In this document: piece after piece, positions 1-64,000 of the stretch | Position numbering within the stretch: the first letter of the stretch is position 1 | Layout: the number at the start of each line of letters is the position of its first letter | Assembly (NCBI GenBank): GCA_964650515.1 | Contig: CAZYUB010000007.1 | Coordinates: 20,837 to 84,836 of the forward strand | Origin: an uncultured Planctomycetia bacterium | GTDB lineage: Bacteria > Omnitrophota > Gorgyraeia > Pluralincolimonadales > Pluralincolimonadaceae | Length of the DNA stretch: 64,000 nucleotides | Reading direction: 5' to 3' | The notes under the pieces: generated by a model | The model's database searches: none | Told to the model about the DNA's origin: nothing | What the model saw: the letters and a program-made list of their open reading frames with translations, nothing else | Translations under genes and position numbers: made by a program

Positions 1-2
1 CT

Positions 3-524
3 AAGGCAAAACAAAAAAAGAAAAATGGCATTGTTATTACGCGAGAATATATAACAGGCTTAGGAAAGACGCTTTATATCAAACTATCCGAAGTAGTTCA
101 AAATGAATTAGAGTCCATAACGGAAGAAGAATGTATCGATTATGCATACAATTTAGTTCTCAATAGAACATATGAAGGATACAAGACGGAAATCGAAACC
201 ATTTATGGGCAATTAGAGTCTGCGGTCAGGAAAAAGATTGAGGCAGCGCCAGATAAGTGGGATAGAACATATAACGTGGATTTCTTTATAAAAGTCGGTG
301 ATAAATTTATAGGCATCCAGATTAAGCCGATTGAATCAGGCCAGGCGTTAAATCAGTATCAATGGGTTGAGATGCATAAGAAGAATCATGAAAAATTTGA
401 AAAAGATTTTGGAGGAAAGGCATTCTTCGTCTACTCAATAAAAAGTTCTGGGAAGAAGAAAAAAATATATAATACTGAGGTAATTGAAGAAATTATTGGC
501 GAGATAAAAAGGTTGTCAAAGTAG
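3..524 (+). CDS. 5'-truncated ORF open to window start (no stop in frame from nt 3); AT-rich hypothetical protein, possible PD-(D/E)xK-like fold (NVDFF...GIQIKP)
   Basis: Frame of ATG 276 stays open back to nt 3, about 174 aa. GC about 32% versus about 58% for the rest. D-x(n)-QxK motif. The track lists only from M276. Confidence 0.4.
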   Translation, partial: KAKQKKKNGIVITREYITGLGKTLYIKLSEVVQNELESITEEECIDYAYNLVLNRTYEGYKTEIETIYGQLESAVRKKIEAAPDKWDRTYNVDFFIKVGDKFIGIQIKPIESGQALNQYQWVEMHKKNHEKFEKDFGGKAFFVYSIKSSGKKKKIYNTEVIEEIIGEIKRLSK

Positions 525-656
525 TGTTTTTTGCGGAATCTGACCCAAGATAGACAAAGCCGCGTCGACCATTGCGGATAGTCATTTTCACAAGTAGTTG
601 TATTTCTTGGAGTTGCAGGGTTCGCCTAGCGTCCACGACTACCCGCCAGTTAAAAT

Positions 657-683
657 GAGGGTGTCCCCTTAGAGGATGGCTCC
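657..683 (+). repeat. REP-like element copy (GAGGGTGTCCCCttaGAGGATGGCTCC); supplies the ATG of the downstream radical SAM gene
   Basis: 24/27 identity to GAGGGTGTCCCCCCGGAGGATGGCTCC at 53296-53323 and to the inverted pair at 41579-41639. An in-frame TAG at 670-672 is followed by ATG 676 inside the repeat. Confidence 0.6.
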
Positions 684-2169
684 TAAAAACTTCGCGTTTT
701 GCAATGAATGCAGACAGATAGTCCCCGCGACGCATGTCGAGCGAGACAACAAGGTATATCTCTCCAAGGAATGCCCGAAATGCGGGAAGACGGAATATCT
801 CGTATCCTCGGACGCGTCGCTTTATAACAAGAAGCGCGCTTTTATGCAGGAAGCGGTGGTATCGTCGGGCTGCGGGCTCTTATGCCCGAACTGCGCCTCC
901 CACAAGAAGCCCGACATAATCTTCATAGACGTCACTAACCGCTGCAATATGAACTGCCTCATCTGCCTGAACAACCTCGCCACGATGGGCTACAAGTTCG
1001 AGCCCCGCATGGAATACTTCGACAAGATATTCAAGCATTATTCGACGTACGAGACGAAGCCATACGTGCAGCTCTTCGGCGGCGAGCCGACGATGCGCGC
1101 GGACCTCTTCGACATAATAAAGCTCGGTAAGTCATACGGCCTTTCCATGCGCGTCATAACGAACGGCCTGAAGCTTGCGGATAAGAAATACTGTGACGAC
1201 CTCATGGAACTCGGCGTGATGATACACATAGCGTTCGACGGGCTCAACAAGGCGATGTACGAGAAACTCCGCGGCCGCGCCGACGCGCTCGATTTGAAAC
1301 TCAAGGCGCTCGAGAACCTCGCGGCGCGCAAGAGGGGCAAGGTCATACTGATGACCGTCGTCGACAAGGAGCAGAACGCTTCGGACATGGCCGAATTTTT
1401 CAGGTTCAGCCAGCAGAACCTGCATGTCGTGCGCGGGATATACTTTATGCCCTTGATACATACCTGGGACAAGAAGGTCCTTGATTATAACCCCGAGCGA
1501 ACCACGCTCGAGGACGTCGAGTATATGGTCAACGCGACGATAGAGGGAGGCAACGTCGAGTTCGTCCCGCTCGGCTCGTTATCCCTGAAGAACCTCTACA
1601 GGGCGCTCGGAATAAGGAACATGCCTTTCGTCGGCGTCCACCCGAACTGCGAGAGCATAACATACCTCGTCTCCGACGGCGCGAAGTTCGTCTCGGCGTC
1701 GAAATTCCTGAAGACGACACTCTACCGCTTTATAGGTGACCTGCGCGGGCTCGAGATAAAGATATCGAAAAAATACGCGGCCGGGAAAAAACCCGGGTTC
1801 ATCGGCAAAGCCTGCATATGCATGGGAGTCCTAGGTATAGCGGCGAAACACGTCAACTTCGGCGCGCTTGTCGGGGCCAAGGGTATTGACGCATACGGGA
1901 AGTGGCTCGGGATATTCGGGAAGATAATTATTGGCAGGAAGGCGAAGGATGTTTTGCGCGATGATACGCTTATAAAAGGCGCCCTTCAAATACTTATCCT
2001 GCCGCTCGAGGACCTCAAGACCGCCGAGGCCGAACGGCTCGTGATGTGCTCGTCATGCTTCGCCTATGTCGATCCGGACACCGACGAGATAAAGACACTT
2101 CCTACCTGCACGTGGGACAACTACAAGAAACCCATAATGAAGAAAGTCGCGGAGAAGTTCAATGTTTGA
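676..2169 (+). CDS. Radical SAM enzyme with N-terminal CxxC...CxxC zinc-ribbon/rubredoxin-like domain (possible Tes/GDGT-MAS-like tetraether synthase family)
   Basis: CNECRQ..CPKCGK N-terminus; CNMNCLIC = Cx3Cx2C; GGEPT SAM-binding motif; C-terminal Cys cluster. Family assignment beyond radical SAM is inference. Confidence 0.8.
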   Translation: MAPKNFAFCNECRQIVPATHVERDNKVYLSKECPKCGKTEYLVSSDASLYNKKRAFMQEAVVSSGCGLLCPNCASHKKPDIIFIDVTNRCNMNCLICLNNLATMGYKFEPRMEYFDKIFKHYSTYETKPYVQLFGGEPTMRADLFDIIKLGKSYGLSMRVITNGLKLADKKYCDDLMELGVMIHIAFDGLNKAMYEKLRGRADALDLKLKALENLAARKRGKVILMTVVDKEQNASDMAEFFRFSQQNLHVVRGIYFMPLIHTWDKKVLDYNPERTTLEDVEYMVNATIEGGNVEFVPLGSLSLKNLYRALGIRNMPFVGVHPNCESITYLVSDGAKFVSASKFLKTTLYRFIGDLRGLEIKISKKYAAGKKPGFIGKACICMGVLGIAAKHVNFGALVGAKGIDAYGKWLGIFGKIIIGRKAKDVLRDDTLIKGALQILILPLEDLKTAEAERLVMCSSCFAYVDPDTDEIKTLPTCTWDNYKKPIMKKVAEKFNV

Positions 2170-3628
2170 TAGGCAGGTCAAGACGATATGCCCCGCATGC
2201 AACAGGGACCTCGATGGCCGCTACTACGAGGAAGGCGGCAAGATCCTGCTCGAGAAGAAATGCAGCGAGCATGGCAAGGTAGTCGACCTCGTATCGTCCG
2301 ACGCGGAGCTTTTCAAGGAACGCCTCAGCTTATTCGACCATATCAAGGACTACGGCTGCGATATCCCGAAGTGCCGCGAAGGCATCTTCAAGTGCGCTGT
2401 CCACCACATGCGCAAATCCCCGATAACCTTTATAGAGATAACGACGCGCTGCAACATGAAGTGCCCGGTCTGCTACGCGGACGCGGACGCGACCGGAAAA
2501 GACGTCCCCTTCGAGGATGTCTGCCGTATGCTCGAGGCGATAGCGAAGGAGGATAAGGAGACGCATCTCGTGCTGACCGGCGGCGAGCCGACGATACACC
2601 CGGACTTTTTCAGGATAGTCAAGAAGGCCGAGGAGCTCGGCCTGCTGCGCAGGACGTTCATTGCGACGAACTGCATAACGATCGCCGACAGGGATTTCTG
2701 CAAGAAGGTATTCGACGCGGGCATCAGGAAATTCTATTTCGGTTTCGACGGCACCGACCCCGAGGCGTGCCGCAAGCTTCGTGGGAGCCTGGCCGCGTAT
2801 GAATCGGTGCGCAAGGCGCTCAAGAACATCCGCGAGCTCGGCAAGGCGTGGATAATCCTCTCGTTCACCGCGTCGAAACAGCTGAACCTCGATAATATCC
2901 CGGAAGCGATAAAGTTCGCGATGGATAACCAGGATATCGTCAAGCGGCTCATGATAACGACAGAGTGCTTCTCCGGCAGGATAACCGACGTAAACGACCT
3001 CGTCAACAAGCGCCTGACCGGCGACTGCGTCGAGGACTTCATCTGTAAGAAGATAGGCGCGCGGACGGTCACATTCCCGCTCGCGGCGTTCTATATATTA
3101 TTGAAACCCCTGAAATTCGCGAAGCTGATAGATGCCGACAAATGGGTGACATCTACTTTCAGCCCGATGTGCGGCCAGATGGGGATGGTGATCTCACAGG
3201 ACGGCGAATTGAAGTCGATGATAGACCTCGTTGTCAGGGACCCGCGCAAAAATATCTACAAATGCGGCCGCGAGATAGACATGCTCGCCAACAAAATGGA
3301 AAAAGCGCCGTGGATCGTGAATCATTTGTTCTATCTTCCGCTGTATTTCATAAAGTTGCTCTCTTACGTCAACGGAAGTTTCCTCCGGAAGGCGCTCGCG
3401 GTATCCATAAAGAGCGGATTCAACTCGAAGAGGATAAAGAAGGCGCTGCTCGGAGAAAAAAGAGTGGAGCTATACTATCTTTTGGGTTCCGACAAATATA
3501 ATTTCATCTGGGACAGGATGCCGCACTGTGCGACCCACCATTACCGCATTCACCCGACGACAAAACAGGTCATAAAGGTCCCCGGTTGCCTCGTCTTCGC
3601 GTTCAGGGAAGAGCTGAAAAATTATTGA
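2162..3628 (+). CDS. Radical SAM enzyme, tandem paralog of the upstream gene (zinc ribbon + Cx3Cx2C)
   Basis: CPACNRD..CSEHGK ribbon; TTRCNMKCPVC; LTGGEPT. Start overlaps the stop of the previous gene by 8 nt. Confidence 0.8.
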   Translation: MFDRQVKTICPACNRDLDGRYYEEGGKILLEKKCSEHGKVVDLVSSDAELFKERLSLFDHIKDYGCDIPKCREGIFKCAVHHMRKSPITFIEITTRCNMKCPVCYADADATGKDVPFEDVCRMLEAIAKEDKETHLVLTGGEPTIHPDFFRIVKKAEELGLLRRTFIATNCITIADRDFCKKVFDAGIRKFYFGFDGTDPEACRKLRGSLAAYESVRKALKNIRELGKAWIILSFTASKQLNLDNIPEAIKFAMDNQDIVKRLMITTECFSGRITDVNDLVNKRLTGDCVEDFICKKIGARTVTFPLAAFYILLKPLKFAKLIDADKWVTSTFSPMCGQMGMVISQDGELKSMIDLVVRDPRKNIYKCGREIDMLANKMEKAPWIVNHLFYLPLYFIKLLSYVNGSFLRKALAVSIKSGFNSKRIKKALLGEKRVELYYLLGSDKYNFIWDRMPHCATHHYRIHPTTKQVIKVPGCLVFAFREELKNY

Positions 3629-3692
3629 TTGACTTAATCTTTATTTAGGCATAGAATCGTTCCGTTGAACTCATAAAAGGATATAATACGTA

Positions 3693-5360
3693 ATGTCTTA
3701 TATAGTCTTCGCACGCAAATGGCGGCCGAAAGACTTCGACAGCGTCCTTGGTCAAGAGCACGTCACGACCACCCTCAGGAACGCGATCGCGAATAACAGA
3801 GTCGCCCATGCGTACATTTTTTCCGGCCCGCGCGGTGTAGGCAAGACCACTACAGCACGCATCTTCGCAATGGCCCTCAACTGCAAAGAAAACAGCGGAA
3901 AGGGCCCGAGCGGGTTGCGCCACCCCTGTGGCGCGTGTGACTCGTGCAAAGAGATCTCCGCGGGCACCAACCTCGATGTCATCGAGATAGACGGCGCCTC
4001 GAACCGCGGCATCGACGAGGTCCGCTCCCTCCGTGAGAACATAAAGTTCGCCCCCACCCGCGGGAAATACAAGGTATATATAATAGACGAAGTCCATATG
4101 CTCACCGAGGAGGCGTTCAACGCGCTGCTCAAGACCCTCGAGGAGCCGCCGGCCCACGCGATATTCATATTCGCCACGACGAGGCCGTATAAAGTGCCGT
4201 CAACGATAATCTCGCGCTGCCAGCGCTTCGATTTCAAGCGGCTGACCGTCAACGAGATAGCCGGGAAGCTGCGCGATATAGCCAAGAGCGAAAAACTCGA
4301 TATAGAGGAAGAGGCGCTTTATACCATAGCCCGCGCGGCCGAGGGCGCTATGCGCGACGCGGAGTCGATGCTAGACCAGCTCGTCTCTTTCTGCGGCAAG
4401 AAGATAGATGTTGAGAGCGCGGCGTCGGTATCGGGTACGGTCGGGCAGGAAGTCCTCTTCGGGTTCACCGAAAAAGTGATAAGCAAAGACACCCCGGGCA
4501 TATTAAAGCTCGTAGACGGCATGATAAGCGGCGGCAAGGACATACCCCAGTTCATAAATTCGCTCGTTACGCATTTCAGGAACCTGCTGATAACGAGGAC
4601 CGCCGAAGCCGGCGACCTCACGGGGCTCATAGACCTTCCGAAAGAGATGATATCCAGGTTATCCGAGCAGGCGAAGCCGTTCACGAACGAGACGCTCCTC
4701 TATATATTGACGGTGCTGATGAACGCGCAGGACGAAGTCCGCCGCGCGATATCGCAGAGGATACCGCTCGAGCTGGCCGCGATACGGCTCACGCGCCGCG
4801 ACGACATAATGTCGCTGACGACGATACTCGGCCGCATAGAAAAACTCGAGAAGAAACTTAGCGGCGCAGATGCTCCCGAGAAACATGAATCAAAACCCGC
4901 CAAAGCCGAGGTAAAAGAAAACAATATAGAGGTCGATATAGAAATCGTGCCGGCGGCCGCCGTAAGCAAAGCCCTTTCGTTCGAATTGATATGCGAGACA
5001 TGGCCGGACCTGCTGCGCGGCATATTATCGAAGAAGATGTCGGTGGCGCTATTCCTCCAGCCGGCCCAGCCGCTCAGGCTCGACGACAGGATACTCACGA
5101 TAGCTTTCGCGAAAGAGCACAAGTTCAACAAGGAAGCGCTCGAGAGCAACGGCAACAGGAAGATAATAGAGAACGCGCTGAATGATATATTGAAGCACGA
5201 GATAAAAGTGGACATGAAAGTGGTCGAGGCCCTAGAGAAGAAGGTATCGGTAGAGGACCTGCTGCAGGAAGAGCATGAAGAAGAAGCCCACGAAGTGGTA
5301 AGATCCGCCCTCGAGATATTCGGCGGCAATCTCAAGAAGACCGACAACGCATCCTACTAG
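3693..5360 (+). CDS. dnaX: DNA polymerase III subunit gamma/tau
   Basis: N-terminal RKWRPKDFDSVLGQEHV, Walker A GPRGVGKTT, zinc module CGACDSC, and typical domains III-V. Confidence 0.95.
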   Translation: MSYIVFARKWRPKDFDSVLGQEHVTTTLRNAIANNRVAHAYIFSGPRGVGKTTTARIFAMALNCKENSGKGPSGLRHPCGACDSCKEISAGTNLDVIEIDGASNRGIDEVRSLRENIKFAPTRGKYKVYIIDEVHMLTEEAFNALLKTLEEPPAHAIFIFATTRPYKVPSTIISRCQRFDFKRLTVNEIAGKLRDIAKSEKLDIEEEALYTIARAAEGAMRDAESMLDQLVSFCGKKIDVESAASVSGTVGQEVLFGFTEKVISKDTPGILKLVDGMISGGKDIPQFINSLVTHFRNLLITRTAEAGDLTGLIDLPKEMISRLSEQAKPFTNETLLYILTVLMNAQDEVRRAISQRIPLELAAIRLTRRDDIMSLTTILGRIEKLEKKLSGADAPEKHESKPAKAEVKENNIEVDIEIVPAAAVSKALSFELICETWPDLLRGILSKKMSVALFLQPAQPLRLDDRILTIAFAKEHKFNKEALESNGNRKIIENALNDILKHEIKVDMKVVEALEKKVSVEDLLQEEHEEEAHEVVRSALEIFGGNLKKTDNASY

Positions 5361-5372
5361 AAGGTAATACGC

Positions 5373-5975
5373 ATGCCCGGCTACACAAGGACAATGGAGA
5401 AGCTCATAGCGGAGTTCACGAAGCTTCCCGGCATCGGGCCGAAATCAGCCGAGCGCATAGTGATGCATATCCTGAAATCCCCGCGCGAACACGCCGCGTC
5501 ACTTTCCGAATCGATAATCAAGCTCAAGGACACGATAGGTTTCTGCAAAAACTGCTTCAACCTCAGCGAAGGCGAGGTCTGCCACATCTGCTCCGACCCG
5601 CAGAGGGACAAGACGACGGTCCTCGTGGTCGAAAGCCCGAAGGATATACTCGCAATAGAGAAGACGGGCTCCTACAGGGGGCTCTACCACGTCCTGCTGG
5701 GCTCGATATCGCCCCTGGACGGCGTAGGGCCGGACGAGCTCAAGATAAAGGAGCTCCTGCGCAGGATCAAGGCCGACAAGATAAAGGAAGTGATACTGGC
5801 CACCGACGCGGATACCGAAGGCGAGACGACAGCCCTGTATTTATCGCAACTCCTTAAAAGCCAAAGCGTTAAGACAAGCCGCATAGCTTACGGCCTGCCC
5901 GTCGGCTCCCACCTCGAATACGCCGACCAGGCGACCCTTTCGAGGGCCCTCGAAGGCCGGAATCAAATTTCTTGA
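5373..5975 (+). CDS. recR: Recombination protein RecR
   Basis: HhH motif LPGIGPKSAERI, C4 zinc finger CKNCFNLSEGEVCHIC, Toprim region. No ybaB lies between dnaX and recR. Confidence 0.95.
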   Translation: MPGYTRTMEKLIAEFTKLPGIGPKSAERIVMHILKSPREHAASLSESIIKLKDTIGFCKNCFNLSEGEVCHICSDPQRDKTTVLVVESPKDILAIEKTGSYRGLYHVLLGSISPLDGVGPDELKIKELLRRIKADKIKEVILATDADTEGETTALYLSQLLKSQSVKTSRIAYGLPVGSHLEYADQATLSRALEGRNQIS

Positions 5976-6000
5976 CACAACGGCCCTCCTCTGGTAAAAT
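5972..6000 (+). promoter_or_regulatory. Consensus sigma70-like promoter TTGACA-17-TAAAAT
   Basis: Perfect -35 hexamer overlapping the recR stop, a 17-nt spacer, and TAAAAT at 5995-6000. Lies upstream of the TTG-start membrane gene at 6042. Confidence 0.55.
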
Positions 6001-6041
6001 TTAACCCAATACCTACCGTTTTTATCCTGTAAGGAGGCCTT

Positions 6042-6842
6042 TTGAAGGTCACAAGGGCGGTCGGCCAGGGTTTTTCCGCTACCCATAAGGGATGGCCAAT
6101 TATAGCGGTAATTTTTGTCTTTTACGCGGTCATAAGGTTCTTTTCCGCCCCGAACGAAGAGATACCTCCTTACCTTAAGAGTTTGGGCGACTGGGGCATT
6201 GCCGCGCTGATATTCCTGGCCATGTGCTTGGGCATCAATTATATCATCGCGGGCGTCCAGGCATACGCAAGGGACGGGATAAAAGACGGGCGGTACGGTT
6301 TCAAAGGGTTCTTTCGCAACTGCAACAGGTATTTTTTCGTACAGCTTGGCATCAGTTTCCTGCTCAGCATCCCCATGTGGACTATCGCGTTTCTCGCGGT
6401 ATTCCTGCTCGGGGGCGCTATGTCGGTCGCGGATAAGTACCTGTTCACCGCGGCCGTGCTCGGGGTATCGGCGGCGGTCCTGTCGATGGTCCTCGCGGTG
6501 ATCTTCGCGCTCGCTTCGGAATCATGGTCAATAGCGGCCGCTGACAGCAGGGGGATAGTCAGGTCGATAGGCAGGAGCTTCGCGTTCTGCGGACAGAGGT
6601 TCTTCAGCGTCATCGGGCTGCTCATGCTGATATGCGTGTCATGGCTGCTGATATCGCTGGTTGTATGGATAGCTTACGCGTTCATTTTACAGGGCTTCAG
6701 GTACCTGGGCCTTGAAGGTTACGGGTTTATTTTACGTGAGGTCACGGGATGCGCGCTTTACGCGTATTTCATCCTTTTCACGGCCTCGTCGTTGATGGCG
6801 TATTATTTAAACAACAGGAAGGAAGATGAAAGGCATAACTGA
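6042..6842 (+). CDS. Polytopic membrane protein, hypothetical (TTG start after GGAGG)
   Basis: About 6 predicted TM helices; no recognisable motif. Confidence 0.5.
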   Translation: MKVTRAVGQGFSATHKGWPIIAVIFVFYAVIRFFSAPNEEIPPYLKSLGDWGIAALIFLAMCLGINYIIAGVQAYARDGIKDGRYGFKGFFRNCNRYFFVQLGISFLLSIPMWTIAFLAVFLLGGAMSVADKYLFTAAVLGVSAAVLSMVLAVIFALASESWSIAAADSRGIVRSIGRSFAFCGQRFFSVIGLLMLICVSWLLISLVVWIAYAFILQGFRYLGLEGYGFILREVTGCALYAYFILFTASSLMAYYLNNRKEDERHN

Positions 6843-7398
6843 AGTAGTATGGCACGGAAGGGGCGGGCAGGGCGCGGTAACCGCGGCAAAGTTGCTCGGC
6901 GAAGCGGCCCTCCGCGAAGGCAAGAATCTCCAGGCATTCCCGGAGTTCGGAGCTGAGCGTACGGGCGCGCCTGTAAGGAGCTTCACGAGGTTAAGCGACA
7001 AGCCCATCACGATCCACTGCTCGATAACGGCGGCGGATTGCATCGTGGTGCTCGACCCGACGCTCATTGACGTCGTCGACATCACCGAGGGCATGAAGGA
7101 CGACACCTCGATAGTCATCAACACGGTCTTCTCGCCGAAAGAGATACGCGAGAAGCTCGGCATCAAAGGCGGCAAGATATTCACGGTCGACGCGACGTCG
7201 ATATCCGTGGCGAAGGTCGGGCGCAACATCCCGAACATGCCCATGGTCGGCGCGCTGCTCAAGGCGACGGGCCTGATAAAGCTCGAGAGCCTGACCGATA
7301 CGTTCAAGGAGAGTTTCGCGGCAAAGTTCACGCCTGAGGTCATCAAGGGCAACCTTGAGGCGATAGAGCAGGCGTATAAAGAGGTAAAGGCGGAATAA
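6826..7398 (+). CDS. porG: 2-oxoacid:ferredoxin oxidoreductase gamma subunit (pyruvate/ketoisovalerate type)
   Basis: VWHGRGGQGAVTAAKLL motif; first gene of a four-subunit gamma-delta-alpha-beta arrangement. Confidence 0.8.
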   Translation: MKGITEVVWHGRGGQGAVTAAKLLGEAALREGKNLQAFPEFGAERTGAPVRSFTRLSDKPITIHCSITAADCIVVLDPTLIDVVDITEGMKDDTSIVINTVFSPKEIREKLGIKGGKIFTVDATSISVAKVGRNIPNMPMVGALLKATGLIKLESLTDTFKESFAAKFTPEVIKGNLEAIEQAYKEVKAE

Positions 7399-7399
7399 A

Positions 7400-7705
7400 A
7401 TGGCAAAAACGGAAAAGGTAAAATTACCGAGCTGGAAAGAAGTGGTGATAGGCGGAATAAATCCGGATGCCGGCAGCGCGATGAAGTATAACAGCGGCAC
7501 ATGGCGCACGTTCAAGCCGGTCTGGTCGAACGAAAAATGCATCCAGTGCAACGCGTGCTGGATACACTGCCCGGATTCCTCGATAATGATAAAGGACGGC
7601 AAGGTTTGCGGCATCGATTACGAGCACTGCAAGGGCTGCGGCATCTGCGCCGCGATGTGCCCGCCCAAGGCAGGCGCAGTTAAAATGGTCAAGGAAGAGA
7701 AATGA
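7400..7705 (+). CDS. porD: 2-oxoacid:ferredoxin oxidoreductase delta subunit (2x[4Fe-4S] ferredoxin)
   Basis: CIQCNACWIHCP and CKGCGICAAMCP. Confidence 0.8.
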   Translation: MAKTEKVKLPSWKEVVIGGINPDAGSAMKYNSGTWRTFKPVWSNEKCIQCNACWIHCPDSSIMIKDGKVCGIDYEHCKGCGICAAMCPPKAGAVKMVKEEK

Positions 7706-8883
7706 GCAAGAAACTATTAGCGTTAACTGGTAACGACGCGGCGGCTTACGCGATGAAACAGATCGATCCCGACGTAGTGGCGGCATATCCCATCACGCCG
7801 CAGACGTCGCTGATGGAGAAGTTCGCGCAGTTCGTCGCCGACGGCGAATCGAATACTGAGATCGTATTGGTAGAGTCCGAGCATTCCGCGATGTCGGCAT
7901 GCGTCGGCGCTTCATGCGCGGGAGCGCGCGTGATGACGGCTACATCGTCGCAGGGCCTGGCTCTCATGTGGGAGATAGTTTATATCGCCTCGAGCTACCG
8001 CCTGCCGATAGTGATGCCGCTGGTAAACAGGGCGCTCTCCGGGCCCATCAACATACATTGCGACCACGGCGACGCGATGGGCATACGCGACTCGGGCTGG
8101 ATACAGCTCTGGGCCGAGAACGCGCAGGAGGTCTACGACAACCTTTTGATGGCGATAAGGATAGCCGAGAACTCCGACGTGCTGCTGCCAGTCATCGTAA
8201 ATTACGACGGTTTCATCATCAGCCATGCCATCGAGAACATGTACCTCTACGATAGCGGGGAAGTGAAGAAGTTCGTCGGCGAATACAAGCCGAAATACAC
8301 GCTGCTCGACCCGAAGAAACCGACGACGTTCGGAAGCTTCGACCTGCCGGATTATTACTTCGAGCACAGGCGCCAGATGGCCGCGGCGATGACGGGTTCC
8401 TTCAAGGTCATAGCCGATGTCGCCAAGGAGTTCTCGAAGATATGCGGGCGCGAATACAAGAACCTCGAGGGATACAAGCTCGAGGACGCCGAGATAGCGA
8501 TCGTGGCACTCGGCTCGACGGTAGGCACCGCGCGCGCCGTAGTCGACGAGCTCCGCGAGAAGGGCATAAAGGCGGGTATCCTCAAGATACGCACCTTCAG
8601 GCCGTTCCCGGAGGATGAGATAGCCGACGCGCTCAAGCACCTCAAGGCGGTGGCTGTCCTCGACCGCGCGGACGCGCTTAACGCGGTAGGCGGGCCCCTC
8701 TTCGATGAGGTCAGGGCCGCGCTTTACAAGAAGTCGGTCATACCGGCTGTAAATTACGTATACGGCCTCGGCGGACGCGATATGGGCTTCCCCGAGATAA
8801 ATAAGGTATACGCCGATCTCGCAGAAATTGCGAGATCGGGCAGGGCCGCAAACCTTGTGACATACCTGGGGGTGAGGGACTAA
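7702..8883 (+). CDS. porA: 2-oxoacid:ferredoxin oxidoreductase alpha subunit
   Basis: N-terminal LTGNDAAAYAMKQIDPDVVAAYPITPQT; the ATGA overlap with porD implies translational coupling. Confidence 0.88.
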   Translation: MSKKLLALTGNDAAAYAMKQIDPDVVAAYPITPQTSLMEKFAQFVADGESNTEIVLVESEHSAMSACVGASCAGARVMTATSSQGLALMWEIVYIASSYRLPIVMPLVNRALSGPINIHCDHGDAMGIRDSGWIQLWAENAQEVYDNLLMAIRIAENSDVLLPVIVNYDGFIISHAIENMYLYDSGEVKKFVGEYKPKYTLLDPKKPTTFGSFDLPDYYFEHRRQMAAAMTGSFKVIADVAKEFSKICGREYKNLEGYKLEDAEIAIVALGSTVGTARAVVDELREKGIKAGILKIRTFRPFPEDEIADALKHLKAVAVLDRADALNAVGGPLFDEVRAALYKKSVIPAVNYVYGLGGRDMGFPEINKVYADLAEIARSGRAANLVTYLGVRD

Positions 8884-9812
8884 TGGCAAACTTAAAAGAA
8901 CTCAATAAGAGAAAAGAACTCCTCTCCGGCGGCCACAGGATGTGCGCGGGTTGCGCGTCGCCTATAATCATAAGGCAGATGGGCCTGTCGCAGGAGATAC
9001 CGCTGGTGGTAGGAAGTGCCACGGGCTGCCTCGAGGTCTCAACGACGCCGAATCCTTTCACGGCGTGGAACTCGAGCTTCGTCCATTGCGCTTTCGAGAA
9101 CTCCGCAGCCACCGTATCGGGTGCCGAAGCGGCATACAGGTCGCTGAAGCGCCGCGGCAAGGTGAAGGAAGAGCTCAGGTTCGTCGCGTTGGGCGGCGAC
9201 GGTGGCACGTACGATATAGGGTTACAGTCGCTTTCGGGCATGCTCGAGCGCGGCCAGAGGATCCTGTATCTCTGCTACAATAACGAAGCTTATATGAATA
9301 CTGGCGTCCAGCGCTCGGGCGCGACACCTATGGGCACACAGACGACAACGGCGCCCGTAGGCAAGGAATCCATAGGGAAGAAGCAGTTCCCGAAGGACTT
9401 GACAGCCATTGCGGTAGCGCATAGAATACCGTTTGTGGCGCAGGCGTCACCGAGCCACTGGAACGACCTTATAACGAAGTCGCAGAAGGCGCTCTCCGTC
9501 GAAGGCCCGGCGTTCATGAACGTCATTTCGCCGTGCCCTCTCGGGTGGGGATACTCCTCCGAGAAGACGATAGAGATAGCGAAGCTCGCGGTTGATACCT
9601 GTTTCTGGCCTCTCTTCGAGGTCGAGAACGGATTGACCTGGAAGCTCAGCTACAAGCCCGCGGCAAAGAAGCCGATAACCGACTACCTCAAGGCGCAGGT
9701 GCGTTTCCGCCATCTTTTAAGGCCGGAGAACGCCGCCGTGGTAGAAGCGATACAGAAGAGGGTAGACGACGATTGGGCCGCGCTTAAGAAACGCTGCGGC
9801 GTAGAAGAGTAG
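8883..9812 (+). CDS. porB: 2-oxoacid:ferredoxin oxidoreductase beta subunit (thiamine-pyrophosphate-binding)
   Basis: CAGC motif, GGDGG thiamine-pyrophosphate motif, TAATG overlap with porA. Confidence 0.88.
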   Translation: MANLKELNKRKELLSGGHRMCAGCASPIIIRQMGLSQEIPLVVGSATGCLEVSTTPNPFTAWNSSFVHCAFENSAATVSGAEAAYRSLKRRGKVKEELRFVALGGDGGTYDIGLQSLSGMLERGQRILYLCYNNEAYMNTGVQRSGATPMGTQTTTAPVGKESIGKKQFPKDLTAIAVAHRIPFVAQASPSHWNDLITKSQKALSVEGPAFMNVISPCPLGWGYSSEKTIEIAKLAVDTCFWPLFEVENGLTWKLSYKPAAKKPITDYLKAQVRFRHLLRPENAAVVEAIQKRVDDDWAALKKRCGVEE

Positions 9813-9838
9813 CATCGTTCTTTAGATAGAGTTTCCGC

Positions 9839-9914
9839 TCCCCTGTAGCTCAGTCGGTAGAGCAGTGGACTGTTAATCCACGTGTCCCTGGTTCGAGCCC
9901 AGGCGGGGGAGCCA
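9839..9914 (+). tRNA. tRNA-Asn (anticodon GTT), 76 nt, CCA encoded
   Basis: Hand-folded cloverleaf: acceptor TCCCCTG/CGGGGGA, D arm GCTC-AGTCGGTA-GAGC, anticodon stem GTGGA/TCCAC with loop CTGTTAA, T arm CCTGG-TTCGAGC-CCAGG. Confidence 0.9.
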
Positions 9915-9948
9915 GATTTTTCCTTTATTAGTAGCAGGAAAAATCTGG
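9912..9948 (+). repeat. Perfect 13-bp inverted repeat (CCAGATTTTTCCT ... AGGAAAAATCTGG) that includes the tRNA CCA end
   Basis: 13/13 complementary arms with an 11-nt loop; no U-run follows. Candidate processing or attachment structure at the tRNA 3' end. Confidence 0.5.
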
Positions 9949-10054
9949 CGTGTCCCCTGCGTATTGATTTACGAAGCAAATCAGCAGCGGGATAGCCAAA
10001 TAATGAGTATTGAATTCCGTGTTATTTATGGCATATTTATAGCAGAAAAAGGTA

Positions 10055-10084
10055 TTGACAAGAGATTGTGTGTGTGTTTAAATA
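10055..10084 (+). promoter_or_regulatory. Promoter-like TTGACA-17/18-TTAAAT/TAAATA upstream of a short leader
   Basis: Perfect -35 hexamer in the AT-rich island; the predicted transcript runs into the intrinsic terminator at 10120-10151. Confidence 0.4.
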
Positions 10085-10119
10085 AGCTATCATCCCAGTG
10101 AGATTAAAGTCTCATTGGC

Positions 10120-10151
10120 CCCGAACTCCTCGTGGGTTCGGGTTTTTCTTT
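10120..10151 (+). terminator. Intrinsic terminator (CCCGAAC-loop-GTTCGGG followed by TTTTTCTTT) in the leader just before the NYN gene ribosome-binding site
   Basis: 7-bp GC-rich stem and a 9-nt loop then a U-run; the ribosome-binding site AAGGAG starts 3 nt downstream. Possible attenuator or small RNA of about 60 nt (10090-10151). Confidence 0.55.
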
Positions 10152-10163
10152 ATAAGGAGCTAA

Positions 10164-10775
10164 ATGAAGCGAGTTGCTGTTTTTGTCGACGGTTTTAATC
10201 TCTACCATGCTTTGAACGAAAACGCCGCCTATCGAAAATACAAATGGTTAAATCTTGAAAAATTCTCAAAGTGTTTCGTCACCAAAAATGAAACAATAGT
10301 TGATATTTTATATTTTACATCTTATGTAACATGGGATGCCCAAAAGCTTGCAAGACACCAGATTTATGTGAAGGCGTTACAATTGGTTAACGTGAAGCCA
10401 GTATTCGGTGCTTTTAGAATGAAGGATGCAACTTGTCGCGTATGCCACGAAACATATAAGATACCGGAAGAAAAACAAACAGATGTTAATATTGCAATAA
10501 AACTATTCGAAACAGCAGTTAAGGATATATGGGATACGGCTTTAATCATATCAGGTGATAGCGACTTGATTCCTGCAATAGAGGCCATTAAAAAATTATT
10601 TCCCATCAAAAGAATAGGTGTTGCAATACCTATAGGAAGAAGCGCCGAAGAGTTAAAAAAAGTAGCAGATTTCCGGATAAAAATAAAACCAATACATCTT
10701 CAAACATGTCAATTTGACGACGTTATCATTATCGATAAGGATACTCAGTTAAAACGACCCGATACATGGATATGA
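10164..10775 (+). CDS. NYN-domain (LabA-like, PIN-fold) protein
   Basis: VAVFVDGFNLYHAL N-terminus and a GDSDLIPAI acidic cluster. About 35% GC, immediately downstream of tRNA-Asn. Confidence 0.75.
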   Translation: MKRVAVFVDGFNLYHALNENAAYRKYKWLNLEKFSKCFVTKNETIVDILYFTSYVTWDAQKLARHQIYVKALQLVNVKPVFGAFRMKDATCRVCHETYKIPEEKQTDVNIAIKLFETAVKDIWDTALIISGDSDLIPAIEAIKKLFPIKRIGVAIPIGRSAEELKKVADFRIKIKPIHLQTCQFDDVIIIDKDTQLKRPDTWI

Positions 10776-10799
10776 AATAAAACATTAGTTGCGTTCCGA

Positions 10800-10836
10800 C
10801 CCTTCGCAATAAATATTGCGGAGGGTTTTATTTTGG
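10800..10836 (+). terminator. Intrinsic terminator after the NYN gene
   Basis: CCCTTCGCA...TGCGGAGGG stem then TTTTATTTT. Confidence 0.6.
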
Positions 10837-10876
10837 AGTACAATTGGAAATTAAATAACCCACCAAGGAGGCCAGC

Positions 10877-11290
10877 ATGAAAATAGGAAAGCTACTCATT
10901 GCCGCAATAGCACTTTCAATCTTCGGTTTAATCATCGGCGCAGTCACCTGCGGAGGCGTGTTCAATTGGGTATACAAGCTCGAGCCGACAAACGTCTGGA
11001 AGCCGATGGACGGCCCGCCGGGTATGGTGTATCACGTAGTCGGATTCATACTCAACGTAATACTTGCGGCTGTTTACGCGTTATTCCGTAAAGGCCTTCC
11101 CTGCAAGAACAGGCTGGTCAAGGGCCTTATATTCGGGTTATGCGTCTGGGCCGTCGGCATGCTGCCGGGGATGTTCGCAACTTATTATTTCATGACGGTG
11201 GCTACCGAAGTCGTGATCTACTGGACCATCCTGGGCCTGGTTGAATACCCCATAATGGGGCTGATAATCGCCGCTATATACGGAGAATAG
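10877..11290 (+). CDS. Small polytopic membrane protein, hypothetical
   Basis: 4 predicted TM segments; strong ribosome-binding site AAGGAGG. Confidence 0.5.
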   Translation: MKIGKLLIAAIALSIFGLIIGAVTCGGVFNWVYKLEPTNVWKPMDGPPGMVYHVVGFILNVILAAVYALFRKGLPCKNRLVKGLIFGLCVWAVGMLPGMFATYYFMTVATEVVIYWTILGLVEYPIMGLIIAAIYGE

Positions 11291-11303
11291 GACGCGGGGG
11301 GTA

Positions 11304-11331
11304 TTGACATTCCCCCGCAATCTGCTAAAAT
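11304..11331 (+). promoter_or_regulatory. Consensus promoter TTGACA-16-TAAAAT with a GCGGGGG/CCCCCGC palindrome bracketing the -35
   Basis: Perfect hexamers; the inverted repeat 11293-11318 flanks the TTGACA (possible operator). Confidence 0.5.
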
Positions 11332-11358
11332 ATATACACAATTAGGGAGAAATAAAAA

Positions 11359-11390
11359 GCCAAAGACATAGCTCTTTGGTTTTTTATTTA
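11359..11390 (+). terminator. Intrinsic terminator-like hairpin (CCAAAGA-loop-TCTTTGG + TTTTTTATTT) between the promoter and the trkH start
   Basis: Could terminate the upstream membrane gene or form a short leader/attenuator. It overlaps the track's TTG start at 11376, so the true start is ATG 11397. Confidence 0.5.
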
Positions 11391-11396
11391 TGGCAA

Positions 11397-12728
11397 ATGA
11401 GAGACGTAATCTACTCGATACTCTACAGGTTCCGCAATTCCAACCCGATAAGGCTGGTGGCGCTGGGCTACCTTACCTATGTGATCGTGGGCTGGGCGCT
11501 CCTTTGCGCCCCGTTCTTCCAGAAGGTACCCGTTCCCGCGCTCGACAACCTGTTCATAGCCAGCTCAGCCGTATCGACCACGGGGCTGGCGACTATCACG
11601 GTCTCGGATTCCTATAACTTCCTCGGCCAGGTTGTCATATTGGTGCTCATCCAGCTCGGAGGCATAGGGTATATGACGTTCGGTTCCTTTGTCATCCTTT
11701 CGACGAAGAGGAATCTCGAGGAAAACCATAAGAACATAATGCGGACGGTATTCAGCATACCGAAGGATTTCAAGATAGAGAAGTTCATAAAGAGCGTCAT
11801 AGGGTTCACGCTCTTCTTCGAGCTGCTGGGGGCGGTGGCCCTTTTGCCGGTATTCCTGAAGGCGGGCACCGAAAACCCGTTATGGCAGGCGGTATTCCAC
11901 AGCATTTCCGCCTTCTGCACGGCGGGTTTCAGCCTCCTGCCGAACAGTTTCGAGAATTTCAAGGATAACGTATGGCTTAACGTCGTCATATCGGTATTGA
12001 GCATAGTAGGCGCGATGGGTTTCATCCTATGCGTAGACGCCTGGCGTGTCATCACCGGGAAGACGGGGAAGGTGACCTTCACGACAAAGATAATCGTCGT
12101 CGCCACGTTCTGGCTGCTTGTCATAGGCACGGTATTGTGCTTCCTTAACGAGCCCTTCGGTCCCGGGACGATGCCCGACCAAAAATGGCTTTATTCGTTC
12201 TTCCAGGTGATGACGTCCCTGACCACCGTGGGTTTCAACACCGTGCCGATAGGCGCGCTTTCCGAATCCGCGATACTCCTGCTCACGTTCATGATGATAA
12301 TAGGCGCGTCGCCTTCGGGAACAGGCGGCGGCCTCAAGACGACGACTTTTTCGGCCATTATAGGCCTCGTGCGCAGCACATGCCGCGGGGATACGGAGGT
12401 AAAATTCTGGGGCAAGACCATTCCCGAAGACAGGGTAAAGACATCCGTAGCTACGTTCGTATTTTATATGGGCGCGCTTGCCGCCGGAACTTACCTGCTT
12501 ACGCTGACTGAGAAATTCCAGTTCTCGCAGATACTCTTTGAAAGCGCATCGGCGCTGGGCACCGTGGGCCTCAGCCTGGGTATCACTTCGTCGCTGACGC
12601 ATATGGGCAAGCTTATAATAATCCTCATGATGTTCGTGGGCCGCGTGAGCCCGTTGAGCCTGGGGGTTGCGCTCTTCGTGAAGTCAGAGCTTATATTTGA
12701 TGACGAGAAGACCGATATTGCGGTATAA
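11397..12728 (+). CDS. trkH: Trk/Ktr-type potassium transporter membrane subunit (TrkH/KtrB family)
   Basis: Four pore-loop motifs (TTGLATI, GGIGYMT, CTAGFS, TTVGFNT, GGGLKTT). Start moved from the track's TTG 11376 to the in-frame ATG 11397. Confidence 0.88.
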   Translation: MRDVIYSILYRFRNSNPIRLVALGYLTYVIVGWALLCAPFFQKVPVPALDNLFIASSAVSTTGLATITVSDSYNFLGQVVILVLIQLGGIGYMTFGSFVILSTKRNLEENHKNIMRTVFSIPKDFKIEKFIKSVIGFTLFFELLGAVALLPVFLKAGTENPLWQAVFHSISAFCTAGFSLLPNSFENFKDNVWLNVVISVLSIVGAMGFILCVDAWRVITGKTGKVTFTTKIIVVATFWLLVIGTVLCFLNEPFGPGTMPDQKWLYSFFQVMTSLTTVGFNTVPIGALSESAILLLTFMMIIGASPSGTGGGLKTTTFSAIIGLVRSTCRGDTEVKFWGKTIPEDRVKTSVATFVFYMGALAAGTYLLTLTEKFQFSQILFESASALGTVGLSLGITSSLTHMGKLIIILMMFVGRVSPLSLGVALFVKSELIFDDEKTDIAV

Positions 12729-12749
12729 TCTTTTCAAACAGGAGGATTA

Positions 12750-13319
12750 ATGCGTAAAACAGCCCTATTGGCGATTTTTTTGGTAATGTCATTTGTTCCC
12801 GCTTCGGCCCGCGCCGAAGAAAAACCCTTCCAGCTCGCGGTGGTAAATCCTCTCCAGCTCGTGCCGGAGGACCAGTCGATTAAAGGCGTCGGTATTAACC
12901 TGCTCTACGGCTCCAATGAGAACTTCAGCGGCATAGACATCGGTCTCATAAACCACGTCAAGAGCCGCGCTATCGGCCTGCAGTGGGGCGCCGCGAACGT
13001 GACGGAAGGCGATCTCAGCGGCATCCAGCTCGGTTTCGTGAACTGGACGACGGGTTACATGCACGGCGTGCAGTTGGGCGGCCTGAACTTCTCGCAGGGC
13101 GACTCGCGCGGCATAGAGTGGGGCATAATGAACTACAGCAAGGACTCTTTCGGAGGCTTCCAGGGAGGTTTCTTCAACTACGCGGGCGAGATGCACGGCC
13201 TGCAGTTCGGCGTGATCAACGCGACGAAGAACCTCGACGGCCTTCAGATAGGCCTCGCGAACTACAACGGCAACAAGAAGCCGATGGAGTTCATGGTATT
13301 GGTCAACTGGTCGTTCTGA
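12750..13319 (+). CDS. Secreted protein built of about 9 tandem 15-residue repeats G-[ILVF]-x-[ILWF]-G-x-x-N-x7
   Basis: Signal peptide MRKTALLAIFLVMSFVPASARA; the repeats are visible by eye. The family is unassigned. Confidence 0.6.
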   Translation: MRKTALLAIFLVMSFVPASARAEEKPFQLAVVNPLQLVPEDQSIKGVGINLLYGSNENFSGIDIGLINHVKSRAIGLQWGAANVTEGDLSGIQLGFVNWTTGYMHGVQLGGLNFSQGDSRGIEWGIMNYSKDSFGGFQGGFFNYAGEMHGLQFGVINATKNLDGLQIGLANYNGNKKPMEFMVLVNWSF

Positions 13320-13320
13320 T

Positions 13321-13674
13321 ATGAAGCTGACGCACAACTCGCTCAAGGACCTCGTCTTAATAGCGGTTATTTTAGTCACAGTAAGCGTCCTTTCGTATTT
13401 TTTTAATTTATTCGCGTTCTTAGTGGAGCTGTTCGAGAAGAACCCGAAGGCGCTGACGTTCATAGACGAGATAATTACCGGTCTCGTGACGCTGAGCGTG
13501 TGTTTCGCCGTATTTTCGTGGCGCAGGTGGGTGGAATTGAAGAAAGAGACCGCCGAACGCATAAAACTCGAAGAGGAACTCATCGAGATAGCCACTACAA
13601 ACGTGGAAGTGGAGAGGATAATCAGCAAGCAGCTCCGCTGTGAGGTCGAACTGCGCAGGAAGACGCGCCTTTGA
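13321..13674 (+). CDS. Small membrane/coiled-coil protein, hypothetical
   Basis: TGATATG overlap with the upstream gene; 2 TM segments and a charged C-terminal helix. Confidence 0.45.
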   Translation: MKLTHNSLKDLVLIAVILVTVSVLSYFFNLFAFLVELFEKNPKALTFIDEIITGLVTLSVCFAVFSWRRWVELKKETAERIKLEEELIEIATTNVEVERIISKQLRCEVELRRKTRL

Positions 13675-13766
13675 GCAAAATAATAGTTATTGCAGTAGCC
13701 CCTAATTTGAGGTAAAATCTTTCCAATAGGGCGGCCGATCGTCGGCGCCTTAAAAAAGGAGGAAAC

Positions 13767-13937
13767 ATGGGGTACCAGGGTGGTGGCGGTGGTGGCGGAT
13801 TCGGTGGGCCGAGGGAAATGCACAAGGCGACATGCGCGGACTGCAAAAAAGAATGCGAAGTCCCGTTCAAGCCTAGGGATGACCGTCCCGTGTATTGCAA
13901 GGACTGCTTCTCGAAGCGCAAGAACGAAGGACGTTAA
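13767..13937 (+). CDS. 56-aa Gly-rich CxxC-x17-CxxC zinc-ribbon protein (not in the ORF track)
   Basis: AAGGAGG ribosome-binding site 7 nt upstream of the ATG. Product MGYQGGGGGGGFGGPREMHKATCADCKKECEVPFKPRDDRPVYCKDCFSKRKNEGR; an intrinsic terminator follows. Confidence 0.65.
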   Translation: MGYQGGGGGGGFGGPREMHKATCADCKKECEVPFKPRDDRPVYCKDCFSKRKNEGR

Positions 13938-13968
13938 CGATACGCTGTTAATCAGCGAATAATAGGAT

Positions 13969-14005
13969 CCCCCTGCAATTAAAAGTTGCAGGGGGATTTT
14001 GTTTG
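13969..14005 (+). terminator. Intrinsic terminator (CCCCCTGCAA-loop-TTGCAGGGGG + ATTTTGTTT)
   Basis: 10-bp perfect stem. It overlaps the track's TTG start at 13986, so the permease most likely starts at ATG 14022. Confidence 0.7.
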
Positions 14006-14021
14006 CGGTAAAATCAATACA

Positions 14022-15245
14022 ATGGAAAAAGGCAACGGTGTATCCCTTATCGACCGTATAACGGTCTCCCTGCTCGTGGTCGGAGGCATAATCGGCGCCG
14101 GGATACTCGCACTTCCCGTCAATACCGGCCTCGCGGGCTTCATCCCGTCACTGCTGAACCTGCTGCTCTTCGGTGCGGGCATGTTCTTTACCGCGAACGT
14201 GCTGGCGAGGGAAGCCGTGCTCGAGAAGACGGATAACTTCAACTACCCGAGCATGTACCGCAAATACCTCGGCGTGACCGGCAAGTGGGTGGCGACCGGC
14301 GCGAACCTCTTTTTGCTCTACGGACTGCTCGTCGCCTATATCACCGGCGGCTCCACGATAATATCGAACCTCTTCAATATCCCCGCGGAATACTACAGGC
14401 CGGTGACGATAGGATTCTTCTTCATCCTCGTGGGAATAATAGCGATGGGTTTGGGCGTTATCGTAAAGATAAACGCCGTATTCACGGTGCTGATGTTCAC
14501 GACGTTCATCGCGATAGTCGCGATGGGCATCCCGCACGTGAAGGCGCAGAACCTGACATACAAGGACCTGCAGTTCCTGCCGTGCACGGTGCCGATAATC
14601 GTGACCGCGTTCAATTTCCACAACGTGATACCTACCGTCTGCAAGTCGCTGAAATGGGACATCCTGCTTATCCTGAAGACGATACTCATCGGGATGGCCA
14701 TCGGCTGCGCCATGTACGCGCTGTGGATGTTCGTCGGGATAGGCGCGTTGCCGGTGGAGGGAGGGGACGCGAGCCTTATCTTTGCCTTCGATAACAACCT
14801 GCCCGCTACAATACCGCTGTCAAGGATGGTGGATAACGGGGCATTCCTCGTTATCGCGATGGTGTTTTCGCTGGTCGCGCTGAGCGCCTCGTGCATAGCC
14901 AACAGCACGGGCCTGCTGGCGTTCGTGGAAGACCTTATGTCGAATACGTTCGGCGTGCATAACAGGATGCTTTGCGTGGTCATCGCCTTTATCCCGCCGC
15001 TCATCATATCGCTGATATTCCACGGCATCTTCCTTAAGGCGCTCAATATCGTCGGCGGCTTCGGCATAATCCTGCTGTTCGGCATACTGCCGAGCGTCAT
15101 CGCGATATCGAAGACGAAGGGCTGGCGGCGGGAGGTCGCGTTCCTGATAATGCTGGTCTTCCTTGCGTCATTCGTCTTCGAGATATTCCAGGAGACGGGG
15201 CTCTTGAGGATCAGGCCCGAGGTGGAGTACTACAAGGGCAACTGA
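14022..15245 (+). CDS. Amino acid permease, aromatic/hydroxy amino acid (HAAAP, TnaB/Mtr/TyrP-like) family
   Basis: GIIGAGILALPV N-terminal motif; 11 predicted TM segments. Confidence 0.7.
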   Translation: MEKGNGVSLIDRITVSLLVVGGIIGAGILALPVNTGLAGFIPSLLNLLLFGAGMFFTANVLAREAVLEKTDNFNYPSMYRKYLGVTGKWVATGANLFLLYGLLVAYITGGSTIISNLFNIPAEYYRPVTIGFFFILVGIIAMGLGVIVKINAVFTVLMFTTFIAIVAMGIPHVKAQNLTYKDLQFLPCTVPIIVTAFNFHNVIPTVCKSLKWDILLILKTILIGMAIGCAMYALWMFVGIGALPVEGGDASLIFAFDNNLPATIPLSRMVDNGAFLVIAMVFSLVALSASCIANSTGLLAFVEDLMSNTFGVHNRMLCVVIAFIPPLIISLIFHGIFLKALNIVGGFGIILLFGILPSVIAISKTKGWRREVAFLIMLVFLASFVFEIFQETGLLRIRPEVEYYKGN

Positions 15246-15256
15246 GCGGCGAAGGC

Positions 15257-16558
15257 CTATGCGCGGCCGCTGCGCGAGGATTTTTCCTGCAGTATTTTTA
15301 CTACCATCGGGTCTACCCCGAACATCCCTTTAAGCGAGACCATGCTGAGGTTCGTTATCGTCTCTTCCGGCGACTTGCCTAATACGCCGTCCTCGACGGA
15401 TATCCCGTAACCCGCCAGCGCCATGAACGCAGAGCGCATCGCCGTCTCGGCGCCGGTGACTATCTTCATCGAGCAGCCGGGCTTCGCGCCGTCGCAGATC
15501 ATTCCGGTTAGGTCGCTGGCGACGTTATCCATCGCGAACGATATCTTCTTCATATCTATGCCGGCTTTCTGGTAGACGAGGGCTATCGCCGTCGAGATGC
15601 TGGCGGCTATCGCGCAGCCGCATATTACCGAGAGCTCGCCGAGGAAGCACTTTATATAGGAGTTTACCGCGTGGCTTATCGCGATGCTCTCCTCGATGCG
15701 CGCCGGGTCGATCTTTTGGTCCGTCCCGACGAGGTAGGGGACTAATATCGTTAGCGCGCCTTGGTTGCCCGAACCGCCGGAAGTCATTACCGGCTCAGGC
15801 ATGCCGCCCATCCGCGCGTCTACGGCGGAAGCGACGCGGATCTTGACCCTGTTGAAGAGGTCGTCGCCAAGCAGGCCGCCCTTGACCATCTGCTCTATCT
15901 GGTAGCCGGTCTTCTTCATGCCGATGCCCTTCGCGGATATCGCCATGTTCATCTCGATGCCGCGGCGGATATGCGCGCGCGTGCCCTCATCGAGCTTGAC
16001 CGCCTCGCGCAGGACTTCCTCGAGCTTCATCTTCCTCAGGATATCGTGGTGGTCCTTGGCCTTCTTGCCGGCGTGCGGGTGCGCGGCCAGTATCGACTTG
16101 CCGTCCTTCTCGAGGCAGGTGATGTTTGTGTGCCCCTCTGAGACGACGCAATGGACGCGGGAGCCGCCGCCTTCCGCGTAGACCTCGACGTGGAAGCTCT
16201 TCTCATCTTCCTTGCATGAGTATTTTATGGCGCCTTTGCTTATGAGCTCGCGCGCCTTTTTAAGCGTATCGTGCGGGACTTCCTTGAGTATCTCGAGCCG
16301 CAGCGAGGATTTCGCGATCACGGCGCCGAGTGCTGCCGCTATCACATTGCCTTTCTCGCCGCCGCTGTTCGGTATAGTGACCGCCGCGCCGTTCTTGAAC
16401 GTGCCGGCGTCGACAATGAGCTCGAGTTTTTCTACGGGAGCTTTCAGCTGTTCGACGGCCGCGGCCGCCGCGTAAGCGCAGGAGATCGGCTCGGTGCATC
16501 CGATGGCGGGGAATACCTCGTTCGCGAATATCTCTTTCAGCAGGCGTGCTTTGTCCAT
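15257..16558 (-). CDS. UPF0597/YhaM (CyuA)-family L-cysteine desulfidase-like protein (serine dehydratase-like fold)
   Basis: IGCTEPISCAYAAA motif and the overall YhaM-like pattern. Confidence 0.6.
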   Translation of the reverse strand: MDKARLLKEIFANEVFPAIGCTEPISCAYAAAAAVEQLKAPVEKLELIVDAGTFKNGAAVTIPNSGGEKGNVIAAALGAVIAKSSLRLEILKEVPHDTLKKARELISKGAIKYSCKEDEKSFHVEVYAEGGGSRVHCVVSEGHTNITCLEKDGKSILAAHPHAGKKAKDHHDILRKMKLEEVLREAVKLDEGTRAHIRRGIEMNMAISAKGIGMKKTGYQIEQMVKGGLLGDDLFNRVKIRVASAVDARMGGMPEPVMTSGGSGNQGALTILVPYLVGTDQKIDPARIEESIAISHAVNSYIKCFLGELSVICGCAIAASISTAIALVYQKAGIDMKKISFAMDNVASDLTGMICDGAKPGCSMKIVTGAETAMRSAFMALAGYGISVEDGVLGKSPEETITNLSMVSLKGMFGVDPMVVKILQEKSSRSGRA

Positions 16559-16605
16559 GGTTAAACTTTATCATGAGGAAAAAATTACGTCAAGAAAAAG
16601 AAAAA

Positions 16606-16614
16606 TGGTATAAT
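16606..16614 (+). promoter_or_regulatory. Extended -10 element TGGTATAAT, 12 nt before ATG 16626 (short or absent leader)
   Basis: The same extended -10 sequence recurs upstream of bioY (51956-51964). Confidence 0.4.
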
Positions 16615-16625
16615 TAAAAACTACG

Positions 16626-17198
16626 ATGGCAAAGAAAATACTCATCCTCAACGGAAGCCCGAAGAGGGGTGGCAATACCGAAATACTCTCCGGATGGTTC
16701 GCCGAAGGCGCGCGCAAGGCTGGCGCTGGGGTCGAGGCCGTCCGCGCCGCGCCGCTGAAGTATAAAGTATGCGGATGCACGTCCTGCAGGAAGTGCCAGA
16801 AGATAAAAGAATATGTATGCGTGATAAAAGACGGCGCGCACCCCATACTAAGAAAAATGGCCAAGGCGGATGTGATAGTGTTCGCGACGCCGCTTTATTT
16901 CTACGGGCCGAGCGCCCAGTTGAAAGTGCTGATAGACCGCATGTTCTCGCTGTACAAATGGGACAACACGACCGACACTTACGAATCCCCGCTGAGGGGC
17001 AAGACGATGGTCCTGCTGTTGAGCGCCTACGAGGATGTCGGCCTGAAGAACGTGGGAAAGATGTTCAGGATAATAGCGGACTACAGCGAGATGAAGTTCT
17101 ATTCCCTCCTCGTGCCGGATGCCCGCGAATCCGGGGATATCCTGAAGCTGAAAGGCGTCCGCGAAAAGGCCGTAGCCCTCGGGAAGAGGATCGTTTAG
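16626..17198 (+). CDS. NAD(P)H-dependent FMN reductase / iron-sulfur flavoprotein-like (flavodoxin fold)
   Basis: ILILNGSPKRGGNTE motif; cysteine cluster CGCTSCRKCQ. Confidence 0.7.
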   Translation: MAKKILILNGSPKRGGNTEILSGWFAEGARKAGAGVEAVRAAPLKYKVCGCTSCRKCQKIKEYVCVIKDGAHPILRKMAKADVIVFATPLYFYGPSAQLKVLIDRMFSLYKWDNTTDTYESPLRGKTMVLLLSAYEDVGLKNVGKMFRIIADYSEMKFYSLLVPDARESGDILKLKGVREKAVALGKRIV

Positions 17199-17210
17199 AC
17201 AGCTTACCGG

Positions 17211-18635
17211 ATGAAAAATAAAATAATAACCGCACATGAAAAGGGCAGTATAGGCGAGATGGTCGCCATCGCGCTGCCGATGGTCATTTCCGCGTCATGC
17301 GACACGATAATGATATTTACCGACCGCCTGTTCCTTGCGCGCCTGGGGCCGGAGCTCATGAACGCGGCGATGGGCGGCGGGCTTACCTCTTTCATGCTGA
17401 TGACGTTCTTCCTCGGCCTTACCGGGTATTCGACGGCGCTCACCGCGCAATATCTCGGCGCGGGAAGGAAGAAGGCCTGCGCCGTCGTCATATCCCAGGC
17501 GGCGATAATATCGCTGGCTGCCTACCCGATAGTGCTCGCATGCCGCCCGCTTGGCCATATGCTGTTCAGGTCATCGGGAATAACGCCCGCGCAGATCGGC
17601 CCGCAGATGCTGTATTTCGATATCCTGCTGTGGGCGTCAATATTCGGCCTGATCAGGAACTGCTTTACTTCGTTCTTCTCCGGGACGGGAAGGACCGCCG
17701 TCGTGATGGCGGCGTCGATGACGTCGATGATAGTCAATATCTGCCTGAATTACGTGCTGATATACGGCAAGTTCGGAGTGCCCGCGATGGGTATCCGCGG
17801 AGCGGCGTACGGGACCGTGATAGGGAGCGTCAGTGGGCTGGCCTTGCTTGCGATAGTATATTTCAGCAAAGAGAATATGGAAAAATTCCATATACCGGAC
17901 GCGCTGCGCTTCGACAGGATAGTGATGGGCAAGCTTTTGCGTTTCGGGTCGTCGGTGGGGGCGGAGCTCTTCCTTAATATCCTCGCTTTCAACCTTATGG
18001 TCTTCATCTTTTATTCGCGCGGCCCGGTGACCGCGACTGCCGCGACGATAATGTTCAACTGGGACCTGGTCTCGTTCGTGCCTCTAATAGGCGTCGAGAT
18101 AGGCGTGACAAGTTTAGTCGGGCGGTATATGGGCGCCGGCAATCCCGAAACCGCGCATCGTTGTGTCCAGTCGGGGCTTAAGCTGGGCTTGATGTATTCC
18201 GCGTTCATACTGGTCCTGTTCGCGGGATTCCCTTCGGCGCTCGTGAAGGTCTTCCGCCCGGAAGTCGCGGACAGCATATTCGCGTCGGCGTCGCCGACGG
18301 CCGTCTTCATGGTGCGTCTCGCGTCGCTGTATGTCCTCGTGGAGGCGCTTCTCGTCGTCTATATAGGCGCGCTCCGCGGCGCGGGAGATACTTTGTGGGC
18401 GATGGGGATATCCGTTACGCTGCACTGGCTTTCGGCCGGCATGCTCGCGCTGTTGCTGTTCGGGATGGGGGTCTCGGCGGAGACCGGATGGGCCGTGATG
18501 GTCGCGTTGTTCATATCGTTCTCGGTGGTGGTCCTGCTGAGGTACAACAGCGGCAAATGGAAGTCGATAAAGGTCGTGCATCCGGAGCCGGCAATGATGC
18601 CGAGCGACAGTTTTCACGAGACTACCGAGATATAA
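17211..18635 (+). CDS. MATE family efflux transporter
   Basis: 12 TM segments; MATE-like N-terminus (EMVAIALPMVISASCDTIMIFTDRLFLARLG). Confidence 0.85.
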   Translation: MKNKIITAHEKGSIGEMVAIALPMVISASCDTIMIFTDRLFLARLGPELMNAAMGGGLTSFMLMTFFLGLTGYSTALTAQYLGAGRKKACAVVISQAAIISLAAYPIVLACRPLGHMLFRSSGITPAQIGPQMLYFDILLWASIFGLIRNCFTSFFSGTGRTAVVMAASMTSMIVNICLNYVLIYGKFGVPAMGIRGAAYGTVIGSVSGLALLAIVYFSKENMEKFHIPDALRFDRIVMGKLLRFGSSVGAELFLNILAFNLMVFIFYSRGPVTATAATIMFNWDLVSFVPLIGVEIGVTSLVGRYMGAGNPETAHRCVQSGLKLGLMYSAFILVLFAGFPSALVKVFRPEVADSIFASASPTAVFMVRLASLYVLVEALLVVYIGALRGAGDTLWAMGISVTLHWLSAGMLALLLFGMGVSAETGWAVMVALFISFSVVVLLRYNSGKWKSIKVVHPEPAMMPSDSFHETTEI

Positions 18636-18670
18636 TGGTGTAAAATACAAAAAAAGGAGCGCTGCATAAG

Positions 18671-19219
18671 ATGAAAAGGTCACTGGCTGCGGCCGCGGTA
18701 ATGGCGGTTTTTTCATTGGTCAACTTCAACGGAGGGGTATTCGCGATGGAAGGAAAGACGGTTGTCCTCGAAACTACGCAGGGGAATATCGAGATAGAGC
18801 TTATGCCCGGGGTCGCGCCGAAGACGTGCGAAAACTTCACGAAACTGGTCGAGAAGGGCTATTATAACGGCATAACATTCCACAGGGTAATAAAGGGCTT
18901 CATGATACAGGGCGGAGACCCGACCGGCACGGGAAGGGGCGGCGAGTCGTGCTGGGGCAAGCCGTTCGAGGACGAGGTGAGCAAGGACGTCGTCTTCGAC
19001 AAGCCCGGGATACTCGCGATGGCGAACGCAGGGCCGTGCACGAACGGCAGCCAGTTCTTCATTACGACGATACCGACGCCGTGGCTCAACGGCAAGCACA
19101 CGATATTCGGGAAGGTGACGGCCGGATACGACGTCGTGCAGAAGATAGAGAATACGCCCACCGGAAAGTTCGACAAGCCGAAAACGGAGCAGAAGATAAT
19201 AAAGGCGTATATTAAATGA
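18671..19219 (+). CDS. ppiB: Cyclophilin-type peptidyl-prolyl cis-trans isomerase, secreted
   Basis: [15 protein letters not shown] and NGSQFFIT motifs; signal peptide. Confidence 0.9.
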
Positions 19220-20106
19220 ATCCCGACGAGAGCAGCCAGTCGTACGCGGCGGGCGTATCGTTCTGGGGCTCTATAACCCTTTTCGCCGTCTCGGCGGCGG
19301 CGGGCCTAGCGGTCGATTCCGTGACGCTCCTGCTGGATGCCTCGACAAGTTTGGTCATACTGGTCGTCGCGTTCATGATGAACTCGACGATAAAAAAGAT
19401 ACACAGCCCGCCGGATGAGATATTCAACTTCGGTTACGAGAAATACGAGCCATTTACGGTGGTCCTGCAGGGCGGCCTGATAATCGCCACATGCCTGGTA
19501 AGCATCAAGTTCGCGGTGCAGGACATCATCCACTTCGACGACATAAAGAATTACCAGATACCCCTGATCGCGTCCGGCATATCGGTGGTGGTGGGGACGT
19601 TCATAGCCGTATTCATAGGGATCACCGCGAAAAGGACCCGCTCCTCGATGATGCATGCCGCGAGCATGCACTGGTTCATAAACACCGGGATGTCGGTAGG
19701 CATGTTAGGCGGTTTCTACCTGGGCTCTATCCTTAAGCGGAGGGGTTATACCGAAATAACCCCGTTCATCGACCCCGCGATGGCGATAATGCTGGCGCTG
19801 GTCTTTATACTGCCGCCTTTGAAGGCCATGAGGAAGAACCTGTTTGAGCTCCTCGACGCGGTCCCGTCCAGGGAGATAAGGGACAGGGTAAGGAAGGTGG
19901 TCGACGAATACAAGCCGAAGATGTTCGGCGTCCACAGGGTCAGGACGAGGAAGGCGGGGGAGAAGGTGTTCGTGGAAGTGTGCTTCATAGTGAAGGAGAA
20001 CATGACCCTGAAGGAAGCCGAGGCGATCGCCGCGGACTTCGAAAGGGACTTAAAGACCCACCTGCACCACATCGACGTGGTAGTCTACTTCAAACCTACA
20101 AAATAG
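19216..20106 (+). CDS. Cation diffusion facilitator family transporter
   Basis: 6 TM segments plus a C-terminal cytoplasmic domain; CzcD/FieF-like. Confidence 0.75.
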
Positions 20107-20119
20107 CAAAAATTCACCC

Positions 20120-20177
20120 TTGACGGGGCATGCCTTAGGTGGTATACAATAGGTATGCATTGGTGTATACAGGTATA
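20120..20177 (+). promoter_or_regulatory. TTGACG-17-TATACA promoter followed by four 11-bp-phased GGTATA repeats (site A)
   Basis: GGTATA-like cores at 20141, 20152, 20162/5 and 20172. Same architecture as 23440 and 24332. Confidence 0.55.
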
Positions 20178-22620
20178 TAACAGGAACAGGCGCGGCGCAG
20201 CCCTGATCATGACGGTGGGGGTGCTCAGCATGCTCGTGCTCATAGGCGTCTCGTTCGCCGCTACTACGCAGGCCATATACAGGGAGGCAAGGAATTACTC
20301 CAATTCCGTGAAGGCGAGATACCTCGCCGAAGCGGGGATAGCGAGGGCGATAGCCGAACTCCGCTGCGGCGCGGAAGGCGCGGTATCGGACGCGGTAGAT
20401 ACGCAGGCGGAGGGCTGGTATGCCGGATATTCCGCCGTTCTCGGCGGCGGCAGGTACCAGGTGAGCGGCACGGATTGCGCGGCCAGGATATATATAAACG
20501 ATACCAACCCGAACCTCAGCGCCATGCTTGAAAACCTCACGGCGGCACTCATATCCATGGACGAGCCGCTTTCAGCCGGGGACGGCGCCGCGATAGTATC
20601 GAACCGGCCGGCCGAAGGTTATATGAGCGAGCAGGAGGTGGAAGAGCCGTTCAGGCCTTACGTTACCGTAAGGGCGTTCCGGGATACGGCCGTCTATTCG
20701 AACGCTTCGCCTTTTCCGGCAGTCCCGAGGGCGCCCGTAAACGTCAATACCGCTTCCAAGCCGGTACTTAAAGCCGTCCTGTCCGGAATAGAAGCGCTGC
20801 ATATGTGCCCGAGGTGCGGAGGCGACGGGACGATATTCGCCGCAAGCGCGTGCCCGGATTGCGGGGGGACCGGCGGCCTAAGGATCACCTCTGCGGAGGC
20901 GGATGGGCTCGCGGACTACATAATTGCGAACCGCCCGTATTCGACATGGGGCCAATTCTATAACTCGATAAAATCCTGCGCAAGTATAGGAGCGCAGGAC
21001 GCGGACCTCGTGATGGCGAACGCGAACCCGAACGCGGGATTCGCGCCCGGGGCGCGCAATTACGGCTGGGCAAGCGGCGCGGGGCGTATCGGCAAAGATA
21101 TCGACCCGGCGGACAGCGGACGCGGCCTTACAACTCACACGACGGAATTCTGTTTCAATTCGGGGGGATATTACGATATCGTCTCGACCGGGACGGTAGA
21201 GGCAGGCGCGGGGACGGTCGTGGCTTCAAGGAGCATAAGGTCTGTCGTGAAGATATTCGATATCTGGAGGCAGACAACGCAGTCGGAATTCCAGGCGGGC
21301 GCCATGAGCGGCCTGCAGAGCTATCCGGAGCCGATAGGCGCGGGCATAGCGCCGGCGGCGTTCGACGGGCAGCTGATGCTCGCGACGAACGAGGACCCGT
21401 CCACCGCCAATACGCTGCTGAGGGCAAGCTTCAACGACGGGCTCGACCTCGATTCGGCGGCGAACGCGAATATCGTCAGGGATCCGGCGAGCACCTGCTC
21501 CGTGGGGAGCGTGGCCGACGCGTCGGACCCGGGCAGCTTACTGCCGGACGGCGTCTTCGTCAACAAAAAGTCCAACGATTACATATCGTTCATGGAGAAC
21601 TGGAGCGGCACCTATAACATGGCGAAGGCGGACATGGGGACGCTTTCGCTCTGGGTCAAAGCCGTATCCGGCGGAGAGGTGTATTCGGGGATGAGCTTCT
21701 CCGGTTACGAGATAGACACGTACGGCAACGGGCATACTGACGGCGGCCCGCCGTGGGATTTTTCGCTCTTCGAGATACACCCGAGCGGCTTCATTCCCGG
21801 CTCTCCGTTCGGCGACTGGAACTGGTGGAGGCCGGGTTACGCGAACAGGACGGAGGTATGGTTCTACGAACAGTGGGACGCCGCCCTGCCCGAGAGGCCT
21901 ATCGGATTTATCGGGTTCCAGGAGGTCGGAAGCGGCATCGGCGGTGGCAACGTCTCGCAGATAATGAGCACAGGCCGCGCGAGGAAGAACTGGGCGCCGG
22001 GCACATGGCACCATGTCGTCTTCACGTATGAATTGAGCAATCCCGCCGACCCGAACTGCATGACGGGGACTAAGAAGATATACATAGACGGCGCCGAGCC
22101 CCCGCATTACGCCTATGACACGATATACCACCGGCTTAACGGCGATGTCCGCGACATTACCCTCGGCACGTCGGACATCAATAACAGCCATTCAGACGGC
22201 ACCTATATAATAGACGAGTTCAGGTCGGAGCACGCCTGCGCGACGGCCGCGCAGGTCATGGCGGAATTCGCGTCCGGCAGATATTACGATAACAGCGACG
22301 CGGAATTCACGTCGTCAGCGTTCGACGCTGGAGAAGCGCGCATCGGCACGGTATCGTGGACTGAACACATGCCCGCGAGTGTCGCCGGAGGCGATATACG
22401 ATTCGATATAGACAACGGCTCGGGATGGCTCGGCGGGTATGCCGCGCGCAACGACCCAGCGGGATCCCCCGTGGACGCGATGACCACCGGGACGAACCTT
22501 ATAAGGTATAAGGCGTATTTCGTGAATTCGGGTACGGGGCTTACCGATACGCCGGTCCTCGATGACGTGACCGTCACTTATTTGAGAAGGGCGGAAATAC
22601 TTTACTCAAGGGAGGAATGA
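20155..22620 (+). CDS. PilX/GspK-like N-terminus (RRGAALIMTVGVLSMLVLIGVSFA) fused to a large secreted domain with a Cys4 knot and a C-terminal LamG/ConA-like lectin domain
   Basis: Minor-pseudopilin-like N-terminus; CPRCGGDG..CPDCGG; WHHVVFTY..KKIYIDG LamG signature; C-terminal RYKAYF..TPVLDDVTVTY module shared with the giant ORF at 59871. Start uncertain (ATG 20155 lies inside the repeats; alternative ATG 20209). Confidence 0.6.
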   Translation: MHWCIQVYNRNRRGAALIMTVGVLSMLVLIGVSFAATTQAIYREARNYSNSVKARYLAEAGIARAIAELRCGAEGAVSDAVDTQAEGWYAGYSAVLGGGRYQVSGTDCAARIYINDTNPNLSAMLENLTAALISMDEPLSAGDGAAIVSNRPAEGYMSEQEVEEPFRPYVTVRAFRDTAVYSNASPFPAVPRAPVNVNTASKPVLKAVLSGIEALHMCPRCGGDGTIFAASACPDCGGTGGLRITSAEADGLADYIIANRPYSTWGQFYNSIKSCASIGAQDADLVMANANPNAGFAPGARNYGWASGAGRIGKDIDPADSGRGLTTHTTEFCFNSGGYYDIVSTGTVEAGAGTVVASRSIRSVVKIFDIWRQTTQSEFQAGAMSGLQSYPEPIGAGIAPAAFDGQLMLATNEDPSTANTLLRASFNDGLDLDSAANANIVRDPASTCSVGSVADASDPGSLLPDGVFVNKKSNDYISFMENWSGTYNMAKADMGTLSLWVKAVSGGEVYSGMSFSGYEIDTYGNGHTDGGPPWDFSLFEIHPSGFIPGSPFGDWNWWRPGYANRTEVWFYEQWDAALPERPIGFIGFQEVGSGIGGGNVSQIMSTGRARKNWAPGTWHHVVFTYELSNPADPNCMTGTKKIYIDGAEPPHYAYDTIYHRLNGDVRDITLGTSDINNSHSDGTYIIDEFRSEHACATAAQVMAEFASGRYYDNSDAEFTSSAFDAGEARIGTVSWTEHMPASVAGGDIRFDIDNGSGWLGGYAARNDPAGSPVDAMTTGTNLIRYKAYFVNSGTGLTDTPVLDDVTVTYLRRAEILYSREE

Positions 22621-22623
22621 CAG

Positions 22624-23469
22624 ATGAGATACTGGATGATATCGATTGCGCTGGCGCTCATGATCGTGAATACGGTATCGGCGGAGACGGGATCGGCCGT
22701 CGAGGGCTATAGCCCCGCGGTTCCGCTGCCTTCAAAAATGCCCGCGGAAGCCGGGATAAAGATATCGAAAGCCGCGATAGATTTTTCCGGCGGTGAATAC
22801 CGCGTAAAAGTCAGCGGCAGCACCGGCCTTCCCGACAAGGCGAGGATATACGTCTTCCTGAAGAAGGGGGAGTTTCCGCTGGACTGCAAGATCGCGCGCG
22901 CGGAAGGAGGCAGGTTCTCGGTAGAGCTCGGGCCGTTCCGGGTAAAACTGCCGATAGGCATATATAATGTGGAGGCGTCGCTGACGGCGGCGAGAGCATC
23001 CGGCGCGAAAGACATATACCGTCTCGTGGCCGGTAACCCCGAAGACGCGGTAAAAGAGGAAGAGTCCAGCAGGGCCGCGGTCTCGGCAAGCCTGGCTTCT
23101 GTCAGCGCGCTGTATGATGAGCTAGAGCAGAAGCGCGCGCAATACAAGGACAGTTTCGACCCGGCTGAATGGAGGAGATGGTCGGAAGGGTGGACTGCCC
23201 GCCTCAGGAACGAACAGCAGGCGGTCGATAACAACATAAAACCGCTGTTGGCCGGCGATTATTCGGGCCCCGGCCAGGCGCTTTCGCAGCTGATAAGGGA
23301 CCTTGACCAGCTCGGAAGGGTGTATTCGTCCGAACTGGACGGTGGCGGTATCAAGGATGCCTACCCTTATGCCTTCAGGGACCCCGCGCAGCTCAGGGCG
23401 GTCATCAACGAAGGCCTTAAAAATAGCAAAAAAGTCGTATTGACAAACTGTGGCCTAAATGGTATATGA
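22624..23469 (+). CDS. Secreted hypothetical protein
   Basis: Signal peptide; no recognisable motifs; 3 nt after the PilX-like gene. Confidence 0.5.
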   Translation: MRYWMISIALALMIVNTVSAETGSAVEGYSPAVPLPSKMPAEAGIKISKAAIDFSGGEYRVKVSGSTGLPDKARIYVFLKKGEFPLDCKIARAEGGRFSVELGPFRVKLPIGIYNVEASLTAARASGAKDIYRLVAGNPEDAVKEEESSRAAVSASLASVSALYDELEQKRAQYKDSFDPAEWRRWSEGWTARLRNEQQAVDNNIKPLLAGDYSGPGQALSQLIRDLDQLGRVYSSELDGGGIKDAYPYAFRDPAQLRAVINEGLKNSKKVVLTNCGLNGI

Positions 23470-23505
23470 ATGGTATACTAATGGTATTAATTGGTATAGT
23501 ATAAT
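23440..23505 (+). promoter_or_regulatory. TTGACA-17-TATATG promoter with four GGTATA repeats at 11/11/10-bp spacing plus TATAAT (site B)
   Basis: GGTATA at 23461, 23472, 23483 and 23493; TATAAT at 23500-23505. Confidence 0.55.
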
Positions 23506-23520
23506 CCCACACGAAAGGAG

Positions 23521-24276
23521 GTGAAAAGATTGAAATATCTGATCGCATTGTTGGCATGCATGTTCATATTCGCGGCTTCTCCCGAGGCCCACGCAGTCCT
23601 GAATTGGGCGGGAGAGGACACCGACGCGCCTTCAAACGCGTTGAACTGGAGCTACGGGTTCTCGCAGGGAGGCGACACGGTAGAGCTGGTCACGACGCTG
23701 GACGGCAACTGCGCGCCTTCGGTAACCACCGAAGCGCATTCGGGCGCCGAATCGGTCAAGTTCCACTGGACCCACACGAAGGACACGGTCAACTGGGGAA
23801 CAAGGACAGCCTTGCAGGTTGGAAGCGACGGCAACGGCGGAGACAGCCTAGGCACCTCGATGATGTTCCACGATATCTCAACGGCGAACAACCTGACCTT
23901 CTGGGTCAAGGGCGCGGTTGGCGGGGAACAGTTCAGGGTCGCCCTGAACAGCGGCTGGGAAGGATCGGCGTATCCGACCGACCAGACGAACCAGCTGCTC
24001 GTGAGCGGAGTAACAAGCTCATGGCAGCAGGTAGTGATGCCCCTGTCGGGATTCACGTATGATTTCCAGTATTCGGAGAATCCCGGCCCGATCGACCTGG
24101 CCCATTTGACGGGCGTCAGGTTTGTCATAGAGTCGGGCGAGCCGACCGGCGAAGGGACGGTGTATATCGATGACATCTCGTTCGATACGCAGACGGTCCC
24201 GGAACCCGCGAGCCTTCTTTTACTCGGCTCCGGCTTGAGCGGCATGTTGGTCTTTGTAAGGAAGCGTAAAGCATAA
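23521..24276 (+). CDS. PEP-CTERM-anchored secreted protein with a carbohydrate-binding-module-like beta-sandwich domain
   Basis: C-terminal VPEPASLLLLGSGLSGMLVFVRKRKA (PEP motif, TM segment and basic tail). FWVKGAVGGEQFRVAL motif shared with 5 other proteins in the window. Start may be TTG 23530. Confidence 0.75.
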   Translation: MKRLKYLIALLACMFIFAASPEAHAVLNWAGEDTDAPSNALNWSYGFSQGGDTVELVTTLDGNCAPSVTTEAHSGAESVKFHWTHTKDTVNWGTRTALQVGSDGNGGDSLGTSMMFHDISTANNLTFWVKGAVGGEQFRVALNSGWEGSAYPTDQTNQLLVSGVTSSWQQVVMPLSGFTYDFQYSENPGPIDLAHLTGVRFVIESGEPTGEGTVYIDDISFDTQTVPEPASLLLLGSGLSGMLVFVRKRKA

Positions 24277-24331
24277 GCTCTCGTCCCCCAACGAGAAGGA
24301 TCCGTCCGTCTCCCGAATCCTTTACGGCAGC

Positions 24332-24377
24332 TTGACAAATTCCCGCTATGTGGTATACATAAGGTATGGGTGGTATA
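24332..24377 (+). promoter_or_regulatory. TTGACA-16-TATACA promoter with three GGTATA repeats (site C)
   Basis: GGTATA at 24352, 24363 and 24372, upstream of the regulator gene. Confidence 0.5.
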
Positions 24378-24419
24378 TACCAATCCTAACCGAATATTGT
24401 ATCTAAGAGGAGGCGGGAG

Positions 24420-25529
24420 ATGGACGGTAAGTTTGACAAGAAGAGGCCGATGCTCTTTTACCAGCAGTTCGCGGATATGATCAGGGACCAGATCAACAGG
24501 AACCGGTATAAACCGGGCGAATACATCCCTTCCGAAAGGCAACTGAGCAAGGATTTCAAGCTCAACAGGATGACAGTGAGGAAGGGCATCGCGATGCTGG
24601 TGGAGGAAGGCCTGCTGCAGCCGTTCAGGGGGCGCGGGACTTTCGTTACGGGTTATCCCCAGCCCGGGAAGAAGACCCGGTCCAGGGATATCGGCTACGT
24701 CTTCATAAAGGATTTCAATTTTCCGCTTTCGAAGAATCCTTATTACACGGAGATCCTTGAAGGGGCGGAAGCCGAAGCTTCAAAACTGGATTATAAGTTC
24801 TTTCTAATGTCAGTAGATTACGATGAGAGCAAGCTAAGGGAGCTCGCGTCGCGCATAATCAGCGATAAGATAGGCGGGGCGGTCTTCGTAGGAAGGCTCG
24901 ACGAGAAGGTCGAGGAGATAATAACCTCCCTCGCGAAACGCAAGATACCCGTCGTCGTCATAGACAGGTACGTGCCCTATAACGGCGTCAGCGCGGTGCT
25001 GACCGACAATGCGAAGGGCGCGTATGACGCCGTGCAATACCTGGCTTCGCTCGGCCACCGGGACATAGGGTTCATTACGGGGCCGAAGTCGAACCAGGCG
25101 GTGCAGGAGAGGATCGGCGGATTCGAGAAGGCCGCCGGGGAACTCAAGCTCAAGGTGAAGGCGGAGCACACGGCCGAGAGCGACCTGCATATACACGGCG
25201 GATACCTCGCGATGAAGAAGATACTCGGGGCGCGCAAGTTCCCCACGGCGGTCTTCGCGATAAACGACGAGGCGGCGATAGGCGCGATGCGCGCGATACA
25301 CGAGAAGGGGTTGAAAATCCCGAAGGACATATCGCTCGTAGGGTTCGACGACATCGAATGGGCTTCGCACACGATGCCCGGGCTTACTACCATCAAGATC
25401 TACAAAAAAGAGATCGGCGCCGCTGCCGTGAAGAAACTCACGGAGCAGATCGAGGATAAGGCCGCTCTACCGGTCAAGAACGTGATGCCGGTAAAGCTTG
25501 TCCTCAGGGAGAGCGCCTCTCATGCCTAA
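24420..25529 (+). CDS. AraR-like transcriptional regulator (GntR-type winged HTH + LacI/GalR-type sugar-binding domain)
   Basis: PSERQLSKDFKLNRMTVRKGIAMLVEEGLL HTH, then a periplasmic-binding-protein-like fold. Confidence 0.8.
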   Translation: MDGKFDKKRPMLFYQQFADMIRDQINRNRYKPGEYIPSERQLSKDFKLNRMTVRKGIAMLVEEGLLQPFRGRGTFVTGYPQPGKKTRSRDIGYVFIKDFNFPLSKNPYYTEILEGAEAEASKLDYKFFLMSVDYDESKLRELASRIISDKIGGAVFVGRLDEKVEEIITSLAKRKIPVVVIDRYVPYNGVSAVLTDNAKGAYDAVQYLASLGHRDIGFITGPKSNQAVQERIGGFEKAAGELKLKVKAEHTAESDLHIHGGYLAMKKILGARKFPTAVFAINDEAAIGAMRAIHEKGLKIPKDISLVGFDDIEWASHTMPGLTTIKIYKKEIGAAAVKKLTEQIEDKAALPVKNVMPVKLVLRESASHA

Positions 25530-25547
25530 CATCTTGAGGAGATATAA

Positions 25548-27905
25548 ATGGGTAGTAAGCTGGATAAGTACGGTTATTTCGATAACGATAAGAAAGAATT
25601 CGTCATCGCGAGGCCCGACACGCCTCTTCCGTGGATCAATTACCTCGGCTGCGAGCAGTATTGCGGCCTCATGTCGAACACCGCGGGCGGCTACAGCTTC
25701 TGGATAGACCCGCTCGAGAACAGGATACTGCGTTACAGGTATAATAATATCCCTTCCGACAGGGGCGGCAGGTACATCTACCTGAGGGACAACAAGTCCC
25801 GCGATTTCTGGTCCGCCTCGTGGCAGCCCGTCCTTAAAAGCCCCGATAAATACAAATACGAGTGCCGCCACGGCCTCGGGTATACCGTCATATCATCGGA
25901 ATATTCCGGCATAAAGACGAAGACATCATATTTCGTCCCTCTCGGGGAGAACCTCGAGATATGGATGATGGAGGTCGAGAACGCCTCGAAGAAAGACAGA
26001 GACCTTGACGTCATTTCTTTCGTGGAGTTCTGCCTGCCGAACGCGCTCGAGGACATGACGAACTTCCAGGCGAACCTTAACACCGGCGAGACCGACTACG
26101 AGGACGGCACCGTCTACAACATCAGCAAACACCGCGTTACTAAGGCGCATTTCTCGTTCTTTACCGTCGCCAACCGGAAGGTCAATAGCTTCGACAGCAA
26201 GCGCGACGACTTCCTCGGGCCTTACGCCGACCTCAGCGCGCCGCGCGCCGTCGTGGAGGGCAAGGGCAAGAACGGCATCAGCTGCGGCTGGTCGCCGGTC
26301 GGGTCGCACAATATAGGCATGAAACTGAAGAAGGGCGAGTCGAAGACGGTGATATTCATCCTCGGCATCGCGCATTCGAGGAAAGAGGTCGACGGCTACA
26401 GGAAAAAATATTCCAACAGGGCCAAGGTCCTCGACGCATTGAAAAACCTCAACGGGCACTGGGAGGAGAACCTCGACAAATTCAAGGTCGAGACTCCGGA
26501 CGGCGACCTTGACCTGATGGCTAACATCTGGAACCAGTACCAGTGCCGCTCGACGTTCAACTGGTCGCGCTCGGCCTCATACTATGAATCCGGCATCGGC
26601 CGCGGCATGGGTTTCCGCGACTCGAACCAGGACACGCTCGGTTTCGTGCATATGGTCCCGGAGAAGGTGAAGCAGAGGATAATCGACCTCGCCTCCACGC
26701 AGTTCGAGGAGGGCGACGCGCACCACCAGTATTCCCCGCTCACGAAGAAGGGAAGGGAGCGCGGATATTCCGACGACCACCTCTGGCTCATATATTCCGT
26801 CGCGGAATATATCAAGGAGACGGGCGATACGAATTTCCTCTTAGAGAAGATCCCTTACAACAACGAAAAGACAGGCACACTGCTCGAGCATCTCGAAAGG
26901 GCGATAGATTATTCGGTCAAGAACACCGGGCCGCACGGCCTGCCGCTCTCCGGGTTCGCCGATTGGAACGACTGCCTTAACCTGCGCGGGCCTAACAACA
27001 AGGGCGAGTCGGTCTTAGTCGCGCAGATGCTCGTGCTGGCCGCGAAGGAGATGGCCGGCCTGCTGAGGTTCGTGAAGGAGCCGAACAAGGCGGCGCGTTT
27101 CGACGAGATAGCGGAGCGCATGACGGAGAGGATAAACGAGGTCGCCTGGGACGGCGCGTGGTATGTCAGGGCTTATGACGACAACTCGAACGTGGTCGGC
27201 TCAAAAAAGAACAAGGAAGGCAGGATATTCCTTGAGTCGCAGGGATGGGCGGTCATGTCGGGCGTGGCGCCGAAAGACAGGGCGATAAAGACGCTCGATT
27301 CGGTCGAAGAGCACCTCGCCACCGAGCACGGCGTCATCCTCCAGCAGCCGGCTTACAACGATTACCACAAGAGCCTGGGCGATGTCTCGTCATACCCGCC
27401 GGGGCTCAAGGAGAACGCCGGCATATTCTGCCATCCGAACCCGTGGGTCATGATAGCTGAATGCATAGCCGGGCGCGGCGACAGGGCGCTTTGGTATTAC
27501 AAGGCGATACTGCCGCCGTCGAAGGACCCGGATGTCCGCAGGGTCGAGCCGTATATCTATTGCCAGATGGTCGCCGGAAGGGACCATCCCGATTTCGGCG
27601 AGGGCAAGAACTCGTGGCTTACCGGGACTTCGGCGTGGAATTTCGTCGCGGTCTCGAAGTATATAATCGGGATAAGGCCGGATTACGACGGGCTTGTCGT
27701 CGACCCCTGCATACCGGAAAAATGGGCGGGGTTCAGGGCGGCGAGGAAGTTCCGCAACGCCGTCTACGACATCTCGGTGGATAATCCCGGGCATGTCAGC
27801 AAGGGCGTATCTTCGGTAAAGGTGGACGGGAAGTTCATAGAGGGGAACAAACTGCCCGTATTCAACGACGGCAAGAAACATTCCGTCGAGATAACTATGG
27901 GCTAA
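25548..27905 (+). CDS. GH94 cellobiose/cellodextrin phosphorylase
   Basis: Length (785 aa) and GH94-like motifs throughout; no signal peptide, so cytoplasmic. Confidence 0.85.
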   Translation: MGSKLDKYGYFDNDKKEFVIARPDTPLPWINYLGCEQYCGLMSNTAGGYSFWIDPLENRILRYRYNNIPSDRGGRYIYLRDNKSRDFWSASWQPVLKSPDKYKYECRHGLGYTVISSEYSGIKTKTSYFVPLGENLEIWMMEVENASKKDRDLDVISFVEFCLPNALEDMTNFQANLNTGETDYEDGTVYNISKHRVTKAHFSFFTVANRKVNSFDSKRDDFLGPYADLSAPRAVVEGKGKNGISCGWSPVGSHNIGMKLKKGESKTVIFILGIAHSRKEVDGYRKKYSNRAKVLDALKNLNGHWEENLDKFKVETPDGDLDLMANIWNQYQCRSTFNWSRSASYYESGIGRGMGFRDSNQDTLGFVHMVPEKVKQRIIDLASTQFEEGDAHHQYSPLTKKGRERGYSDDHLWLIYSVAEYIKETGDTNFLLEKIPYNNEKTGTLLEHLERAIDYSVKNTGPHGLPLSGFADWNDCLNLRGPNNKGESVLVAQMLVLAAKEMAGLLRFVKEPNKAARFDEIAERMTERINEVAWDGAWYVRAYDDNSNVVGSKKNKEGRIFLESQGWAVMSGVAPKDRAIKTLDSVEEHLATEHGVILQQPAYNDYHKSLGDVSSYPPGLKENAGIFCHPNPWVMIAECIAGRGDRALWYYKAILPPSKDPDVRRVEPYIYCQMVAGRDHPDFGEGKNSWLTGTSAWNFVAVSKYIIGIRPDYDGLVVDPCIPEKWAGFRAARKFRNAVYDISVDNPGHVSKGVSSVKVDGKFIEGNKLPVFNDGKKHSVEITMG

Positions 27906-27908
27906 CGC

Positions 27909-29033
27909 ATGAAGGAGACACAGATGAAGAAAGCGATGATCCTGGCAATGATGCTGGCGGTGCCGCAGTTGTGCATGGCCGCCGAATACGGGACCGTGTT
28001 CAAGGAGAATATGGGCAAGTACACATACGCATACCCGTCCACGAGCACGATCGAGATAGCCGAGCAGGGCGCGAAGGCCGGAAGGTCCTGCCTCCTGTTT
28101 GTCCTCGACCATAAGGAATACTCGGGCGGCGCGTTCGCGTTCAGCGATCCGATTGACGTTTCCCCGATAAAGGATACCGGCTCGCTCGAGTTCTGGATAA
28201 AGGGCGGCAACGGCGGGGAGAGGCTTGAGGTCGCGCTCGTGAACGAGCAGGCCGACGGTAAAAAAGCCGAAAGCTTTTTAAGCTTAAATTCCGTAAGCAG
28301 CGTCGACAACCGGTGGAAGAAGGTAGAGATACCGCTGAAGCTCTTCCCAAAGAACGGCATCTACTGGGACGCGGATAAGGGCAAGGAGCTCCCGCTCGCG
28401 TTCGACTGGAAGAACGTGACGGAATTCAAGGTCCGGACGAGGCCTACGCAGGGCCAGGATGACATAAAACTCTATTTCGACGATATCGTCTTCACGAAAG
28501 ACGCGGCTCCGGGCGTCAACGCGCTTGTCGTGTTCGACGGGGCGTTCCCGTCCTATACGTACGCGTATCCGGAGAGCGGAAGCAGGATAACCGTATCGGC
28601 CGGTGACGTGTTCGAGGGCAAGCCCTCGGCGAAGATATCGCTTAACGCGAAGGACTATTCGGGCGCCGCGTTCGCTTTCGGGCCCGTTGACCTCAGCGGA
28701 ATGCGCGAAGCGGGAGTCCTCGAGTTCATGATGAAGAGCGGCGCGGGCGGCGAGAAGGTGGAGATATGCCTCGTGCAGGCGGCAGAGCCGAAAGTAGAGA
28801 CCGGCGTGAGCCTGAGCGGCATAAAACCCCTGACTGCCGAATGGCAGAAATACGAGATACCGCTTAGCATGTTCCAGGACAGGGGCAAGTACTGGGACGA
28901 GGTCTCCAAGAAAGAGGTCGGCGCTGACGTGAAGAACTGGGACAAGATCGGCGAGCTCAAGTTCAAGATAAGGAAGGACGAGAACAAAGAATGCTCCCTA
29001 TACATAACGGACGTAAAGTTCAGATTGCAGTAA
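27909..29033 (+). CDS. Secreted protein with two tandem carbohydrate-binding-module-like beta-sandwich domains
   Basis: Signal peptide; internal duplication (EFWIKGGNGGERLEVALV and EFMMKSGAGGEKVEICLV). Confidence 0.6.
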   Translation: MKETQMKKAMILAMMLAVPQLCMAAEYGTVFKENMGKYTYAYPSTSTIEIAEQGAKAGRSCLLFVLDHKEYSGGAFAFSDPIDVSPIKDTGSLEFWIKGGNGGERLEVALVNEQADGKKAESFLSLNSVSSVDNRWKKVEIPLKLFPKNGIYWDADKGKELPLAFDWKNVTEFKVRTRPTQGQDDIKLYFDDIVFTKDAAPGVNALVVFDGAFPSYTYAYPESGSRITVSAGDVFEGKPSAKISLNAKDYSGAAFAFGPVDLSGMREAGVLEFMMKSGAGGEKVEICLVQAAEPKVETGVSLSGIKPLTAEWQKYEIPLSMFQDRGKYWDEVSKKEVGADVKNWDKIGELKFKIRKDENKECSLYITDVKFRLQ

Positions 29034-31288
29034 TTGCGGCGGCGGTATTGCTCTGTTCATGCGCGAAGAAACCCGAAGTCGAATTCAAATTGCGGGTTTT
29101 CGACGGTGATATGGCCGGCTGCAGGGAATATTGGGGCGACTCCTGGATAGGAAGCGGAAGCGGAAGCCGCGTCGACCGGGCCGACGACAAGATAAAACTG
29201 GCCGACCTTGGAAAAGAAGGGCCTGTCCCTGAGGGGCTTGCGCTCGATTTTTCCGGGGAGAACGTTAAGGGCGGCTGGTGGTCCGCTTGTCTGGCCCGGC
29301 CAATGTGGCAGGTGATGTCGCTCGATAATTACAGGGACAAGGGATGCCTCGAGATGTGCGTAAAGGGCGCCTCCGGAGGGGAGGAGTTCATCATAGGGCT
29401 TGCAGACAAGAGCAAGCTTAAGAGGGAGGCAATGCTGCCTTCCTCAAGGTTCTTCGCGGTCACTACGCAATGGCAGCGCGTAAGGATACCCCTGTCGGAA
29501 TTTGCCGCTGTAAAGCAAAGCCTCGATTTCGACAGGATATCGCACATCATAATCAGGAACGGGAACAAGCCGGGGAAATTCGCCTTTTATATAAAGGACG
29601 CGGCTTTCCGTTCGGAGCTCGTCGAGAAGTCCTATCCGCTCATCAAGGTGGACCAGGCGGGATACGCGCCTGCGGAAAAGAAGGTAGCCAAGGTATCCGG
29701 TATCGGGATAAAGGGCTACGGCGGCAGCGAATTCCATTTGATCGACGAGGATACAGGCAAGGAGGCCTTCTCCGGCAGGTTGAAGTACGTCTCGGGGCGC
29801 GATAGAGCGACGGGCGACGCGGTGTTCGACGCGGATTTTACCGCGTTCGACAGGCCCGGAAGGTACAGGGTGCGTATAGTGAGAATAGAGCACGATAGCC
29901 CCGTTTTTTGCGTCTCGGATTCCGCTTATGATACCGTGCTGCGCGATTCATTGAGGATGTATTTTTACCAGAGGTGCGGGACGGCCCTCGAGGCCGGATG
30001 CGCCGGCAAATGGACGCACGCTTCATGCCATAACGATGATGCGTACCTGTTCTCCGACGAGTCGAAAAAGATCGAGGCGACGGGCGGCTGGCATGACGCA
30101 GGTGATTACGGGAAATATGTGGTCAACGGCGGCATCGCCGCGGGAACGTTGCTGGCGATATACGAGCTCCGTCCGGGGAACTTTTCAGACGGCCAGCTCG
30201 GTATACCCGAGAGCGGGAACTCCGTCCCCGATATTCTCGACGAGGCGAGGCGGGAGGTCGAGTGGTTCCTGAAGATGCAGAGGGAAGACGGCGCGGCCTG
30301 CCATAAGCTGGCCGGGGAATATGCCCCCGTCGACAGGTCTCCGGACCGGGACCAGGTAAAAAGGTTCATAATGGACATATCGACCCCTGCAACCGCGAAC
30401 CTGGCCGCTGTCGCCGCGATAGCCTCGCGGACCTACGGCAAGCATGACCCGGTTTTCTCGAAGAGATGCCTGGATGCGGCGGAAAGGGCGTGGGCGTACC
30501 TGGAGTCCCACCCTTCGAATTATCCGCCGAGGGGCTACTCCGATCCTGTTTTGGATAAGGGCGAAATTGACGGAGGCGATTACGGCGACGACCCGCAGGG
30601 AAAATGGACTCAGGGCGACAGGGACGAAAGGTTCTGGGCCGCCTGCGAACTTTTCCGCGCTACGGGAAAAGGCGTATACCATGATTACATAAAAGCGAAT
30701 TACGGGATATTCAAGGCCGGCCACGCGATGAACTGGCAACAGGTGCAGAACCTGGGCCTCTATTCATATTGCATGTCCGCGCCAGCCGATACTTCGCTGA
30801 AGAAGGAGATAATGGAGTCCCTCGGCAAGTACGGCAAGGGAATATTGAAGGCCTCCCGCGCCAACGCTTATAGCAACGCAAACCGCGAATATGAATATTA
30901 CTGGGGCTCGAACACAGTCGCGCTGAATTACGGCGTCGACCTGATATACCTGTACGAGATGACCGGAGACCGCAGGTACAGGGACGCCGCGCTCGACCAG
31001 CTGCACTATATACTCGGCAGGAACGTCTTCGGGCTGTCGATGGTAAGCGGCATCGGAGAGAAAAGTATAGAAAAATATTATCACACATGGTTTAATAATA
31101 GCGATTACGACACATTGCCCCCGGGATTCATGGTCGGGGGGCCGAATGCCGATAATTTCAGGGTATCGCGGTATCCGGGGCGCTGCTACAAGAACGTCGG
31201 CTCCGACTTCACCGTCGACGAGATAGCGGTAAATTACAATGCGCCGCTGGTCTTCGTATCGGGTTATTTCAAGGAGGATAAGAGATGA
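28991..31288 (+). CDS. GH9 endoglucanase lipoprotein (carbohydrate-binding-module-like domain, CelD-type Ig-like domain, GH9 catalytic domain)
   Basis: ATGGWHDAGDYGKYVVNG and DEIAVNYNAPLVFV GH9 signatures; VDQAGYAPAEKKVAKV Ig-like N-terminal domain; LLCSC lipobox-like sequence. Confidence 0.85.
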   Translation: MLPIHNGRKVQIAVIAAAVLLCSCAKKPEVEFKLRVFDGDMAGCREYWGDSWIGSGSGSRVDRADDKIKLADLGKEGPVPEGLALDFSGENVKGGWWSACLARPMWQVMSLDNYRDKGCLEMCVKGASGGEEFIIGLADKSKLKREAMLPSSRFFAVTTQWQRVRIPLSEFAAVKQSLDFDRISHIIIRNGNKPGKFAFYIKDAAFRSELVEKSYPLIKVDQAGYAPAEKKVAKVSGIGIKGYGGSEFHLIDEDTGKEAFSGRLKYVSGRDRATGDAVFDADFTAFDRPGRYRVRIVRIEHDSPVFCVSDSAYDTVLRDSLRMYFYQRCGTALEAGCAGKWTHASCHNDDAYLFSDESKKIEATGGWHDAGDYGKYVVNGGIAAGTLLAIYELRPGNFSDGQLGIPESGNSVPDILDEARREVEWFLKMQREDGAACHKLAGEYAPVDRSPDRDQVKRFIMDISTPATANLAAVAAIASRTYGKHDPVFSKRCLDAAERAWAYLESHPSNYPPRGYSDPVLDKGEIDGGDYGDDPQGKWTQGDRDERFWAACELFRATGKGVYHDYIKANYGIFKAGHAMNWQQVQNLGLYSYCMSAPADTSLKKEIMESLGKYGKGILKASRANAYSNANREYEYYWGSNTVALNYGVDLIYLYEMTGDRRYRDAALDQLHYILGRNVFGLSMVSGIGEKSIEKYYHTWFNNSDYDTLPPGFMVGGPNADNFRVSRYPGRCYKNVGSDFTVDEIAVNYNAPLVFVSGYFKEDKR

Positions 31289-31881
31289 AAAAGGTTTTTT
31301 TGGCAGCCCTGATGATGCTGCAGGCAGCGGCCCTGTGCGCGGCGGTAGTTTACGGGATCTTCTCCGAGGAGATAGAGAAGGAAGGTACCTACCACTATTC
31401 CTACCCGACGGACGGTACGAGCGAGATAAGGACCACGAACATAGAGAAACATTCGGGGAATTATTCGATGAAGGTCACGCTTAACCCTTCCGGGTTTTCG
31501 GGCGCGGCTATAGGCAATTACCCGCCGATGGACCTGTCGAAATGCCGTGAGACTGGCGCGCTGGAATTCTGGATAAAAGGTGAGAACGGCGGCGAGAAGT
31601 GCGAGATACTCCTTCTCGACGACTCGAATAACGACGGCAACAAGACGGAAGTCGGGGTGGCAATAACGCCGAAATATGTGGCGATAACAAAGGACTGGCA
31701 GAAGGTCAGCGTCCCGCTGAAGGCGTTCCCGAACGACGGGCAGTACTGGGACGGCGAGAAGAACGTCAAGAATGCCGTCAATTGGAGCGAGATCGTGGAG
31801 TTCAAGGTCGCGAGCCGCCCCTATGACAAGAACGCCGGGTTCACGGTCTATATAGACGACGTGAACATAGTGATGCCATGA
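31285..31881 (+). CDS. Secreted single carbohydrate-binding-module-like domain protein
   Basis: Signal peptide; EFWIKGENGGEKCEILLL motif. Confidence 0.6.
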   Translation: MKKVFLAALMMLQAAALCAAVVYGIFSEEIEKEGTYHYSYPTDGTSEIRTTNIEKHSGNYSMKVTLNPSGFSGAAIGNYPPMDLSKCRETGALEFWIKGENGGEKCEILLLDDSNNDGNKTEVGVAITPKYVAITKDWQKVSVPLKAFPNDGQYWDGEKNVKNAVNWSEIVEFKVASRPYDKNAGFTVYIDDVNIVMP

Positions 31882-34760
31882 TAAAAAACATAAGATCGTT
31901 CCTCGCGATGGCCGTATGCGGCGCCTTCATTCTGCCGAACTCCGGGAGCTGGTATACGAAGGACGATTCGCCGGATAAGGGCGCCTCCGTGATAAGCTTT
32001 AGGGTCGACGAGAAAGCGGACGCAACAGGCGGCGACGGCTCGATATCGTTCGAATATTCCCTGGGTAAAGGTTTCCAGTGGCCGTATGTCCAGTTATTGT
32101 GCCCGCTTTCGCAGGATGGTGCCGCGGGCACCAAGGACCTCAGCGCGTATTCCGGCGTGTCGCTCTGGATCAAGACCGAAGGAAAGACGCAGGTGAGGAT
32201 CGTCATATTCACCTGCGAAGACGGCGTTACCGACATAAATAACAGCGGCACCTACAGGCACAACGAAGTATCGATAAAGACATCCGACAGGTTCGTCCAT
32301 TACAAGATACCTTTCGAGCAGTTCAAGACGCCGCAGTGGTGGTTGAGCCAGCATACCGGTGCCAAGAAACAGCCCGACTGGAGCAAGTCGATAGAATTCG
32401 CGGTAATGGAAGACGACAGCCTCTCTGCCGGCGCGGGTGAGAAGGGGTGGATAGACGGGATAACTTTTTACAGGGGCCCGCTCGAGATAAAGGCCGCGTC
32501 GCCCGCGGACAGGGAATCCGGGGTGAAAGCGGACGCGCCGGTAAAGATATCGTTCAGTTTTCCCGTGACGACCGAAGAACTCCAAAAAAATTTCCGGCTC
32601 ATAAAGACGGACCAGGGCGGAAAACCCGTCGAATGCGCCGTAACCGTGTCCGCTGACGGGCGGGAAGCGGTGTTTACTCCCTCGAAACCGCTCGATGCCA
32701 AGAGCCGTTATCTTTATAAGATATACAAGAGACTCGTGAACTTCACGACGGAATACGGTATCGGGAATATCTACGGTCGCGTGACCGGCGAGGATGGAAA
32801 GCCCGTCGCCGACGCGTCGGTAAGGACATATCCCGACGATAAGAGGACGAGGACCGACAAGGACGGCAGGTACTATTTCGAGGGAGTGAACCTCGACAGG
32901 ATATACCTCTACTGCGTGAAAGACGGCTATTATACGGGATTCGGAGTGTTGCCGCTCGTGCCGAAGGAGGATTTCTATGTCGATTTCAGGCTTTCGGAAA
33001 CCCCGAGACGGGACGGGAAAGTCCAGCCGTTCCTGTTCGGCGTGAATTTCAACGACTGGGAGACCGAAGGGTACCTTCTACCGGTAAAGGACAAGGTCAA
33101 GGCCGCGGGTTTCACGATAATGAGGTGGGGCGGCATCGGCAAGGACCTTATCGAGGTCGACGAGGCGAAGATAGACGAGTTCATCTCATACGCGAAAGCG
33201 GTAAGGGCTGAACCCGTCGTGCAGGTCAGGCTCATTAAAGGCAGTATCGAAGAGGCGGTCAAGGCGGTCAAATACTGCAATATCGCCAAGCGCTACAAGG
33301 TGAAATACTGGATAATCGGCAACGAGCCCGACTGGTATAACGAGAAGCAGTGGGGGCCTTACGGCGCGGAGGATTACTGCAGGGATTACCGCGCGTATTA
33401 CAACGCTATGAAGGCGGTGGACCCCTCGATAAAGATAATGGGCCCCGAGCTGACCGCGAAATACTATCTCGCCGCGCCGGACAACTGGATAGAGCCGTTC
33501 CTCAGGGAATGCGGCGATATAATAGATATCATATCGATACACCTCTACCCGTACAGCGGCAAGCAGCCGCCCCAGCAGACGCTTATGGGCCTCGGCAATT
33601 ACAGGCGCGTGATAGACAGCATCAGGCAGAAGGCGCGGGAGATCTCCGGGCGCGAGATACCCATTGCGGTCACCGAGTATAACCTGACATGGGACTGGCT
33701 CGCCGAGGGCGACGGCGCGAACAATTCGTTTTACGCGGGCCTCTACCTCGCCGACTTCCTCGGCGCAATGGCGGAGAAACAGGTGTTCATCGCGAACTTC
33801 TGGGACATCATGGAGAAGGGCACGATCGGGTTCCTCGAGCATGAGACGTTCAAGCCGTACCCGACCTATTACACGTTCATGATGTACAAGAATTTCCGCG
33901 GCGAGCTCATAGATACCGTGACGGACAAAAAAGAGCTGAAGGTCTACGGCGCGAAGGACAAAAGCGGCAATGTGGTATTGATGGTCATCAACAAGAGCGG
34001 CAGCAGGCAGGTCGAGGCGGAACTCGCCCCGGGGGCCCTGAAGAAAATACAGGACAGGTATTATTCCTTCCCGCCGTATTCGCTTACTTGCCTGAAGATC
34101 GGCTCCGGCGGCAGGTGCTCCGACGCGTGGCAGTATTCGAAGGAGCTATACGATAAAGGCGAAGGCATGCTGTCGGGCAGGGAGCTTGTAAAGAAGACCG
34201 TGCTGAAAGAGCTTGCCCCTGCGGCCGCGCAGGCCGGGCCCGGGGCAGGCAAAGGCCTGATGGATGATTTCGAAAGCAGGGACTTCGTATCACCGATGGG
34301 CGGCGCATGGATACCGGAAGACGACTCGGTAAACGGCGGCGATTCGACGGCGAAGATATCGCTTGCCGAAGGCAACGGCAGCGCCTCGGGCCTGAAGTTC
34401 GAATATACGCTTGGCGGGAAATTCAACAACAGGTATTCCATATGCGCGGCGGTATTCGACGGCCCCGTTGACCTTTCGAAGCACAGGAAAATGGTATTCT
34501 GGGCCAAAGGGTCGGCAAAGCCCTTCAAGATAAAGGTCTGCTCCGCCTCCGTAGGCGATTATGACTACCATGGCACCGCAATAACTCCCTCCGAAGATTG
34601 GAAAGAATATTCCGTTGACCTGCCCTCCCTCAAGCAGGAGGGTTGGGGCAGGAAAACAGATATTGACCTCACGCAGGTAAACAAGATACAATTTGAATCA
34701 GGCACGAAGACCGCCGGTGACGAAGGTTTCATTGTCGTTGACGATATCCGTTTCGAATAA
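31878..34760 (+). CDS. Multidomain secreted glycoside hydrolase: CBM-like domain, Ig-like domain, CarboxypepD_reg-like domain, clan GH-A TIM-barrel catalytic domain, C-terminal CBM-like domain
   Basis: GRVTGEDGKPVADASV..DKDGRYYF; YWIIGNEPDW (acid/base) and IAVTEYNL (nucleophile). Family not resolvable by eye (GH5/30/44-like). Confidence 0.65.
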   Translation: MIKNIRSFLAMAVCGAFILPNSGSWYTKDDSPDKGASVISFRVDEKADATGGDGSISFEYSLGKGFQWPYVQLLCPLSQDGAAGTKDLSAYSGVSLWIKTEGKTQVRIVIFTCEDGVTDINNSGTYRHNEVSIKTSDRFVHYKIPFEQFKTPQWWLSQHTGAKKQPDWSKSIEFAVMEDDSLSAGAGEKGWIDGITFYRGPLEIKAASPADRESGVKADAPVKISFSFPVTTEELQKNFRLIKTDQGGKPVECAVTVSADGREAVFTPSKPLDAKSRYLYKIYKRLVNFTTEYGIGNIYGRVTGEDGKPVADASVRTYPDDKRTRTDKDGRYYFEGVNLDRIYLYCVKDGYYTGFGVLPLVPKEDFYVDFRLSETPRRDGKVQPFLFGVNFNDWETEGYLLPVKDKVKAAGFTIMRWGGIGKDLIEVDEAKIDEFISYAKAVRAEPVVQVRLIKGSIEEAVKAVKYCNIAKRYKVKYWIIGNEPDWYNEKQWGPYGAEDYCRDYRAYYNAMKAVDPSIKIMGPELTAKYYLAAPDNWIEPFLRECGDIIDIISIHLYPYSGKQPPQQTLMGLGNYRRVIDSIRQKAREISGREIPIAVTEYNLTWDWLAEGDGANNSFYAGLYLADFLGAMAEKQVFIANFWDIMEKGTIGFLEHETFKPYPTYYTFMMYKNFRGELIDTVTDKKELKVYGAKDKSGNVVLMVINKSGSRQVEAELAPGALKKIQDRYYSFPPYSLTCLKIGSGGRCSDAWQYSKELYDKGEGMLSGRELVKKTVLKELAPAAAQAGPGAGKGLMDDFESRDFVSPMGGAWIPEDDSVNGGDSTAKISLAEGNGSASGLKFEYTLGGKFNNRYSICAAVFDGPVDLSKHRKMVFWAKGSAKPFKIKVCSASVGDYDYHGTAITPSEDWKEYSVDLPSLKQEGWGRKTDIDLTQVNKIQFESGTKTAGDEGFIVVDDIRFE

Positions 34761-34789
34761 CGGAACTTTCCAGGTCGAAAACTGTCTAA

Positions 34790-35332
34790 ATGGGTGAAGA
34801 GAGCATAAATTTCGATGAACTGGTCCTTGAGCATAAGGACAAGGTCTTCAATTTGTGCTACCGTTTCCTCGGCAATTACGAGGAAGCCGACGATTGCGCG
34901 CAGGAGACCTTCGTAAAGGTATACCGCTCTTTGAAGGGCTTCAGGCGGGAGTCGTCCGTCTCGACGTGGATCTACAGGATAGCGGTAAACACCTGCAAGA
35001 ACAGGATCGCTTCGGCGCAATACCGCCGCAGCAGGATAATGGTCCGGCTCGATGAGCCGAAGGAGACCGACGACGGCGCACGGCCCATTGAGATAGGCGA
35101 CGGGAAACTTTCCCCGGCGGCGGAAGCCGGCAGGAGGCAGATGGGCGAGTTGATACAGGAAGCGATAGATTCCCTGCCGCGCGACCAGAAGTCGGTGGTG
35201 ATATTGCGCGATGTGGAGGGGCTTTCATACGAAGATGTCGCCGCGGCCACGGGCCTGAATATCGGGACGGTGAAATCGAAGCTCGCGAGGGCCAGGCAGG
35301 AGTTGAGGGAAAAATTGAAGGGGCTGGTGTAA
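34790..35332 (+). CDS. ECF (sigma-24 type) RNA polymerase sigma factor
   Basis: Region 2 (FNLCYRFLGNYEEADDCAQETFVKVYR) and region 4 HTH (DQKSVVILRDVEGLSYEDVAAATGL). Confidence 0.9.
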   Translation: MGEESINFDELVLEHKDKVFNLCYRFLGNYEEADDCAQETFVKVYRSLKGFRRESSVSTWIYRIAVNTCKNRIASAQYRRSRIMVRLDEPKETDDGARPIEIGDGKLSPAAEAGRRQMGELIQEAIDSLPRDQKSVVILRDVEGLSYEDVAAATGLNIGTVKSKLARARQELREKLKGLV

Positions 35333-36115
35333 ATGGATAACAAAGACAAGAGGGAGATGCTGCCGGAGGACGAATACCTGAAGCAGATGAGTTCCCTGCC
35401 GAAGGTGAAGGCCCCGGATGATTTCCTGCAGAAGGTGCGCGCGCGCATAGAGAGGCGCCCGCTCCGCGAAAGGATAATCGACGCCCTTTTCGTCCCGTTC
35501 AGGATAAAGATACCGCTCGAGGTCGCGGCCGTAACAGCGACGCTCTTGCTCGTTATGTCCAGCCTCGACGTTGTCAAGCCGTCGAAGCAGCTCGCGTCCG
35601 TGCCGAAGTCCGACGTCGAGGAAGCGGTCGTCGGCAAGGCGGAAGCCGGGGGAGCCTCCCAGGATGAAAAAGATGCTTTCAAATACCAGGTATATGTAAA
35701 TAAGCCGAAAGAGGAAGAAAAAGCTGTTACTGAAACGCCCGTGACGACAGAGGGCCTCAAAATGAAGAAGGCGGAATATAAAGAGAGCCGGCTGTGCGAG
35801 AAAGAGGTCGATGCAGTATGCGCGGATGCGGCTGCGCCCGCACTCAGGTCATCAAAAGGATTTTTACGGGCGGATACGCTTCCGGCGATAAAAGGATATA
35901 TAGAATCGTCGCAGGGCGTCATAACCCACATCGAGACCGACAAGAATACCGGAAAGGCGCTGTATATTGACGCCGAGATACCCGCCGCGAACTATGAATC
36001 GTTCAAGAAGAAGCTGGAAGATCCCGCCATATCCCGCAATATAAAGATTGAGCCCATCCTGAAGGATTCCCCGCAGGGAAGCAATATAATCCAAATCCGC
36101 ATTTTTATGATATAA
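35333..36115 (+). CDS. Putative anti-sigma factor (single-pass membrane protein)
   Basis: Immediately downstream of the ECF sigma with a TAAATG overlap; one TM segment (VAAVTATLLLVMSSL). Confidence 0.55.
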   Translation: MDNKDKREMLPEDEYLKQMSSLPKVKAPDDFLQKVRARIERRPLRERIIDALFVPFRIKIPLEVAAVTATLLLVMSSLDVVKPSKQLASVPKSDVEEAVVGKAEAGGASQDEKDAFKYQVYVNKPKEEEKAVTETPVTTEGLKMKKAEYKESRLCEKEVDAVCADAAAPALRSSKGFLRADTLPAIKGYIESSQGVITHIETDKNTGKALYIDAEIPAANYESFKKKLEDPAISRNIKIEPILKDSPQGSNIIQIRIFMI

Positions 36116-36135
36116 TCTAGAAAACGGAGGTCTGC

Positions 36136-36717
36136 ATGAAAAAGCTGGCATTCGCGCTTTTAGCGCTGGCGGTCTGTTCTTATGCGTCGGACTTGTTTTC
36201 GCAGGAGTTCGAGGCGGACATGGTAAATACCACAAGGGGCGGAGTTTATAACGCCCATATCAACGTGGGTAAAGACAAGATGAGGATGCAGACCGACGAT
36301 AATATCGTCATATCGAGGATGGATAAGGGCGTGGCTTGGATGCTCGTCCCGGCGCAGAAGATATATATGGAAGAGACGATAGACCCGAAGAAGATGCAGG
36401 TCACTTCCGAGAAGGTCGACGGCGAAACCAACAGGGAGCGCCTCGGATCGGAGACGATCAACGGGATAAAAGCCGATAAATATAAGGTAACATATGACGT
36501 AAACGGCATGGAAGGCACGATGTACCAATGGATTGCTCCGTCGCTGAACATGCCGTTAAGAAGCGAGGCAGGGGACGGCAGCTGGACGGTCGAGTACACC
36601 AACATCAAAGCGGGCCCGCAGGACGCGTCGCTCTTCGAGATCCCCGCGGGTTACAATAAAATGGATGCGTATAACATAGGTGACCTAATGAAAGGGATGA
36701 CAAATGAAGAAGAATAG
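36136..36717 (+). CDS. Secreted hypothetical protein (DUF4412/LolA-like candidate)
   Basis: Signal peptide; no clear motifs. Confidence 0.4.
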   Translation: MKKLAFALLALAVCSYASDLFSQEFEADMVNTTRGGVYNAHINVGKDKMRMQTDDNIVISRMDKGVAWMLVPAQKIYMEETIDPKKMQVTSEKVDGETNRERLGSETINGIKADKYKVTYDVNGMEGTMYQWIAPSLNMPLRSEAGDGSWTVEYTNIKAGPQDASLFEIPAGYNKMDAYNIGDLMKGMTNEEE

Positions 36718-39226
36718 CCCGCTCGTTTATTTTCTCGCTTTTGTGTTAGCCGCATCTCCCGTCGCATGCAGCGCTGCCCCCGCGGGTAGTGTCAATGCCG
36801 CGACCGAAAAGAAGATAGACGATCTTATCGGCAAGATGACGATACAGGAGAAGGTAAAGCTTATCGCCGGCAACGAGATGGAGACCTACGCTATAAGCAG
36901 GGTAGGGATACCGCAGCTGAAGATGTGCGACGGCCCGCTCGGCGTCCGCCATGGGCAGGCGACCGCGTTCCCGTCATCCGTATCGCTCGCCGCGTCATGG
37001 AACCCCGAGACGGCCTACGAGGTATCCTCGGCGCTGGCCGACGAGGCGAAAGCCAAGGGCAGGAACATGTCGCTCGCTCCGTGCATAAACATACACAGGG
37101 TGCCGATGGGCGGAAGGAATTTCGAGAGTTTCGGGGAAGACCCTTACCTTACCTCGCGGATGGCGGTCGCGTACATAAAAGGCGTGCAGGACAAGGGAGT
37201 CGTCGCGACGGTCAAGCATTACGCGTGCAATAACCAGGAATGGGAGCGCGGCACGATAGACACGATAGTCGACGAGAGGGCGCTGCGCGAGATATACCTG
37301 CCCGGGTTCGAGGCCGCTATCAAAGAAGGCGGTTCGTGGTCGATAATGGCCGCCTATAACAAGGTGAACGGCTGGCACTGCACCGAGAACGATTACCTCA
37401 TCAACCAGATACTGAAGAAAGAGTGGGGTTTCAAGGGCTTCCTCGTCTCGGACTGGAACGCCACGCACAGCACGGTAAACTGCGCGAATAACGGCATGGA
37501 CCTCGAGATGCCGAAAGGGGATTTCTTTAACGATAAGCTCGTTGATGCAGTGAAGAAGGGCGAGGTCAAGGAATCCGTCATAGACGATAAAGTGCACAGG
37601 CTCCTGAGGGTCATGTACTGGCTCGGGCTCTTCGATACCGGCCGGCCGGAAGATAAAGGGTCCATAGACACGCCCCAGCACAGGCAGATAGTCCGCGAAG
37701 CCGGGCGCGAAGGCATAGTGCTGCTGAAGAACGAAGGCGGGATACTCCCAATCGACATCACCAAGGTCAAGTCGATCGCCGTGATAGGGCCGAATGCGGC
37801 CGTCTGCAGGTTCGGCGGCGGCGGAAGCTCGGAGATGAGCCCGTTCTATTCGGTGAGCCCCATCGACGGGCTTAAGAAGAAGACCGAAGGTAAGGTCACG
37901 ATAAATTACGCGCTGGGATGCAAGTTCGACGGCGAGATGTCGCCGATCGACCCGAAATACGTCTACACGATGTATGACGGGAAGAAACAGAACGGTTTCC
38001 TCGGGGAATATTACAATAACAGGGACCTGAACGGGACCCCCGTGGTCAGGAGGATCGACAAGCAGATAAACTTCACCTGGGGCGGGAACGCGCCGGACGG
38101 CAAGCTACCCGCGGATAATTTCTCCGTAAGGTGGACGGCGAAGATCGTCCCGCCGAAGACCGCCAGATACGACATAAGTTTGATGAGCGACGACGGCTCG
38201 CGGCTATTCCTCGACGGGAAAGAGATCATCAGCAACTGGCGCGACCACGGCGAAGAGACGAAGACCGCATCGGTCATGTTCGAGGCGGGTAAGGAATACG
38301 ACCTGAGGGTGGAATTTTACGAGAACGGCGGGATGGCTTCCGCAAGGATAGGGTGGGATACGCAGGAAGAGCTGATGAACGAGGCCGTGGAAGCCGCGAA
38401 GAAGTCCGATATAACGATAATATTCGCGGGGCTGTCGAAGCATTACGAGGGCGAAGGATGGGACAGGCCTTCGATGCAGCTTCCTGCGGGCCAGGATGAG
38501 ATGATAAGCAAGATAGCCGATGCCAACAAGAATACGATAGTGGTACTGAACTCGGGCGCCGCGGTCCTTGTCAGCGTCTGGATAGACAAGGTCCCCGCGC
38601 TGGTCGAGGCGTGGTATCCCGGCCAGGAGGGCGGCAATTCCATCGCGGACGTGCTTACCGGCGATTATAACCCGTCCGGCAAGCTGCCTACGTCGTTCCC
38701 GAAACGCTGGGAGGACTGTTCCGCGTACCCGACGTATCCCGGGAAGAACGGCAAGACGTTCTACTCGGACGGAATATTCGTCGGATACAGGCATTTCGAG
38801 AAGGAAGGCAAAGAGGTCGAGTTCCCGTTCGGCCACGGCCTTTCGTATACGACGTTTGAATATTCGAATTTGAAGGTGACGCCGGAGAGGATATCCGACG
38901 GGAATATCAGCGCGGAGGTCAGCTTTGACCTGAAGAACACCGGCCCGCGCGCGGGAGCGGAAGTGGCGCAGATGTATATTAAGGACGTGGACGCGAGTGT
39001 CGAGAGGCCCGTCAAGGAGCTGAAGGGTTTCAGGAGGGTATTCCTCGAGCCCGGCGAGACCGTGCGCGTCACGTTCAAGATAGACAAGAGGTCGCTCGCT
39101 TTTTATGACGTGAAGGGCAAGGACTGGCTCGCCGAACCGGGCGAATTCGAAGTTATGATAGGCAGCTCGTCGCGCGACATAAAGCTCAAGAAATCCCTTA
39201 CGCTCCAGAAGGGCAAGCTCATCTGA
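36704..39226 (+). CDS. bglX: GH3 beta-glucosidase with PA14 insertion
   Basis: GH3 N-terminal domain (CDGPLGVR, KHYACNNQEWER, nucleophile region LVSDWNA) and PA14 domain (GEYYNNRDLNGTPV). Confidence 0.9.
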   Translation: MKKNSPLVYFLAFVLAASPVACSAAPAGSVNAATEKKIDDLIGKMTIQEKVKLIAGNEMETYAISRVGIPQLKMCDGPLGVRHGQATAFPSSVSLAASWNPETAYEVSSALADEAKAKGRNMSLAPCINIHRVPMGGRNFESFGEDPYLTSRMAVAYIKGVQDKGVVATVKHYACNNQEWERGTIDTIVDERALREIYLPGFEAAIKEGGSWSIMAAYNKVNGWHCTENDYLINQILKKEWGFKGFLVSDWNATHSTVNCANNGMDLEMPKGDFFNDKLVDAVKKGEVKESVIDDKVHRLLRVMYWLGLFDTGRPEDKGSIDTPQHRQIVREAGREGIVLLKNEGGILPIDITKVKSIAVIGPNAAVCRFGGGGSSEMSPFYSVSPIDGLKKKTEGKVTINYALGCKFDGEMSPIDPKYVYTMYDGKKQNGFLGEYYNNRDLNGTPVVRRIDKQINFTWGGNAPDGKLPADNFSVRWTAKIVPPKTARYDISLMSDDGSRLFLDGKEIISNWRDHGEETKTASVMFEAGKEYDLRVEFYENGGMASARIGWDTQEELMNEAVEAAKKSDITIIFAGLSKHYEGEGWDRPSMQLPAGQDEMISKIADANKNTIVVLNSGAAVLVSVWIDKVPALVEAWYPGQEGGNSIADVLTGDYNPSGKLPTSFPKRWEDCSAYPTYPGKNGKTFYSDGIFVGYRHFEKEGKEVEFPFGHGLSYTTFEYSNLKVTPERISDGNISAEVSFDLKNTGPRAGAEVAQMYIKDVDASVERPVKELKGFRRVFLEPGETVRVTFKIDKRSLAFYDVKGKDWLAEPGEFEVMIGSSSRDIKLKKSLTLQKGKLI

Positions 39227-40176
39227 TGCTGATACGCGAATACGTATCGCTGACGCTCTTCCTTTGCGTAGTGCTCGCCGTATATATCAAGGAAGCGTCA
39301 CTTATACTGAAACTCGTATTCCATAAGATGGGCAGGCGGCAGGGGCCTTCCGGTTTCCTGTCCAAGCCGGCCGTCGCGGTGCACATCGTCTCCTTTATCG
39401 GCATATTATGCATCCTGTATGCCATCTTCATAGAGCCGCAATGGATAGAGGTCAAGAGAGTGGAACTGACGACGCCCAAACTGTCCAAAACGAGTATCAG
39501 GATAGTCCAGATATCCGACACGCATTGCGACCCCGGGGATAGCAGGGAGATGAAGGCCGTCGCTATAATCAATTCCCTCAAGCCCGACGTGGTCGTCTTT
39601 ACGGGCGATGCGCTGAATACCGAGAAAGCGATGCCGGTATTCAAGGCCGCGATGAAAGCGATAGATGCCCCGTGGAAATTCGCCGTCACGGGAAATTTCG
39701 ATTACTGGTTCATGCGCGGCAAGGACCTCTTTGGCGGCACTGGTTTCAGGGCACTGGACAGGGAGACCGTGAAGCTGGTAAAGGACGGCGAATCGGTATA
39801 TATTTCCGGGCTTGATTTCGGTGAATGGAGGAGATGGCCGGAGGCCCTTAGCAAGGTCCCGCGCGGCGGATACAGCGTGTTCTTGTACCACAAGCCAGAC
39901 CTCGTCGAGGATATAAAGGGAAAAGTGAACGTCGACCTCTATCTTTGCGGGCATACCCACGGCGGGCAGATAGCGCTGCCGGTCTACGGCGCGATAATAA
40001 CGTTCGCGAAATACGGGAAGAGGTATGAGGCGGGGGAGTATAAGGTAGGCGATACGGTCCTCTACGTTAACAGGGGGCTCGGGCTCGAAGGCAAGGCGCT
40101 GATCAAGGCGAGGTTCTTCGCCCGCCCGGAGATAACAGTGTTCGATATAAAGCCGCAAGTCGGCCGGAGGCCGTGA
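39226..40176 (+). CDS. Membrane-anchored metallophosphoesterase (calcineurin-like)
   Basis: QISDTHCD, GDAL and CGHTHGGQ motifs. Confidence 0.8.
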   Translation: MLIREYVSLTLFLCVVLAVYIKEASLILKLVFHKMGRRQGPSGFLSKPAVAVHIVSFIGILCILYAIFIEPQWIEVKRVELTTPKLSKTSIRIVQISDTHCDPGDSREMKAVAIINSLKPDVVVFTGDALNTEKAMPVFKAAMKAIDAPWKFAVTGNFDYWFMRGKDLFGGTGFRALDRETVKLVKDGESVYISGLDFGEWRRWPEALSKVPRGGYSVFLYHKPDLVEDIKGKVNVDLYLCGHTHGGQIALPVYGAIITFAKYGKRYEAGEYKVGDTVLYVNRGLGLEGKALIKARFFARPEITVFDIKPQVGRRP

Positions 40177-40177
40177 A

Positions 40178-40957
40178 ATGAAAGGCATCAAATTCATGCT
40201 GAGGACCGCGCTGATCTTCGGCATTATTTTGTTCGCGGCCTCATATATCCTGAAAGACGAACTGCCCCCGAAGGAGAGGATATTGAAAGAGCTCCTGAGG
40301 AAGCCGGTCCAGTCCGAGACGGACGCCGGGATGTTCGACAAGAAGATGGGGGATTATACCTATACGATAAAGCCGAAATACGGTTACGAGCTTTACGGCC
40401 TCGTCGTATCGTACCATCACAGCTCGGTCTTCTGGGACATGGAGCATAAAGAGTGGCAGGATTACCTTAATAACAAGGACATCGGCGTCATATGGGGCGA
40501 TAACATAAACACCGGCGTCTACCGCGACATGAAATTCACGAGCGGAAGCTGGACGCTGTATTGGGACGTGAAGCTCACGACGATGCCGTCTAAGCGGCAG
40601 GATGTGTATAATAACTTTAACGCGTCAAGCATATCGAACAACCATCTCCTCGCAGCGAACGACAGGATAGCGGCCCTGATAATGAGCGCCGGGAAAGGCG
40701 ACCAGGTATGGATGAAGGGCTACCTTGTCGATTACACGACGCCGAGCTGGCAGGGCTTCTGGCGCGAATCGAGCGTCACGAGGGACGATACCGGCTCGCA
40801 CGCGTGCGAGGTCGTATACGTTACGGATTTCAAGATACTCAGGAAAGCTGACCAGGGTTGGGACACGGCATACGGGATGTCGAAATTGTTGATGCTATCA
40901 TCGCTGGTTTTGTATATAATAGCGTTCAGCATAGAAGCGTTCATGACGGGCAGGTAA
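40178..40957 (+). CDS. Hypothetical protein with N- and C-terminal TM helices
   Basis: ORF with hydrophobic termini; no motif. Confidence 0.45.
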   Translation: MKGIKFMLRTALIFGIILFAASYILKDELPPKERILKELLRKPVQSETDAGMFDKKMGDYTYTIKPKYGYELYGLVVSYHHSSVFWDMEHKEWQDYLNNKDIGVIWGDNINTGVYRDMKFTSGSWTLYWDVKLTTMPSKRQDVYNNFNASSISNNHLLAANDRIAALIMSAGKGDQVWMKGYLVDYTTPSWQGFWRESSVTRDDTGSHACEVVYVTDFKILRKADQGWDTAYGMSKLLMLSSLVLYIIAFSIEAFMTGR

Positions 40958-40975
40958 ACCAAAAGGAGAAATAAG

Positions 40976-41554
40976 ATGGGAAAATCACTGAAGGGCACGC
41001 AGACGGAGAAGAATTTGTTGGCCGCATTCGCGGGAGAATCACAGGCGCGGAACAGGTATACATATTTCGCGAGCGCCGCCAAGAAGGAAGGGTTCGAGCA
41101 GATATCCGCGTTATTCCTCGAGACCGCCGAGAACGAGAAAGAGCACGCTAAGGTATTCTTCAAGTACCTCGAGGGAGGCGATGTCGAGATAACGGCGTCA
41201 TACCCGGCCGGCATTATCAGGGACACGAAAGCGAACCTTGAGCACGCCGCTGCCGGCGAGAACCTTGAATGGACGACGCTCTACGCCGATTTCGGCAAGA
41301 CGGCCGCCAATGAAGGGTTCCCCGAGGTCGCGCGCTCCTTTGAGCAGATAGCCAAAGTCGAGAAATTCCATGAGGCGAGATACAGGAAGCTCGCCGGCAA
41401 TATAGCCAACGGCGAGGTCTTCAAGAAGAAGGCGCCGGTCAAATGGCACTGCAGGAATTGCGGTTACGTATTCGAAGGGCCCGAAGCCCCGAAGGAATGC
41501 CCGGCCTGCAAGCACCCGCAGCCGTATTACGAAGTCCTGGCCGAAAACCTCTAA
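40976..41554 (+). CDS. rbr: Rubrerythrin
   Basis: Diiron EXXH motifs and C-terminal rubredoxin-like CRNCGY..CPACKHP. Confidence 0.92.
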
Positions 41555-41560
41555 AAATTC

Positions 41561-41668
41561 AGGAGCCATAAAAATTCAGGAGCCATCCTCCGGGGGGACA
41601 CCCATCTCAATGCAGCATGTCCCCCCGGAGGATGGCTCCTAGCTTTTTTTGGCTCCTAGCTTTTTTGA
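41561..41668. repeat. REP doublet (REPIN): inverted pair of the unit AAAAA-N3-AGGAGCCATCCTCCGGGGGGACAC with flanking partial direct duplications, between convergent genes
   Basis: Arms 41579-41601 and 41618-41639 are 22/22 complementary. aaaattcaggagccat x2 on the left and ggctcctagctttttt x2 on the right. Confidence 0.75.
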
Positions 41669-42652
41669 GAGGGAGCCGGCTGCGCAGGGGTCGAACATGA
41701 GCTCGTCATTGCGGAGTATCTCGGGGATGCCGCCTTTATTGCTCGCGAGGCAAGGGATCCCGAGCGCGAGCGCCTCGAGGAGGGCGAGCGGGCAATCGTC
41801 ATGTAGGGAAGGCAGGACGAAGAGGCCTGCCGACTTAACGATATCAAGCCGGTCTTCCCTCGCGCCGGCGAATATTACGCTGCCGCTTATCCCGAGCGAT
41901 ACCGCGAGTTCCTTGAGGCGGGCCATCTCACTGCCGTCTCCCACCAGTATGAGGTACCCTCCGGGAACGGAAGCCGCGCAAAACTCCCTCAATAAGAAAT
42001 CCACATTCTTCCTCGGTATCAAAGAACCGCAATACGTGATGACAAAGCTTCCTTTCGGGATTCCGAATTCCTTCCAAAGGTCGATTATCTTTGCGTTGTC
42101 GATATCATCCTGAGCCGGGCGGTTCGGGGATATGCCGATATCCTTTTTAAATCCGTAGTATTTGCGCGCCCTTTGCGCGAGGTCTTTTGATACGGCGAGT
42201 ACGCTCACCGCGCAGCGTATGCCGACAAAACCGTATAACCTTAGGGCCAGCGCGACAGGAGGAGAGAGGCGCCTGCTCCTGATAAGATGTTCCATGCTTC
42301 CTTCCATCAAAAGGGTGGTCTTCGCTCCGCAGAGGATGGCAGCGGGAGCGCAGAGCGCGGCGAATTCCTCGTTGTATACGACGAAGTGTTTTATCCCGTG
42401 TCTCACCGCTATGAAAAATATAAATAAAGGGCTCAGCGCGTAAAATACAGCGTAGAATAAAAGCTCGTTCCCGCAATAGAAGGGGAATTTGTGGAAGGTG
42501 ATCCCGCGGCGCTCTTCGCCGAAGAATGGCTTTGACGAAAGATAATGCGCCTCGACGCCTTTATCGGCAGCCGCTTTTACGGCAAGGGAGAGCTGGCGGA
42601 AGCATCCGCCCTGTTTCGGGTAAGGGTATAGTGTGAATATCGCTGGTTTCAT
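41639..42652 (-). CDS. Glycosyltransferase family 1/4
   Basis: GT-B C-terminal motifs (E-x7-E-like region, GIPCLASNKGGIPEIL). The last 6 codons are read through the REP flank. Confidence 0.7.
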   Translation of the reverse strand: MKPAIFTLYPYPKQGGCFRQLSLAVKAAADKGVEAHYLSSKPFFGEERRGITFHKFPFYCGNELLFYAVFYALSPLFIFFIAVRHGIKHFVVYNEEFAALCAPAAILCGAKTTLLMEGSMEHLIRSRRLSPPVALALRLYGFVGIRCAVSVLAVSKDLAQRARKYYGFKKDIGISPNRPAQDDIDNAKIIDLWKEFGIPKGSFVITYCGSLIPRKNVDFLLREFCAASVPGGYLILVGDGSEMARLKELAVSLGISGSVIFAGAREDRLDIVKSAGLFVLPSLHDDCPLALLEALALGIPCLASNKGGIPEILRNDELMFDPCAAGSLSKKLGAKKS

Positions 42653-43869
42653 CCGTTCCTTTTTGCGATCCGGTGCGCGAAATGCCTCAATTTTACCCTC
42701 GGCAACACCCTGAAAGCCGTTTTCATCGCGACGCCGGTGATCTCGTTATCCGGGAGGTAGTTTAAACTCCACCCTCCGGGCATATCGTACATATCCCCGT
42801 GCGCCCACGGCCCGGCGGCGGCTTCCGAACATTTATCCACGAGCCCCGTAAACGCGGAGACATTCCTGTTGATATCGAACCGGCTTTCTGCGGCCCTGCG
42901 CGCGGCGTCCCCGATGCCCGAGGCGCGCGCCTTATCCATCTTCGCGATATTCTCGAGTATCCGCGCCACTGCCCCGGTATCCCCGGTTTCCGCGGTAAAT
43001 CCGTTAACGCCGTCCTCGATGACACGCCATCCGCCGCCGGAGGACCGCGTTACGCAGGGGATAAGCCGCGCGGCCATTGCCTCGAGCATGCTTACCGACT
43101 GCCCCTCATATTTTGACACTTGCAGGAATACATCGTATCCGCTTAACCTTCCGAGGAGTTCCGCGCGCGGGATCTGCCCGAAGAAATTCACCTTTCCGCA
43201 TGATAGGCGCATCTTACGGGCGGCGCAAGCAAGCGCCCGTTTATCGGGGCCCGAACCTATGATATCGAGGGTGAACGAAGTCCCGCGCTTATCGAGCAGC
43301 TCAGCGGCCTTCAGCAGGCCGGAGGCATCTTTTTGTTTTTCGTCTATCCTGCCGAAATATACTATCTTCAACGGCCTGAGGGAATATACTTTATCTTCCC
43401 GCGCGGGAATCGTTATGCCGTAGGTTATGAGTTCGATATCATCTTTCCTGTGCGGGATATATCCTGCCAACGCCTGCGCGCAGCCGCCGCTAACAGCCAT
43501 GAATCCCGATATCGCGGACTCATACCAGGCGAGCGGTTTGTAATATTCATCCGAGCTGTCGGCATGGCACGCGCCTATGCACCTTAAACGAGCTCCTTCT
43601 TCGTTAAGCTTCGCGCAGATCCCGAATACCTTATGCCGCCAGTTCGGCATCACGACGGCGGGGGAGAGGCGCCTGAGCGTTTTTCCGAGCTGGTCCCATG
43701 AATGGATATAAATGTCCACCTTCTCGTCGCCCGCAAATGTGTAGCCGTCGCTTATCGTGATGAGGTTGTAACGGCTTCCGTCTAACCGGTGCCTGAGTTC
43801 CCTGATCCAGGCGTCGACACCGCCGATAAGGGTGTTGCCTGTCCAGATTATAAGGTTTATCTTTTCCAT
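42649..43869 (-). CDS. GT4-type glycosyltransferase (paralog 1)
   Basis: Shares N-terminal IIWTGNTLIGGVD..ITISDGYTFAGDEKVDIY with the adjacent gene; GT-B C-terminus. Confidence 0.7.
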   Translation of the reverse strand: MEKINLIIWTGNTLIGGVDAWIRELRHRLDGSRYNLITISDGYTFAGDEKVDIYIHSWDQLGKTLRRLSPAVVMPNWRHKVFGICAKLNEEGARLRCIGACHADSSDEYYKPLAWYESAISGFMAVSGGCAQALAGYIPHRKDDIELITYGITIPAREDKVYSLRPLKIVYFGRIDEKQKDASGLLKAAELLDKRGTSFTLDIIGSGPDKRALACAARKMRLSCGKVNFFGQIPRAELLGRLSGYDVFLQVSKYEGQSVSMLEAMAARLIPCVTRSSGGGWRVIEDGVNGFTAETGDTGAVARILENIAKMDKARASGIGDAARRAAESRFDINRNVSAFTGLVDKCSEAAAGPWAHGDMYDMPGGWSLNYLPDNEITGVAMKTAFRVLPRVKLRHFAHRIAKRNG

Positions 43870-45002
43870 GATCTTTTAAGTATGCTGAGGACCCCGCCTT
43901 TATTGAAATAGTCGGAGCTCCATCCTCCGGGCATTATATAGGTGCTGCGGGGCCATTCCCGCGCCGGGCTTTCCATGCAGGCGTCGAGCGCTTCCATGAA
44001 TTCGGCGCCCGTTTTCCTGATATCGCAGTTGTCCGCGGCGGTCTTGTACGCGCGGCCGCCCATTACGGAGGCCTCGTCCGGGCCCATGCGCGAGATGCGC
44101 TCAAGCGCCGAGGAGATGCTTTCTATATCGCCTATTCCGGCAGTAAACCCGTTAACGCCGCCGTCGATCAGGTACGACGCGCCGCCGCTTGCCCTCGTTA
44201 CGCAGGGTATGACCTTCCTTGCCATGGCCTCCATCATGCTGAGGCCGAAGCCCTCGTACTTCGAGACCTGCAGGAAGACGTCGTATTCGGGAAGCTTCGC
44301 GAGCATTTCGGAATGCGGCACCTGCTCAGAATACCTTATTTTTCCGGACTCCGGCAGCGCCTTTTTGAGCGCATCTTTGTCGGGCCCGGAACCGATGAGG
44401 TCCAGCGTATAATCGACGCCTTTACCGTCGAGTATCCGCGCGAGAGCTGCGAAACCGAGGACGCCCTTTTGTTTCTGCTCCATCCGCCCGAAATACGCGA
44501 GTTTTAACGGGCGCAGCGAATATCCTTTCGCGGGCGCTGCCGGTATTGTTATGCCGTAAGGGATGCGTGTTATGTCGGATACGCGCTCCGGCGGGATGCG
44601 CGCGGCGAGTTTATCCCTGCAATAAGGGCTTCCCGCGACGAACTTCGAGATGCCCGGCTCGTACCAGGCGAGGGGGGCGTAATATTCTTCGTCGCTGTCG
44701 GAATGCGGCATGCCGAGGCACCTTAAATGAGCGCCGTCCTTATTCAGTTTCGCGCAGATGCCGGTTATCGGGTGGGCCCAGTTCGGCATCACGACGGCGG
44801 GTGAAAAACGCTGAAGCGTTTTCCTAAGTTGTTTCCAGGAACTGACGTATATATCTACTTTCTCATCGCCCGCGAATGTGTAGCCGTCGCTTATCGTGAT
44901 GAGGTCATAGCGGCTGCCCTTAAAGAACGTTTTCAGTTCTTTAACCCAGGTATCCACGCCGCCTATGAGCGTATTGCCGGTCCAGATTATAAGGTTGGCC
45001 AT
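43857..45002 (-). CDS. GT4-type glycosyltransferase (paralog 2)
   Basis: Tandem duplicate of the previous gene. Confidence 0.7.
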   Translation of the reverse strand: MANLIIWTGNTLIGGVDTWVKELKTFFKGSRYDLITISDGYTFAGDEKVDIYVSSWKQLRKTLQRFSPAVVMPNWAHPITGICAKLNKDGAHLRCLGMPHSDSDEEYYAPLAWYEPGISKFVAGSPYCRDKLAARIPPERVSDITRIPYGITIPAAPAKGYSLRPLKLAYFGRMEQKQKGVLGFAALARILDGKGVDYTLDLIGSGPDKDALKKALPESGKIRYSEQVPHSEMLAKLPEYDVFLQVSKYEGFGLSMMEAMARKVIPCVTRASGGASYLIDGGVNGFTAGIGDIESISSALERISRMGPDEASVMGGRAYKTAADNCDIRKTGAEFMEALDACMESPAREWPRSTYIMPGGWSSDYFNKGGVLSILKRSWKR

Positions 45003-45005
45003 TTT

Positions 45006-46358
45006 TTAGAAGAAATAACTTTTCGCGGCATCGCCCGCGCAGGACTTGCCGCACTTTATGCCGTCTTCGGCGATGTTATTGAGCCACGCCATCCTGCACT
45101 TGTCTTCCGAACAGAATTCCCTGAGCTTGTTGAAGAAGAGGAAGGGGAGAAGGTTTATCTTTATAAGCTCTTCCGTCGAGGGGTCCTTGAAGTTCCCGAG
45201 GAGGTACTCGGGGTCGGAAACCCTGACAAAGCAAGGGTATACCTCGCCGGTCGGGCGGAATATCTTGAAGGACATGCAGTAGTAACATTTGTCAAAAGGT
45301 TTACCCGCGCGGAAATCGTTGCCTTCGGAGACCTTCTCCCAGTTGGTGTTGTTCAGGATGAATTTCGAGAGGCCGGTGTCGCCGCAAAGGTATTTTTCGA
45401 AGATCCTTACGGAATTTTCCACCTGTTCCTTTGTGCATATCATCTCCCGCGAAACATGGTTCTTGCGGACCTTTTCCGGGACATCCACGCCGGGCCGCAT
45501 AGGTCGGAATTGTATGTTTATCTTGCCTATTAACGAGGGGCATTTATCGGAAGCGATATCATATACCAGTTTCACAAGTTCATGTGTCTCGTGGATATTC
45601 CTGCTCCAAACGAGATATCCCAGCCCAACGTGGGGGATAGGGCCCCGAAGGTAATCAAAATAATTATCAAGCACCCTATGGAAAACGTCCCTCTTCTTTG
45701 ACATAAAGAACGTCTCCGGAGTCGCGGAATCTATAGATAACCTTATCCAGTCGATGTGGCGCTGCCAGTCGCCTTTGGGTATGTGCGTCCCTTTCGTGAC
45801 GACGCCTATTTGTATTCCCTCGTCGTATTCTTTTATCTTCGAGACGATATCGGCGAAGCCCTTGCCTTTATATTTATAGAGCGTAGGTTCGCCTCCGCCG
45901 ACGAGGACGACCGACTTCGGCCTGTATGTATTGAGTATCCTCCGGAAATATTCGAACGGCATGACGTCATTTCCGCGGTCCTTGTAGTAGCATCCCACGC
46001 ATTCGTGGTCGCAGAAATCGGTCGGGTGGAATTCGATATGCCCCGCTCCGACAAGCATTCCCAGGTAAGCGTCGAATCTCGCGCGGGAGAGCCTGACTTT
46101 GCTGGACTTATTGAGGGCGTAGATGCCGTCGACCGCCTGCGCGAAGCCGGACTTCCCGGATTGCAGTTCCGCGAGGATCGAATTAACTTTCCTGACGGCC
46201 TCGGAGGGATAGAACCTGCTTTCGACGGCTCCGATAAGGCGGCCTATCGCGATCTTCCTGCCTATCAGCGCGCTATGGTTGAGTATCCTGGAGTGGTTGC
46301 GGGCGACCAGGCTCAGGTAATTCAGGACGGGTTTTACCGATACGGTTGCGTTTATCAT
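45006..46358 (-). CDS. Radical SAM enzyme with C-terminal Cys-rich SPASM/twitch-like domain, embedded in a glycan locus
   Basis: CDHECVGC = Cx3Cx2C; VLVGGGEPTLY; the C-terminus holds about 8 Cys. Confidence 0.75.
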   Translation of the reverse strand: MINATVSVKPVLNYLSLVARNHSRILNHSALIGRKIAIGRLIGAVESRFYPSEAVRKVNSILAELQSGKSGFAQAVDGIYALNKSSKVRLSRARFDAYLGMLVGAGHIEFHPTDFCDHECVGCYYKDRGNDVMPFEYFRRILNTYRPKSVVLVGGGEPTLYKYKGKGFADIVSKIKEYDEGIQIGVVTKGTHIPKGDWQRHIDWIRLSIDSATPETFFMSKKRDVFHRVLDNYFDYLRGPIPHVGLGYLVWSRNIHETHELVKLVYDIASDKCPSLIGKINIQFRPMRPGVDVPEKVRKNHVSREMICTKEQVENSVRIFEKYLCGDTGLSKFILNNTNWEKVSEGNDFRAGKPFDKCYYCMSFKIFRPTGEVYPCFVRVSDPEYLLGNFKDPSTEELIKINLLPFLFFNKLREFCSEDKCRMAWLNNIAEDGIKCGKSCAGDAAKSYFF

Positions 46359-48457
46359 CTTATCCGTATCCTGTTATAGTATCTGTTCAGCGGGCTGTCA
46401 ATGTATTTCGTATTGTTCCAGACCATGTCCGCGTGGACGAGCGAATACGCCCCGGCTTCGATCCCCGACACGAACCTCGACGGGTCCCAGATCCCGAGCA
46501 TCCATAACCGGTCCATTATGTACGGTTCGAAGACCGGGCCCTTGCCGGCGATTATGGCTACGGAGGCGTCTTCGGCCATTACGTATTTATCGGTGCCTTC
46601 GGCGGCCCGCATTGCTTTATCTTTCGTCGTTTTTTCCGCCGCGAAATAATCTCCCGGGAACGCCGGGATATCCTTCCAGAAGAACGGGTTAGACCCGGGC
46701 ACCGGCAGGTTCATTAACGCGAAGATGCACAGGAGCGCGCCCACGGCCGCTTTCCTGCCTTTTGTGAGGCCGGCAACGGAAATGAGCGAACCGGACAGCA
46801 GAAGCAGCCATATATACGCCTCGATGAAATAATTCGTGTCGGAGCCGACCCTGGAACCCGCGACGAGGATATAGGCCATCGAGGCCGCGAGGCCGGCCGA
46901 CAGGAAGGCGGCCCTTATCCTTTCCGCCGGCGGCATGCCGCGTAAGCGAAAACATATCATTACGGCTATTAATAAGGGCCATGTTTCCGAAATGAAACGC
47001 TTCAGTAGCGCGATCCCGAGGCCCGGATCCAACTCGGTAAATTTCAGCATAATCCCGAAGGCCTGGGACGCGAATTGCCCCGCGGTCGCGGCCTGCCATA
47101 CGGAGAACATCGCCGCGGTCAATGCCGCGAACAAAAGGGCCGCCTTCAGCGCGGGCCGCCCGGTGTAAGCCCAATACGCGAACAGTACCGCGGCCGGTAC
47201 GGCTATCATCGATTTCGTGAAGAACGCCAGGCAAAGCAGGGCGGAGGACGCGGCCATTTTAGGCGCGCCGGCCCCGTTTTCGAGCCCTATATAAAGGGCG
47301 AGGCAGATGAAGAACGTCTCAAGCATATCCACGCGGTAGAGGTTCCCCCAGTAGGCGACCGCGTTTATAGAAAGGAATAAGAGGAAGAATACCGCCGCCC
47401 AGGGCCGCCCGCCGCACCGTTTCGAGGCATTCATCCCCAACAATACGGCGATGCCGCATGCCGAGAGCAGGCTTATGATGCGGCCGGCTTCCAGGCCGAG
47501 GCCGGATAACTTATGCACCCATCCCGCGGCGATATAGAAGACCGGCGCGTACGCCGTCGGCCAGTACGGCCATTGGTTATGATCGGGATAGTACCCGAGC
47601 GACTGCGACCAGAAGTTGGACGCCCACATCGCGCCCTCGACGATATTTATCGAATACGGGTAGCGCGAGGCCGCCAGGGAATAGTAAATGAAATACGCGA
47701 GGTTCAGCAGGAGCAGAAGGATGAGCGCCGTATGCCCGGGAGGAAGGGCCCTTCCCGCGATGCCGATAAGCCCCGCGAGGTTCCTGATATCCGACCTAAT
47801 TAGCGACGCCTTCGAGCCGGGAGTATACGACCATTCGATCGGGACTTCCTTAATATCCATTCCCGCGCGCCGCGCCTCATACAGGATCTCCGCGTCTATA
47901 AGGGAGCCGCTTGACCCGCACAACGGCATTATTTCCCTGAGCCGCGCTGTCCTGAAAACCTTGAGGCCGCAGAACGGGTCCGTTACGGGAAGGCCGGTGA
48001 AAGATCTCACTGCGCCCGCCGCGAGCGCGCTGTTTATCCTTCTCGATAAAGGGGCGGGGGATGTTATCTTCGAGCCCGGCATCCTCCTCGAGCCGGCGAC
48101 GATATCATGGCCTTGCGCGAGCTTCAGGAGCTTCTCCGTTTCCTCCGGGCAGACTGAGCCGTCGATATCCGCGAAAGCCATAAGCGGGGCCGTTACGCTC
48201 TTCAGGGCTTCGGCGAGCGCGCGGCCTTTGCCCTTCTGCGGTATTTCTATGTACCTGATGTTCGCTGAATCCCGCGCAATGCCCTCCAGGACGTCCGCGG
48301 TCCCGTCGGTGCTGCCGTTTACGACGACGAGTATCGAATATTCCCCGCGCCCGTAGCGTTCCGCGAAATACCTGTCGTATCTCTCGACCGTGCGGTATTC
48401 CGGGAGACGTTTCGCCTCGTTGTAAGCCGGGAAGACGATCTCGAATTTAGGCGCCAT
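46355..48457 (-). CDS. Fusion of a GT2 polyprenyl-phosphate sugar synthase-like domain with a 12-TM GT-C-like membrane domain
   Basis: N-terminal GT-A motifs (NEA, DGT, ADIDGS), then about 450 aa polytopic. Confidence 0.65.
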   Translation of the reverse strand: MAPKFEIVFPAYNEAKRLPEYRTVERYDRYFAERYGRGEYSILVVVNGSTDGTADVLEGIARDSANIRYIEIPQKGKGRALAEALKSVTAPLMAFADIDGSVCPEETEKLLKLAQGHDIVAGSRRMPGSKITSPAPLSRRINSALAAGAVRSFTGLPVTDPFCGLKVFRTARLREIMPLCGSSGSLIDAEILYEARRAGMDIKEVPIEWSYTPGSKASLIRSDIRNLAGLIGIAGRALPPGHTALILLLLLNLAYFIYYSLAASRYPYSINIVEGAMWASNFWSQSLGYYPDHNQWPYWPTAYAPVFYIAAGWVHKLSGLGLEAGRIISLLSACGIAVLLGMNASKRCGGRPWAAVFFLLFLSINAVAYWGNLYRVDMLETFFICLALYIGLENGAGAPKMAASSALLCLAFFTKSMIAVPAAVLFAYWAYTGRPALKAALLFAALTAAMFSVWQAATAGQFASQAFGIMLKFTELDPGLGIALLKRFISETWPLLIAVMICFRLRGMPPAERIRAAFLSAGLAASMAYILVAGSRVGSDTNYFIEAYIWLLLLSGSLISVAGLTKGRKAAVGALLCIFALMNLPVPGSNPFFWKDIPAFPGDYFAAEKTTKDKAMRAAEGTDKYVMAEDASVAIIAGKGPVFEPYIMDRLWMLGIWDPSRFVSGIEAGAYSLVHADMVWNNTKYIDSPLNRYYNRIRIR

Positions 48458-49097
48458 CGCTCGTTATCCTTCCGCCCTCCATCACGATAGTGCGGCCGCA
48501 TATCTTTTTTATGCTCCCGGTGTCGTTTGACACGAAGAATATCGTCTTGCCGGCCCTTTTCAGTTCGGAGAGTTTCTTGAAACACTGTTCCTGGAAACCG
48601 GTATCGCCGACAGCGAGGACCTCGTCTATAAGCAAAATACCGCCGTCAATATGGACAGCGACGGAGAAGGATACCCTGGATATCATGCCATGGGAGAGCT
48701 TGAGCACCTGCGCGTCGACCATCTCGCGTACGCCGGCGAAATCCACGATATCATCGAAGATCTTCTTCGCGTTCTTCCTCTTAATGCCGAATACGGCGGA
48801 AAGAAGGTATATGTTCTCCTTGACGCTCAGGTTGAAATTCAACGCGCCCTCGACCCTTATGAGCGGCACGACCCTGCCGTTTACCGCGGCCTTTCCGGAC
48901 GTCGGTTCCGTGATTCCGGCGATGAGCCGCATAAGCGTCGTCTTGCCGGAGCCGTTGGGCCCGGTGACGCCCACCGATTCGCCGCGGTCCACGGAAAAGG
49001 AGACGTCTTTCAGCGCCCAGAGGTAGTCATTCCTGCTGAAGTAATATTCGCCCTTATGGAACCTCTTGCTGACATTCCTGAATTCTACGGTTTTCAT
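48447..49097 (-). CDS. ABC transporter ATP-binding protein (Wzt/TagH-like polysaccharide export)
   Basis: Walker A GPNGSGKTT, signature LSHGM, Walker B LIDE. Confidence 0.85.
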   Translation of the reverse strand: MKTVEFRNVSKRFHKGEYYFSRNDYLWALKDVSFSVDRGESVGVTGPNGSGKTTLMRLIAGITEPTSGKAAVNGRVVPLIRVEGALNFNLSVKENIYLLSAVFGIKRKNAKKIFDDIVDFAGVREMVDAQVLKLSHGMISRVSFSVAVHIDGGILLIDEVLAVGDTGFQEQCFKKLSELKRAGKTIFFVSNDTGSIKKICGRTIVMEGGRITSDGA

Positions 49098-49933
49098 GGC
49101 GCTAGTATGTCCGCTATGTTCTTTTCGCTTGCTTTGAATATATAGTACCCGGCAACGAAGACCGTTATTGATATCACCGAAGCTATCGTGATGGAAAGCA
49201 GGTCCGGCGCGCAGTTATGCAACAGCGCCTTCCTGTAGCCGTCGAGGATCCCGGCCATCGGGTTAAGGAAATAATACGGCAGCAGCGCCTTGTCGACCAT
49301 GCCGACCGGGTATCCGACGGGCGAGGCGAGCATCCAGACCTGGAGCAGTATGGGCATCGCGCTTTGTATGTCGCGGAAATAGACGTTCAACACCGAGACG
49401 ATAAGGCACACGCCTATCGTGAACATCAAATGCACCGCAAATACCGGGACCACGTACAGGGCGTTTATCCCCACCGGATAGCCGTAAAGCGCGAATACCG
49501 CCGCAAGCAGCGCGGAAGATACCATGAAGTCCGCGAGCGTCGCGAGCACGGAGCCGAGCGGCACGGTTATCTTGGGGAAGTTGATCCTCGTTATCAGGTT
49601 GAAATTGGAGTTGAGGCAGTTGACCGCGAAACCCACCGAGGACGAGAAGAATATCCACGGGACTATCGCGGTGAAAGCGAAGACCGGATACGGCGCGCCT
49701 TCCGACTGCACGCCAGCGACCTTCGAGAATACGACGGTGAACACCGCCATCGTCATCAGCGGGTTGATTACGGCCCACGCGGCCCTGAGGTACCTTTGCT
49801 TGTACCTTTGCTTGAGGTTGACGAGGCCGAAGGCGATTATGAGCTCGTGCCAGTTCCTGATGCTTGATAAGAGAGAAAATGGGTTAGGCATTTTGATGTA
49901 ATTCATTATATTACAAATATATGCGGGGTTCAA
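49094..49933 (-). CDS. ABC-2 type transporter permease (Wzm/TagG-like)
   Basis: 6 TM segments; ABC-2 family pattern. Confidence 0.8.
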   Translation of the reverse strand: MNPAYICNIMNYIKMPNPFSLLSSIRNWHELIIAFGLVNLKQRYKQRYLRAAWAVINPLMTMAVFTVVFSKVAGVQSEGAPYPVFAFTAIVPWIFFSSSVGFAVNCLNSNFNLITRINFPKITVPLGSVLATLADFMVSSALLAAVFALYGYPVGINALYVVPVFAVHLMFTIGVCLIVSVLNVYFRDIQSAMPILLQVWMLASPVGYPVGMVDKALLPYYFLNPMAGILDGYRKALLHNCAPDLLSITIASVISITVFVAGYYIFKASEKNIADILAP

Positions 49934-49965
49934 TAGGGCTTGAAACGGCCGGCCTCAGGCAGGAG

Positions 49966-50748
49966 TCAGAACTTATAGCAGCTCTTTAACTGGAAGTACT
50001 GCCCCTTAGGCGCGTTCTCGGTATGGGTGTCGTAGAGGTACGTGAAAGAGAAGCTCATCCCCCTTATCCGCGTGTAGATATCCCCCCCGACGGAAAACGT
50101 CCTGCGCCCGCTGTTCTTTATCTTGACGCCGTCGCGCCTCTGCTCGCTGCTCATCATCCAGTTTACGGAAGGGCCCATCTTGAGGTTTTTTGCGACGTTA
50201 TACCCGAGGAGATACTGGAGATGGAGCTCATCGCCCGGCGCGATATCCTTGTCGTTCTCGAGCCGGAAATAGTATTTTGCCGCGGCGTCCATGCTGAAAT
50301 CATTTATCGTCTTACTGAAGAATACGACGGGCCTTATGTCGACCTGGTGCGTGCCGTAATTCGTGCTCTTGTCCGAGGCGTATTCGCCGGTAGGCATCTT
50401 TACAAACAGCATAGGCAGGACATCGACTTCCTTGATTGGCAGGAAGTAGCCCGCGCCGGCTGTAGCGTCGCCGAGGCCCCATGAACTCTTGTCCGTAGGA
50501 CGGACCCGTACGCCGCCCGCGGGAAGCAGGGCCGTCACGACGAAGTCCGGGGAATAATAACAGAATCGCAGCAGCTCCTCCGCTTTCAGGAGCTTGTCGG
50601 CCGCATAGACGGAGGAGTAGGTCAGGAAATAGAGGCCTTTCGGCGCACGGGCACCGTCATAGAAGTTTACGGCATGGGAGATATCTGGTATTATAATCAT
50701 CAGGGCGGCGGCGATTGCCGAAGCATAAGACAGGGCTTTAATGCGCAT
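49966..50748 (-). CDS. Outer membrane beta-barrel protein (MetA-pathway/transporter-like OMP family candidate)
   Basis: True start at ATG 50748 (MRIKALSYASAIAAALMII) with an AGGAGG ribosome-binding site. The track ORF is over-extended to 51189, across hemW. C-terminal aromatic residue F. Confidence 0.6.
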   Translation of the reverse strand: MRIKALSYASAIAAALMIIIPDISHAVNFYDGARAPKGLYFLTYSSVYAADKLLKAEELLRFCYYSPDFVVTALLPAGGVRVRPTDKSSWGLGDATAGAGYFLPIKEVDVLPMLFVKMPTGEYASDKSTNYGTHQVDIRPVVFFSKTINDFSMDAAAKYYFRLENDKDIAPGDELHLQYLLGYNVAKNLKMGPSVNWMMSSEQRRDGVKIKNSGRRTFSVGGDIYTRIRGMSFSFTYLYDTHTENAPKGQYFQLKSCYKF

Positions 50749-50802
50749 TGTAAACCTCCTGTATATTAAGTGGTTTACAATTATATAACAACCGGGTGAA
50801 AT

Positions 50803-51930
50803 ATGCAAAAGATATCGCTGTATATACACATCCCATTCTGCGCGAGGAAGTGCGCTTATTGCGATTTCTACAGCGTCGTGTATGATAAGTCCACCGCGGA
50901 TGCCTATATAGATGTCCTCTGCGCGCAAATAGGGAAGATAGACAGGCCGGTCTCGACGGTATTCATCGGCGGGGGGACGCCGACGGTGCTTGAGGTGCCG
51001 ATGATTAGGAAACTGCTGCGCTGCCTCGGGAAGCTTCCCGTGAGGGGCGCGGAGTTCACCGTTGAGGCGAACCCGGAGAGTTTGACCGCGGACAAGATAA
51101 ACCTGTTCCTCGACGAAGGCGTCAACCGGATCAGCATCGGCGTGCAGTCGTTCCGGGACGGCAAGCTCAGGAAGCTTGGCCGCATACATGATTCGAAGAA
51201 GGCAAGGAACGCTGTCCTCTCGGCGGCGAAGAAGGGATTCAGGAACATAAATGCGGACCTGATCTTTGGGGCCCCCGGCGAGGCATTCGAGGAATGCGCC
51301 GCGGAATTCGACGAGGCGGCGGGCCTGCCGTTAACGCACATATCGTGCTATTGCCTGTCGTATGAGAAGGGCACGCCGTTATACGAGGCGAAAAAGAAGG
51401 GCGATGTGGCACCGGTCGAAGATGAATACGCGGCGCAGATGTATTCCTACGCGATGGATTTTCTGCCTAAGAAAGGTTTCAGGCATTACGAGGTCTCGAA
51501 TTTCGCCAAGAAGGGGTATGCCTGCAGGCACAACATCAACTACTGGGAGAACAACGAATATATCGGCCTCGGAGCGTCGGCGGTCACCTATACCGGCGGC
51601 GACAGGATGAGGTACATCCCGGACGTAAAGGAGTATATGGAGAAGGCCTCTTCGGGCGGACGTGCGTTCGTTTCATCGGAGCACCTTATCGGCGAGCGCA
51701 AGGCGAGGGAGACCGCTGCAGTCAAGATCAGGACCGCGGAAGGGATAGATTTCCGCCGGTTCAGGGAGAAGACCGGTTGCGACCTTATGAAACTGGAATC
51801 CGCCGCCATACGCAAGCTCTGCGACGCGGGCCTTGTAAAATTCAGGATGTCCAAATGCAGGAAGGCGGGCATTGCGCTGACGAAGAAAGGGTTTCTTTTC
51901 TGCGACACGGTATCAAGCGAACTGTTGTAG
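50803..51930 (+). CDS. hemW: Radical SAM heme chaperone HemW (HemN-like oxygen-independent coproporphyrinogen oxidase family)
   Basis: LYIHIPFCARKCAYCDF motif. Confidence 0.9.
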   Translation: MQKISLYIHIPFCARKCAYCDFYSVVYDKSTADAYIDVLCAQIGKIDRPVSTVFIGGGTPTVLEVPMIRKLLRCLGKLPVRGAEFTVEANPESLTADKINLFLDEGVNRISIGVQSFRDGKLRKLGRIHDSKKARNAVLSAAKKGFRNINADLIFGAPGEAFEECAAEFDEAAGLPLTHISCYCLSYEKGTPLYEAKKKGDVAPVEDEYAAQMYSYAMDFLPKKGFRHYEVSNFAKKGYACRHNINYWENNEYIGLGASAVTYTGGDRMRYIPDVKEYMEKASSGGRAFVSSEHLIGERKARETAAVKIRTAEGIDFRRFREKTGCDLMKLESAAIRKLCDAGLVKFRMSKCRKAGIALTKKGFLFCDTVSSELL

Positions 51931-51935
51931 GGGCA

Positions 51936-51964
51936 TTGAATCTGCCCGGTTCCCATGGTATAAT
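51936..51964 (+). promoter_or_regulatory. Promoter TTGAAT-17-(TGG)TATAAT upstream of bioY
   Basis: Extended -10 TGGTATAAT at 51956-51964. Confidence 0.5.
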
Positions 51965-51994
51965 TGTAAACAATAAAAATAATGGAGGTAGACA

Positions 51995-52576
51995 ATGAAC
52001 ACGATAGCAATAAGCAGGAGCCGTTTCGCTGCGGAGAGGCTCGTACTGTCGTTCGTGATGGCGGGGATCGTTGCGCTTCTCGCGCAGATCAGGATACCGC
52101 TTCCGTGGACGCCCGTCCCGATAACCGGGTCTACGCTCGGCGCGATCTTCGCCGGTGTACTTCTCGGCGACGTCTGGGGCGGCGTCAGCATGTTGCTGTA
52201 CCTTACGCTCGGCGCGGCCGGGCTTCCGGTGTTTACGGGTTTTAAGGGCGGGCCGGAGGTATTCTACGGGCCGACCGCCGGATACCTGCTTGGTTATGTC
52301 GTGACAGCTTTTGCTATCGGGCATATAACGGACAATTACCCAAAGGCAAGGGGATTCCTGCCGCTGCTCGGAATAATGACGGCTTTCAGCGCGCTGATAT
52401 TACTGCTCGGGTCGGCATACCTGGGTGTCTGGCTTCGCGCCGTGACGGGCCGTGAAGCCGGGTTCACCGAACTGTTTACGATGGGTTTCCTGCCGTTCAT
52501 CCCGGGCGATATAATAAAATCGTTCGCAGCCGCCGCTATCGCGGGATTGATAACCCCCAAGGAGTCGTATAAGTAG
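51995..52576 (+). CDS. bioY: BioY family biotin transporter (ECF S-component)
   Basis: RIPLPWTPVPITGSTLGAIFAGVLLG motif. Confidence 0.9.
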   Translation: MNTIAISRSRFAAERLVLSFVMAGIVALLAQIRIPLPWTPVPITGSTLGAIFAGVLLGDVWGGVSMLLYLTLGAAGLPVFTGFKGGPEVFYGPTAGYLLGYVVTAFAIGHITDNYPKARGFLPLLGIMTAFSALILLLGSAYLGVWLRAVTGREAGFTELFTMGFLPFIPGDIIKSFAAAAIAGLITPKESYK

Positions 52577-52640
52577 CAAGCAAGGAGCCATCCTCCAGGG
52601 GGCTGCGAAGCGTCCCTCGCGCAAAATAATTTGAAAGAAA

Positions 52641-52686
52641 ATCACCTCCTTTTTCATCTATTAGGCATAGAGAAAAAGGAGGTTTT
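52641..52686 (+). promoter_or_regulatory. Stem-loop sequestering the ribosome-binding site of the transposase gene (CCTCCTTTTTC ... GAAAAAGGAGG)
   Basis: The right arm contains the GGAGG ribosome-binding site 6 nt before ATG 52689. IS200 is known to use an analogous structure. Confidence 0.5.
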
Positions 52687-52688
52687 TC

Positions 52689-53273
52689 ATGCCAAGAAAA
52701 CCCAGACATTTGGTTGATAACGGTTTTTATCATATCATGAGCAGGGGCCACAACAAGTGTGAGCTGTTTTATTCGCGAAAGGATTACGAGAAGTATAAGA
52801 ACTTAATCGTTGAATATAAACAAAAGTTTCCTTGCGATATCTACCACTATTGTTTTATGCCGAATCACGTCCATATTGTATTAAAAATAATACGCGGAGA
52901 TGATCTACCGGAACTCATGCAGCGGATTAATCAGGGTTATGCTCGGTATAACAAGAGACTGCGCGGAACAGTCGGAAATCTATTTCAGGGGAGATATAAG
53001 GGCCTTATCATCGAAACGGAGGGGTATTTACTGGAGTGCGGCAGATATATAGAAAGAAATCCATTAAAATCAGGATTAGAGAGCAACCTGCTGCGGTATC
53101 CTTTTTCCAGCTTCAGTTTCTATGTGAAAGGGGATAGAGATGAAATATTGACTCCAAACCCGCTGTATTTAGAGTTGTCCCGCTCCGAAGAGGAGAGGAG
53201 GAGGATTTATGCAGAGTATGTACTCAAGGAAAGGATGGAAGAGCATGTTAAGAGCATTAACTCAGGATCATAG
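52689..53273 (+). CDS. tnpA: IS200-like / REP-associated tyrosine transposase (HUH Y1)
   Basis: HUH motif PNHVHIV with upstream YHIMSRGH and catalytic Tyr region (RYIERNPLK). Confidence 0.85.
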   Translation: MPRKPRHLVDNGFYHIMSRGHNKCELFYSRKDYEKYKNLIVEYKQKFPCDIYHYCFMPNHVHIVLKIIRGDDLPELMQRINQGYARYNKRLRGTVGNLFQGRYKGLIIETEGYLLECGRYIERNPLKSGLESNLLRYPFSSFSFYVKGDRDEILTPNPLYLELSRSEEERRRIYAEYVLKERMEEHVKSINSGS

Positions 53274-53443
53274 CGCACCATTTAGGGGCAAGAGCTGAGG
53301 GTGTCCCCCCGGAGGATGGCTCCTTCGTATTTTTTTGTTGACAAGTTATTGTGATTATGATAACTATAATACAAAATATATAAATCATAAGAATGGCAGT
53401 TATGGTAATTACAATAACTCTGTGAGGGAAGAAGCTCTATAAT

Positions 53444-53713
53444 ATGGGCCTAAAGCAGAAGCTTATATCCGCGCAGGAGATCATCAAGAAGTACGGCATA
53501 ACCTACCAGACCGTCAACCACTACACGAATTTCGGGCTTATCAACGTAATCACCAAGAAATCGAACGTCCGGCTTTACGACGAGGAAGAGGTGGACCGCC
53601 GCCTCACGAAGATAATCCAGCTCGCCGGAGCGGGATTCCCGCTGCGCCTTATCAGGAAGACGCTCAACGACGAGCTCGCGGTGAAGGTCAACACAGGGAC
53701 GGGTGGCGCATGA
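53444..53713 (+). CDS. MerR-type HTH domain-only protein
   Basis: ISAQEIIKKYGITYQTVNHYTNFGLI; ATGA overlap with the downstream ATPase gene. Confidence 0.55.
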   Translation: MGLKQKLISAQEIIKKYGITYQTVNHYTNFGLINVITKKSNVRLYDEEEVDRRLTKIIQLAGAGFPLRLIRKTLNDELAVKVNTGTGGA

Positions 53714-54579
53714 GCTACTTCAAGATACTCGGATTGGAGAAAGAGCCGTTCTCGACAAGCCCCGACCCTGAGTTCTTCTACCAGTCGCCGGAGCATAAGT
53801 CGGCGCTTTACCGGCTGCGCATAGCCATAGAGCTCAGGAGAGGGCTGAGCTTAGTTCTCGGAGATGTCGGGACCGGCAAGACGACGTTGAGCAGGAAACT
53901 CTCGCAGCTTTTGGCCGAAGACCCGGGCCTCGTGATGGCGATGGTCCTTAATCCCGTATATGAATCTGAAAAACAATTTTTAGCGGACCTTTCGGAGCGC
54001 TTCCATATTGTGGTGGATTCGGGGAATGGGAGCGCTCCAACGTTATTGGACTACATGAAGTCGTTCGAGAAGTTCCTGTTCGAGAAGGGAGTGCAGGAGG
54101 ACAAGACGATAGTCCTGCTCATCGATGAATCCCAGAAGCTCAGCGACCCGTGCATGGAGATCCTGCGCGCGCTGCTGAACTACGAGACGAACGAGTACAA
54201 GATCCTGCAACTCGTGCTTATGGGCCAGATGGAGCTCCTGCCGCGGATAAGCAGGATAAACAACCTCTGGGACAGGATTGCGGTCAAGTATTTCATAAAC
54301 CCGCTCGAGGAAGACGAGGTCCGGGAGCTTATAAATTTCCGCCTGCATAAGGCGGGGTATGTCTCGAGAGAGCCGCTCTTCGATGATGCGGCCGTAAGGG
54401 CGGTCTTTAACCATACGCAGGGATATCCGCGCAAGATCGCGATGCTCTGCCACGACGCGCTCGAATATACCGTGATGTACAACAAGCACTGCGTCGACAG
54501 GCAGGTCATACATGACCTTATCCAACGCGAGATGAAAGCGGCGCAGGCATTCCGCTATGTCTCGCAGGCGGCGGGCTGA
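53710..54579 (+). CDS. ExeA/GspA-like AAA ATPase (AAA_22; resembles PEP-CTERM-locus secretion ATPase subfamily)
   Basis: Walker A GDVGTGKTT, Walker B LLIDESQ. About 290 aa, no peptidoglycan-binding tail. Confidence 0.6.
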   Translation: MSYFKILGLEKEPFSTSPDPEFFYQSPEHKSALYRLRIAIELRRGLSLVLGDVGTGKTTLSRKLSQLLAEDPGLVMAMVLNPVYESEKQFLADLSERFHIVVDSGNGSAPTLLDYMKSFEKFLFEKGVQEDKTIVLLIDESQKLSDPCMEILRALLNYETNEYKILQLVLMGQMELLPRISRINNLWDRIAVKYFINPLEEDEVRELINFRLHKAGYVSREPLFDDAAVRAVFNHTQGYPRKIAMLCHDALEYTVMYNKHCVDRQVIHDLIQREMKAAQAFRYVSQAAG

Positions 54580-55255
54580 TATGGCTGACACCGTATCTCC
54601 CGAAGAGAAGCTCTTTAATATGATCAAGGAAGGGAAGGATTCCGGCTCCGGCGGTGGAGTTTCAAAACCGAAGAATTCCTCGGCAGCACTCGGGGGGATA
54701 AAGAAATTCTTCGGATCTTTGAAACTTCACCCCGGCGCTAATAAGCAGGATGCCGCCTCCGCATCCGCGGCGCCCCGGATAGAGATAGACCCGGGGTCGG
54801 TGAACAGGGTGCTGTCGGTAGTCCTGCTGGCGGTCGCGAGCTTCTTCGTATATTACCTTTTCAGCACGCGGCCGGACGCGGAGAAGATAATAAAATCCGT
54901 CCCGAAAACGGATACGTCCCTGAAGGCCGAGGTCGAGAGGTTCGCGCCGCTCGAATCGTACCTCGCGGAGACGCGGAGGAGGAATATCTTCAAGCCGGCG
55001 CCGAAAGACGAGGCAAAAGGAGCGCCGACATCAAGAGAGGCGATGGAAAAACTGAAAGAAGCCGCCCGTGACCTGAAGGTTGTGGGGATCTCCTGGGGAG
55101 AGACCCCGAAGGCGCTGATCCGAAGCGAAAGGGACAAGACGACATATTTCCTGAAGCAGGGCCAGCAGGTCGGCACGACGGACGTGGATATAAGGTCTAT
55201 AACAAAGCAGAAGGTCACTATAGGATACAAGACGGAAGAATTTGAACTGCCTTAA
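54557..55255 (+). CDS. Single-pass membrane protein with C-terminal PilP/GspC homology-region-like beta domain
   Basis: TM segment VLSVVLLAVASFFVYYLF; C-terminal YFLKQGQQVGTTDVDIRSITKQKVTIGYKTEEFEL. Confidence 0.4.
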   Translation: MSRRRRADMADTVSPEEKLFNMIKEGKDSGSGGGVSKPKNSSAALGGIKKFFGSLKLHPGANKQDAASASAAPRIEIDPGSVNRVLSVVLLAVASFFVYYLFSTRPDAEKIIKSVPKTDTSLKAEVERFAPLESYLAETRRRNIFKPAPKDEAKGAPTSREAMEKLKEAARDLKVVGISWGETPKALIRSERDKTTYFLKQGQQVGTTDVDIRSITKQKVTIGYKTEEFELP

Positions 55256-56873
55256 AGGAGAAGCAAATATGAGAAGATACGCAGGGTACGCGCTAATGGC
55301 CGCAACGGTGCTGGTCGCCGCCGCGGCGATATGCCAGTGGCCGCTGCCGCTTTCGGCGCAGGACGTGTCGGGAGAGCCGCGGAAGACGCTTTCGCAGTAT
55401 GATTTCGAGGGGCTGTCGAAGAAGGTCTCGCTCGACCTGCGCGCGATGGATATAGTCGACGTCCTGAAATTCCTCGCGATAGAGGGCAACCTGAATATCG
55501 TCGCAGGCAAGGAGGTCGCCGGGCCGGTCAGCCTGCTCATAAACGACGTCGCCATAGGCGACGCGCTCGAGATGATACTGGCACTTAACAACTTCGCGTA
55601 TGAGGTGCAGGGCGGCATAATCAAGATCCTGCCGGCGAAGGACTACAAGGCGCTCTACGGCGTCGACTTCTACGACCAGAAGAAGACCGTAATACGCCGG
55701 CTGAAATATGCTTCGGCAAAGAACGTAGCCACGATGATGGGAAGCGTCAAGAGCGACATCGGCAAGATAATCTACGACGACTCGACCGGGACGATAGTTA
55801 TGATAGATACCCCCGCGAAGATAGCGGAGATGGAGGAGATAATAAACGCGTCCGAGATGCCGACCGTCACGAGGGTCCTGCCGACCGAGACGAGGGTCTT
55901 CGAGCTCAAGTACGCGCTCGCAGACAATATTAAGGAAGAGGTCAGCAAGTCCCTGACCACGGATATCGGCACGATGCGCCTCGATAAGCGGACGAACACA
56001 ATAGTCGTTACCGACCTGCCGCACCAGATGCAGAAGATAGAGACGGTCATAAAAGCGTTCGACAGGAAGACGCGCGAGGTCTTCATCGAGGCGAAGATCG
56101 TCGAGGTCACGCTCTCCGACATGTTCCAGTGGGGCATCGACTGGAGCTATATATCGCAGTATACGCGCAAAATAAACGGCGAGAACAGGAGTTACCGCAT
56201 AACTCCCGAGGCGAACCTGCCCATCGGGCTTACCGGCACATACGGCCAGCTGACGCTCGCCTCGATAAACACGGCGAACCTCGCGATGACCCTGCAGGCG
56301 CTCGACACTGTCGGCGAGACGAAGATACTTTCGAACCCGCACTTGACCGTCGAAGAGAACAGGGAAGCGACGATCAAGGTCATCGAGAAGCAGCCCTACC
56401 AGCTCGAGACGACGACCACCGCCTCCGGAGGCACCACGACGACATCGAAGAACTACGAGTTCGTCGACGTCGGTGTCACGCTAAACGTGAAGCCGCTCAT
56501 CAACGAGGACGGCTTCATCAGCATGGTCATAAAGCCGGAGGTCAGCTCGATCTCGACATGGTATGGCGGCGCGGCGCAGGCGGCGGGCTCGGTGCCGGTA
56601 GTCAAGTCGGCGAACGCCGAGACGACGGTCACGATAAAGGACGGCGTCAGCATAATCATCGCCGGCCTTATCAAGGATAATAAGACGAAGACGGTCAACA
56701 AGCTGCCGGTCCTCGGCGACCTGCCGCTCGTCGGCCTTCTCTTCAAGAATATAAGCGACGATATACGCAGGACGGAGACGGTCGTATTCCTCACGCCGAG
56801 GATAGTGCACGGCGACCAGCCGTTCCTGATGGAGAGAGACACCGCGAAACCGACAAGGGGCATAAGAGAATAA
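55242..56873 (+). CDS. Secretin (GspD/PilQ family)
   Basis: C-terminal secretin motif LPVLGDLPLVGLLFKN...TETVVFLTPRIV; N0/N1-like domains. Probable start at ATG 55269. Confidence 0.85.
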   Translation: MNCLKGEANMRRYAGYALMAATVLVAAAAICQWPLPLSAQDVSGEPRKTLSQYDFEGLSKKVSLDLRAMDIVDVLKFLAIEGNLNIVAGKEVAGPVSLLINDVAIGDALEMILALNNFAYEVQGGIIKILPAKDYKALYGVDFYDQKKTVIRRLKYASAKNVATMMGSVKSDIGKIIYDDSTGTIVMIDTPAKIAEMEEIINASEMPTVTRVLPTETRVFELKYALADNIKEEVSKSLTTDIGTMRLDKRTNTIVVTDLPHQMQKIETVIKAFDRKTREVFIEAKIVEVTLSDMFQWGIDWSYISQYTRKINGENRSYRITPEANLPIGLTGTYGQLTLASINTANLAMTLQALDTVGETKILSNPHLTVEENREATIKVIEKQPYQLETTTTASGGTTTTSKNYEFVDVGVTLNVKPLINEDGFISMVIKPEVSSISTWYGGAAQAAGSVPVVKSANAETTVTIKDGVSIIIAGLIKDNKTKTVNKLPVLGDLPLVGLLFKNISDDIRRTETVVFLTPRIVHGDQPFLMERDTAKPTRGIRE

Positions 56874-56874
56874 G

Positions 56875-57927
56875 GTGAAGGAGGTGTTGAAAATGAGGAA
56901 GTATTTCGCGCTTTTGCTGCTGTGTTTCATGACGGCAGCGCATGCCGCGGGGGCCGATGACATCGATGACGTCATAAACAGGAACCTAACAATGCGGCAG
57001 CAGGTGGACGCGCTCGAGACGAAATGTTCGTCGCTCGAGAACGAGAGGGATGTGCTTATCTCGAGGGTAAAGGAGCTGCAGAGGAAGAACGACCTGCTCG
57101 CGAGAGGCGAGGCCGCCAAGGGCATAACCGTGACCCCGGCGGAGCTCAACGAGCTCAAGAAGAAGCTCGACGACGCATCTAAGAGACTCTCTTCCGTCAT
57201 GAAGGAAAGGGAAGCGATGCAGAAAGACCTCGATAAGGCGAATAAGCAACTCTCAGACGTGGATAAGAAGATCGCCTCCGAGGTCCAGAAGAGGATGAAG
57301 GACATAAAGGCCGCGCCGGCGGTCTCCGACAGGTCCGAGGCGATCAGGGCTCTTCAAAAAGAGAATGCGGCCCTGCAGGACGAGATCAAAGGCCTGAAGG
57401 ACGCGTTGAAAAAACAGGGACAGCCGGAAGCCTCCGGGCAGAGGAGCGACGCGAAGCCGGTAAAGATAAGAGAGGCCCAGGGAGGGCCGGAGGATATCTT
57501 GCAGGCCGAGGTCCTGAGGGTCCAGCTTGACAAGCTCGAATCCGACCTGAAGAACGCGCAGAAGAACGCGGAAGACGCGAAGAAGGAGAAGCAGGCCGCG
57601 GCGGCGCAGGCGAAGAAGATGAAGATCAAGACAGATAAGGAGAGGCTCGACATGCATTTCAACCTCGCGGTCGTATATGAGAAGAACGGCATGTATGCCG
57701 ACGCGGAACGGGAGTATTACAAGTGCCTCCAGCTGGACCCGAACGACGCGGAAGTCCATTATAACCTCGCCATCCTCTATGACGACAGGATGAACAAGAC
57801 GAGCGCCGCGCTCGTGCATTACAAGAGGTACCTCGAGCTGAGGCCGAAAGGCGAGAGCTCGGAAGAAGTCAGGCAGTGGATATTCAACGCCGAACAGGAG
57901 GCAAGATTGGGAGTGGAAGCGAGATAG
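56875..57927 (+). CDS. Secreted coiled-coil + TPR protein (pilotin/PilF-like candidate)
   Basis: Signal peptide, long Ala/Lys/Glu coiled coil, C-terminal TPR repeats. Confidence 0.5.
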   Translation: MKEVLKMRKYFALLLLCFMTAAHAAGADDIDDVINRNLTMRQQVDALETKCSSLENERDVLISRVKELQRKNDLLARGEAAKGITVTPAELNELKKKLDDASKRLSSVMKEREAMQKDLDKANKQLSDVDKKIASEVQKRMKDIKAAPAVSDRSEAIRALQKENAALQDEIKGLKDALKKQGQPEASGQRSDAKPVKIREAQGGPEDILQAEVLRVQLDKLESDLKNAQKNAEDAKKEKQAAAAQAKKMKIKTDKERLDMHFNLAVVYEKNGMYADAEREYYKCLQLDPNDAEVHYNLAILYDDRMNKTSAALVHYKRYLELRPKGESSEEVRQWIFNAEQEARLGVEAR

Positions 57928-59115
57928 ATGAGGATAAGCTTCGCGGTATTATACGCGTTGGCCATAATAGTCCCGACGGCGCTCTTGGCGTATTTCGGCC
58001 TGCTGGCGGTGCGCAGCGAGAAGTCGATCGTCGAGAGGAACATGATGCAGAAATACGAGGCGATGGCAGGCCTCGTGGAAGGCGAGTTTAATAAGGCGCT
58101 CTCGGAGTCGCAGAAGGACCTGCTCGATAACCCGAAATACGTCGAGCATATGATAATAGAGCAGTCGGCTATATTCAAGGAGGACGTCGCGATACTCGAC
58201 CTGAACGGCAAGTCGCTCAGCGACGAAAAGGGATCGAAACCGGTCTTCGTAAAGCAGGTAAATGGATTTCCGTACCAGATCGCGGTATACGAGCGTTACC
58301 CGGTGGTCCTAAGCAAGATAAACGAAAGGCGGCAGAACCTATCCTTATATATCGGCATCATATACATATCAGCGTTCATGATATTAAGCGGGGCGTTCGT
58401 CACGCTCTGGGCGCTGTCGAGGCAATGGAACCTAGCGCACTTGAAGAACGAGTTCGTCTCGCACCTCGCGCATGACCTGCGCAGGCCGCTGACCTCGATA
58501 CGCATGTTCTCCGAGATGCTCAAGACCGGCCGTGTCGCGGACGACGGGAAGAGGGTGGAATATTACGGCATAATATCGAACGAGAGCGAGAAGCTCACGC
58601 TGCTCGCTAACAATATACTCGATTTCTCGCGCATAGAGATGGGGCGCAAGAATTACAGGATAAAGAAGGAAGACATCGCGCGCATAGTCAACGAGACGGT
58701 GGACAGGTTCAGGTCGTATATGGTCGACGTCCCCCGCCAGGTCTCGGTGGATATCGAGGAAGGCCTGCCGCCGGTCAACGCCGACGAGAGCGCTATATCG
58801 CAGGTCGTGATGAACCTGCTTACGAACGCGGCAAAATATTCCTCGCAGGACAGCATCATCAGCGTGAAAGTCGCGCGGACGGACAGGAACGTCGCGGTCA
58901 GCGTCGTCGACCACGGCATAGGCGTCCCGAAGAACGAGTTAAAGAGGATATTCAGGAAGTATTATCGCGTCGAGCAGGACAAGGTCTCAGCTACAGAAGG
59001 CAGCGGACTCGGGCTGACGCTTGTCAAATATATCGCGGAAGCCCACGGCGGGCAGATCCGCGCGGAGAGCGAGGAAGGGAAAGGCAGCAGGTTCACGCTG
59101 ATATTGCCTATATAA
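57928..59115 (+). CDS. Sensor histidine kinase (2 TM segments, periplasmic sensor, HisKA + HATPase_c)
   Basis: H-box LAHDLRRPLT; N, G1 and G2 boxes (NAAKYS, DHGIGV, GSGLGL). Confidence 0.88.
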   Translation: MRISFAVLYALAIIVPTALLAYFGLLAVRSEKSIVERNMMQKYEAMAGLVEGEFNKALSESQKDLLDNPKYVEHMIIEQSAIFKEDVAILDLNGKSLSDEKGSKPVFVKQVNGFPYQIAVYERYPVVLSKINERRQNLSLYIGIIYISAFMILSGAFVTLWALSRQWNLAHLKNEFVSHLAHDLRRPLTSIRMFSEMLKTGRVADDGKRVEYYGIISNESEKLTLLANNILDFSRIEMGRKNYRIKKEDIARIVNETVDRFRSYMVDVPRQVSVDIEEGLPPVNADESAISQVVMNLLTNAAKYSSQDSIISVKVARTDRNVAVSVVDHGIGVPKNELKRIFRKYYRVEQDKVSATEGSGLGLTLVKYIAEAHGGQIRAESEEGKGSRFTLILPI

Positions 59116-59116
59116 T

Positions 59117-59797
59117 ATGCATAAGATACTTGTAGTCGAAGATGACAAGAACATCCTGAAGGGGCTAGTCGACAACCTCGAGATGGAGGGCTATAAGGTC
59201 GTGACGGCTTCGGACGGCGAGGCCGCGCTCAGGAAAGCGAAGGAGGCCGCGCCGGACCTCGTCATACTGGATATCATGATGCCGAAGATGAACGGTTTCG
59301 ACGTATGCAGGCAGCTCAAGGCGAAGGGCAGCACGACGCCGATCATCATACTGAGCGCGAAGGCGCAGGAGGCCGACAAGGTGCTTGGCCTTGAGCTCGG
59401 CGCCGACGACTATGTGACCAAGCCCTTCAGCCCCAGGGAGCTGCTGGTGCGCGTTAAGGCGGTGTTGAGGAGGGCGGGCACGGCGGCGAAGGTCAAGGAC
59501 GTATATGACCTCGGCGGCATCAGGATAGATTTTAACAAATACCTTATATATAGAGGAAGCAAAGAAGAGAAGCTCACCGCGGCGGAATACAAGATATTGA
59601 AACTACTTATTGCCAACGAAGGTGAGCCGGTCAGCAGGCACACGATACTGGCGGAGATCTGGGGCGAGGATGTGACATCCCGCACGGTCGATACCCATAT
59701 CTGGAGCTTGCGAGAGAAGTTGGAAGAGGATCCGGGGAAGCCGAAGCATATCGTTACGGTGCACAGGATAGGGTATAAATTCTTGACAAGTTCTTGA
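59117..59797 (+). CDS. OmpR/PhoB-family response regulator
   Basis: Receiver domain (DD, D54 in LDIMMP, K) plus winged-helix domain (Trans_reg_C). Confidence 0.9.
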   Translation: MHKILVVEDDKNILKGLVDNLEMEGYKVVTASDGEAALRKAKEAAPDLVILDIMMPKMNGFDVCRQLKAKGSTTPIIILSAKAQEADKVLGLELGADDYVTKPFSPRELLVRVKAVLRRAGTAAKVKDVYDLGGIRIDFNKYLIYRGSKEEKLTAAEYKILKLLIANEGEPVSRHTILAEIWGEDVTSRTVDTHIWSLREKLEEDPGKPKHIVTVHRIGYKFLTSS

Positions 59798-59799
59798 CA
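59780..59799 (+). promoter_or_regulatory. Perfect direct repeat TTCTTGACA x2 with 11-bp periodicity (OmpR-family-type box candidate)
   Basis: 59780-59788 and 59791-59799, overlapping the response regulator stop codon and 72 nt upstream of the giant ORF. Confidence 0.45.
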
Positions 59800-59870
59800 G
59801 TATATTGAGATGGGGATGACAACAAAATACGAAGGATATGGCATGCTTGTAGCAGACAAAGGAGCTTACA

Positions 59871-62800
59871 ATGAATAAATCCGGTTACCGGTTTACTACG
59901 GTTGTATTGAGCTCGATACTTCTGCTTCTGAGCAGTGCCTATCTTTACATGGTATGGGCGGTGGAGACGAAGGCGTGGGATTTCGCGACGGCCTCGGATT
60001 ATACCGTCTATAAGGGCGACGGCACCGAAGATACCTCAAATACGGATATTATAATCGAGGGCGGGGTAGCCAAACTTGTATCGAGGACGACACAGATAAG
60101 CGACGATACCCAGGCCGAATATGATACCGGCGCGTATTCCTCGACATCTCCGCAGGGGCAGGACGTTTCGCTCATGCTTACGAAAAGCGGCTCGACCTAC
60201 AGCACCTCGGGTACATTCACATCCCGTGTTTTTAACGGCGCCGCAGGAAATACGTGGCAAAGGCTCTCCGCCTCACTGCAAAGCCGCGTTAATATGACAG
60301 GGCTTAACTGGACAAAGGTGGCAGGAAATCCGACCTATGCTAATGCGGTAATCTATTGGGTATATACGGGATGGTCGGACGATGGGCCAGGTATGCCTTG
60401 TGTAATCAAGGACGGCGCAGGCTATAAGGCCTACTGGACCGATTCCATCTATCGTGTTAACACCAGGTTAGGAGGTCCGGCAACATCAGATGACGGTATA
60501 ACCTTCACAAAAGTCCAGGATGTCTGCCTTGGGTTGGGCGCGGCGGGCAAATTTGACAATACCTATATCCAGTCACCCTGCGTCATTAAGGATGATACCG
60601 AGAGCGACCCGGCAAAAAGATATAAGATGTGGTATGGCGGATACGCGACCATAGGTGTCGCAGCCTGGAGGATAGGTTATGCCACTTCTGCCGACGGGAT
60701 AACATGGACGAGACAGACCGGCCCCAATACAGGCGGATCCGTGATCGACATAGGGGTAGCGGGAGACGCGGACAGCACGGGCGTTTATTTCCCGTGGGTC
60801 ATCAAGGACGGCTCGACCTACAAGATGTGGTATATGGGCACGAATGGTATAGGGTATCACCTGATGTATACCTGGTCGACAGACGGGGTAAACTGGTGCG
60901 ACGAATACGGCGCGTCCAATAAAAGAATAGCCATGTATAGCGGAGAAAACCGGTTCGACCTTTACCAGCATTATTATCCATGCGTGATCAAAGATGGTTC
61001 GCTTTATAAGATGTGGTATACAGGATACGCCGCCGGCGCATCCAGCAACGCGACCCTTGCCAGTTTCTACCAACGCATCGGTTATGCCATATCTTACGAC
61101 GGGATAAACTGGACGACGATAAACGGGGCACTGACTTCAGGATGCGTTATTGACCGCAGTACCGGATCTTGGTTTGACAGCAACTGGGCCGCGATGCCAT
61201 GCGTCATAAAGGAGGAAGACGGTTCTTATAAAATGTGGTATGCGGGTTATTATGGTTCCAATCGTCGGATAGGCCTTGCCACAAGCGCGGTAGATACCGC
61301 TGCCTCTACCGCGGTACGTTTCCAGGTCCGTTCAGGCGCCTCGGCCAGCTTGACCGGAGATTTCGTAGGCCCGGACGGCACAACATCGTCATATTATATT
61401 ATAGACAATGCTTTGCCTCCTCCCCATGGCCAAGGTTACAACACCTTGTATTGGAATACGGACAGCGTGTATTTCCCTAAGAGCGCGGCGCTTATCAACG
61501 TTCCCGGAAAGTTTAGCGTAACCGACCAGTATGTCCAGTACAGGGCATATTTTGACGGTGCCGCCGACGGCTCGCTCACTCCTACGGTAGATTGGGTCGC
61601 TTTTGAAGGAACAGGCGCCACAGGGTTTGATAACACGCTGGGAGATTTTAATAAAGGAACGCTTGCGGACGTAACCACGACTTATTCCGCGGACGGACAG
61701 GAGCCCTATATCGGCCTCGCGAAACAGCCGAACGGGCTGTATCATCCGTCCGGCACTTACACAAGCGCGGTATTCGACGGCGGCGCGGACGCCGATTGGG
61801 ATTCTGTATCATGGTCGGGCGGGAGCCAGGCGATAAGCCCGCCGGAACCCGGCCTGGTAGGACTGTACCATCTTGACGGGAATGCCGACGATTCATCCGG
61901 CAGGGGAAACCACGGGACAGCCAGCGGGACCGTTTCCTATGATACGACGGTAAAGAAATCGGGTTCGGCATGTTTTATAGGCAACGGGAACGGCTATATA
62001 ACCCTCCCGGCAACGCTCTATGAGTTTAAGGCGATGACGGTCTCGGCGTGGGTATTTTTTAACAGCACCGACACAAGCCCCGGGGGGCTTGTTGTATCAA
62101 GCTACCAGACGCCCACTTATGACAGCTTTTATTTATCTGCTTATCCGTATTACGTTTCCGCCGTAATAAAAGACCTAGGAAATGCGAGCCAAAGAAGTAA
62201 TACTATCTACTCCACACCGACGCCTTTTGGCGAATGGCATCATGTGGCGTTCACATGGGACGGCACGCCAAATGTCAATTCCCTTAAGATATATATGGAC
62301 GGCAGGGAGCAGATAAGCAAAAGCTATGACTCGCCCAGCATTGTTTTCAGGTGTATACGCAATTTTACTTCGATACCGATACATATAGGGCATTACTATT
62401 ATAGCGCTGCGCCGGCAACGCATTATTATTTTAAAGGCAAGATAGACGAAGTGGCTATCTACGACAGGGCGCTTTCGTCCGATGAGATAGACCTGCAGTA
62501 CAAGCGCGCCGCCGACATAAAATTCCAGTGCCGCTCAGGAGATGCGAATCCGCCCACAGGGAATTTCGTCGGCCCGGACGGGACGATATCAAGTTATTAT
62601 GCGACTTCAGGCGGCTCGACTTTCGGGAGCGAGATACCAACCGGCCGCTATTTCCAATACAGGGCATATTTTGAAGGGGCCGGCGCTAATACCCCCGCCC
62701 TGAAGGATGTGACGGTATCATACAATTCGGCCTCTTTCACGGATGACACAAGGACGGAATTCGACCTGGGCAGCTATGACAATTCTACCACCAGATGGTA

Positions 62801-64000
62801 TGGGGACCAGATAAGCCTTACATGTAAACCGCAACCGTTCCCCCTGGCAATAGATAGTGCGGAGACCGGCCTGCTCGCGCTCCTGCATATGGACGGAAAC
62901 TGGAACGACTCGTCAGGCAATGGAAACCACGCGACAGCACCAACCAACGTTCCGTACTTTACAACGTTTGCGAAAGTAGGGACTCAAGCCGGAGCGTTCT
63001 TTGGTGCCCACTACGCAACATTGCCTAATCTGGACCTTCCGGGATCGTCCACTATAGAATTCTGGGCCAATGACTCATACACCTTTAACTCCCATAATTC
63101 GTGTGAGCTTTACAGCGATTATAATAGCGTAACGGCAAAGGCCCAGCATCGCATATATACAACATCCTCCAACCAGCAGATAAGATTTAGCCAATACCAT
63201 ACGGACGGGTCTGCTTTGACCCTGGCTACTGTTCCAAGAAATCGCGGATTCGACACCGTATGGCACCATATAGCGGTCGTAAGGGATGACGCCGCGAAGA
63301 CGGTCGTCCTGTATGTAGACGGCAAACCCGAAAAGGCGGACAGTTATGCCGGTAAAGAAGTCGTCTCGGGCGCAACGGCCGGTAATGAAACCATAGGCAG
63401 GCTAGGAGACGTCGCGCAGAACTATGCGTACATGATCATGGACGAACTCGCCGTATATGACCGCGCGCTGACGCCTGAAGAGATCGCCCGGCACGCGGGT
63501 ATCGGCTACCCGCTACACGGCACTAATACCTTTACATCACGGACAATGGATGCCGGCCTGAGCGTAACATGGAATGATATACTTTGGAAAGAGAAAGTCC
63601 CGGGGTACGGTAACGAATTATCGGCTGAATCGACGCAGAGGGAGCTCACGTCCGAAGCGCCGGGCATAAAGGGTCTCTGGCATATGAACAACGTATGGGA
63701 TGATTCCTCGGGAAGCGGCCGCAACGGCCTTGCCCAGGGAGACGCTACTTTCGATGCCGCAGGAAAGAAGATAGGCAGCGCGTGCGGGATCTTTGACGGG
63801 ACAGGCGACTATGTCCAGGCGAGCTTAATAAACCTCGGTGACATAAAGACGGTGGAGTTCTGGGTAAATGTCACGACGAACACCCGTCCGATAATAGAGA
63901 TCCTTAACGATATGGTATATATATCGTCAGATTCCAGCAATAGGATAATAACGACAGGGTTCACGAGTCCGGTCGTATACATAAACGGAAACCAATATTC
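59871..64000 (+). CDS. Giant secreted/surface protein, 3'-partial (at least 1376 aa): N-terminal signal anchor, five PCVIKDG..YKMWY blade-like repeats (beta-propeller, GH-like fold), three LamG/ConA-like lectin domains, two FVGPDGT..YRAYF..TP.L.DVTV.Y modules
   Basis: Verified codon by codon that the frame has no stop from 59871 to the window end. The track omits it because it has no stop codon. AAAGGAG ribosome-binding site 7 nt upstream. Confidence 0.85.
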   Translation, partial: MNKSGYRFTTVVLSSILLLLSSAYLYMVWAVETKAWDFATASDYTVYKGDGTEDTSNTDIIIEGGVAKLVSRTTQISDDTQAEYDTGAYSSTSPQGQDVSLMLTKSGSTYSTSGTFTSRVFNGAAGNTWQRLSASLQSRVNMTGLNWTKVAGNPTYANAVIYWVYTGWSDDGPGMPCVIKDGAGYKAYWTDSIYRVNTRLGGPATSDDGITFTKVQDVCLGLGAAGKFDNTYIQSPCVIKDDTESDPAKRYKMWYGGYATIGVAAWRIGYATSADGITWTRQTGPNTGGSVIDIGVAGDADSTGVYFPWVIKDGSTYKMWYMGTNGIGYHLMYTWSTDGVNWCDEYGASNKRIAMYSGENRFDLYQHYYPCVIKDGSLYKMWYTGYAAGASSNATLASFYQRIGYAISYDGINWTTINGALTSGCVIDRSTGSWFDSNWAAMPCVIKEEDGSYKMWYAGYYGSNRRIGLATSAVDTAASTAVRFQVRSGASASLTGDFVGPDGTTSSYYIIDNALPPPHGQGYNTLYWNTDSVYFPKSAALINVPGKFSVTDQYVQYRAYFDGAADGSLTPTVDWVAFEGTGATGFDNTLGDFNKGTLADVTTTYSADGQEPYIGLAKQPNGLYHPSGTYTSAVFDGGADADWDSVSWSGGSQAISPPEPGLVGLYHLDGNADDSSGRGNHGTASGTVSYDTTVKKSGSACFIGNGNGYITLPATLYEFKAMTVSAWVFFNSTDTSPGGLVVSSYQTPTYDSFYLSAYPYYVSAVIKDLGNASQRSNTIYSTPTPFGEWHHVAFTWDGTPNVNSLKIYMDGREQISKSYDSPSIVFRCIRNFTSIPIHIGHYYYSAAPATHYYFKGKIDEVAIYDRALSSDEIDLQYKRAADIKFQCRSGDANPPTGNFVGPDGTISSYYATSGGSTFGSEIPTGRYFQYRAYFEGAGANTPALKDVTVSYNSASFTDDTRTEFDLGSYDNSTTRWYGDQISLTCKPQPFPLAIDSAETGLLALLHMDGNWNDSSGNGNHATAPTNVPYFTTFAKVGTQAGAFFGAHYATLPNLDLPGSSTIEFWANDSYTFNSHNSCELYSDYNSVTAKAQHRIYTTSSNQQIRFSQYHTDGSALTLATVPRNRGFDTVWHHIAVVRDDAAKTVVLYVDGKPEKADSYAGKEVVSGATAGNETIGRLGDVAQNYAYMIMDELAVYDRALTPEEIARHAGIGYPLHGTNTFTSRTMDAGLSVTWNDILWKEKVPGYGNELSAESTQRELTSEAPGIKGLWHMNNVWDDSSGSGRNGLAQGDATFDAAGKKIGSACGIFDGTGDYVQASLINLGDIKTVEFWVNVTTNTRPIIEILNDMVYISSDSSNRIITTGFTSPVVYINGNQY

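Follow-up and report, generated by a model that had tools for sequence, protein, structure and literature searches.

A probable TIRtron-type, RAYT-like system in Candidatus Omnitrophota: an HUH/Y1 nuclease gene between inverted 27-nt units

The 64,000-nucleotide stretch of DNA analysed here as a whole (the window) most probably carries a TIRtron-type, RAYT-like system, namely, a vertically inherited HUH/Y1 nuclease gene lying between two inverted 27-nt recognition units, a reading to which we give about three chances in four. The closest class, as best match, is TIRtron/TIRYT, a cousin of REP/RAYT and a known, little-studied kind of element, and current understanding is not overturned. Such a system would extend the RAYT-like partnerships of a domesticated transposase and its cognate repeat to Candidatus Omnitrophota, a phylum whose members are uncultivated and known almost solely as MAGs, and from which our literature search found no report of an element of this kind. 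The features of the window are collected in Table 1.

Table 1. Coordinates of the features described, numbered from the first nucleotide of the window.
Feature	Position	Strand	Basis or remark
Solo unit, 24/27 matches	657..683	+	Between conserved upstream non-coding element and radical SAM gene
Tes-like radical SAM gene	676..2169	+	Start codon and first two extra residues unit-derived
Left junction tandem duplication, AAAAATTCAGGAGCCAT x2, 17 nt	41553..41586	+	Second copy provides the outer 8 nt of the unit
Inverted doublet	41579..41639	.	41579-41605 (-) and 41613-41639 (+), perfect 22-bp hairpin
Right junction tandem duplication, TGGCTCCTAGCTTTTTT x2, 17 nt	41633..41666	+	Sequence repeat and ORF
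Left flanking unit, damaged; outer half intact (GGAGCCATCCTCC)	52584..52618	-	Core matches and locus comparison
5' leader stem-loop of HUH gene	52637..52688	+	RNA fold and conservation
194-aa HUH/Y1 tyrosine transposase-like gene (RAYT-like, TIRYT type)	52689..53273	+	Intact Y1_Tnp ORF, between inverted unit pair
Right flanking unit, exact 27-mer	53297..53323	+	27-mer match
Empty site, histidine-kinase stop / response-regulator start junction	59107..59125	+	Ortholog comparison

The dispersed 27-nt repeat put forward by the original prediction, GAGGGTGTCCCCCCGGAGGATGGCTCC, is real, with five copies in the window where none are expected (no match to the 27-mer in 100 shuffled controls), arranged as one solo unit, one tight inverted doublet and one inverted pair. 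Four copies match the 27-mer directly, with three mismatches in the solo unit, two and three in the minus- and plus-strand units of the doublet, respectively, and none in the right unit of the pair, and the fifth (52584-52604, minus strand) was picked up with 13- and 21-nt cores. A profile built from 14 units retrieved precisely five copies in the 64 kb, with no others below E=0.01. The unit is composed of two direct 10-nt half-sites, GGGTGTCCCC and GGATGGCTCC, separated by a 5-nt spacer, and its reverse complement, GGAGCCATCCTCCGGGGGGACACCCTC, contains GGGGACAC, which matches the TIR motif GGGGWSAS. Units are located at gene boundaries and occasionally in frame within genes, and their ends supply stop or start codons. 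Exact 21-mer cores number five in one related MAG and two in another; since these are so few, dispersal appears to be weak. The unit looks low-copy, and some of its copies may be ancient and no longer mobile.

With regard to folding, a single 27-mer does no better than chance (-4.0 and -4.9 kcal/mol, z -0.13 and -0.77 versus shuffles), and the units of the window clade, which start with (N)GAGGGTG and end with GGCTCC, lack a GTAG or CGTC tag; among the lineages compared, the inner end ...CCCTGTAG is confined to the distant L034. As it folds no better than its shuffles and carries neither tag, the unit cannot strictly be classed as a repetitive extragenic palindrome (REP). The claim of a REP/RAYT system thus stands for the RAYT-like protein, the inverted flanks and the solo and doublet units, but not for the repeat itself, and TIRtron/TIRYT provides a better fit. 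A canonical REP/RAYT system (Bertels Group 2/3, Quentin 2.2/2.5), in which a single-copy RAYT amplifies a palindromic REP to high copy as REPINs, would account for a RAYT-like gene between inverted units, a hairpin doublet, extragenic sites and a best structural match to the E. coli TnpA-REP (PDB 4ER8). We nevertheless consider it unlikely, given the absence of fold and tag in the lone unit, the scarcity of copies in related MAGs, and a protein that misses the curated RAYT cutoff and whose NHVH/FQ/YIERNP/SS motifs fit subclass 2.1 (NHVH or NH[YF]H; W[EQ] or FQ; YIELNP or Y[IV]HLNP; SS tail; PMC6006769 Table 1) rather than 2.2 (DHLH/WE/YIHYNP; PMC6006769) or 2.5.

The gene between the inverted units encodes a protein that groups with RAYT/TnpA-REP, and not with IS200, by profile, sequence and predicted fold. 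Its HUH motif is H60-V-H62, and the catalytic Tyr, Y120, lies within GRYIERNP, forming a Y-x-x-x-N-P motif. H60, H62, Y120, N124 and P125 are invariant across 26 family members and align to 4ER8, and PNHVH, LFQGRY, YIERNP and FSSF/FSSY are present as well. The Pfam match is to Y1_Tnp (47.9 bits), labelled 'Transposase IS200 like', and NCBIfam gives 62.4 bits for REP_Tyr_transpos versus 17.5 for IS200, the former below the curated cutoff of 80 bits (NF047646); RAYT is the best NCBIfam model for 26/26 family members. In the PDB, 4ER8 (21% sequence identity) was the sole match by sequence search, and by profile search it scored 5e-7 versus about 0.01-0.05 for IS200 transposases. Foldseek with the AF2 model (pLDDT 88.6) likewise ranked 4ER8_A first (E=2.4e-10), with IS200 transposases at about 1e-5 to 7e-6. 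No distal C-terminal HTH domain was found, as Pfam reported Y1_Tnp only and the modelled tail (residues 145-194) consists of a few short helices; 158 columns are already aligned to the 165-aa 4ER8.

The bracketing of the gene by an inverted pair was correctly foreseen, whereas its limits required revision, the left unit being damaged and extending to about 52618, and the right one starting at 53297 instead of 53296. The inner half of the left unit is broken by an 8-10-nt indel, which is missing from all orthologous loci. The outer end of the right unit, together with TTCG and a T-run (53324-53336), is terminator-like and is situated just 5' of TTGACA in the promoter of the next gene. In the leader of the HUH gene, CCTCC (52645-52649) pairs with the Shine-Dalgarno sequence GGAGG (52678-52682) in a stem (-28.7 kcal/mol, z -4.5) that is kept in nine lineages, with compensatory changes in 2 of its 10 pairs, and that probably throttles translation.

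The label of 'IS200-like transposase' proved to be the weakest part of the original prediction, while its expectation of a RAYT-side protein was confirmed. An ordinary autonomous IS200/IS605 insertion sequence with terminal repeats, of which doublets and solo units would be MITE-like deletion derivatives, is quite unlikely. It would agree with the Pfam name, with the identical polarity of the doublet and of the gene-flanking pair, as for an internal deletion, with the HUH/Y1 fold and catalytic residues common to IS608 and ISDra2 TnpA, and with the leader stem, a Shine-Dalgarno-occluding structure likewise present in IS200. However, the IS200 profile and fold scores are much weaker, the Tyr motif ends in NP and not in Q, and subterminal hairpins and an adjoining tnpB-like ORF are absent. 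Moreover, the gene shows no multicopy behaviour in the 370 kb of DNA examined, where it is present once per contig, and is apparently single-copy. Orthologous 194-aa genes with the same inverted 27-mers occupy the BioY/MerR locus in L004/L021, L006/L025, L017 and L019, all 15 contigs with P0008 have the same locus, and the MerR-like neighbour is retained down to 56% identity. The reading frame is intact and strongly constrained by purifying selection (dN/dS ~0.06 among orthologues), which, together with deep synonymous divergence, indicates long vertical descent.

The units follow the same lineages. Orthologous units can be identical where synonymous sites are saturated, as is the right unit at L021 and L025, and across other Omnitrophota each lineage's HUH gene is bracketed by its own diverged unit; distant homologues (50-63% identity) have units sharing the frame GG[GA]TG[GT]C[AC]CC-N5-GGATGGCNCC. 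At some orthologous sites the unit is present in some relatives and absent in others: the empty junction of the two-component genes in the window corresponds to a solo unit in L025 and to a half-unit palindrome in L019. These filled and empty sites show, as far as orthologous sequences can tell, gain or loss of units, and the patterns could include deletions as well as insertions. That the 27-mer is an immobile motif with a regulatory or terminator function in the host, or else an operator (e.g. for the adjacent MerR-like regulator), unrelated to the HUH gene, would suit its position abutting gene ends, the T-runs after several copies, the terminator-like doublet and the operator-like direct half-sites, but is highly improbable for a unit that changes in step with the HUH protein, always brackets its gene in inverted orientation, even at L036 and L038 where no MerR neighbour is present, is gained or lost among close relatives, and occurs in frame within ORFs, such as a UvrD-like helicase (L005/L014) and a signal-peptide region (L019).

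The solo unit bears on the start of the radical SAM gene. As anticipated, ATG 676-678 and codons 2-3 (GCT CC-, Ala-Pro) lie inside the unit, which also holds an in-frame TAG at 670-672. As to whether the MAPK.. start is native, MAPKNF is limited to the window protein and its 93% relative, the ATG of each being enclosed by the unit, and orthologues farther removed lack a unit at that position. Judged from these orthologues, which form a series from empty through filled to decayed unit site, the MAP start is lineage-specific, and on sequence grounds the solo unit demonstrably provides the sole usable start codon of this conserved gene. On the present reading, the unit replaced the ribosome-binding region and start codon, adding Ala-Pro.

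The doublet fills the gap between two convergent genes, coding for rubrerythrin (stop 41552-41554) and a glycosyltransferase, whose stop codon (41639-41641) straddles the end of a unit. Its arms form a perfect 22-bp stem within a 52-nt, 85% inverted repeat at 41549-41669, and its DNA fold is highly stable (-29.1 kcal/mol, z -8.5); doublet hairpins overall range from z -8.5 to -10.7, versus about 0 for a single unit. From its shape and position, it is probably a bidirectional terminator, and a consensus terminator scan did not flag it. The doublet is common to the syntenic L023, and further doublets were found in L016, L022 and L023. Across the related genomes and metagenomes sampled, only three or four doublet loci were seen. 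The partial duplications announced at its flanks were both recovered. The left one is missing from syntenic L023, and the right one now makes up the 3' end of the glycosyltransferase reading frame (...KKLGAKKS*), suggesting that a rearrangement at the doublet boundary re-made it. More generally, short tandem duplications of 9-18 nt, beginning within the last 2-10 bases of the unit, accompany 11 of 35 outer unit boundaries, versus 1.6% of positions following stop codons and 0.75% of those taken at random (Fisher p=3e-12); these boundary duplications are new in the present analysis.

Judging by its homologues TnpA-REP and IS608 TnpA, the enzyme of the proposed TIRtron-type system would bind the units and nick single-stranded DNA at, or close to, their outer ...ATGGCTCC boundary via a 5'-phosphotyrosine link, and units, most plausibly the hairpin-forming doublet, would occasionally be copied or moved to new sites in trans, the HUH gene itself presumably being no longer mobile. 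The boundary duplications may, speculatively, be footprints of nick-and-extend events. It is conceivable, albeit doubtful, that TIRYT-type Y1 enzymes recognise DNA through a pair of direct 10-nt half-sites separated by a free 5-nt spacer and not through a hairpin, unlike IS608 TnpA and E. coli RAYT. If so, the duplications would record enzyme chemistry in vivo (nicking near ...GGAGG^ATGGCTCC, followed by a short stretch of strand-displacement synthesis and by re-ligation), opening a first way into the mechanism of a widespread Y1 subclass, and the enzyme would be actively remodelling where genes start and end in small Omnitrophota genomes. The literature yielded no biochemical study of this subclass, for whose action on DNA these boundary-specific duplications offer a clue. 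The system also supplies a comparative series of five close and four distant lineages in which protein and repeat co-diverge, and a set of concrete host effects, comprising a repeat-derived start codon, a re-made glycosyltransferase 3' end, copies lying in frame within a UvrD-like helicase gene, and a probable bidirectional terminator.

Among known systems, the TIRYT class was described by Di Nocera, De Gregorio & Rocco (2013, PMC3733652): its TIRs are non-palindromic, carry GGGGWSAS and occur as singles and dimers, and repeats also lie within UvrD/repair genes and provide stop codons. The class is treated as equivalent to TnpA-Y1 subclass 2.1 of Quentin et al. (2018, PMC6006769) and to RAYT Group 1 of Bertels et al. 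(2017). By motif signature and TIR type, the present system matches subclass 2.1: a RAYT-like Y1 gene lies between non-palindromic TIRs with the GGGGWSAS motif, copies elsewhere are modest in number and occur as singles and dimers, and the protein has NHVH, FQ and SS, with YIERNP one residue off YIELNP. It differs in its shorter protein (194 aa versus a median of 238) without a recognisable distal HTH (Bac_DnaA_C / HTH_23 / HTH_28-like), in its unit of two direct half-sites, in its junction tandem duplications, unmentioned in PMC3733652 and PMC6006769, and in its host. The E. coli REPtron (TnpA-REP, REP/BIME) is the best sequence and fold match and also has inverted copies of a dispersed repeat bracketing the gene and extragenic, 3'-end-proximal repeats, but its REPs are GTAG-tagged imperfect palindromes in hundreds of copies, whereas the present unit is tagless, rare and non-folding alone. 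REPINs (Bertels & Rainey 2011, PMC3116915) similarly consist of two inverted units and a short spacer forming a long hairpin, for which the unit on either side of the RAYT-like gene serves as building block here, but number tens to hundreds per genome, compared with the few doublet loci among the relatives sampled. Finally, in-frame units recall the intragenic insertions of Rickettsia palindromic elements and of REPs in uvrA/uvrB/UvrD/recB (PMC3733652 section 15), from which the present case differs in that a conserved enzyme gene owes its only usable start codon to the unit.

Searching the window with a profile of 14 distinct units recovers precisely five copies of the repeat, with no other below E=0.01. 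Four of them match the 27-mer GAGGGTGTCCCCCCGGAGGATGGCTCC at ≤3 mismatches, a tolerance at which 100 shuffles of the window yield no match, and the fifth is recognised by its cores (see table). The sequence bears out what had been predicted for the coordinates of the repeat, the inverted doublet and the partial duplications beside it, as well as for the inverted pair enclosing an ORF (the HUH gene) and the ATG lying within the first copy. Two MAGs of Candidatus Omnitrophota (JBAZJG01, JBAYMW01) also contain the exact 21-mer core, as do contigs of their source metagenomes. Matches in L007 (Longimicrobiales), L008 (Desulfobacteraceae) and L015 were rejected as chance, since they comprise a 20-21-nt core only, without the GAGGGT part, in unrelated DNA.

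Features of the repeat system and its surroundings (positions in the window unless an L-number, i.e. a related locus or contig from MAGs and metagenomes, is given)
Feature	Position	Strand	Details
27-mer match	657-683	+	≤3 mismatches
27-mer match (doublet)	41579-41605	-	≤3 mismatches
27-mer match (doublet)	41613-41639	+	≤3 mismatches
Fifth unit copy	52584-52604	-	13- and 21-nt cores of 27-mer
27-mer match	53297-53323	+	exact
HUH gene	52689-53273		194 aa; Pfam Y1_Tnp 47.9 bits
HUH leader stem	52637-52688		CCTCC pairs with Shine-Dalgarno GGAGG; z -4.5
Putative TTGACA/TATAAT promoter	53337-53375		21-nt spacer with dyad GTTAT-N10-ATAAC
MerR-like gene	53444-53713		89 aa
Radical SAM gene pair	676-2169, 2162-3628		tandem, overlapping
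Rubrerythrin stop	41552-41554
Glycosyltransferase stop	41639-41641
Direct repeats, 291 nt	43489-43779, 44628-44918
Direct repeats, 115 nt	42978-43092, 44126-44240
Empty kinase/regulator junction	59107-59125		...TAA then TATGCATAAG
Inverted flanking unit	L034		GGGTGTCCCTTTTCAGGATGGCCCC
Inverted flanking unit	L026		GGGTGGCACCTAGCAGGATGGCCCC
Inverted flanking unit	L036		GGTGGCACCTTCTGGGATGGCACC

The HUH protein had been labelled IS200-like, a label that yields to a RAYT grouping in NCBIfam, structure-profile and fold scores alike. The NCBIfam model REP_Tyr_transpos reaches 62.4 bits (curated cutoff 80) against 17.5 bits for IS200, and the RAYT model likewise ranks above IS200 in 26/26 sampled family members. 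E. coli TnpA-REP (4ER8) is the sole solved structure found by a single-protein sequence search (E=8e-5), and a family profile places it at E=5e-7, compared with 0.013-0.05 for the ISDra2 and IS608 TnpA. The AlphaFold model, which is confident (pLDDT 88.6), has 4ER8_A as its closest structure (E=2.4e-10, TM 0.74 on target, 158 columns), IS200-family structures following at E about 1e-5. Residues invariant in the family include H60-x-H62 and Y120 in GRYIERNP. About 500 homologues were found, nearly all of 194-196 aa, and those that are named are annotated only 'transposase [Ca. Omnitrophota]'; the exact protein was found elsewhere only on a 1.8-kb JGI contig. The leader stem is kept in nine lineages with compensatory changes at two pairs, which suggests translational throttling of the gene.

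The HUH gene has orthologues of 194 aa (78-93% identity) in L004/L021, L006/L025, L017 and L019, each enclosed by the same inverted 27-mers, and all of these loci share with the window the promoter-proximal flank ...TTGACAAGTTATTGTG upstream of a MerR-like gene. All contigs encoding the homologous protein P0008 (63% identity; 15/15) represent one and the same locus, and the gene keeps its MerR-like neighbour and an adjoining ExeA-like ATPase/secretin cluster down to 56% identity. Together with the count of one copy per contig across 370 kb of examined DNA, this points to a single-copy gene at a stable locus. Its dN/dS is about 0.06, with dS of 0.64-0.70 between the window and L019/L021 and synonymous sites saturated for the window-L025 pair; even so, the window, L019, L021 and L025 have identical flanking 27-mers, which argues that the units themselves are constrained. 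The T-run that follows the right unit is itself directly followed by what looks like a MerR-style long-spacer promoter, located upstream of the MerR-like gene and kept in L017, L019, L025 and L026. A role for the MerR-like gene as an HTH partner split off from the enzyme was also considered, and rejected because L036 and L038 have lost the pairing and the gene, with a promoter of its own, is not enclosed by the inverted pair.

A lone unit has no folding advantage over shuffled sequences (z -0.13 and -0.77), and neither a GTAG nor a CGTC tag is present in it. Homologues at 50-63% identity are each flanked by their own inverted units, and L034 and L036 harbour additional solo copies of these lineage-specific units. 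The frame seen across lineages consists of two direct 10-nt half-sites, GG[GA]TG[GT]C[AC]CC, separated by ~5 nt. Since this spacer is nearly constant in length and variable in sequence, the arrangement suggests a pair of sites contacted by protein and not a hairpin. In L034 (9875-9903, 10589-10617 and 3767-3791), the inner end of the unit, ...GGGACACCCTGTAG, reads GTAG on the complementary strand, a hint, not seen in the window clade, of a connection with GTAG-tagged REPs.

Units have been gained or lost at orthologous sites, as at the junction between a histidine-kinase stop and a response-regulator start, which is empty in the window and L021, carries a solo unit in L025 and holds a palindrome of inner half-units in L019. 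Units are also found inside genes. Two of them, inverted and 712 nt apart, are in frame within an intact 1019-aa UvrD-like helicase ORF (L005 3484-6543, identical to L014), at 4262-4282 (...GSHAQGGHPSGP...) and 4974-4994 (...MSLSPRRMAPAAPAAA...), the second with a 9-nt junction duplication coding APAAPA; in L019, one unit lies within the signal-peptide region of a gene. Such intragenic copies, including those in UvrD/repair genes, are already known for REPs (PMC3733652). At about 59797-59830, the window is without a ~0.9-kb gene found after the response regulator in L025 (8100-9050), L019 and L021; the signal-peptide region of this gene contains a unit, and the right end of the deletion corresponds to a decayed unit at L025 9024-9050.

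The solo copy at the radical SAM gene was predicted to have created or replaced the 5' end of that gene, and comparison with orthologues supports this. Some 40 orthologues begin M-x-N-[YFH]-AFCN; the MAPKNF-AFCN start is lineage-restricted, being found among them only in the window and in P0121, a homologue with 93% identity. The DNA upstream of P0121 (L009-L011, three independent assemblies) contains a more decayed unit with a 15-nt junction duplication. The unit is absent from the gene start in L012 (88%) and L013 (68%), the latter retaining a normal GAGGA-N5-ATG start. In the window, no start codon other than the one in the unit precedes the zinc-ribbon CxxC, and the Pfam zinc-ribbon domain starts at residue 8. 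Donation of the start codon by the unit is thus a well-supported reading; the insertion is older than the split between the window and L009, and the exact events may have been an insertion with loss of about 12 native bases.

Several other features were noticed in this region. The two radical SAM genes are paralogues, each with an HMPTM-type zinc ribbon at the N-terminus; they are kept as a pair across Omnitrophota and relatives, and their closest NCBIfam model is the tetraether lipid synthase Tes (200 bits, far under the 450 cutoff). Upstream, a ~55-nt non-coding stretch (gtagttgtatttc..agggttcgc..cgtccacgactacccgccag) is shared by the window (586-656) and L013 (about 2925-2990) and resembles the 3' end of the tRNA-Ser(GCU) occupying the same position in L009 (2386-2479); between the tRNA and the fragment lie a methyltransferase in L013 and other DNA in the window. 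A tRNA or a known RNA was considered for the stretch itself and dropped, as it has no ARAGORN or Rfam match, even in a permissive scan; an att-like remnant from an integration hotspot is one possible explanation. A second radical SAM gene with a unit at its 5' end is the HydE-like gene of L002, where a solo unit (3386-3412, identical to L018) follows a HydG-like stop and, according to where HydE truly starts, is either intergenic or codes ...GAILRGDTLS... at its N-terminus.

The doublet occupies the gap between the rubrerythrin and glycosyltransferase stops, the latter straddling the last base of its unit. Its perfect 22-bp stem (-29 kcal/mol as DNA, z -8.5) is part of a 131-nt palindrome for which RNA folding gives about -80 kcal/mol with either strand, and each strand has a T-run after the stem. 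A role as bidirectional terminator can reasonably be inferred from the stem and T-runs; it stays at that level since a consensus terminator scan, whose loop limit the doublet exceeds, picked up nothing but a small GGAGGA..TCCTTC stem at the right flanking unit. Syntenic L023 shares this doublet, lacks the 17-nt duplications and has a glycosyltransferase 3' end ~85 nt longer, indicating that DNA at the unit boundary was rearranged in the window lineage. L006 was discarded as an empty doublet site because its DNA downstream of rubrerythrin is unrelated and the comparison not clean. In the glycosyltransferase-rich region downstream, the 291- and 115-nt direct repeats (71-74% identity, ~1140-nt spacing) probably represent paralogous genes in tandem.

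Tandem duplications of 9-18 nt (≤1 mismatch), starting in the last 2-10 nt of the outer end of the unit, occur at 11/35 non-redundant outer junctions, against 0.75% of random positions and 1.6% of positions directly downstream of long-ORF stops (Fisher p=3e-12). Several lineages and independent assemblies show them, and the concordance of the latter (L034/L035; L009/L010/L011) makes an assembly artefact unlikely. Simple microhomology slippage does not account for the 17-nt duplications, as the unit borders share no homology, nor does copying between hairpin arms, each doublet arm having duplicated its own, different flank. We can only speculate that the Y1 enzyme would nick the unit junction, and that short strand-displacement synthesis followed by re-ligation would generate the duplication. 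This signature, statistically strong and unexplained, is new here, and is not mentioned in PMC3733652 or PMC6006769 on this class.

RAYT-like genes flanked by terminal inverted repeats (TIRs) sharing GGGGWSAS, and not by REPs, have been named 'TIRtrons' or 'TIRYTs', with TIR families moderately abundant as singles and dimers (Di Nocera et al. 2013, PMC3733652). According to Quentin et al. (2018, PMC6006769), they correspond to TnpA-Y1 subclass 2.1, or Bertels Group 1, which is marked by NHVH, FQ or W[EQ], YIELNP, an SS motif in the tail, a C-terminal HTH-like domain, 'REP: no' and a median length of 238 aa. Read as its reverse complement, the unit has GGGGACAC, which fits the TIR motif, and the HUH protein carries NHVH, FQ, YIERNP and SS, but has only 194 aa and no separate HTH domain. 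We infer from these motifs and this length that the system belongs to the TIRYT class and would work like it, as a short form. The original REP/RAYT assignment was therefore right in kind, a TIRtron/TIRYT-type RAYT-like system being a better description than a canonical REP/RAYT one or IS200. We found no published report of RAYT or TIRYT elements in Omnitrophota, and the present observations extend the TIRtron/TIRYT type to this new phylum.

Follow-up and report, generated by a model that had tools for sequence, protein, structure and literature searches.

Organization of the locus

The window, meaning the whole 64-kb stretch of DNA that was analyzed, contains two tandem genes, designated A and B (Table 1). 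The first-pass annotation described them as neighboring open reading frames of about 490 codons with an 8-nt overlap, and this layout (497 and 488 amino acids, overlap ATGTTTGA at 2162-2169) is present as described. The GGAG sequence upstream of B is separated from its start codon by 7 nt, and the identical 8-nt overlap recurs at six further loci (L001, L002, L004, L019, L020, and L108). It is possible that A and B form one bicistronic, translationally coupled unit, as part of the overall explanation developed below.

The pair is followed in the window by dnaX-recR, and no lipid gene adjoins it. No gene of the lpx, arnT, mla, plsA, elb, or GGGPS type was found among the approximately 40 open reading frames scanned with Pfam or by tblastn over the 64 kb, for which ArnT-like, LpxL-like, LpxB, LpxD, MlaE/D, and BamA queries gave no match. 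Similarly, the window yielded none of the ether-lipid genes whose presence in the genome had been proposed as a check, and no archaeal-lipid gene was detected among its Pfam-scanned reading frames. Elsewhere in the window, radical SAM genes encode HemW and, within a glycan cluster, an unclassified enzyme; neither is Mss-like or Gms-like by model comparison. A scan for promoters and terminators found a promoter-like site just 3′ of B, ahead of dnaX, and was otherwise uninformative.

Table 1. Genes and sequence features of the A-B pair, in positions of the window
Feature	Position	Strand	Basis or conservation
Gene A, Tes-superfamily radical SAM protein, A-type clade	676-2169	+	ORF, 497 aa; Pfam PF23545 and PF04055
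A, rubredoxin-like/zinc-ribbon site C9-x2-C12-x20-C33-x2-C36 (Cys4)	700-783	+	95-100% retained, 113 family members
A, putative N-terminal auxiliary [4Fe-4S] motif C66-x3-C70-x2-C73-x2-H76	871-903	+	Cys 100%, His 91%
A, radical SAM cluster motif C90-x3-C94-x2-C97	943-966	+	Family alignment, motif check
A, GGEPT, residues 135-139	1078-1092	+	Motif check
A, C-terminal auxiliary-cluster domain, putative ligands C325 (1648-1650), C458 (2047-2049), C478 (2107-2109)	1648-2109	+	Cys 100% conserved
A, L442 in place of Met439	1999-2001	+
A, F462 in place of Tyr459	2059-2061	+
Putative translational-coupling junction: GGAG 2151-2154, ATG of B 2162-2164, TGA of A 2167-2169	2151-2169	+	Sequence
Gene B, Tes-superfamily radical SAM protein, compact B-type clade	2162-3628	+	ORF, 488 aa; Pfam
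B, rubredoxin-like site C10-x2-C13-x20-C34-x2-H37 (Cys3His, GDGT-MAS arrangement)	2189-2272	+	Family alignment
B, putative N-terminal auxiliary cluster motif C66-x4-C71-x6-C78-x2-H81	2357-2404	+	Aligned to Tes
B, radical SAM cluster motif C97-x3-C101-x2-C104	2450-2473	+	Family alignment, motif check
B, GGEPT, residues 140-144	2579-2593	+	Motif check
B, C-terminal region; L440 for Met439, H460 for Tyr459	3170-3589	+	Family alignment, motif check

Metal-site motifs and key residues

Both proteins carry the Cx3Cx2C/GGEPT core and the cysteine-containing C-terminus that had been read from the sequence. The CxxC-x(15-20)-CxxC ribbon claimed for both N-termini holds for A and not for B, in which the fourth ligand is a histidine (CxxH). 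The ribbon of A aligns to C9/C12/C33/H36 of GDGT-MAS (MJ0619), with cysteine replacing histidine at the fourth position as a conserved trait of the A family; among 34 members of the B family the ribbon cysteines are invariant (100%), and His fills the fourth position in 71% and Asp in 26%. Apart from this last position, all four metal-site ligand sets are 90-100% conserved across 113 A-type and 34 B-type proteins. The putative N-terminal cluster motif of A is identical to C73/C77/C80/H83 of GDGT-MAS, whereas that of B, which is 100% retained in its family, is spaced differently from the C-x3-C-x2-C of Tes. The three C-terminal cysteines of A align to C338/C455/C470 of GDGT-MAS, and those of B (C337/C456/C476) are likewise 100% conserved in the B family. 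The SAM-binding Arg210 is retained in both proteins. Since the ligands of the four metal sites are conserved family-wide, A and B both look catalytically active, as judged from their sequences.

Other positions depart from the archaeal enzymes. Gln268 and Ser271, which contact 5′-dA in GDGT-MAS, are not conserved in A or B; the Met439 position is occupied by Leu (21/21 in A, 13/14 in B), and the Tyr459 position by Phe in A (21/21) and His in B (13/14). Met439, a labile cluster ligand, and Tyr459 do not vary across about 1,000 homologs from archaea, and the GDGT-MAS variants M439A and Y459F/L retain activity (PMC9433317). In addition, B has invariant or near-invariant residues of its own (C203, C289, H135, and H146).

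Family assignment and predicted structure

Both proteins match, well above chance expectation, the Pfam profiles Radical_SAM (PF04055; A, 67.3 bits, E 2e-18; B, 73.8 bits, E 2e-20; gathering threshold 29.5) and Zn_ribbon_HMPTM (PF23545; A, 44.9 bits, E 8e-12; B, 50.8 bits, E 1e-13; gathering threshold 27). The top NCBIfam match of each is Tes (NF045702), over nearly the full protein length, with scores (A, 200.7 bits, E 3.5e-59; B, 185.2 bits, E 1.8e-54) far below the equivalog cutoff of 450 bits. With a local HMM trained on 117 archaeal Tes sequences, A and B score about 210 bits, vs. 480-850 bits for Tes proper, and BLASTP against eight archaeal Tes, excluding MA_1486, gives 130-172 bits and 26-33% identity. 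The best sequence match in the PDB is GDGT-MAS (7tol; A, E 3.9e-47; B, E 9.3e-41). No SPASM Pfam domain was found in A or B, and the SPASM-family NCBIfam models cover core residues ~75-280 only. The best match thus falls to Tes and not to an unrelated characterized family, the outcome that had been named as contradicting a Tes-like reading.

AlphaFold2 models of high confidence (pLDDT 93.1 for A and 92.8 for B) show the four-domain Tes fold, comprising the rubredoxin-like domain, the N-terminal cluster domain, the partial TIM-barrel radical SAM core, and the C-terminal cluster/helical domain, the last of which is retained in its entirety. All four domains match 7tol (Foldseek: A, E 3e-32, TM 0.79; B, E 2.5e-34, TM 0.75; about 510 columns), so that the full-length superposition covers the rubredoxin-like domain for which a structure prediction had been suggested. 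The next PDB structures match over the radical SAM core only (TM ~0.35), and 7tol is the sole full-length fold match. Profiles, PDB matches, predicted folds, and ligand sets together bear out the Tes/GDGT-MAS-like reading at the level of superfamily, architecture, and fold.

The similarity between A and B (BLASTP E 2e-32) does not extend to the C-terminal third of B, for which the BLASTP alignment fails. By HMM score, each protein is closer to Tes (about 210 bits) than to the other (about 165 bits), which rules against a recent tandem duplication as the source of the paralogous pair. In a neighbor-joining tree the A-type and B clades receive bootstrap values of 100/100 and 88/100, and the two are placed as sisters in 82/100, a grouping to which long-branch attraction may contribute. 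The B family is sharply delimited, its scores dropping from 362 to 164 bits, and its members share 41-95% identity across phylum-level labels. Orthology to Tes is rejected by the scores of 201 and 185 against 450 bits, by the replacement of both Met439 and Tyr459, and by the two separate deep clades. On sequence grounds, A and B belong to the Tes/GDGT-MAS superfamily as two deeply diverged members. Of this superfamily, 12,569 representatives were collected at E<1e-3, most of them uncharacterized. Each of the two clades is old and evidently constrained.

Comparison with known systems

Tes/GDGT-MAS (MJ0619, PDB 7TOL/7TOM; MA_1486; NF045702) shares with A and B the fold, the length (~490-505 amino acids), the rubredoxin-like site, the putative N-terminal [4Fe-4S] ligands (three Cys and one His, in the Tes spacing in A only), the core with Arg210, and the three C-terminal cysteines. 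Besides the substitutions described above, the Cys4 ribbon of A, and the re-spaced motif of B, it differs in that A and B are bacterial, form an obligate-looking pair, and occur in a lipid A/outer-membrane context and not beside archaeal lipid genes.

Bacterial Tes homologs, such as those of Ca. Solibacter usitatus Ellin6076 and Ca. Koribacter, have been reported from BLASTP searches with MA_1486 at E<1e-50. They belong to the same superfamily, and tail coupling has been proposed for them, as it is here. However, their identity to Tes is 40-42% (E 1e-139 to 1e-149), and A and B are set apart from them by lower scores, by their separate clades, and by pairing. A threshold of E<1e-50 is estimated to require about 210 bits, and the BLASTP scores of A and B are probably too low for the published screens. 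The supplementary tables of two published surveys make no mention of Omnitrophota, and neither a Tes-like A-B pair nor an experimental test of a bacterial Tes homolog is described in the literature searched.

Mss, the bacterial membrane-spanning lipid synthase of Thermotoga/Thermoanaerobacter (Tmari_0825/WP_129545148.1), is a radical SAM enzyme that has been shown to couple two fatty-acyl tails anaerobically, and it has been suggested to work by a cluster-dependent mechanism like that of Tes; since Tes BLAST searches are reported to detect no homolog in Mss-encoding genomes, it belongs to a different sequence family from Tes. Gms, which links lipid chains by C-C bonds, is an AhbD-like SPASM/twitch enzyme that carries a COG4001 extension, and Gms/Hbs GMGT synthase and the SPASM/twitch enzymes resemble A and B in being radical SAM proteins with auxiliary clusters. 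Gms, Ted, and the GDGT methylases were rejected as models for B, each being a radical SAM enzyme of either the SPASM/twitch or the B12-binding class. The second-best NCBIfam match is the radical SAM (seleno)protein TrsS (NF045646; A, 163.7 bits; B, 148.9 bits; cutoff 490). Some 280 residues at the N-terminus align (model positions ~2-291 of 441), which takes in the ribbon, the N-terminal cluster, and the radical SAM core, and there is no match to the C-terminal domain; being itself uncharacterized and matching only this part, TrsS was rejected as a rival family.

Distribution and genomic context of the module

The A-then-B order is conserved in metagenome-assembled genomes (MAGs) labeled Omnitrophota, Auribacterota, Planctomycetota, and Verrucomicrobia, and the NCBI accession numbers of the two proteins are consecutive. 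Since looking up contigs by the exact sequence of A gave no match, the loci compared were collected through homologs. Wherever the gene directly upstream of B is visible it is an A-type or other Tes-like gene, and at all such loci except L021 it is A; at L008, L010, and L023, two or three A-type copies take the place of A-B. The A-then-B arrangement is an old, conserved module.

Outside the window, several loci of the two clades carry genes of lipid A or outer-membrane lipid metabolism. An LpxL-family acyltransferase gene lies 3′ of B on the same strand, at distances of 38-194 nt, at L005, L106, and L107, where lpxD-skp-bamA also lies beside the pair. A gene for an ArnT-like glycosyltransferase is found directly 5′ of A at L006/L020, L007, L026, and L108. 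At L011, L013, and L015 a single A-type gene and lpxB are divergent, and MlaEFD is divergent at L021. In total, such neighbors occur at 12 of 32 A/B-clade loci vs. 0 of 77 other Tes-superfamily loci, an enrichment that was spotted post hoc with query proteins drawn from the A/B loci themselves, and against a control in which many loci are archaeal or from the gut and lack LPS. A rough control came from a metagenome scan with the B-family alignment, which picked up motifs common to radical SAM proteins in general (GGEP, CNMxCPVC); four of its 80 loci were B-family members, and the remaining 76 were reused. The LpxL-like and ArnT-like neighbors score below their equivalog cutoffs. The acyltransferase family PF03279 also includes phospholipid and PIM acyltransferases. 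Many loci have housekeeping neighbors only, and A-type genes occur in unrelated contexts at L018, L024, and L025. No ether-lipid, gms, or grs gene is adjacent to A or B at the 32 loci, and no signature of a precursor peptide, a cofactor, or a glycan pathway travels with the pair. In related lineages, the surrounding genes favor a link to lipid A and the outer membrane over one to ether or branched-GDGT lipids, and hint at a previously undescribed modification of bacterial envelope lipids.

Proposed function and alternative explanations

We propose, with a probability of roughly 0.4, that A and B form a catalytically competent two-enzyme module that acts on bacterial envelope lipids at their hydrocarbon tails, either in sequential steps or as a hetero-complex. 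By analogy with GDGT-MAS, the Cx3Cx2C cluster would cleave SAM to produce a 5′-deoxyadenosyl radical, which would take a hydrogen atom from a lipid tail at an unactivated sp3 carbon. The radical left on the substrate might then be parked on a sulfide of the C-terminal [4Fe-4S] cluster, the fourth coordination position of which would lack the Met ligand in A and B, until attack by a second SAM-derived radical on a second tail would form the C-C bond. Electrons may be supplied or relayed by the N-terminal cluster and the rubredoxin-like site. Rather than archaeal-type diethers, the likeliest substrates would be acyl chains, either of phospholipids or of outer-membrane/lipid A-type lipids; binding of ester-linked E. 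coli phospholipids is known for GDGT-MAS itself (PMC9433317). The computations establish the motifs, the fold, the conservation of ligands in each family, the conserved pairing, and the gene neighborhoods, whereas cluster binding, SAM cleavage, the substrate, C-C coupling, and the respective tasks of A and B are inferred.

The two proteins may instead have a classical Tes role, in which the tails of two ester- or ether-linked glycerolipids are coupled in the cytoplasmic membrane to produce membrane-spanning lipids of the branched-GDGT or (iso-)diabolic-acid type, with A and B dividing two successive C-C couplings. Homology, fold, and cofactor sites agree with this possibility, and branched-GDGT synthesis has been proposed for bacterial Tes homologs, a strain picked for its Tes homolog having been found to make these lipids (PMC8941075; bioRxiv 2022.04.07.487437). 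Furthermore, a second archaeal Tes paralog, MA_1114, has a different product spectrum, yielding only trace macrocyclic archaeol, and Omnitrophota MAGs carry homologs of ElbD (ether-lipid) and Mss. On the other hand, A and B are more distant from Tes than the Solibacter-type homolog (40%, E 1e-139), bacterial tes/mss genes are reported to cluster with gms, the informative neighbors are lipid A and outer-membrane genes, and Omnitrophota are counted among the phyla that primarily encode Mss. The first-pass suggestion of a branched-GDGT candidate is weakened by the same distance and context, and we regard a classical role as unlikely, although far from implausible.

Alternatively, the Tes scaffold may have been turned to another radical chemistry, such as desaturation, cyclization, sulfur insertion, or hydroxylation. 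The target could be a lipid or a different hydrophobic or non-lipid compound, for instance a polyprenyl-linked glycan intermediate, a cofactor, or a peptide. The size and mostly uncharacterized membership of the superfamily, which includes TrsS, leave room for such a switch, as do the altered Met439, Tyr459, and SAM-site residues, the invariant residues particular to B, and the loci with housekeeping neighbors only; among distant radical SAM lipid enzymes, a Gmm homolog is known to be a desaturase (bioRxiv 2025.10.20.683597). However, the three-Cys C-terminal cluster site, which in GDGT-MAS carries the S-C intermediate, is strictly conserved in both families, the C-terminal helical domain is whole, and the recurring neighbors are lipid-acting enzymes. 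A different chemistry is judged rather improbable.

It is also tempting to speculate on a narrower form of the envelope-lipid module, in which A and B would form C-C bonds between the acyl chains of lipid A, either intramolecularly, as in macrocyclic archaeol, or so as to join lipid A to a lipid of the inner leaflet. Such coupling would produce an outer membrane whose lipids are covalently cross-linked or membrane-spanning, and in some lineages the module might work alongside the product of the adjacent gene, a dedicated acyltransferase (LpxL-like) or transferase (ArnT-like). The literature searched contains no account of lipid A being modified by a radical SAM enzyme, and this specific version is considered doubtful.

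That only one of the two enzymes is active, the partner being degenerate, non-catalytic, or a redundant duplicate, would fit the tandem paralogy, the unaligned C-terminal third of B, and the loci with A-type copies only, yet it is very improbable given that Cx3Cx2C, GGEPT, Arg210, and the three auxiliary metal sites are ~100% retained in both families, that both clades are constrained, and that B is accompanied by an A-type or other Tes-like gene wherever its 5′ side is visible. Finally, the name 7,8-dihydro-6-hydroxymethylpterin dimethyltransferase (HMPTM), given by JGI to several homologs and echoed in the name of the ribbon domain, can be set aside, because it goes back to an early assignment of MJ0619, since shown to be a tetraether/macrocyclic archaeol synthase (PMC9433317), and because no methanopterin-pathway gene occurs among the window reading frames scanned.

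Implications

The role of bacterial Tes relatives bears on the use of branched GDGTs as palaeoclimate proxies and on the “lipid divide.” To our knowledge, Tes is the only enzyme shown to join inert lipid tails by C(sp3)-C(sp3) bonds via an intermediate bound to an iron-sulfur cluster. The A-B pair defines two deep bacterial clades that, by our estimate, published screens at E<1e-50 would miss; therefore, gene-based inventories of potential producers of membrane-spanning lipids may have gaps. The conservation of A and B as a pair suggests a division of labor that is absent from the single-gene archaeal Tes. Furthermore, the recurrent adjacency of lipid A genes raises the hypothesis of a new outer-membrane lipid chemistry in widespread uncultured anaerobes, represented by MAGs of the four phylum-level labels in which the module occurs.

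The gene pair and its assignment to the Tes superfamily

Genes A and B, which the first-pass annotation proposed as a tandem pair of the tetraether lipid synthase (Tes, also GDGT-MAS) type, were recovered as open reading frames where it had placed them, overlapping by 8 nt (ATGTTTGA). The ribbon, Cx3Cx2C and GGEPT motifs are present in A (C9xxC12-x20-C33xxC36; C90x3C94x2C97; GGEPT) and in B (C10xxC13-x20-C34xxH37; C97x3C101x2C104; GGEPT), as are conserved C-terminal cysteines. The CxxC...CxxC ribbon described for both proteins holds for A (Cys4) but not for B, in which the fourth ligand is His37, the same arrangement as in GDGT-MAS. GGAG is located 7 nt 5′ of the ATG of B and no terminator was predicted between the genes, an arrangement that fits translational coupling. 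The region 5′ of the pair lacks synteny to close relatives; a DltB-like MBOAT gene is present there in the Omnitrophota locus L002 but not in L001.

Features of the window (nucleotide positions)
Feature	Position	Strand	Description
ORF just 5′ of A	276-524	+	82 aa; no Pfam or NCBIfam match
A	676-2169	+	ORF, 497 aa
B	2162-3628	+	ORF, 488 aa
Envelope and secretion genes	20155-24276; 53710-57927		T2SS-K-like/Laminin_G protein, PEP-CTERM protein with CBM, AAA_22 ATPase, secretin (55242-56873), TPR protein
Cellulose/cellodextrin cluster	24420-41554	+	GntR/LacI-type regulator, GH94 cellobiose/cellodextrin phosphorylase (E 3e-159), several CBM30/CBM11 proteins, GH9 cellulase, large GH39-like/CIA30 protein, ECF sigma factor, GH3 with PA14 domain
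Glycan-synthesis/export cluster	41639-49933	-	three GT4 genes, 699-aa GT2, ABC-2 exporter pair
Radical SAM gene in glycan cluster	45006-46358		449 aa, unclassified; weak viperin/HxsC-like matches, core only
IS200/Y1-type transposase	52689-53273	+	in lower-G+C stretch (~0.50)
Two-component system	57928-59797		directly after envelope/secretion genes
G+C dip	1-2000		0.48
G+C dip	10001-12000		0.445; NYN-domain gene and unknown ORFs

Both proteins match Zn_ribbon_HMPTM (PF23545) and Radical_SAM in Pfam, and their top NCBIfam model is Tes (NF045702), aligned nearly end to end but far below its cutoff of 450 (A: E 3.5e-59, 200.7 bits; B: E 1.8e-54, 185.2 bits). The runner-up, TrsS, an uncharacterised selenoprotein family, resembles them only over the N-terminal ~280 residues. 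The closest solved structure is GDGT-MAS (MJ0619, PDB 7TOL; E 3.9e-47 for A and 9.3e-41 for B). AlphaFold2 models built from family alignments (pLDDT 93.1 and 92.8, pTM 0.92 and 0.91 for A and B, respectively) superpose on 7TOL across ~510 columns with TM scores of 0.79 and 0.75, and the remaining PDB matches cover the radical SAM core only (TM ~0.35). Although the C-terminal third of B could not be aligned to A by BLASTP, the superposition of its model on 7TOL indicates that B has a complete Tes fold. As regards superfamily membership and fold, the earlier designation "Tes-like" is correct, but A and B are not Tes orthologs.

When A was compared by phmmer with 1.84 billion representative proteins, 12,569 hits were obtained at E<1e-3, of which only ~16 full-length representatives fall in its own clade (above 290 bits); below it, scores plateau at 120-160 bits, where archaeal Tes is also found. 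In the B family, which is compact, ~40 clusters at 90% identity are followed by a fall from 362 to 164 bits, and the nearest matches outside the clade are archaeal Tes. With local family HMMs, A scored 831, 165 and 210 and B 168, 853 and 210 on the A, B and Tes models, so that both lie nearer to Tes than to each other; on the Tes model, scores of 250-650 were obtained for many further homologs, bacterial ones among them, which are therefore nearer to Tes than A or B. In a bootstrapped NJ tree, support is 100/100 for the A-type and 88/100 for the B clade, and 82/100 for their sisterhood, the last possibly through long-branch attraction, since both branches are long. Against eight archaeal Tes (three from Methanosarcinales), A and B give BLASTP scores of 130-172 bits at 26-33% identity, whereas the E<1e-50 criterion of published surveys (PMC8941075; PMC11868695) requires ~210 bits by our estimate from database sizes; the two clades were therefore probably omitted from the published "bacterial Tes homologs." In public records the proteins of these two clades are named only "radical SAM protein."

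Predicted metal and SAM sites

Four metal sites are described in GDGT-MAS: the rubredoxin-like iron is bound by C9x2C12x20C33x2H36 and the [4Fe-4S]N cluster by C73, C77, C80 and a His; the other two are the radical SAM cluster and a C-terminal [4Fe-4S] cluster with the labile ligand Met439, which bears a substrate-sulfur intermediate (PMC9433317). In a three-family alignment (A, B and Tes) that included full-length MJ0619 (P0388), candidate ligands for the ribbon and for the N-terminal cluster are kept in both proteins, although the ribbon of A is Cys4 and the N-terminal motif of B is re-spaced (C66-x4-C71-x6-C78-x2-H81). The C-terminal cluster cysteines (MJ0619 C338/C455/C470; A C325/C458/C478; B C337/C456/C476) are 100% kept across both families (113 A-type sequences, 34 B-type), and SAM-binding Arg210 is also kept in A and B. 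By contrast, Leu replaces Met439 in both families, and in place of Tyr459 A has Phe and B has His; the two archaeal residues are invariant across ~1,000 archaeal homologs, yet the variants M439A and Y459F/L are still active (PMC9433317). Gln268 and Ser271 differ in both proteins, and Arg275 is kept only in B. Because the cluster ligands and Arg210 are retained, A and B look like active Tes-type enzymes that lack the residues marking archaeal Tes.

Four residues of B, C203, C289, H135 and H146 (window 2768-2770, 3026-3028 and nearby), are (near-)invariant in its family and have no equivalent in A or archaeal Tes; an additional metal or redox site might be built from them, or they might contribute to specificity.

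Conservation and genomic neighborhood

The A-B pair is a conserved module. Its nearest relatives place the window in an Omnitrophota genome. A is followed by B in other Omnitrophota MAGs (L001, L002, L004; 68-95% identity), in Auribacterota (L005), in Planctomycetia (L006) and at L019, L020, L022, L026, L106, L107 (labelled Verrucomicrobia) and L108; the 8-nt overlap recurs often, and the NCBI protein accessions of A and B are consecutive. Wherever visible, the gene 5′ of B is A-type; L021 is the one exception, with a Tes-like gene that has diverged further. The arrangements of A-type genes vary more, with an A-A tandem (L008), triples (L010, L023) and singletons (L011-L018, L024, L025).

In the window, where 675 nt are available 5′ of the pair, dnaX-recR, por genes and a tRNA-Asn gene lie 3′, and the rest of the 64 kb encodes transporters, cellulose-utilisation and glycan-export clusters and secretion genes; no lipid genes were found elsewhere in it, either among the ORFs scanned with Pfam or by tblastn. 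The cellulose/cellodextrin cluster suggests a saccharolytic lifestyle for this bacterium. The transposase stretch and the G+C dips may be acquired DNA.

At some loci of other lineages the pair, or a single A-type gene, adjoins probable lipid genes. In L005, L106 and L107, an LpxL-family acyltransferase gene (303-308 aa, PF03279) lies 38-194 nt 3′ of B and is transcribed in the same direction, with lpxD-skp-bamA just beyond it in the latter two; directly 5′ of A on the same strand, a 533-538-aa PMT/PMT_2 protein is encoded in L006/L020, L007, L026 and L108. The top NCBIfam models of these proteins are lipid A lauroyl acyltransferases and ArnT, respectively, with scores below the equivalog cutoffs. 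In addition, lpxB is divergent from single A-type genes in L011, L013 and L015, and MlaEFD from the pair in L021. In a tblastn census, lipid A/outer-membrane neighbors were present at 12 of the 32 loci of the A/B clades (446 kb) and at none of the 77 remaining loci of the Tes superfamily (896 kb), an enrichment noticed post hoc against taxonomically mismatched controls. This adjacency, which is absent in the window's own lineage, is the sole guilt-by-association signal for A and B.

Other neighbors were also observed. A Thy1/ThyX-domain protein that is unusually long (~500 aa, where ThyX usually has half that length) is encoded after B in L108 (11503-13008, overlapping B by 4 nt), L006/L020 and L022, with no evident functional link to the pair. 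A class-V aminotransferase (cysteine desulfurase-like) gene lies beside A-type genes at two unrelated loci (L023, 5037-13014; L008, 37-1104) and may provide sulfur or Fe-S clusters for enzymes that are rich in clusters and could lose an auxiliary one in the course of catalysis. In L011, L013 and L017 (e.g., L013 9995-16093), a Desulfomonile-/Syntrophaceae-type single A-type gene is first in a conserved operon, followed by genes for a GT2, a ParB_N-like protein, a spore-photoproduct-lyase-like radical SAM protein and an unknown protein of 413-448 aa; the operon adjoins lpxB in L011 and L013, and in L013 GT2 and GT9 heptosyltransferase genes lie 3′.

Possible function of the pair

We tentatively favor, with a probability of roughly 0.4, a model in which A and B are a co-translated pair of Tes-like radical SAM enzymes acting on hydrocarbon tails of envelope lipids in bacteria through radical C-C coupling of the Tes type, with outer membrane/lipid A as the favored target. 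A serious rival, if a less probable one, is the role classically proposed for bacterial Tes homologs, in making membrane-spanning glycerolipids (such as brGDGTs or diabolic-acid lipids); the first-pass annotation had made this connection, and nothing specific was found that links A or B to brGDGTs. That the scaffold serves another chemistry or another substrate is plausible at somewhat longer odds still, as activity switching has been shown in distant radical SAM lipid enzymes (bioRxiv 2025.10.20.683597). It is unlikely that one partner is a pseudo-enzyme, with the cluster ligands retained in both, or that the old HMPTM annotation is correct. A limited literature search found no report of a paired Tes-like module or of radical SAM modification of lipid A, which does not in itself prove novelty. 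The A-B pair yields a directly testable hypothesis on bacterial Tes-like enzymes.

Follow-up and report, generated by a model that had tools for sequence, protein, structure and literature searches.

Phased GGTAT arrays at three promoters of an Omnitrophota cellulose-utilisation locus as probable operators of the adjacent GntR-type sugar repressor

In a locus for cellulose utilisation from an uncultivated Omnitrophota bacterium, three promoters bear short direct repeats about one helical turn apart, which raises the question of what reads them. The window, that is, the whole 64 kb stretch of DNA analysed, had been described in the initial annotation as containing three such phased arrays and no others, and this is borne out on both strands. 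Chains of at least three GGT(A/G)T cores at 9-12 bp occur at only three places (20141-20176, 23461-23497 and 24352-24376), whereas 200 first-order Markov simulations yielded 0.005 such chains on average and never more than 1, and pairs or chains of GGTAT/GGTRT 9-12 bp apart are confined to the same sites. The invariant part of the unit is GGT(A/G)T; the GGTATA core first proposed thus stands as a repeat but not as an exact hexamer, which is found in 7 of the 11 units.

Every array begins within the -10 region of a TTGAC(A/G) promoter (Table 1), and the first unit of array 1 is an extended -10 as well. The interval of 16 or 17 nt originally placed between the -35 and TGGTATA is correct for the distance to the TATA hexamer, but TGGTATA begins nearer, 13-14 nt past the -35. 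The three -10 hexamers (TATACA, TATATG and TATACA) all lack T at position 6 (-7), which is why none of the array promoters was reported by a consensus promoter scanner. GCAAAA-N6-11-TTGAC occurs three times in the window (0.07 expected); the UP-like element of promoter 1 is kept in orthologous loci, as is the position of the promoter 1 -35 in L001, L002, L004 and L007, while a downstream TATAAT (23500-23505) after array 2 is unconserved. Promoters and genes are interleaved: array 1 overlaps the start of the first regulated gene, whose ATG falls within its second core (1b) by start-codon analysis, and promoter 2 has its UP-like element, -35 and first core within the 3′-terminal part of the gene ahead of it, which is syntenic across all orthologous loci. 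The second regulated gene has a TTG start after AAAGGAGGTG, inferred via the ribosome-binding site and signal peptide. The last unit of array 3 extends into the palindrome TGGTATATACCA (24371-24382). Single TGGTATAAT elements, apparently the extended -10 of this organism, are present upstream of 16626 and of bioY, as had been noted. A GGTATA cluster at 60800-61020 is unrelated coding sequence (YKMWY repeats).

Table 1. Promoter elements, repeat arrays and genes of the three transcription units, in window coordinates
Feature	Coordinates	Strand	Details and basis
A-rich UP-like element AAAATAGCAAAAA, promoter 1	20100..20112	+	7 nt upstream of -35; sequence read
-35 hexamer TTGACG, promoter 1	20120..20125	+	17 nt to TATACA (20143-20148), preceded by TGG
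Array 1, units TGGTATA, AGGTATG, TGGTGTA, AGGTATA	20140..20177	+	cores 20141 (in TGGTATAC, 20140-20147), 20152 (GGTATG), 20162 (GGTGTA), 20172 (GGTATA); spacing 11, 10, 10
First regulated gene, T2SSK-like (minor pseudopilin-like) protein with LamG-type domain	20155..22620	+	Pfam T2SSK and Laminin_G_3, both weak
281-aa protein without family match, co-transcribed with 20155..22620	22624..23469	+	ORF, Pfam search
A-rich UP-like element AAAATAGCAAAAAA, promoter 2	23420..23433	+	sequence read, GCAAAA pattern count
-35 hexamer TTGACA, promoter 2	23440..23445	+	17 nt to TATATG (23463-23468), preceded by TGG
Array 2, units TGGTATA, TGGTATA, TGGTATT, TGGTATA	23460..23498	+	cores 23461, 23472, 23483 (GGTATT), 23493; spacing 11, 11, 10
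Second regulated gene, secreted CBM11/CBM30-like carbohydrate-binding protein with PEP-CTERM anchor	23531..24276	+	Pfam
-35 hexamer TTGACA, promoter 3	24332..24337	+	16 nt to TATACA (24354-24359), preceded by TGG
Array 3, units TGGTATA, AGGTATG, TGGTATA	24351..24382	+	cores 24352, 24363 (GGTATG), 24372; spacing 11, 9
Regulator, GntR winged helix and LacI-type periplasmic-binding-protein-like sugar domain	24420..25529	+	Pfam GntR (66 bits), Peripla_BP_3/1/4
Tightly packed genes downstream of regulator	25548..41554	+	ORF list, Pfam

Orthologous Omnitrophota loci (regulator 56-91% identical) have arrays at the same genes, and the regulator gene adjoins them in every orthologous locus examined; none were found in 908 kb of control loci (79 loci from other phyla). 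In a sample of four lineages with regulators 88-100% identical, core columns vary in 0 of 55 cases and spacer columns in 12 of 49 (Fisher p = 5e-5). The cores of array 1 are invariant and its spacers variable in L001, L004 and L005, although coding sequence could explain part of this conservation if ATG 20155 is the true start. Array 2 is kept in the same three loci and in L007 and L009, and array 3 has three identical cores in L001, L004 and L005, with the palindromic half (ACCA) present in L001 and L004 and lost in L005. In the AT-rich orthologous loci L007, L009 and L011 (regulator 56-61% identical) the intergenic sequence has otherwise diverged, yet GGTAT arrays still precede genes of corresponding kinds; L011 has further arrays before a CBM30 gene and the GH94 gene. 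Over the 42 units collected across loci, A is found in 40, and the other four bases, G, G, T and T, never vary. This conservation supports the three transcription units as one regulon, in agreement with the initial annotation; from a whole-metagenome pattern scan the regulon was not definable.

The regulator beside array 3 offers a plausible chemistry for such a half-site. The closest solved structure to its DNA-binding domain is B. subtilis NagR/YvoA (E = 5e-14), which has ATTGGTATAGATCACTAG as its natural operator (PMC2853113) and in which Arg38 and Arg48 read two consecutive guanines while Gly69 anchors the wing (PMC4333415). The equivalent residues R40, R50 and G71 of the regulator are invariant in 31 homologs. 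Its C-terminal domain is no closer to that of AraR (3tb6, E = 4.5e-18) than to PurR or CcpA, and only ~13 residues lie ahead of the winged helix.

The linkage of arrays to this regulator clade is also seen among paralogs. At locus L222, the paralog P0016 (42% identical) has unrelated neighbours (phosphoglucomutase, GGDEF), and directly upstream of its ATG lies TTGACA-N17-TATACT with three GGTAT cores at exactly 11 bp. At other paralogous loci (regulators ~40% identical) the TGGTA half-site is rearranged at the equivalent promoter position, as ACTGGTATAC-N2-CCAGTAT inverted repeats in L095 and L223 and as two TACCAG 11 bp apart on the other strand in L093 and L097. Double-stranded DNA operators would be expected to rearrange in this way as paralogs diverge.

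Taken from sequence comparison, the arrays are likely to be autoregulated operators of the adjacent GntR-type sugar repressor, covering the -10 and start site of three cellulose/cellodextrin operons, and we assign the repressor, with similar confidence, to the neighbouring gene of GntR/sugar-binding, AraR-like architecture (24420-25529). Each (T/A)GGTAT unit would be one half-site for one winged-helix domain, with GG read by the two conserved arginines. Three to four half-sites about one helical turn apart, and hence all on one DNA face, would span from the extended -10 to about +30, and this phasing would in turn let several repressor subunits or dimers bind cooperatively side by side. The bound repressors would cover the -10 and the predicted start site of three strong promoters that drive the pseudopilin-like/LamG operon, the PEP-CTERM carbohydrate-binding protein gene and the regulator's own long cellulase/cellobiose-phosphorylase operon, and a sugar in the C-terminal domain, probably cellobiose or a cellodextrin, would release them. 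Region 25548-41554 encodes a GH94 phosphorylase, CBM30 proteins, a GH9 cellulase, a GH39-like protein, an ECF sigma factor and a GH3 beta-glucosidase, among others, and is probably one operon from promoter 3, judged solely by its small intergenic gaps. Some features count against repression of this kind. GntR and AraR operators typically consist of inverted repeats and bind one dimer, and three (an odd number) or four direct half-sites are awkward for a dimer held by LacI-type domains. The first unit is inseparable from an ordinary extended -10, since TGGTATAAT and TGGTAAAAT occur at unregulated promoters too, and the missing T at -7 in the putative -10 hexamers is a further point against.

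The non-random, helically phased layout does support a direct-repeat-binding protein, as the initial annotation had it, but its candidate, the OmpR/PhoB-type response regulator at 59117-59797, fares less well. OmpR/PhoB proteins bind direct repeats head-to-tail with a 10-11 bp period, which fits the arrays; the protein has Response_reg and Trans_reg_C domains, and it shares an operon with a histidine kinase, a TPR protein and a secretin, so that control of surface structures by it is plausible. That this or another direct-repeat factor activates or represses the three promoters is nevertheless quite unlikely. The gene lies 35 kb from the arrays and has no counterpart of its type within 10 kb of them in any orthologous locus; what travels with the arrays is the GntR/sugar-binding regulator, and the same array precedes a paralogous regulator gene in the unrelated context of L222. 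The half-site, moreover, resembles GntR-type operators (NagR, NanR). With a consensus -35, TG extension and UP-like element these promoters would need no activator, and units on and downstream of the -10 occupy a repressor position, whereas an activator normally binds upstream. Known OmpR/PhoB boxes share direct repeats of about one helical turn with the arrays, but these are usually activator sites, placed at the -35 or further upstream, with recognition words unrelated to the one here, and no such regulator is linked to the arrays.

Explanations that dispense with a dedicated repressor have to be weighed as well. The units could be serial -10-like (extended -10) sigma-70 elements, either tandem promoters or the promoter-proximal pause sites suggested earlier, given that all of them lie on the non-template strand in gene orientation, that TGGTATAAT is the apparent extended -10 of the organism and that the inner units TGGTATACT (23471) and TGGTATAGT (23492) match a -10 better than the first unit does. 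We find this unlikely, as G occupies the free position of TGn in 42/42 units while the T-7 equivalent is T in just 18/42, one unit reads GGTGT without A-11, sigma pausing is not known to involve a strict 9-12 bp phasing, and the inverted-repeat or opposite-strand half-sites at the same place in paralogous loci cannot be -10 elements. Action of GGUAU repeats in RNA, with a 5′ leader that folds or binds a protein and controls translation or stability, would suit units 2-4, which are probably transcribed, and the sense orientation of all arrays of the orthologous group. It is very improbable, however, considering that an Rfam search gave no match, that the first unit precedes every plausible start site, that array 1 units would fall within coding sequence and that paralogs carry the motif as DNA palindromes or antisense. 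The AAAATAGCAAAAA element and overall layout common to sites 1 and 2 might recall a promoter duplication within the locus, but a functionless relic is hardly credible when cores are invariant against diverging spacers and arrays persist where the remaining intergenic sequence is unalignable.

Among known systems, the repressor and its arrays compare most closely with E. coli NanR and its (GGTATA)3 'Nan box', and by this analogy are most likely a variant of it. NanR binds this operator cooperatively at the promoters of three operons and leaves a single repeat unbound (PMC8012715). In both cases a GntR-type winged-helix repressor is paired with direct GGTATA repeats of the same core (two to three in NanR) in the promoter region, and one operator type stands at three operons of one sugar-utilisation regulon. 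Differences from NanR, a FadR-subfamily member, lie in the regulator subfamily and in the spacing, with a period of 8-9 bp in NanR (ctGGTATAacaGGTATAaaGGTATAtcg in MG1655) against 9-12 bp here, mostly 10-11, which puts the units on one helical face. The effector domain of NanR is an all-helical FCD domain and that of the present regulator a LacI-type sugar-binding one; cooperativity in NanR depends on a 32-residue N-terminal extension, as compared with ~13 residues before the winged helix here, and the present arrays have up to four units, the first doubling as the -10.

Other relatives share the half-site or the domain architecture. NagR/YvoA and the dre sites of Streptomyces DasR (HutC subfamily) provide the nearest DNA-binding domain, the conserved contacts described above and, in ATTGGTATAGATCACTAG, the same TGGTATAG half-site; TGGTATAGACCA (L001, L004) and TGGTATATACCA are dre-like palindromes. 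However, a NagR dimer takes one imperfect palindrome and carries a UTRA/chorismate-lyase fold effector domain, while most units here are direct repeats without a second half-site and the effector domain is LacI-type. B. subtilis AraR is the same chimera of GntR winged helix and LacI/GalR-type domain and, as proposed for the regulator here, represses a glycan-utilisation regulon and its own gene from operators that surround the start site. Cooperativity in AraR involves two distant in-phase operators and looping, in contrast to the adjoining phased units found here, and the AraR context is arabinose and not cellulose. AraR operators are 16-bp pseudo-palindromes, e.g. AAAATTGTTCGTACAAATATT, in which one arginine reads a T/ANG core. 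Since AraR DNA-binding domains bind as independent monomers, with core-motif spacing setting their relative orientation (PMC3592433), binding to direct repeats is structurally plausible. Direct-repeat binders in the GntR family include NanR (TGGTATAW), NagQ (TGGTATT) and FarR (TGTATTAWTT) (PMC4494728). NagQ and FarR/MngR are sugar regulators with predicted or footprinted direct repeats of nearly the same word as ours, although they are exceptions within the HutC subfamily and belong to another subfamily and to other phyla.

The layout of the three putative promoters of the initial annotation, in which TTGAC(A/G) is followed by tandem cores, was confirmed by direct reading of the sequence. At each of them a near-consensus -35 hexamer (5-6 of 6 matches to the sigma-70 TTGACA) is followed after 16-17 nt by a TATA(C/T)(A/G) hexamer with TGG before it; the proposed N16/17 spacing is correct as the distance to the TATA hexamer but not as the distance to TGGTATA. 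The word invariant in the 11 array units is GGT(A/G)T, here called the core, and the complete GGTATA occurs in 7 of them. A scan of both strands of the 64 kb found no further pairs or chains of cores at 9-12 bp, in agreement with the earlier claim that the arrays are confined to these three places, and three chains of at least three cores were observed against a mean of 0.005 in 200 Markov simulations.

Tandem GGTAT arrays and their -35 elements on the forward strand (window positions)
Site	Array	-35 element	Core starts	Unit spacing (bp)	Basis
1	20140-20177	TTGACG 20120-20125	20141, 20152, 20162, 20172	11, 10, 10	read directly
2	23460-23498	TTGACA 23440-23445	23461, 23472, 23483, 23493	11, 11, 10	read directly
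3	24351-24382	TTGACA 24332-24337	24352, 24363, 24372	11, 9	read directly

GGTATA as such is over-represented in the window (62 occurrences vs 24 expected). A local excess is due to repeats in a very long ORF (~59873-64000) that runs past the window end and carries (D/S)x(Y)KMWY(x)GY repeats as well as LamG-like sequence. The GGTATA cluster at 60359-61020 was considered as a fourth array and rejected, being coding sequence for the repeated YKMWY motif of that ORF.

None of the three array promoters is called by a consensus promoter scanner applying the sigma-70 extended -10 criteria (-35 TTGACA, 16-18 bp spacer, TGn, and a hexamer with A2 and T6), because it requires T at position 6, a base that the hexamers TATACA, TATATG and TATACA lack. 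TATAGT or TATATT stands at the putative -10 position in AT-rich orthologs, and from these together with the fixed distance to the -35 we infer the -10 assignment. Single TGGTATAAT elements are present upstream of 16626 and of bioY, as had been noted, and at 5972 there is a fourth promoter, TTGACA-N14-TGGTAAAAT, which lacks an array. TTGACA...TGGTA is therefore the apparent generic strong-promoter form of this organism, and what is special about the three sites is the downstream repeats; measured from the inferred start, the arrays extend from about -15 to about +30. An A-rich element, (A)AAA(T)AGCAAAA(A), is also found 7 nt upstream of TTGAC at 20100-20112, 23420-23433 and 515-534 (-), three copies where 0.07 would be expected in the window. 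The element is seen again at the distant paralogous promoters of loci L093, L097 and L223, and it probably acts as an UP element in strong promoters.

Array 3 is followed by a gene (24420-25529) for a protein with a GntR winged helix and a LacI-type sugar-binding domain, and downstream of that gene lies a packed run of genes for a GH94 phosphorylase, CBM30 proteins, a GH9 cellulase, a GH39-like protein, an ECF sigma factor, a GH3 beta-glucosidase and others. Array 1 is upstream of the genes for a T2SSK-like/LamG protein and a 281-aa protein of no assigned family, and array 2 is upstream of the gene for a PEP-CTERM CBM11/CBM30-like protein. Homologs identify the organism as Candidatus Omnitrophota.

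The product of 24420-25529, our proposed array-binding regulator, belongs to the GntR family (PF00392, 66.3 bits against a cut-off of 27, residues 14-76), and its residues 102-365 match Peripla_BP_3 (125.6 bits), Peripla_BP_1 (117.7) and Peripla_BP_4 (77.3). This is the architecture of the AraR subfamily, in which a GntR DNA-binding domain is joined to a C-terminal GalR/LacI-type periplasmic-binding-protein-like effector domain (PMC4494728), and the best solved matches to the effector domain are the LacI, PurR and CcpA cores. The closest solved winged helix is that of Bacillus subtilis NagR/YvoA (E = 5e-14), followed by AraR (1e-9) and, more weakly, NanR (3e-5). The natural operator of NagR is ATTGGTATAGATCACTAG (PMC2853113), which includes the unit of the arrays described here. 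[quoted passage not shown] The DNA-binding domains of AraR act as independent monomers, oriented relative to each other according to how far apart the core motifs lie (PMC3592433), and by analogy flexibly tethered domains could plausibly bind direct repeats.

Orthologous loci were retrieved by exact-protein look-ups. Four close lineages, with regulators 88-100% identical, have arrays at the same three places, and among them none of the 55 core columns varies vs 12 of the 49 spacer columns (p = 5e-5). In the distant, AT-rich orthologs L007, L009 and L011 the regulators are 56-61% identical and the intergenic DNA has otherwise diverged; still, three to four GGTAT cores remain upstream of the CBM gene and of the regulator, and L011 has additional arrays upstream of a CBM30 gene and of the GH94 gene. 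In the 42 units compared, drawn from five lineages, the core's G, G, T and T never vary and A is found in 40; the preceding base is T (31) or A (11), the following base is A in 34, and the sequence beyond these positions is AT-rich and unconserved. The unit spacing across lineages is 11 bp in 12 cases, 10 bp in 10, 9 bp in six and 12 bp in two. The controls, 79 LacI-like loci of other phyla that add up to 908 kb, contain no such array.

The linkage to the regulator is seen at L222, where a regulator paralog (P0016, 42% identical) lies among unrelated genes and its start codon is directly preceded by TTGACA-N17-TATACT and three GGTAT cores spaced exactly 11 bp apart. The regulator is all that L222 shares with the window, and thus the arrays are tied to the regulator and not to the CAZyme genes. 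Regulators of ~40% identity in similarly organised GH26 loci have the TGGTA half-site at an equivalent promoter position in other layouts: ACTGGTATAC-N2-CCAGTAT inverted repeats at L095 and L223, and two TACCAG at 11 bp on the opposite strand at L093 and L097.

We infer a mechanism in which several repressor subunits or dimers would bind cooperatively to the helically phased half-sites between about -15 and +30 and so would occlude three strong promoters, including that of the regulator itself, until a beta-glucan-derived sugar lifts repression. The initial annotation had instead suggested an OmpR/PhoB-type regulator or serial sigma -10-like pause elements. The OmpR-type regulator encoded at 59117-59797 is of the right general class and the only one of its kind in the window, but it lies 35 kb from the arrays, grouped with a histidine kinase, a TPR protein and a secretin, and no regulator of this type is found within 10 kb of the arrays in the orthologous loci. 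OmpR/PhoB boxes, moreover, go with a linked cognate response regulator and usually sit at or upstream of the -35, in contrast to the position of the arrays.

Reading the units as serial -10-like elements agrees with their uniform orientation, but the conservation pattern does not fit it, and neither do the inverted and opposite-strand layouts of the paralogs, which fit double-stranded DNA operators of diverging paralogs and are unlike -10 elements or RNA motifs. An RNA-level element likewise finds no support, an Rfam search of the window returning only a tRNA and no known leader RNA. The ECF sigma factor at 34790-35332 was also rejected as reader of the motif, since the promoters are of the TTGACA/TGnTATA type, from which ECF promoters differ. 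TGGTATAAT stands at unregulated promoters and TGGTATA(N) is the proposed operator unit; it is conceivable, although we think it improbable, that the repressor uses as its half-site the extended -10 word of the organism itself. The AraR-architecture regulator would then polymerise along helically phased copies of a -10 element, in base-for-base competition with sigma-70, the inner units would serve on induction as sigma-dependent pause or alternative start sites, the start codon of the first gene, embedded in a GGTATG unit, would give a leaderless or near-leaderless mRNA, and one DNA word would serve repressor, sigma and ribosome.

Among known systems, the preferred operator-repressor reading is closest to NanR. 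NanR binds its (GGTATA)3 operator, which three operons have in their promoters, as three cooperating dimers; it does not bind one repeat alone, and lengthening of the spacer abolishes binding (PMC8012715). NanR (TGGTATAW), NagQ (TGGTATT) and FarR (TGTATTAWTT) are the direct-repeat exceptions in a survey of GntR-family motifs (PMC4494728). Word and logic are common to both systems, with two to three direct GGTATA repeats in the promoters of several operons in one and three to four GGTAT(A) units at three promoters in the other. However, the Nan box repeats are 2-3 bp apart, under half a helical turn, with a period of 8-9 bp (9 and 8 in the MG1655 nanA operator, read as GGTATAacaGGTATAaaGGTATA), whereas the arrays have a period of 9-12 bp, approximately a helical turn, up to four units, and a first unit that is also the putative -10. 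The regulator itself is not of the NanR type (FadR subfamily): NanR has an all-helical FCD effector domain and a long N-terminal extension for cooperative assembly, while the regulator has no FCD match, a LacI-type C-terminal domain and ~13 residues before the winged helix. Nor can it be taken as an ortholog of the arabinose repressor AraR; such orthologs control arabinose genes through a pseudo-palindromic operator of the ATTTGTACGTACAAAT type on T/ANG cores, whereas the neighbours here encode GH94, GH9, CBM30 and GH3 proteins, the operator candidates are GGTAT direct repeats, and the three promoters show no palindrome of AraR type. Palindromic units (GTATAC or TGGT-N4-ACCA) were rejected as the general architecture, the full palindrome being present only in unit 3c and half of it being lost in L005, L007, L009 and L011.

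The feature is real and well conserved. It is best classed with the known NanR-like tandem-repeat operators of the GntR family, as a variant going with an AraR-type regulator in an uncultivated phylum. It brings no new principle of regulation and is moderately interesting, its chief value being a ready-made testable regulon: a concrete candidate pair of operator and regulator together with a first regulon through which Omnitrophota, a phylum of which we know no cultured, genetically tractable member, would control polysaccharide (cellulose) use. It suggests a compact switch, maybe inducible by cellodextrin. The tandem-half-site logic of Escherichia coli NanR would also extend to the GntR + LacI-domain subfamily in a new geometry, with units one helical turn apart and the first probably doubling as -10, and the reuse of TGGTA by paralogs in direct, inverted and opposite-strand layouts offers a natural series on operator diversification that avoids cross-talk.

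A whole-metagenome scan with TGGTATA-N3-5-GGTAT-N3-6-TGGTATA returned at least 120 loci. Among the matches listed, all but one are chance matches or tandem repeats; the exception, on the contig of L004, is the one locus with genes related to those of the window or for a GntR-type winged helix of any kind. The word pattern alone is therefore non-specific at metagenome scale, and the regulon was not extended by it. A genome-collection scan with the regulator alignment used patterns taken from the LacI-type domain; it returned the 79 control loci and only one Omnitrophota contig, that of L002.

The arrays also help annotation in practice: gene callers let the reading frames of the regulator and of the pseudopilin-like protein run on into the putative operators. 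Public calls of the regulator ORF in L001, L004 and L005 run upstream into the array (372-396 aa vs 369 aa) and the called ORF of the L222 regulator begins inside its array; these four start codons are likely mis-annotated. For the array-1 gene the callers disagree across L001, L004 and L005. ATG 20155 is the sole in-frame start upstream of its RRGAAL pseudopilin-like N-terminus; its position within an operator unit GGTATG, exactly 7 nt past the putative -10 and with no Shine-Dalgarno, suggests a leaderless mRNA. In L007 (5340-5360), too, a GGTATG unit supplies the ATG that is called as the start. ORF 22624-23469 crosses the UP-like element, the -35 and the first unit of promoter 2, with its TGA stop within TGGTATATGA, and promoter 2 thus lies in the last (3') stretch of a coding sequence.

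A GntR-type palindrome, TGGTAAATACCA, is found at 36221-36232 in a coding region of the downstream operon (~1 match expected by chance), and an IS200-like Y1 transposase gene (52689-53273) has bioY on one side and the AAA_22/secretin/histidine kinase/response regulator cluster on the other. The gene order of window positions 20155-31288 recurs in L093, L095, L097 and L223, with GH26 replacing GH94/GH9: a PEP-CTERM CBM protein, a T2SSK-like protein, a ~280-aa protein, the GntR/sugar-binding regulator, CBM30 proteins and a glycoside hydrolase. L011 also has a type IV pilin-like (N_methyl) gene with two GGTAT units upstream. These arrangements suggest a modular polysaccharide-utilisation locus associated with pilin-like proteins in Omnitrophota.
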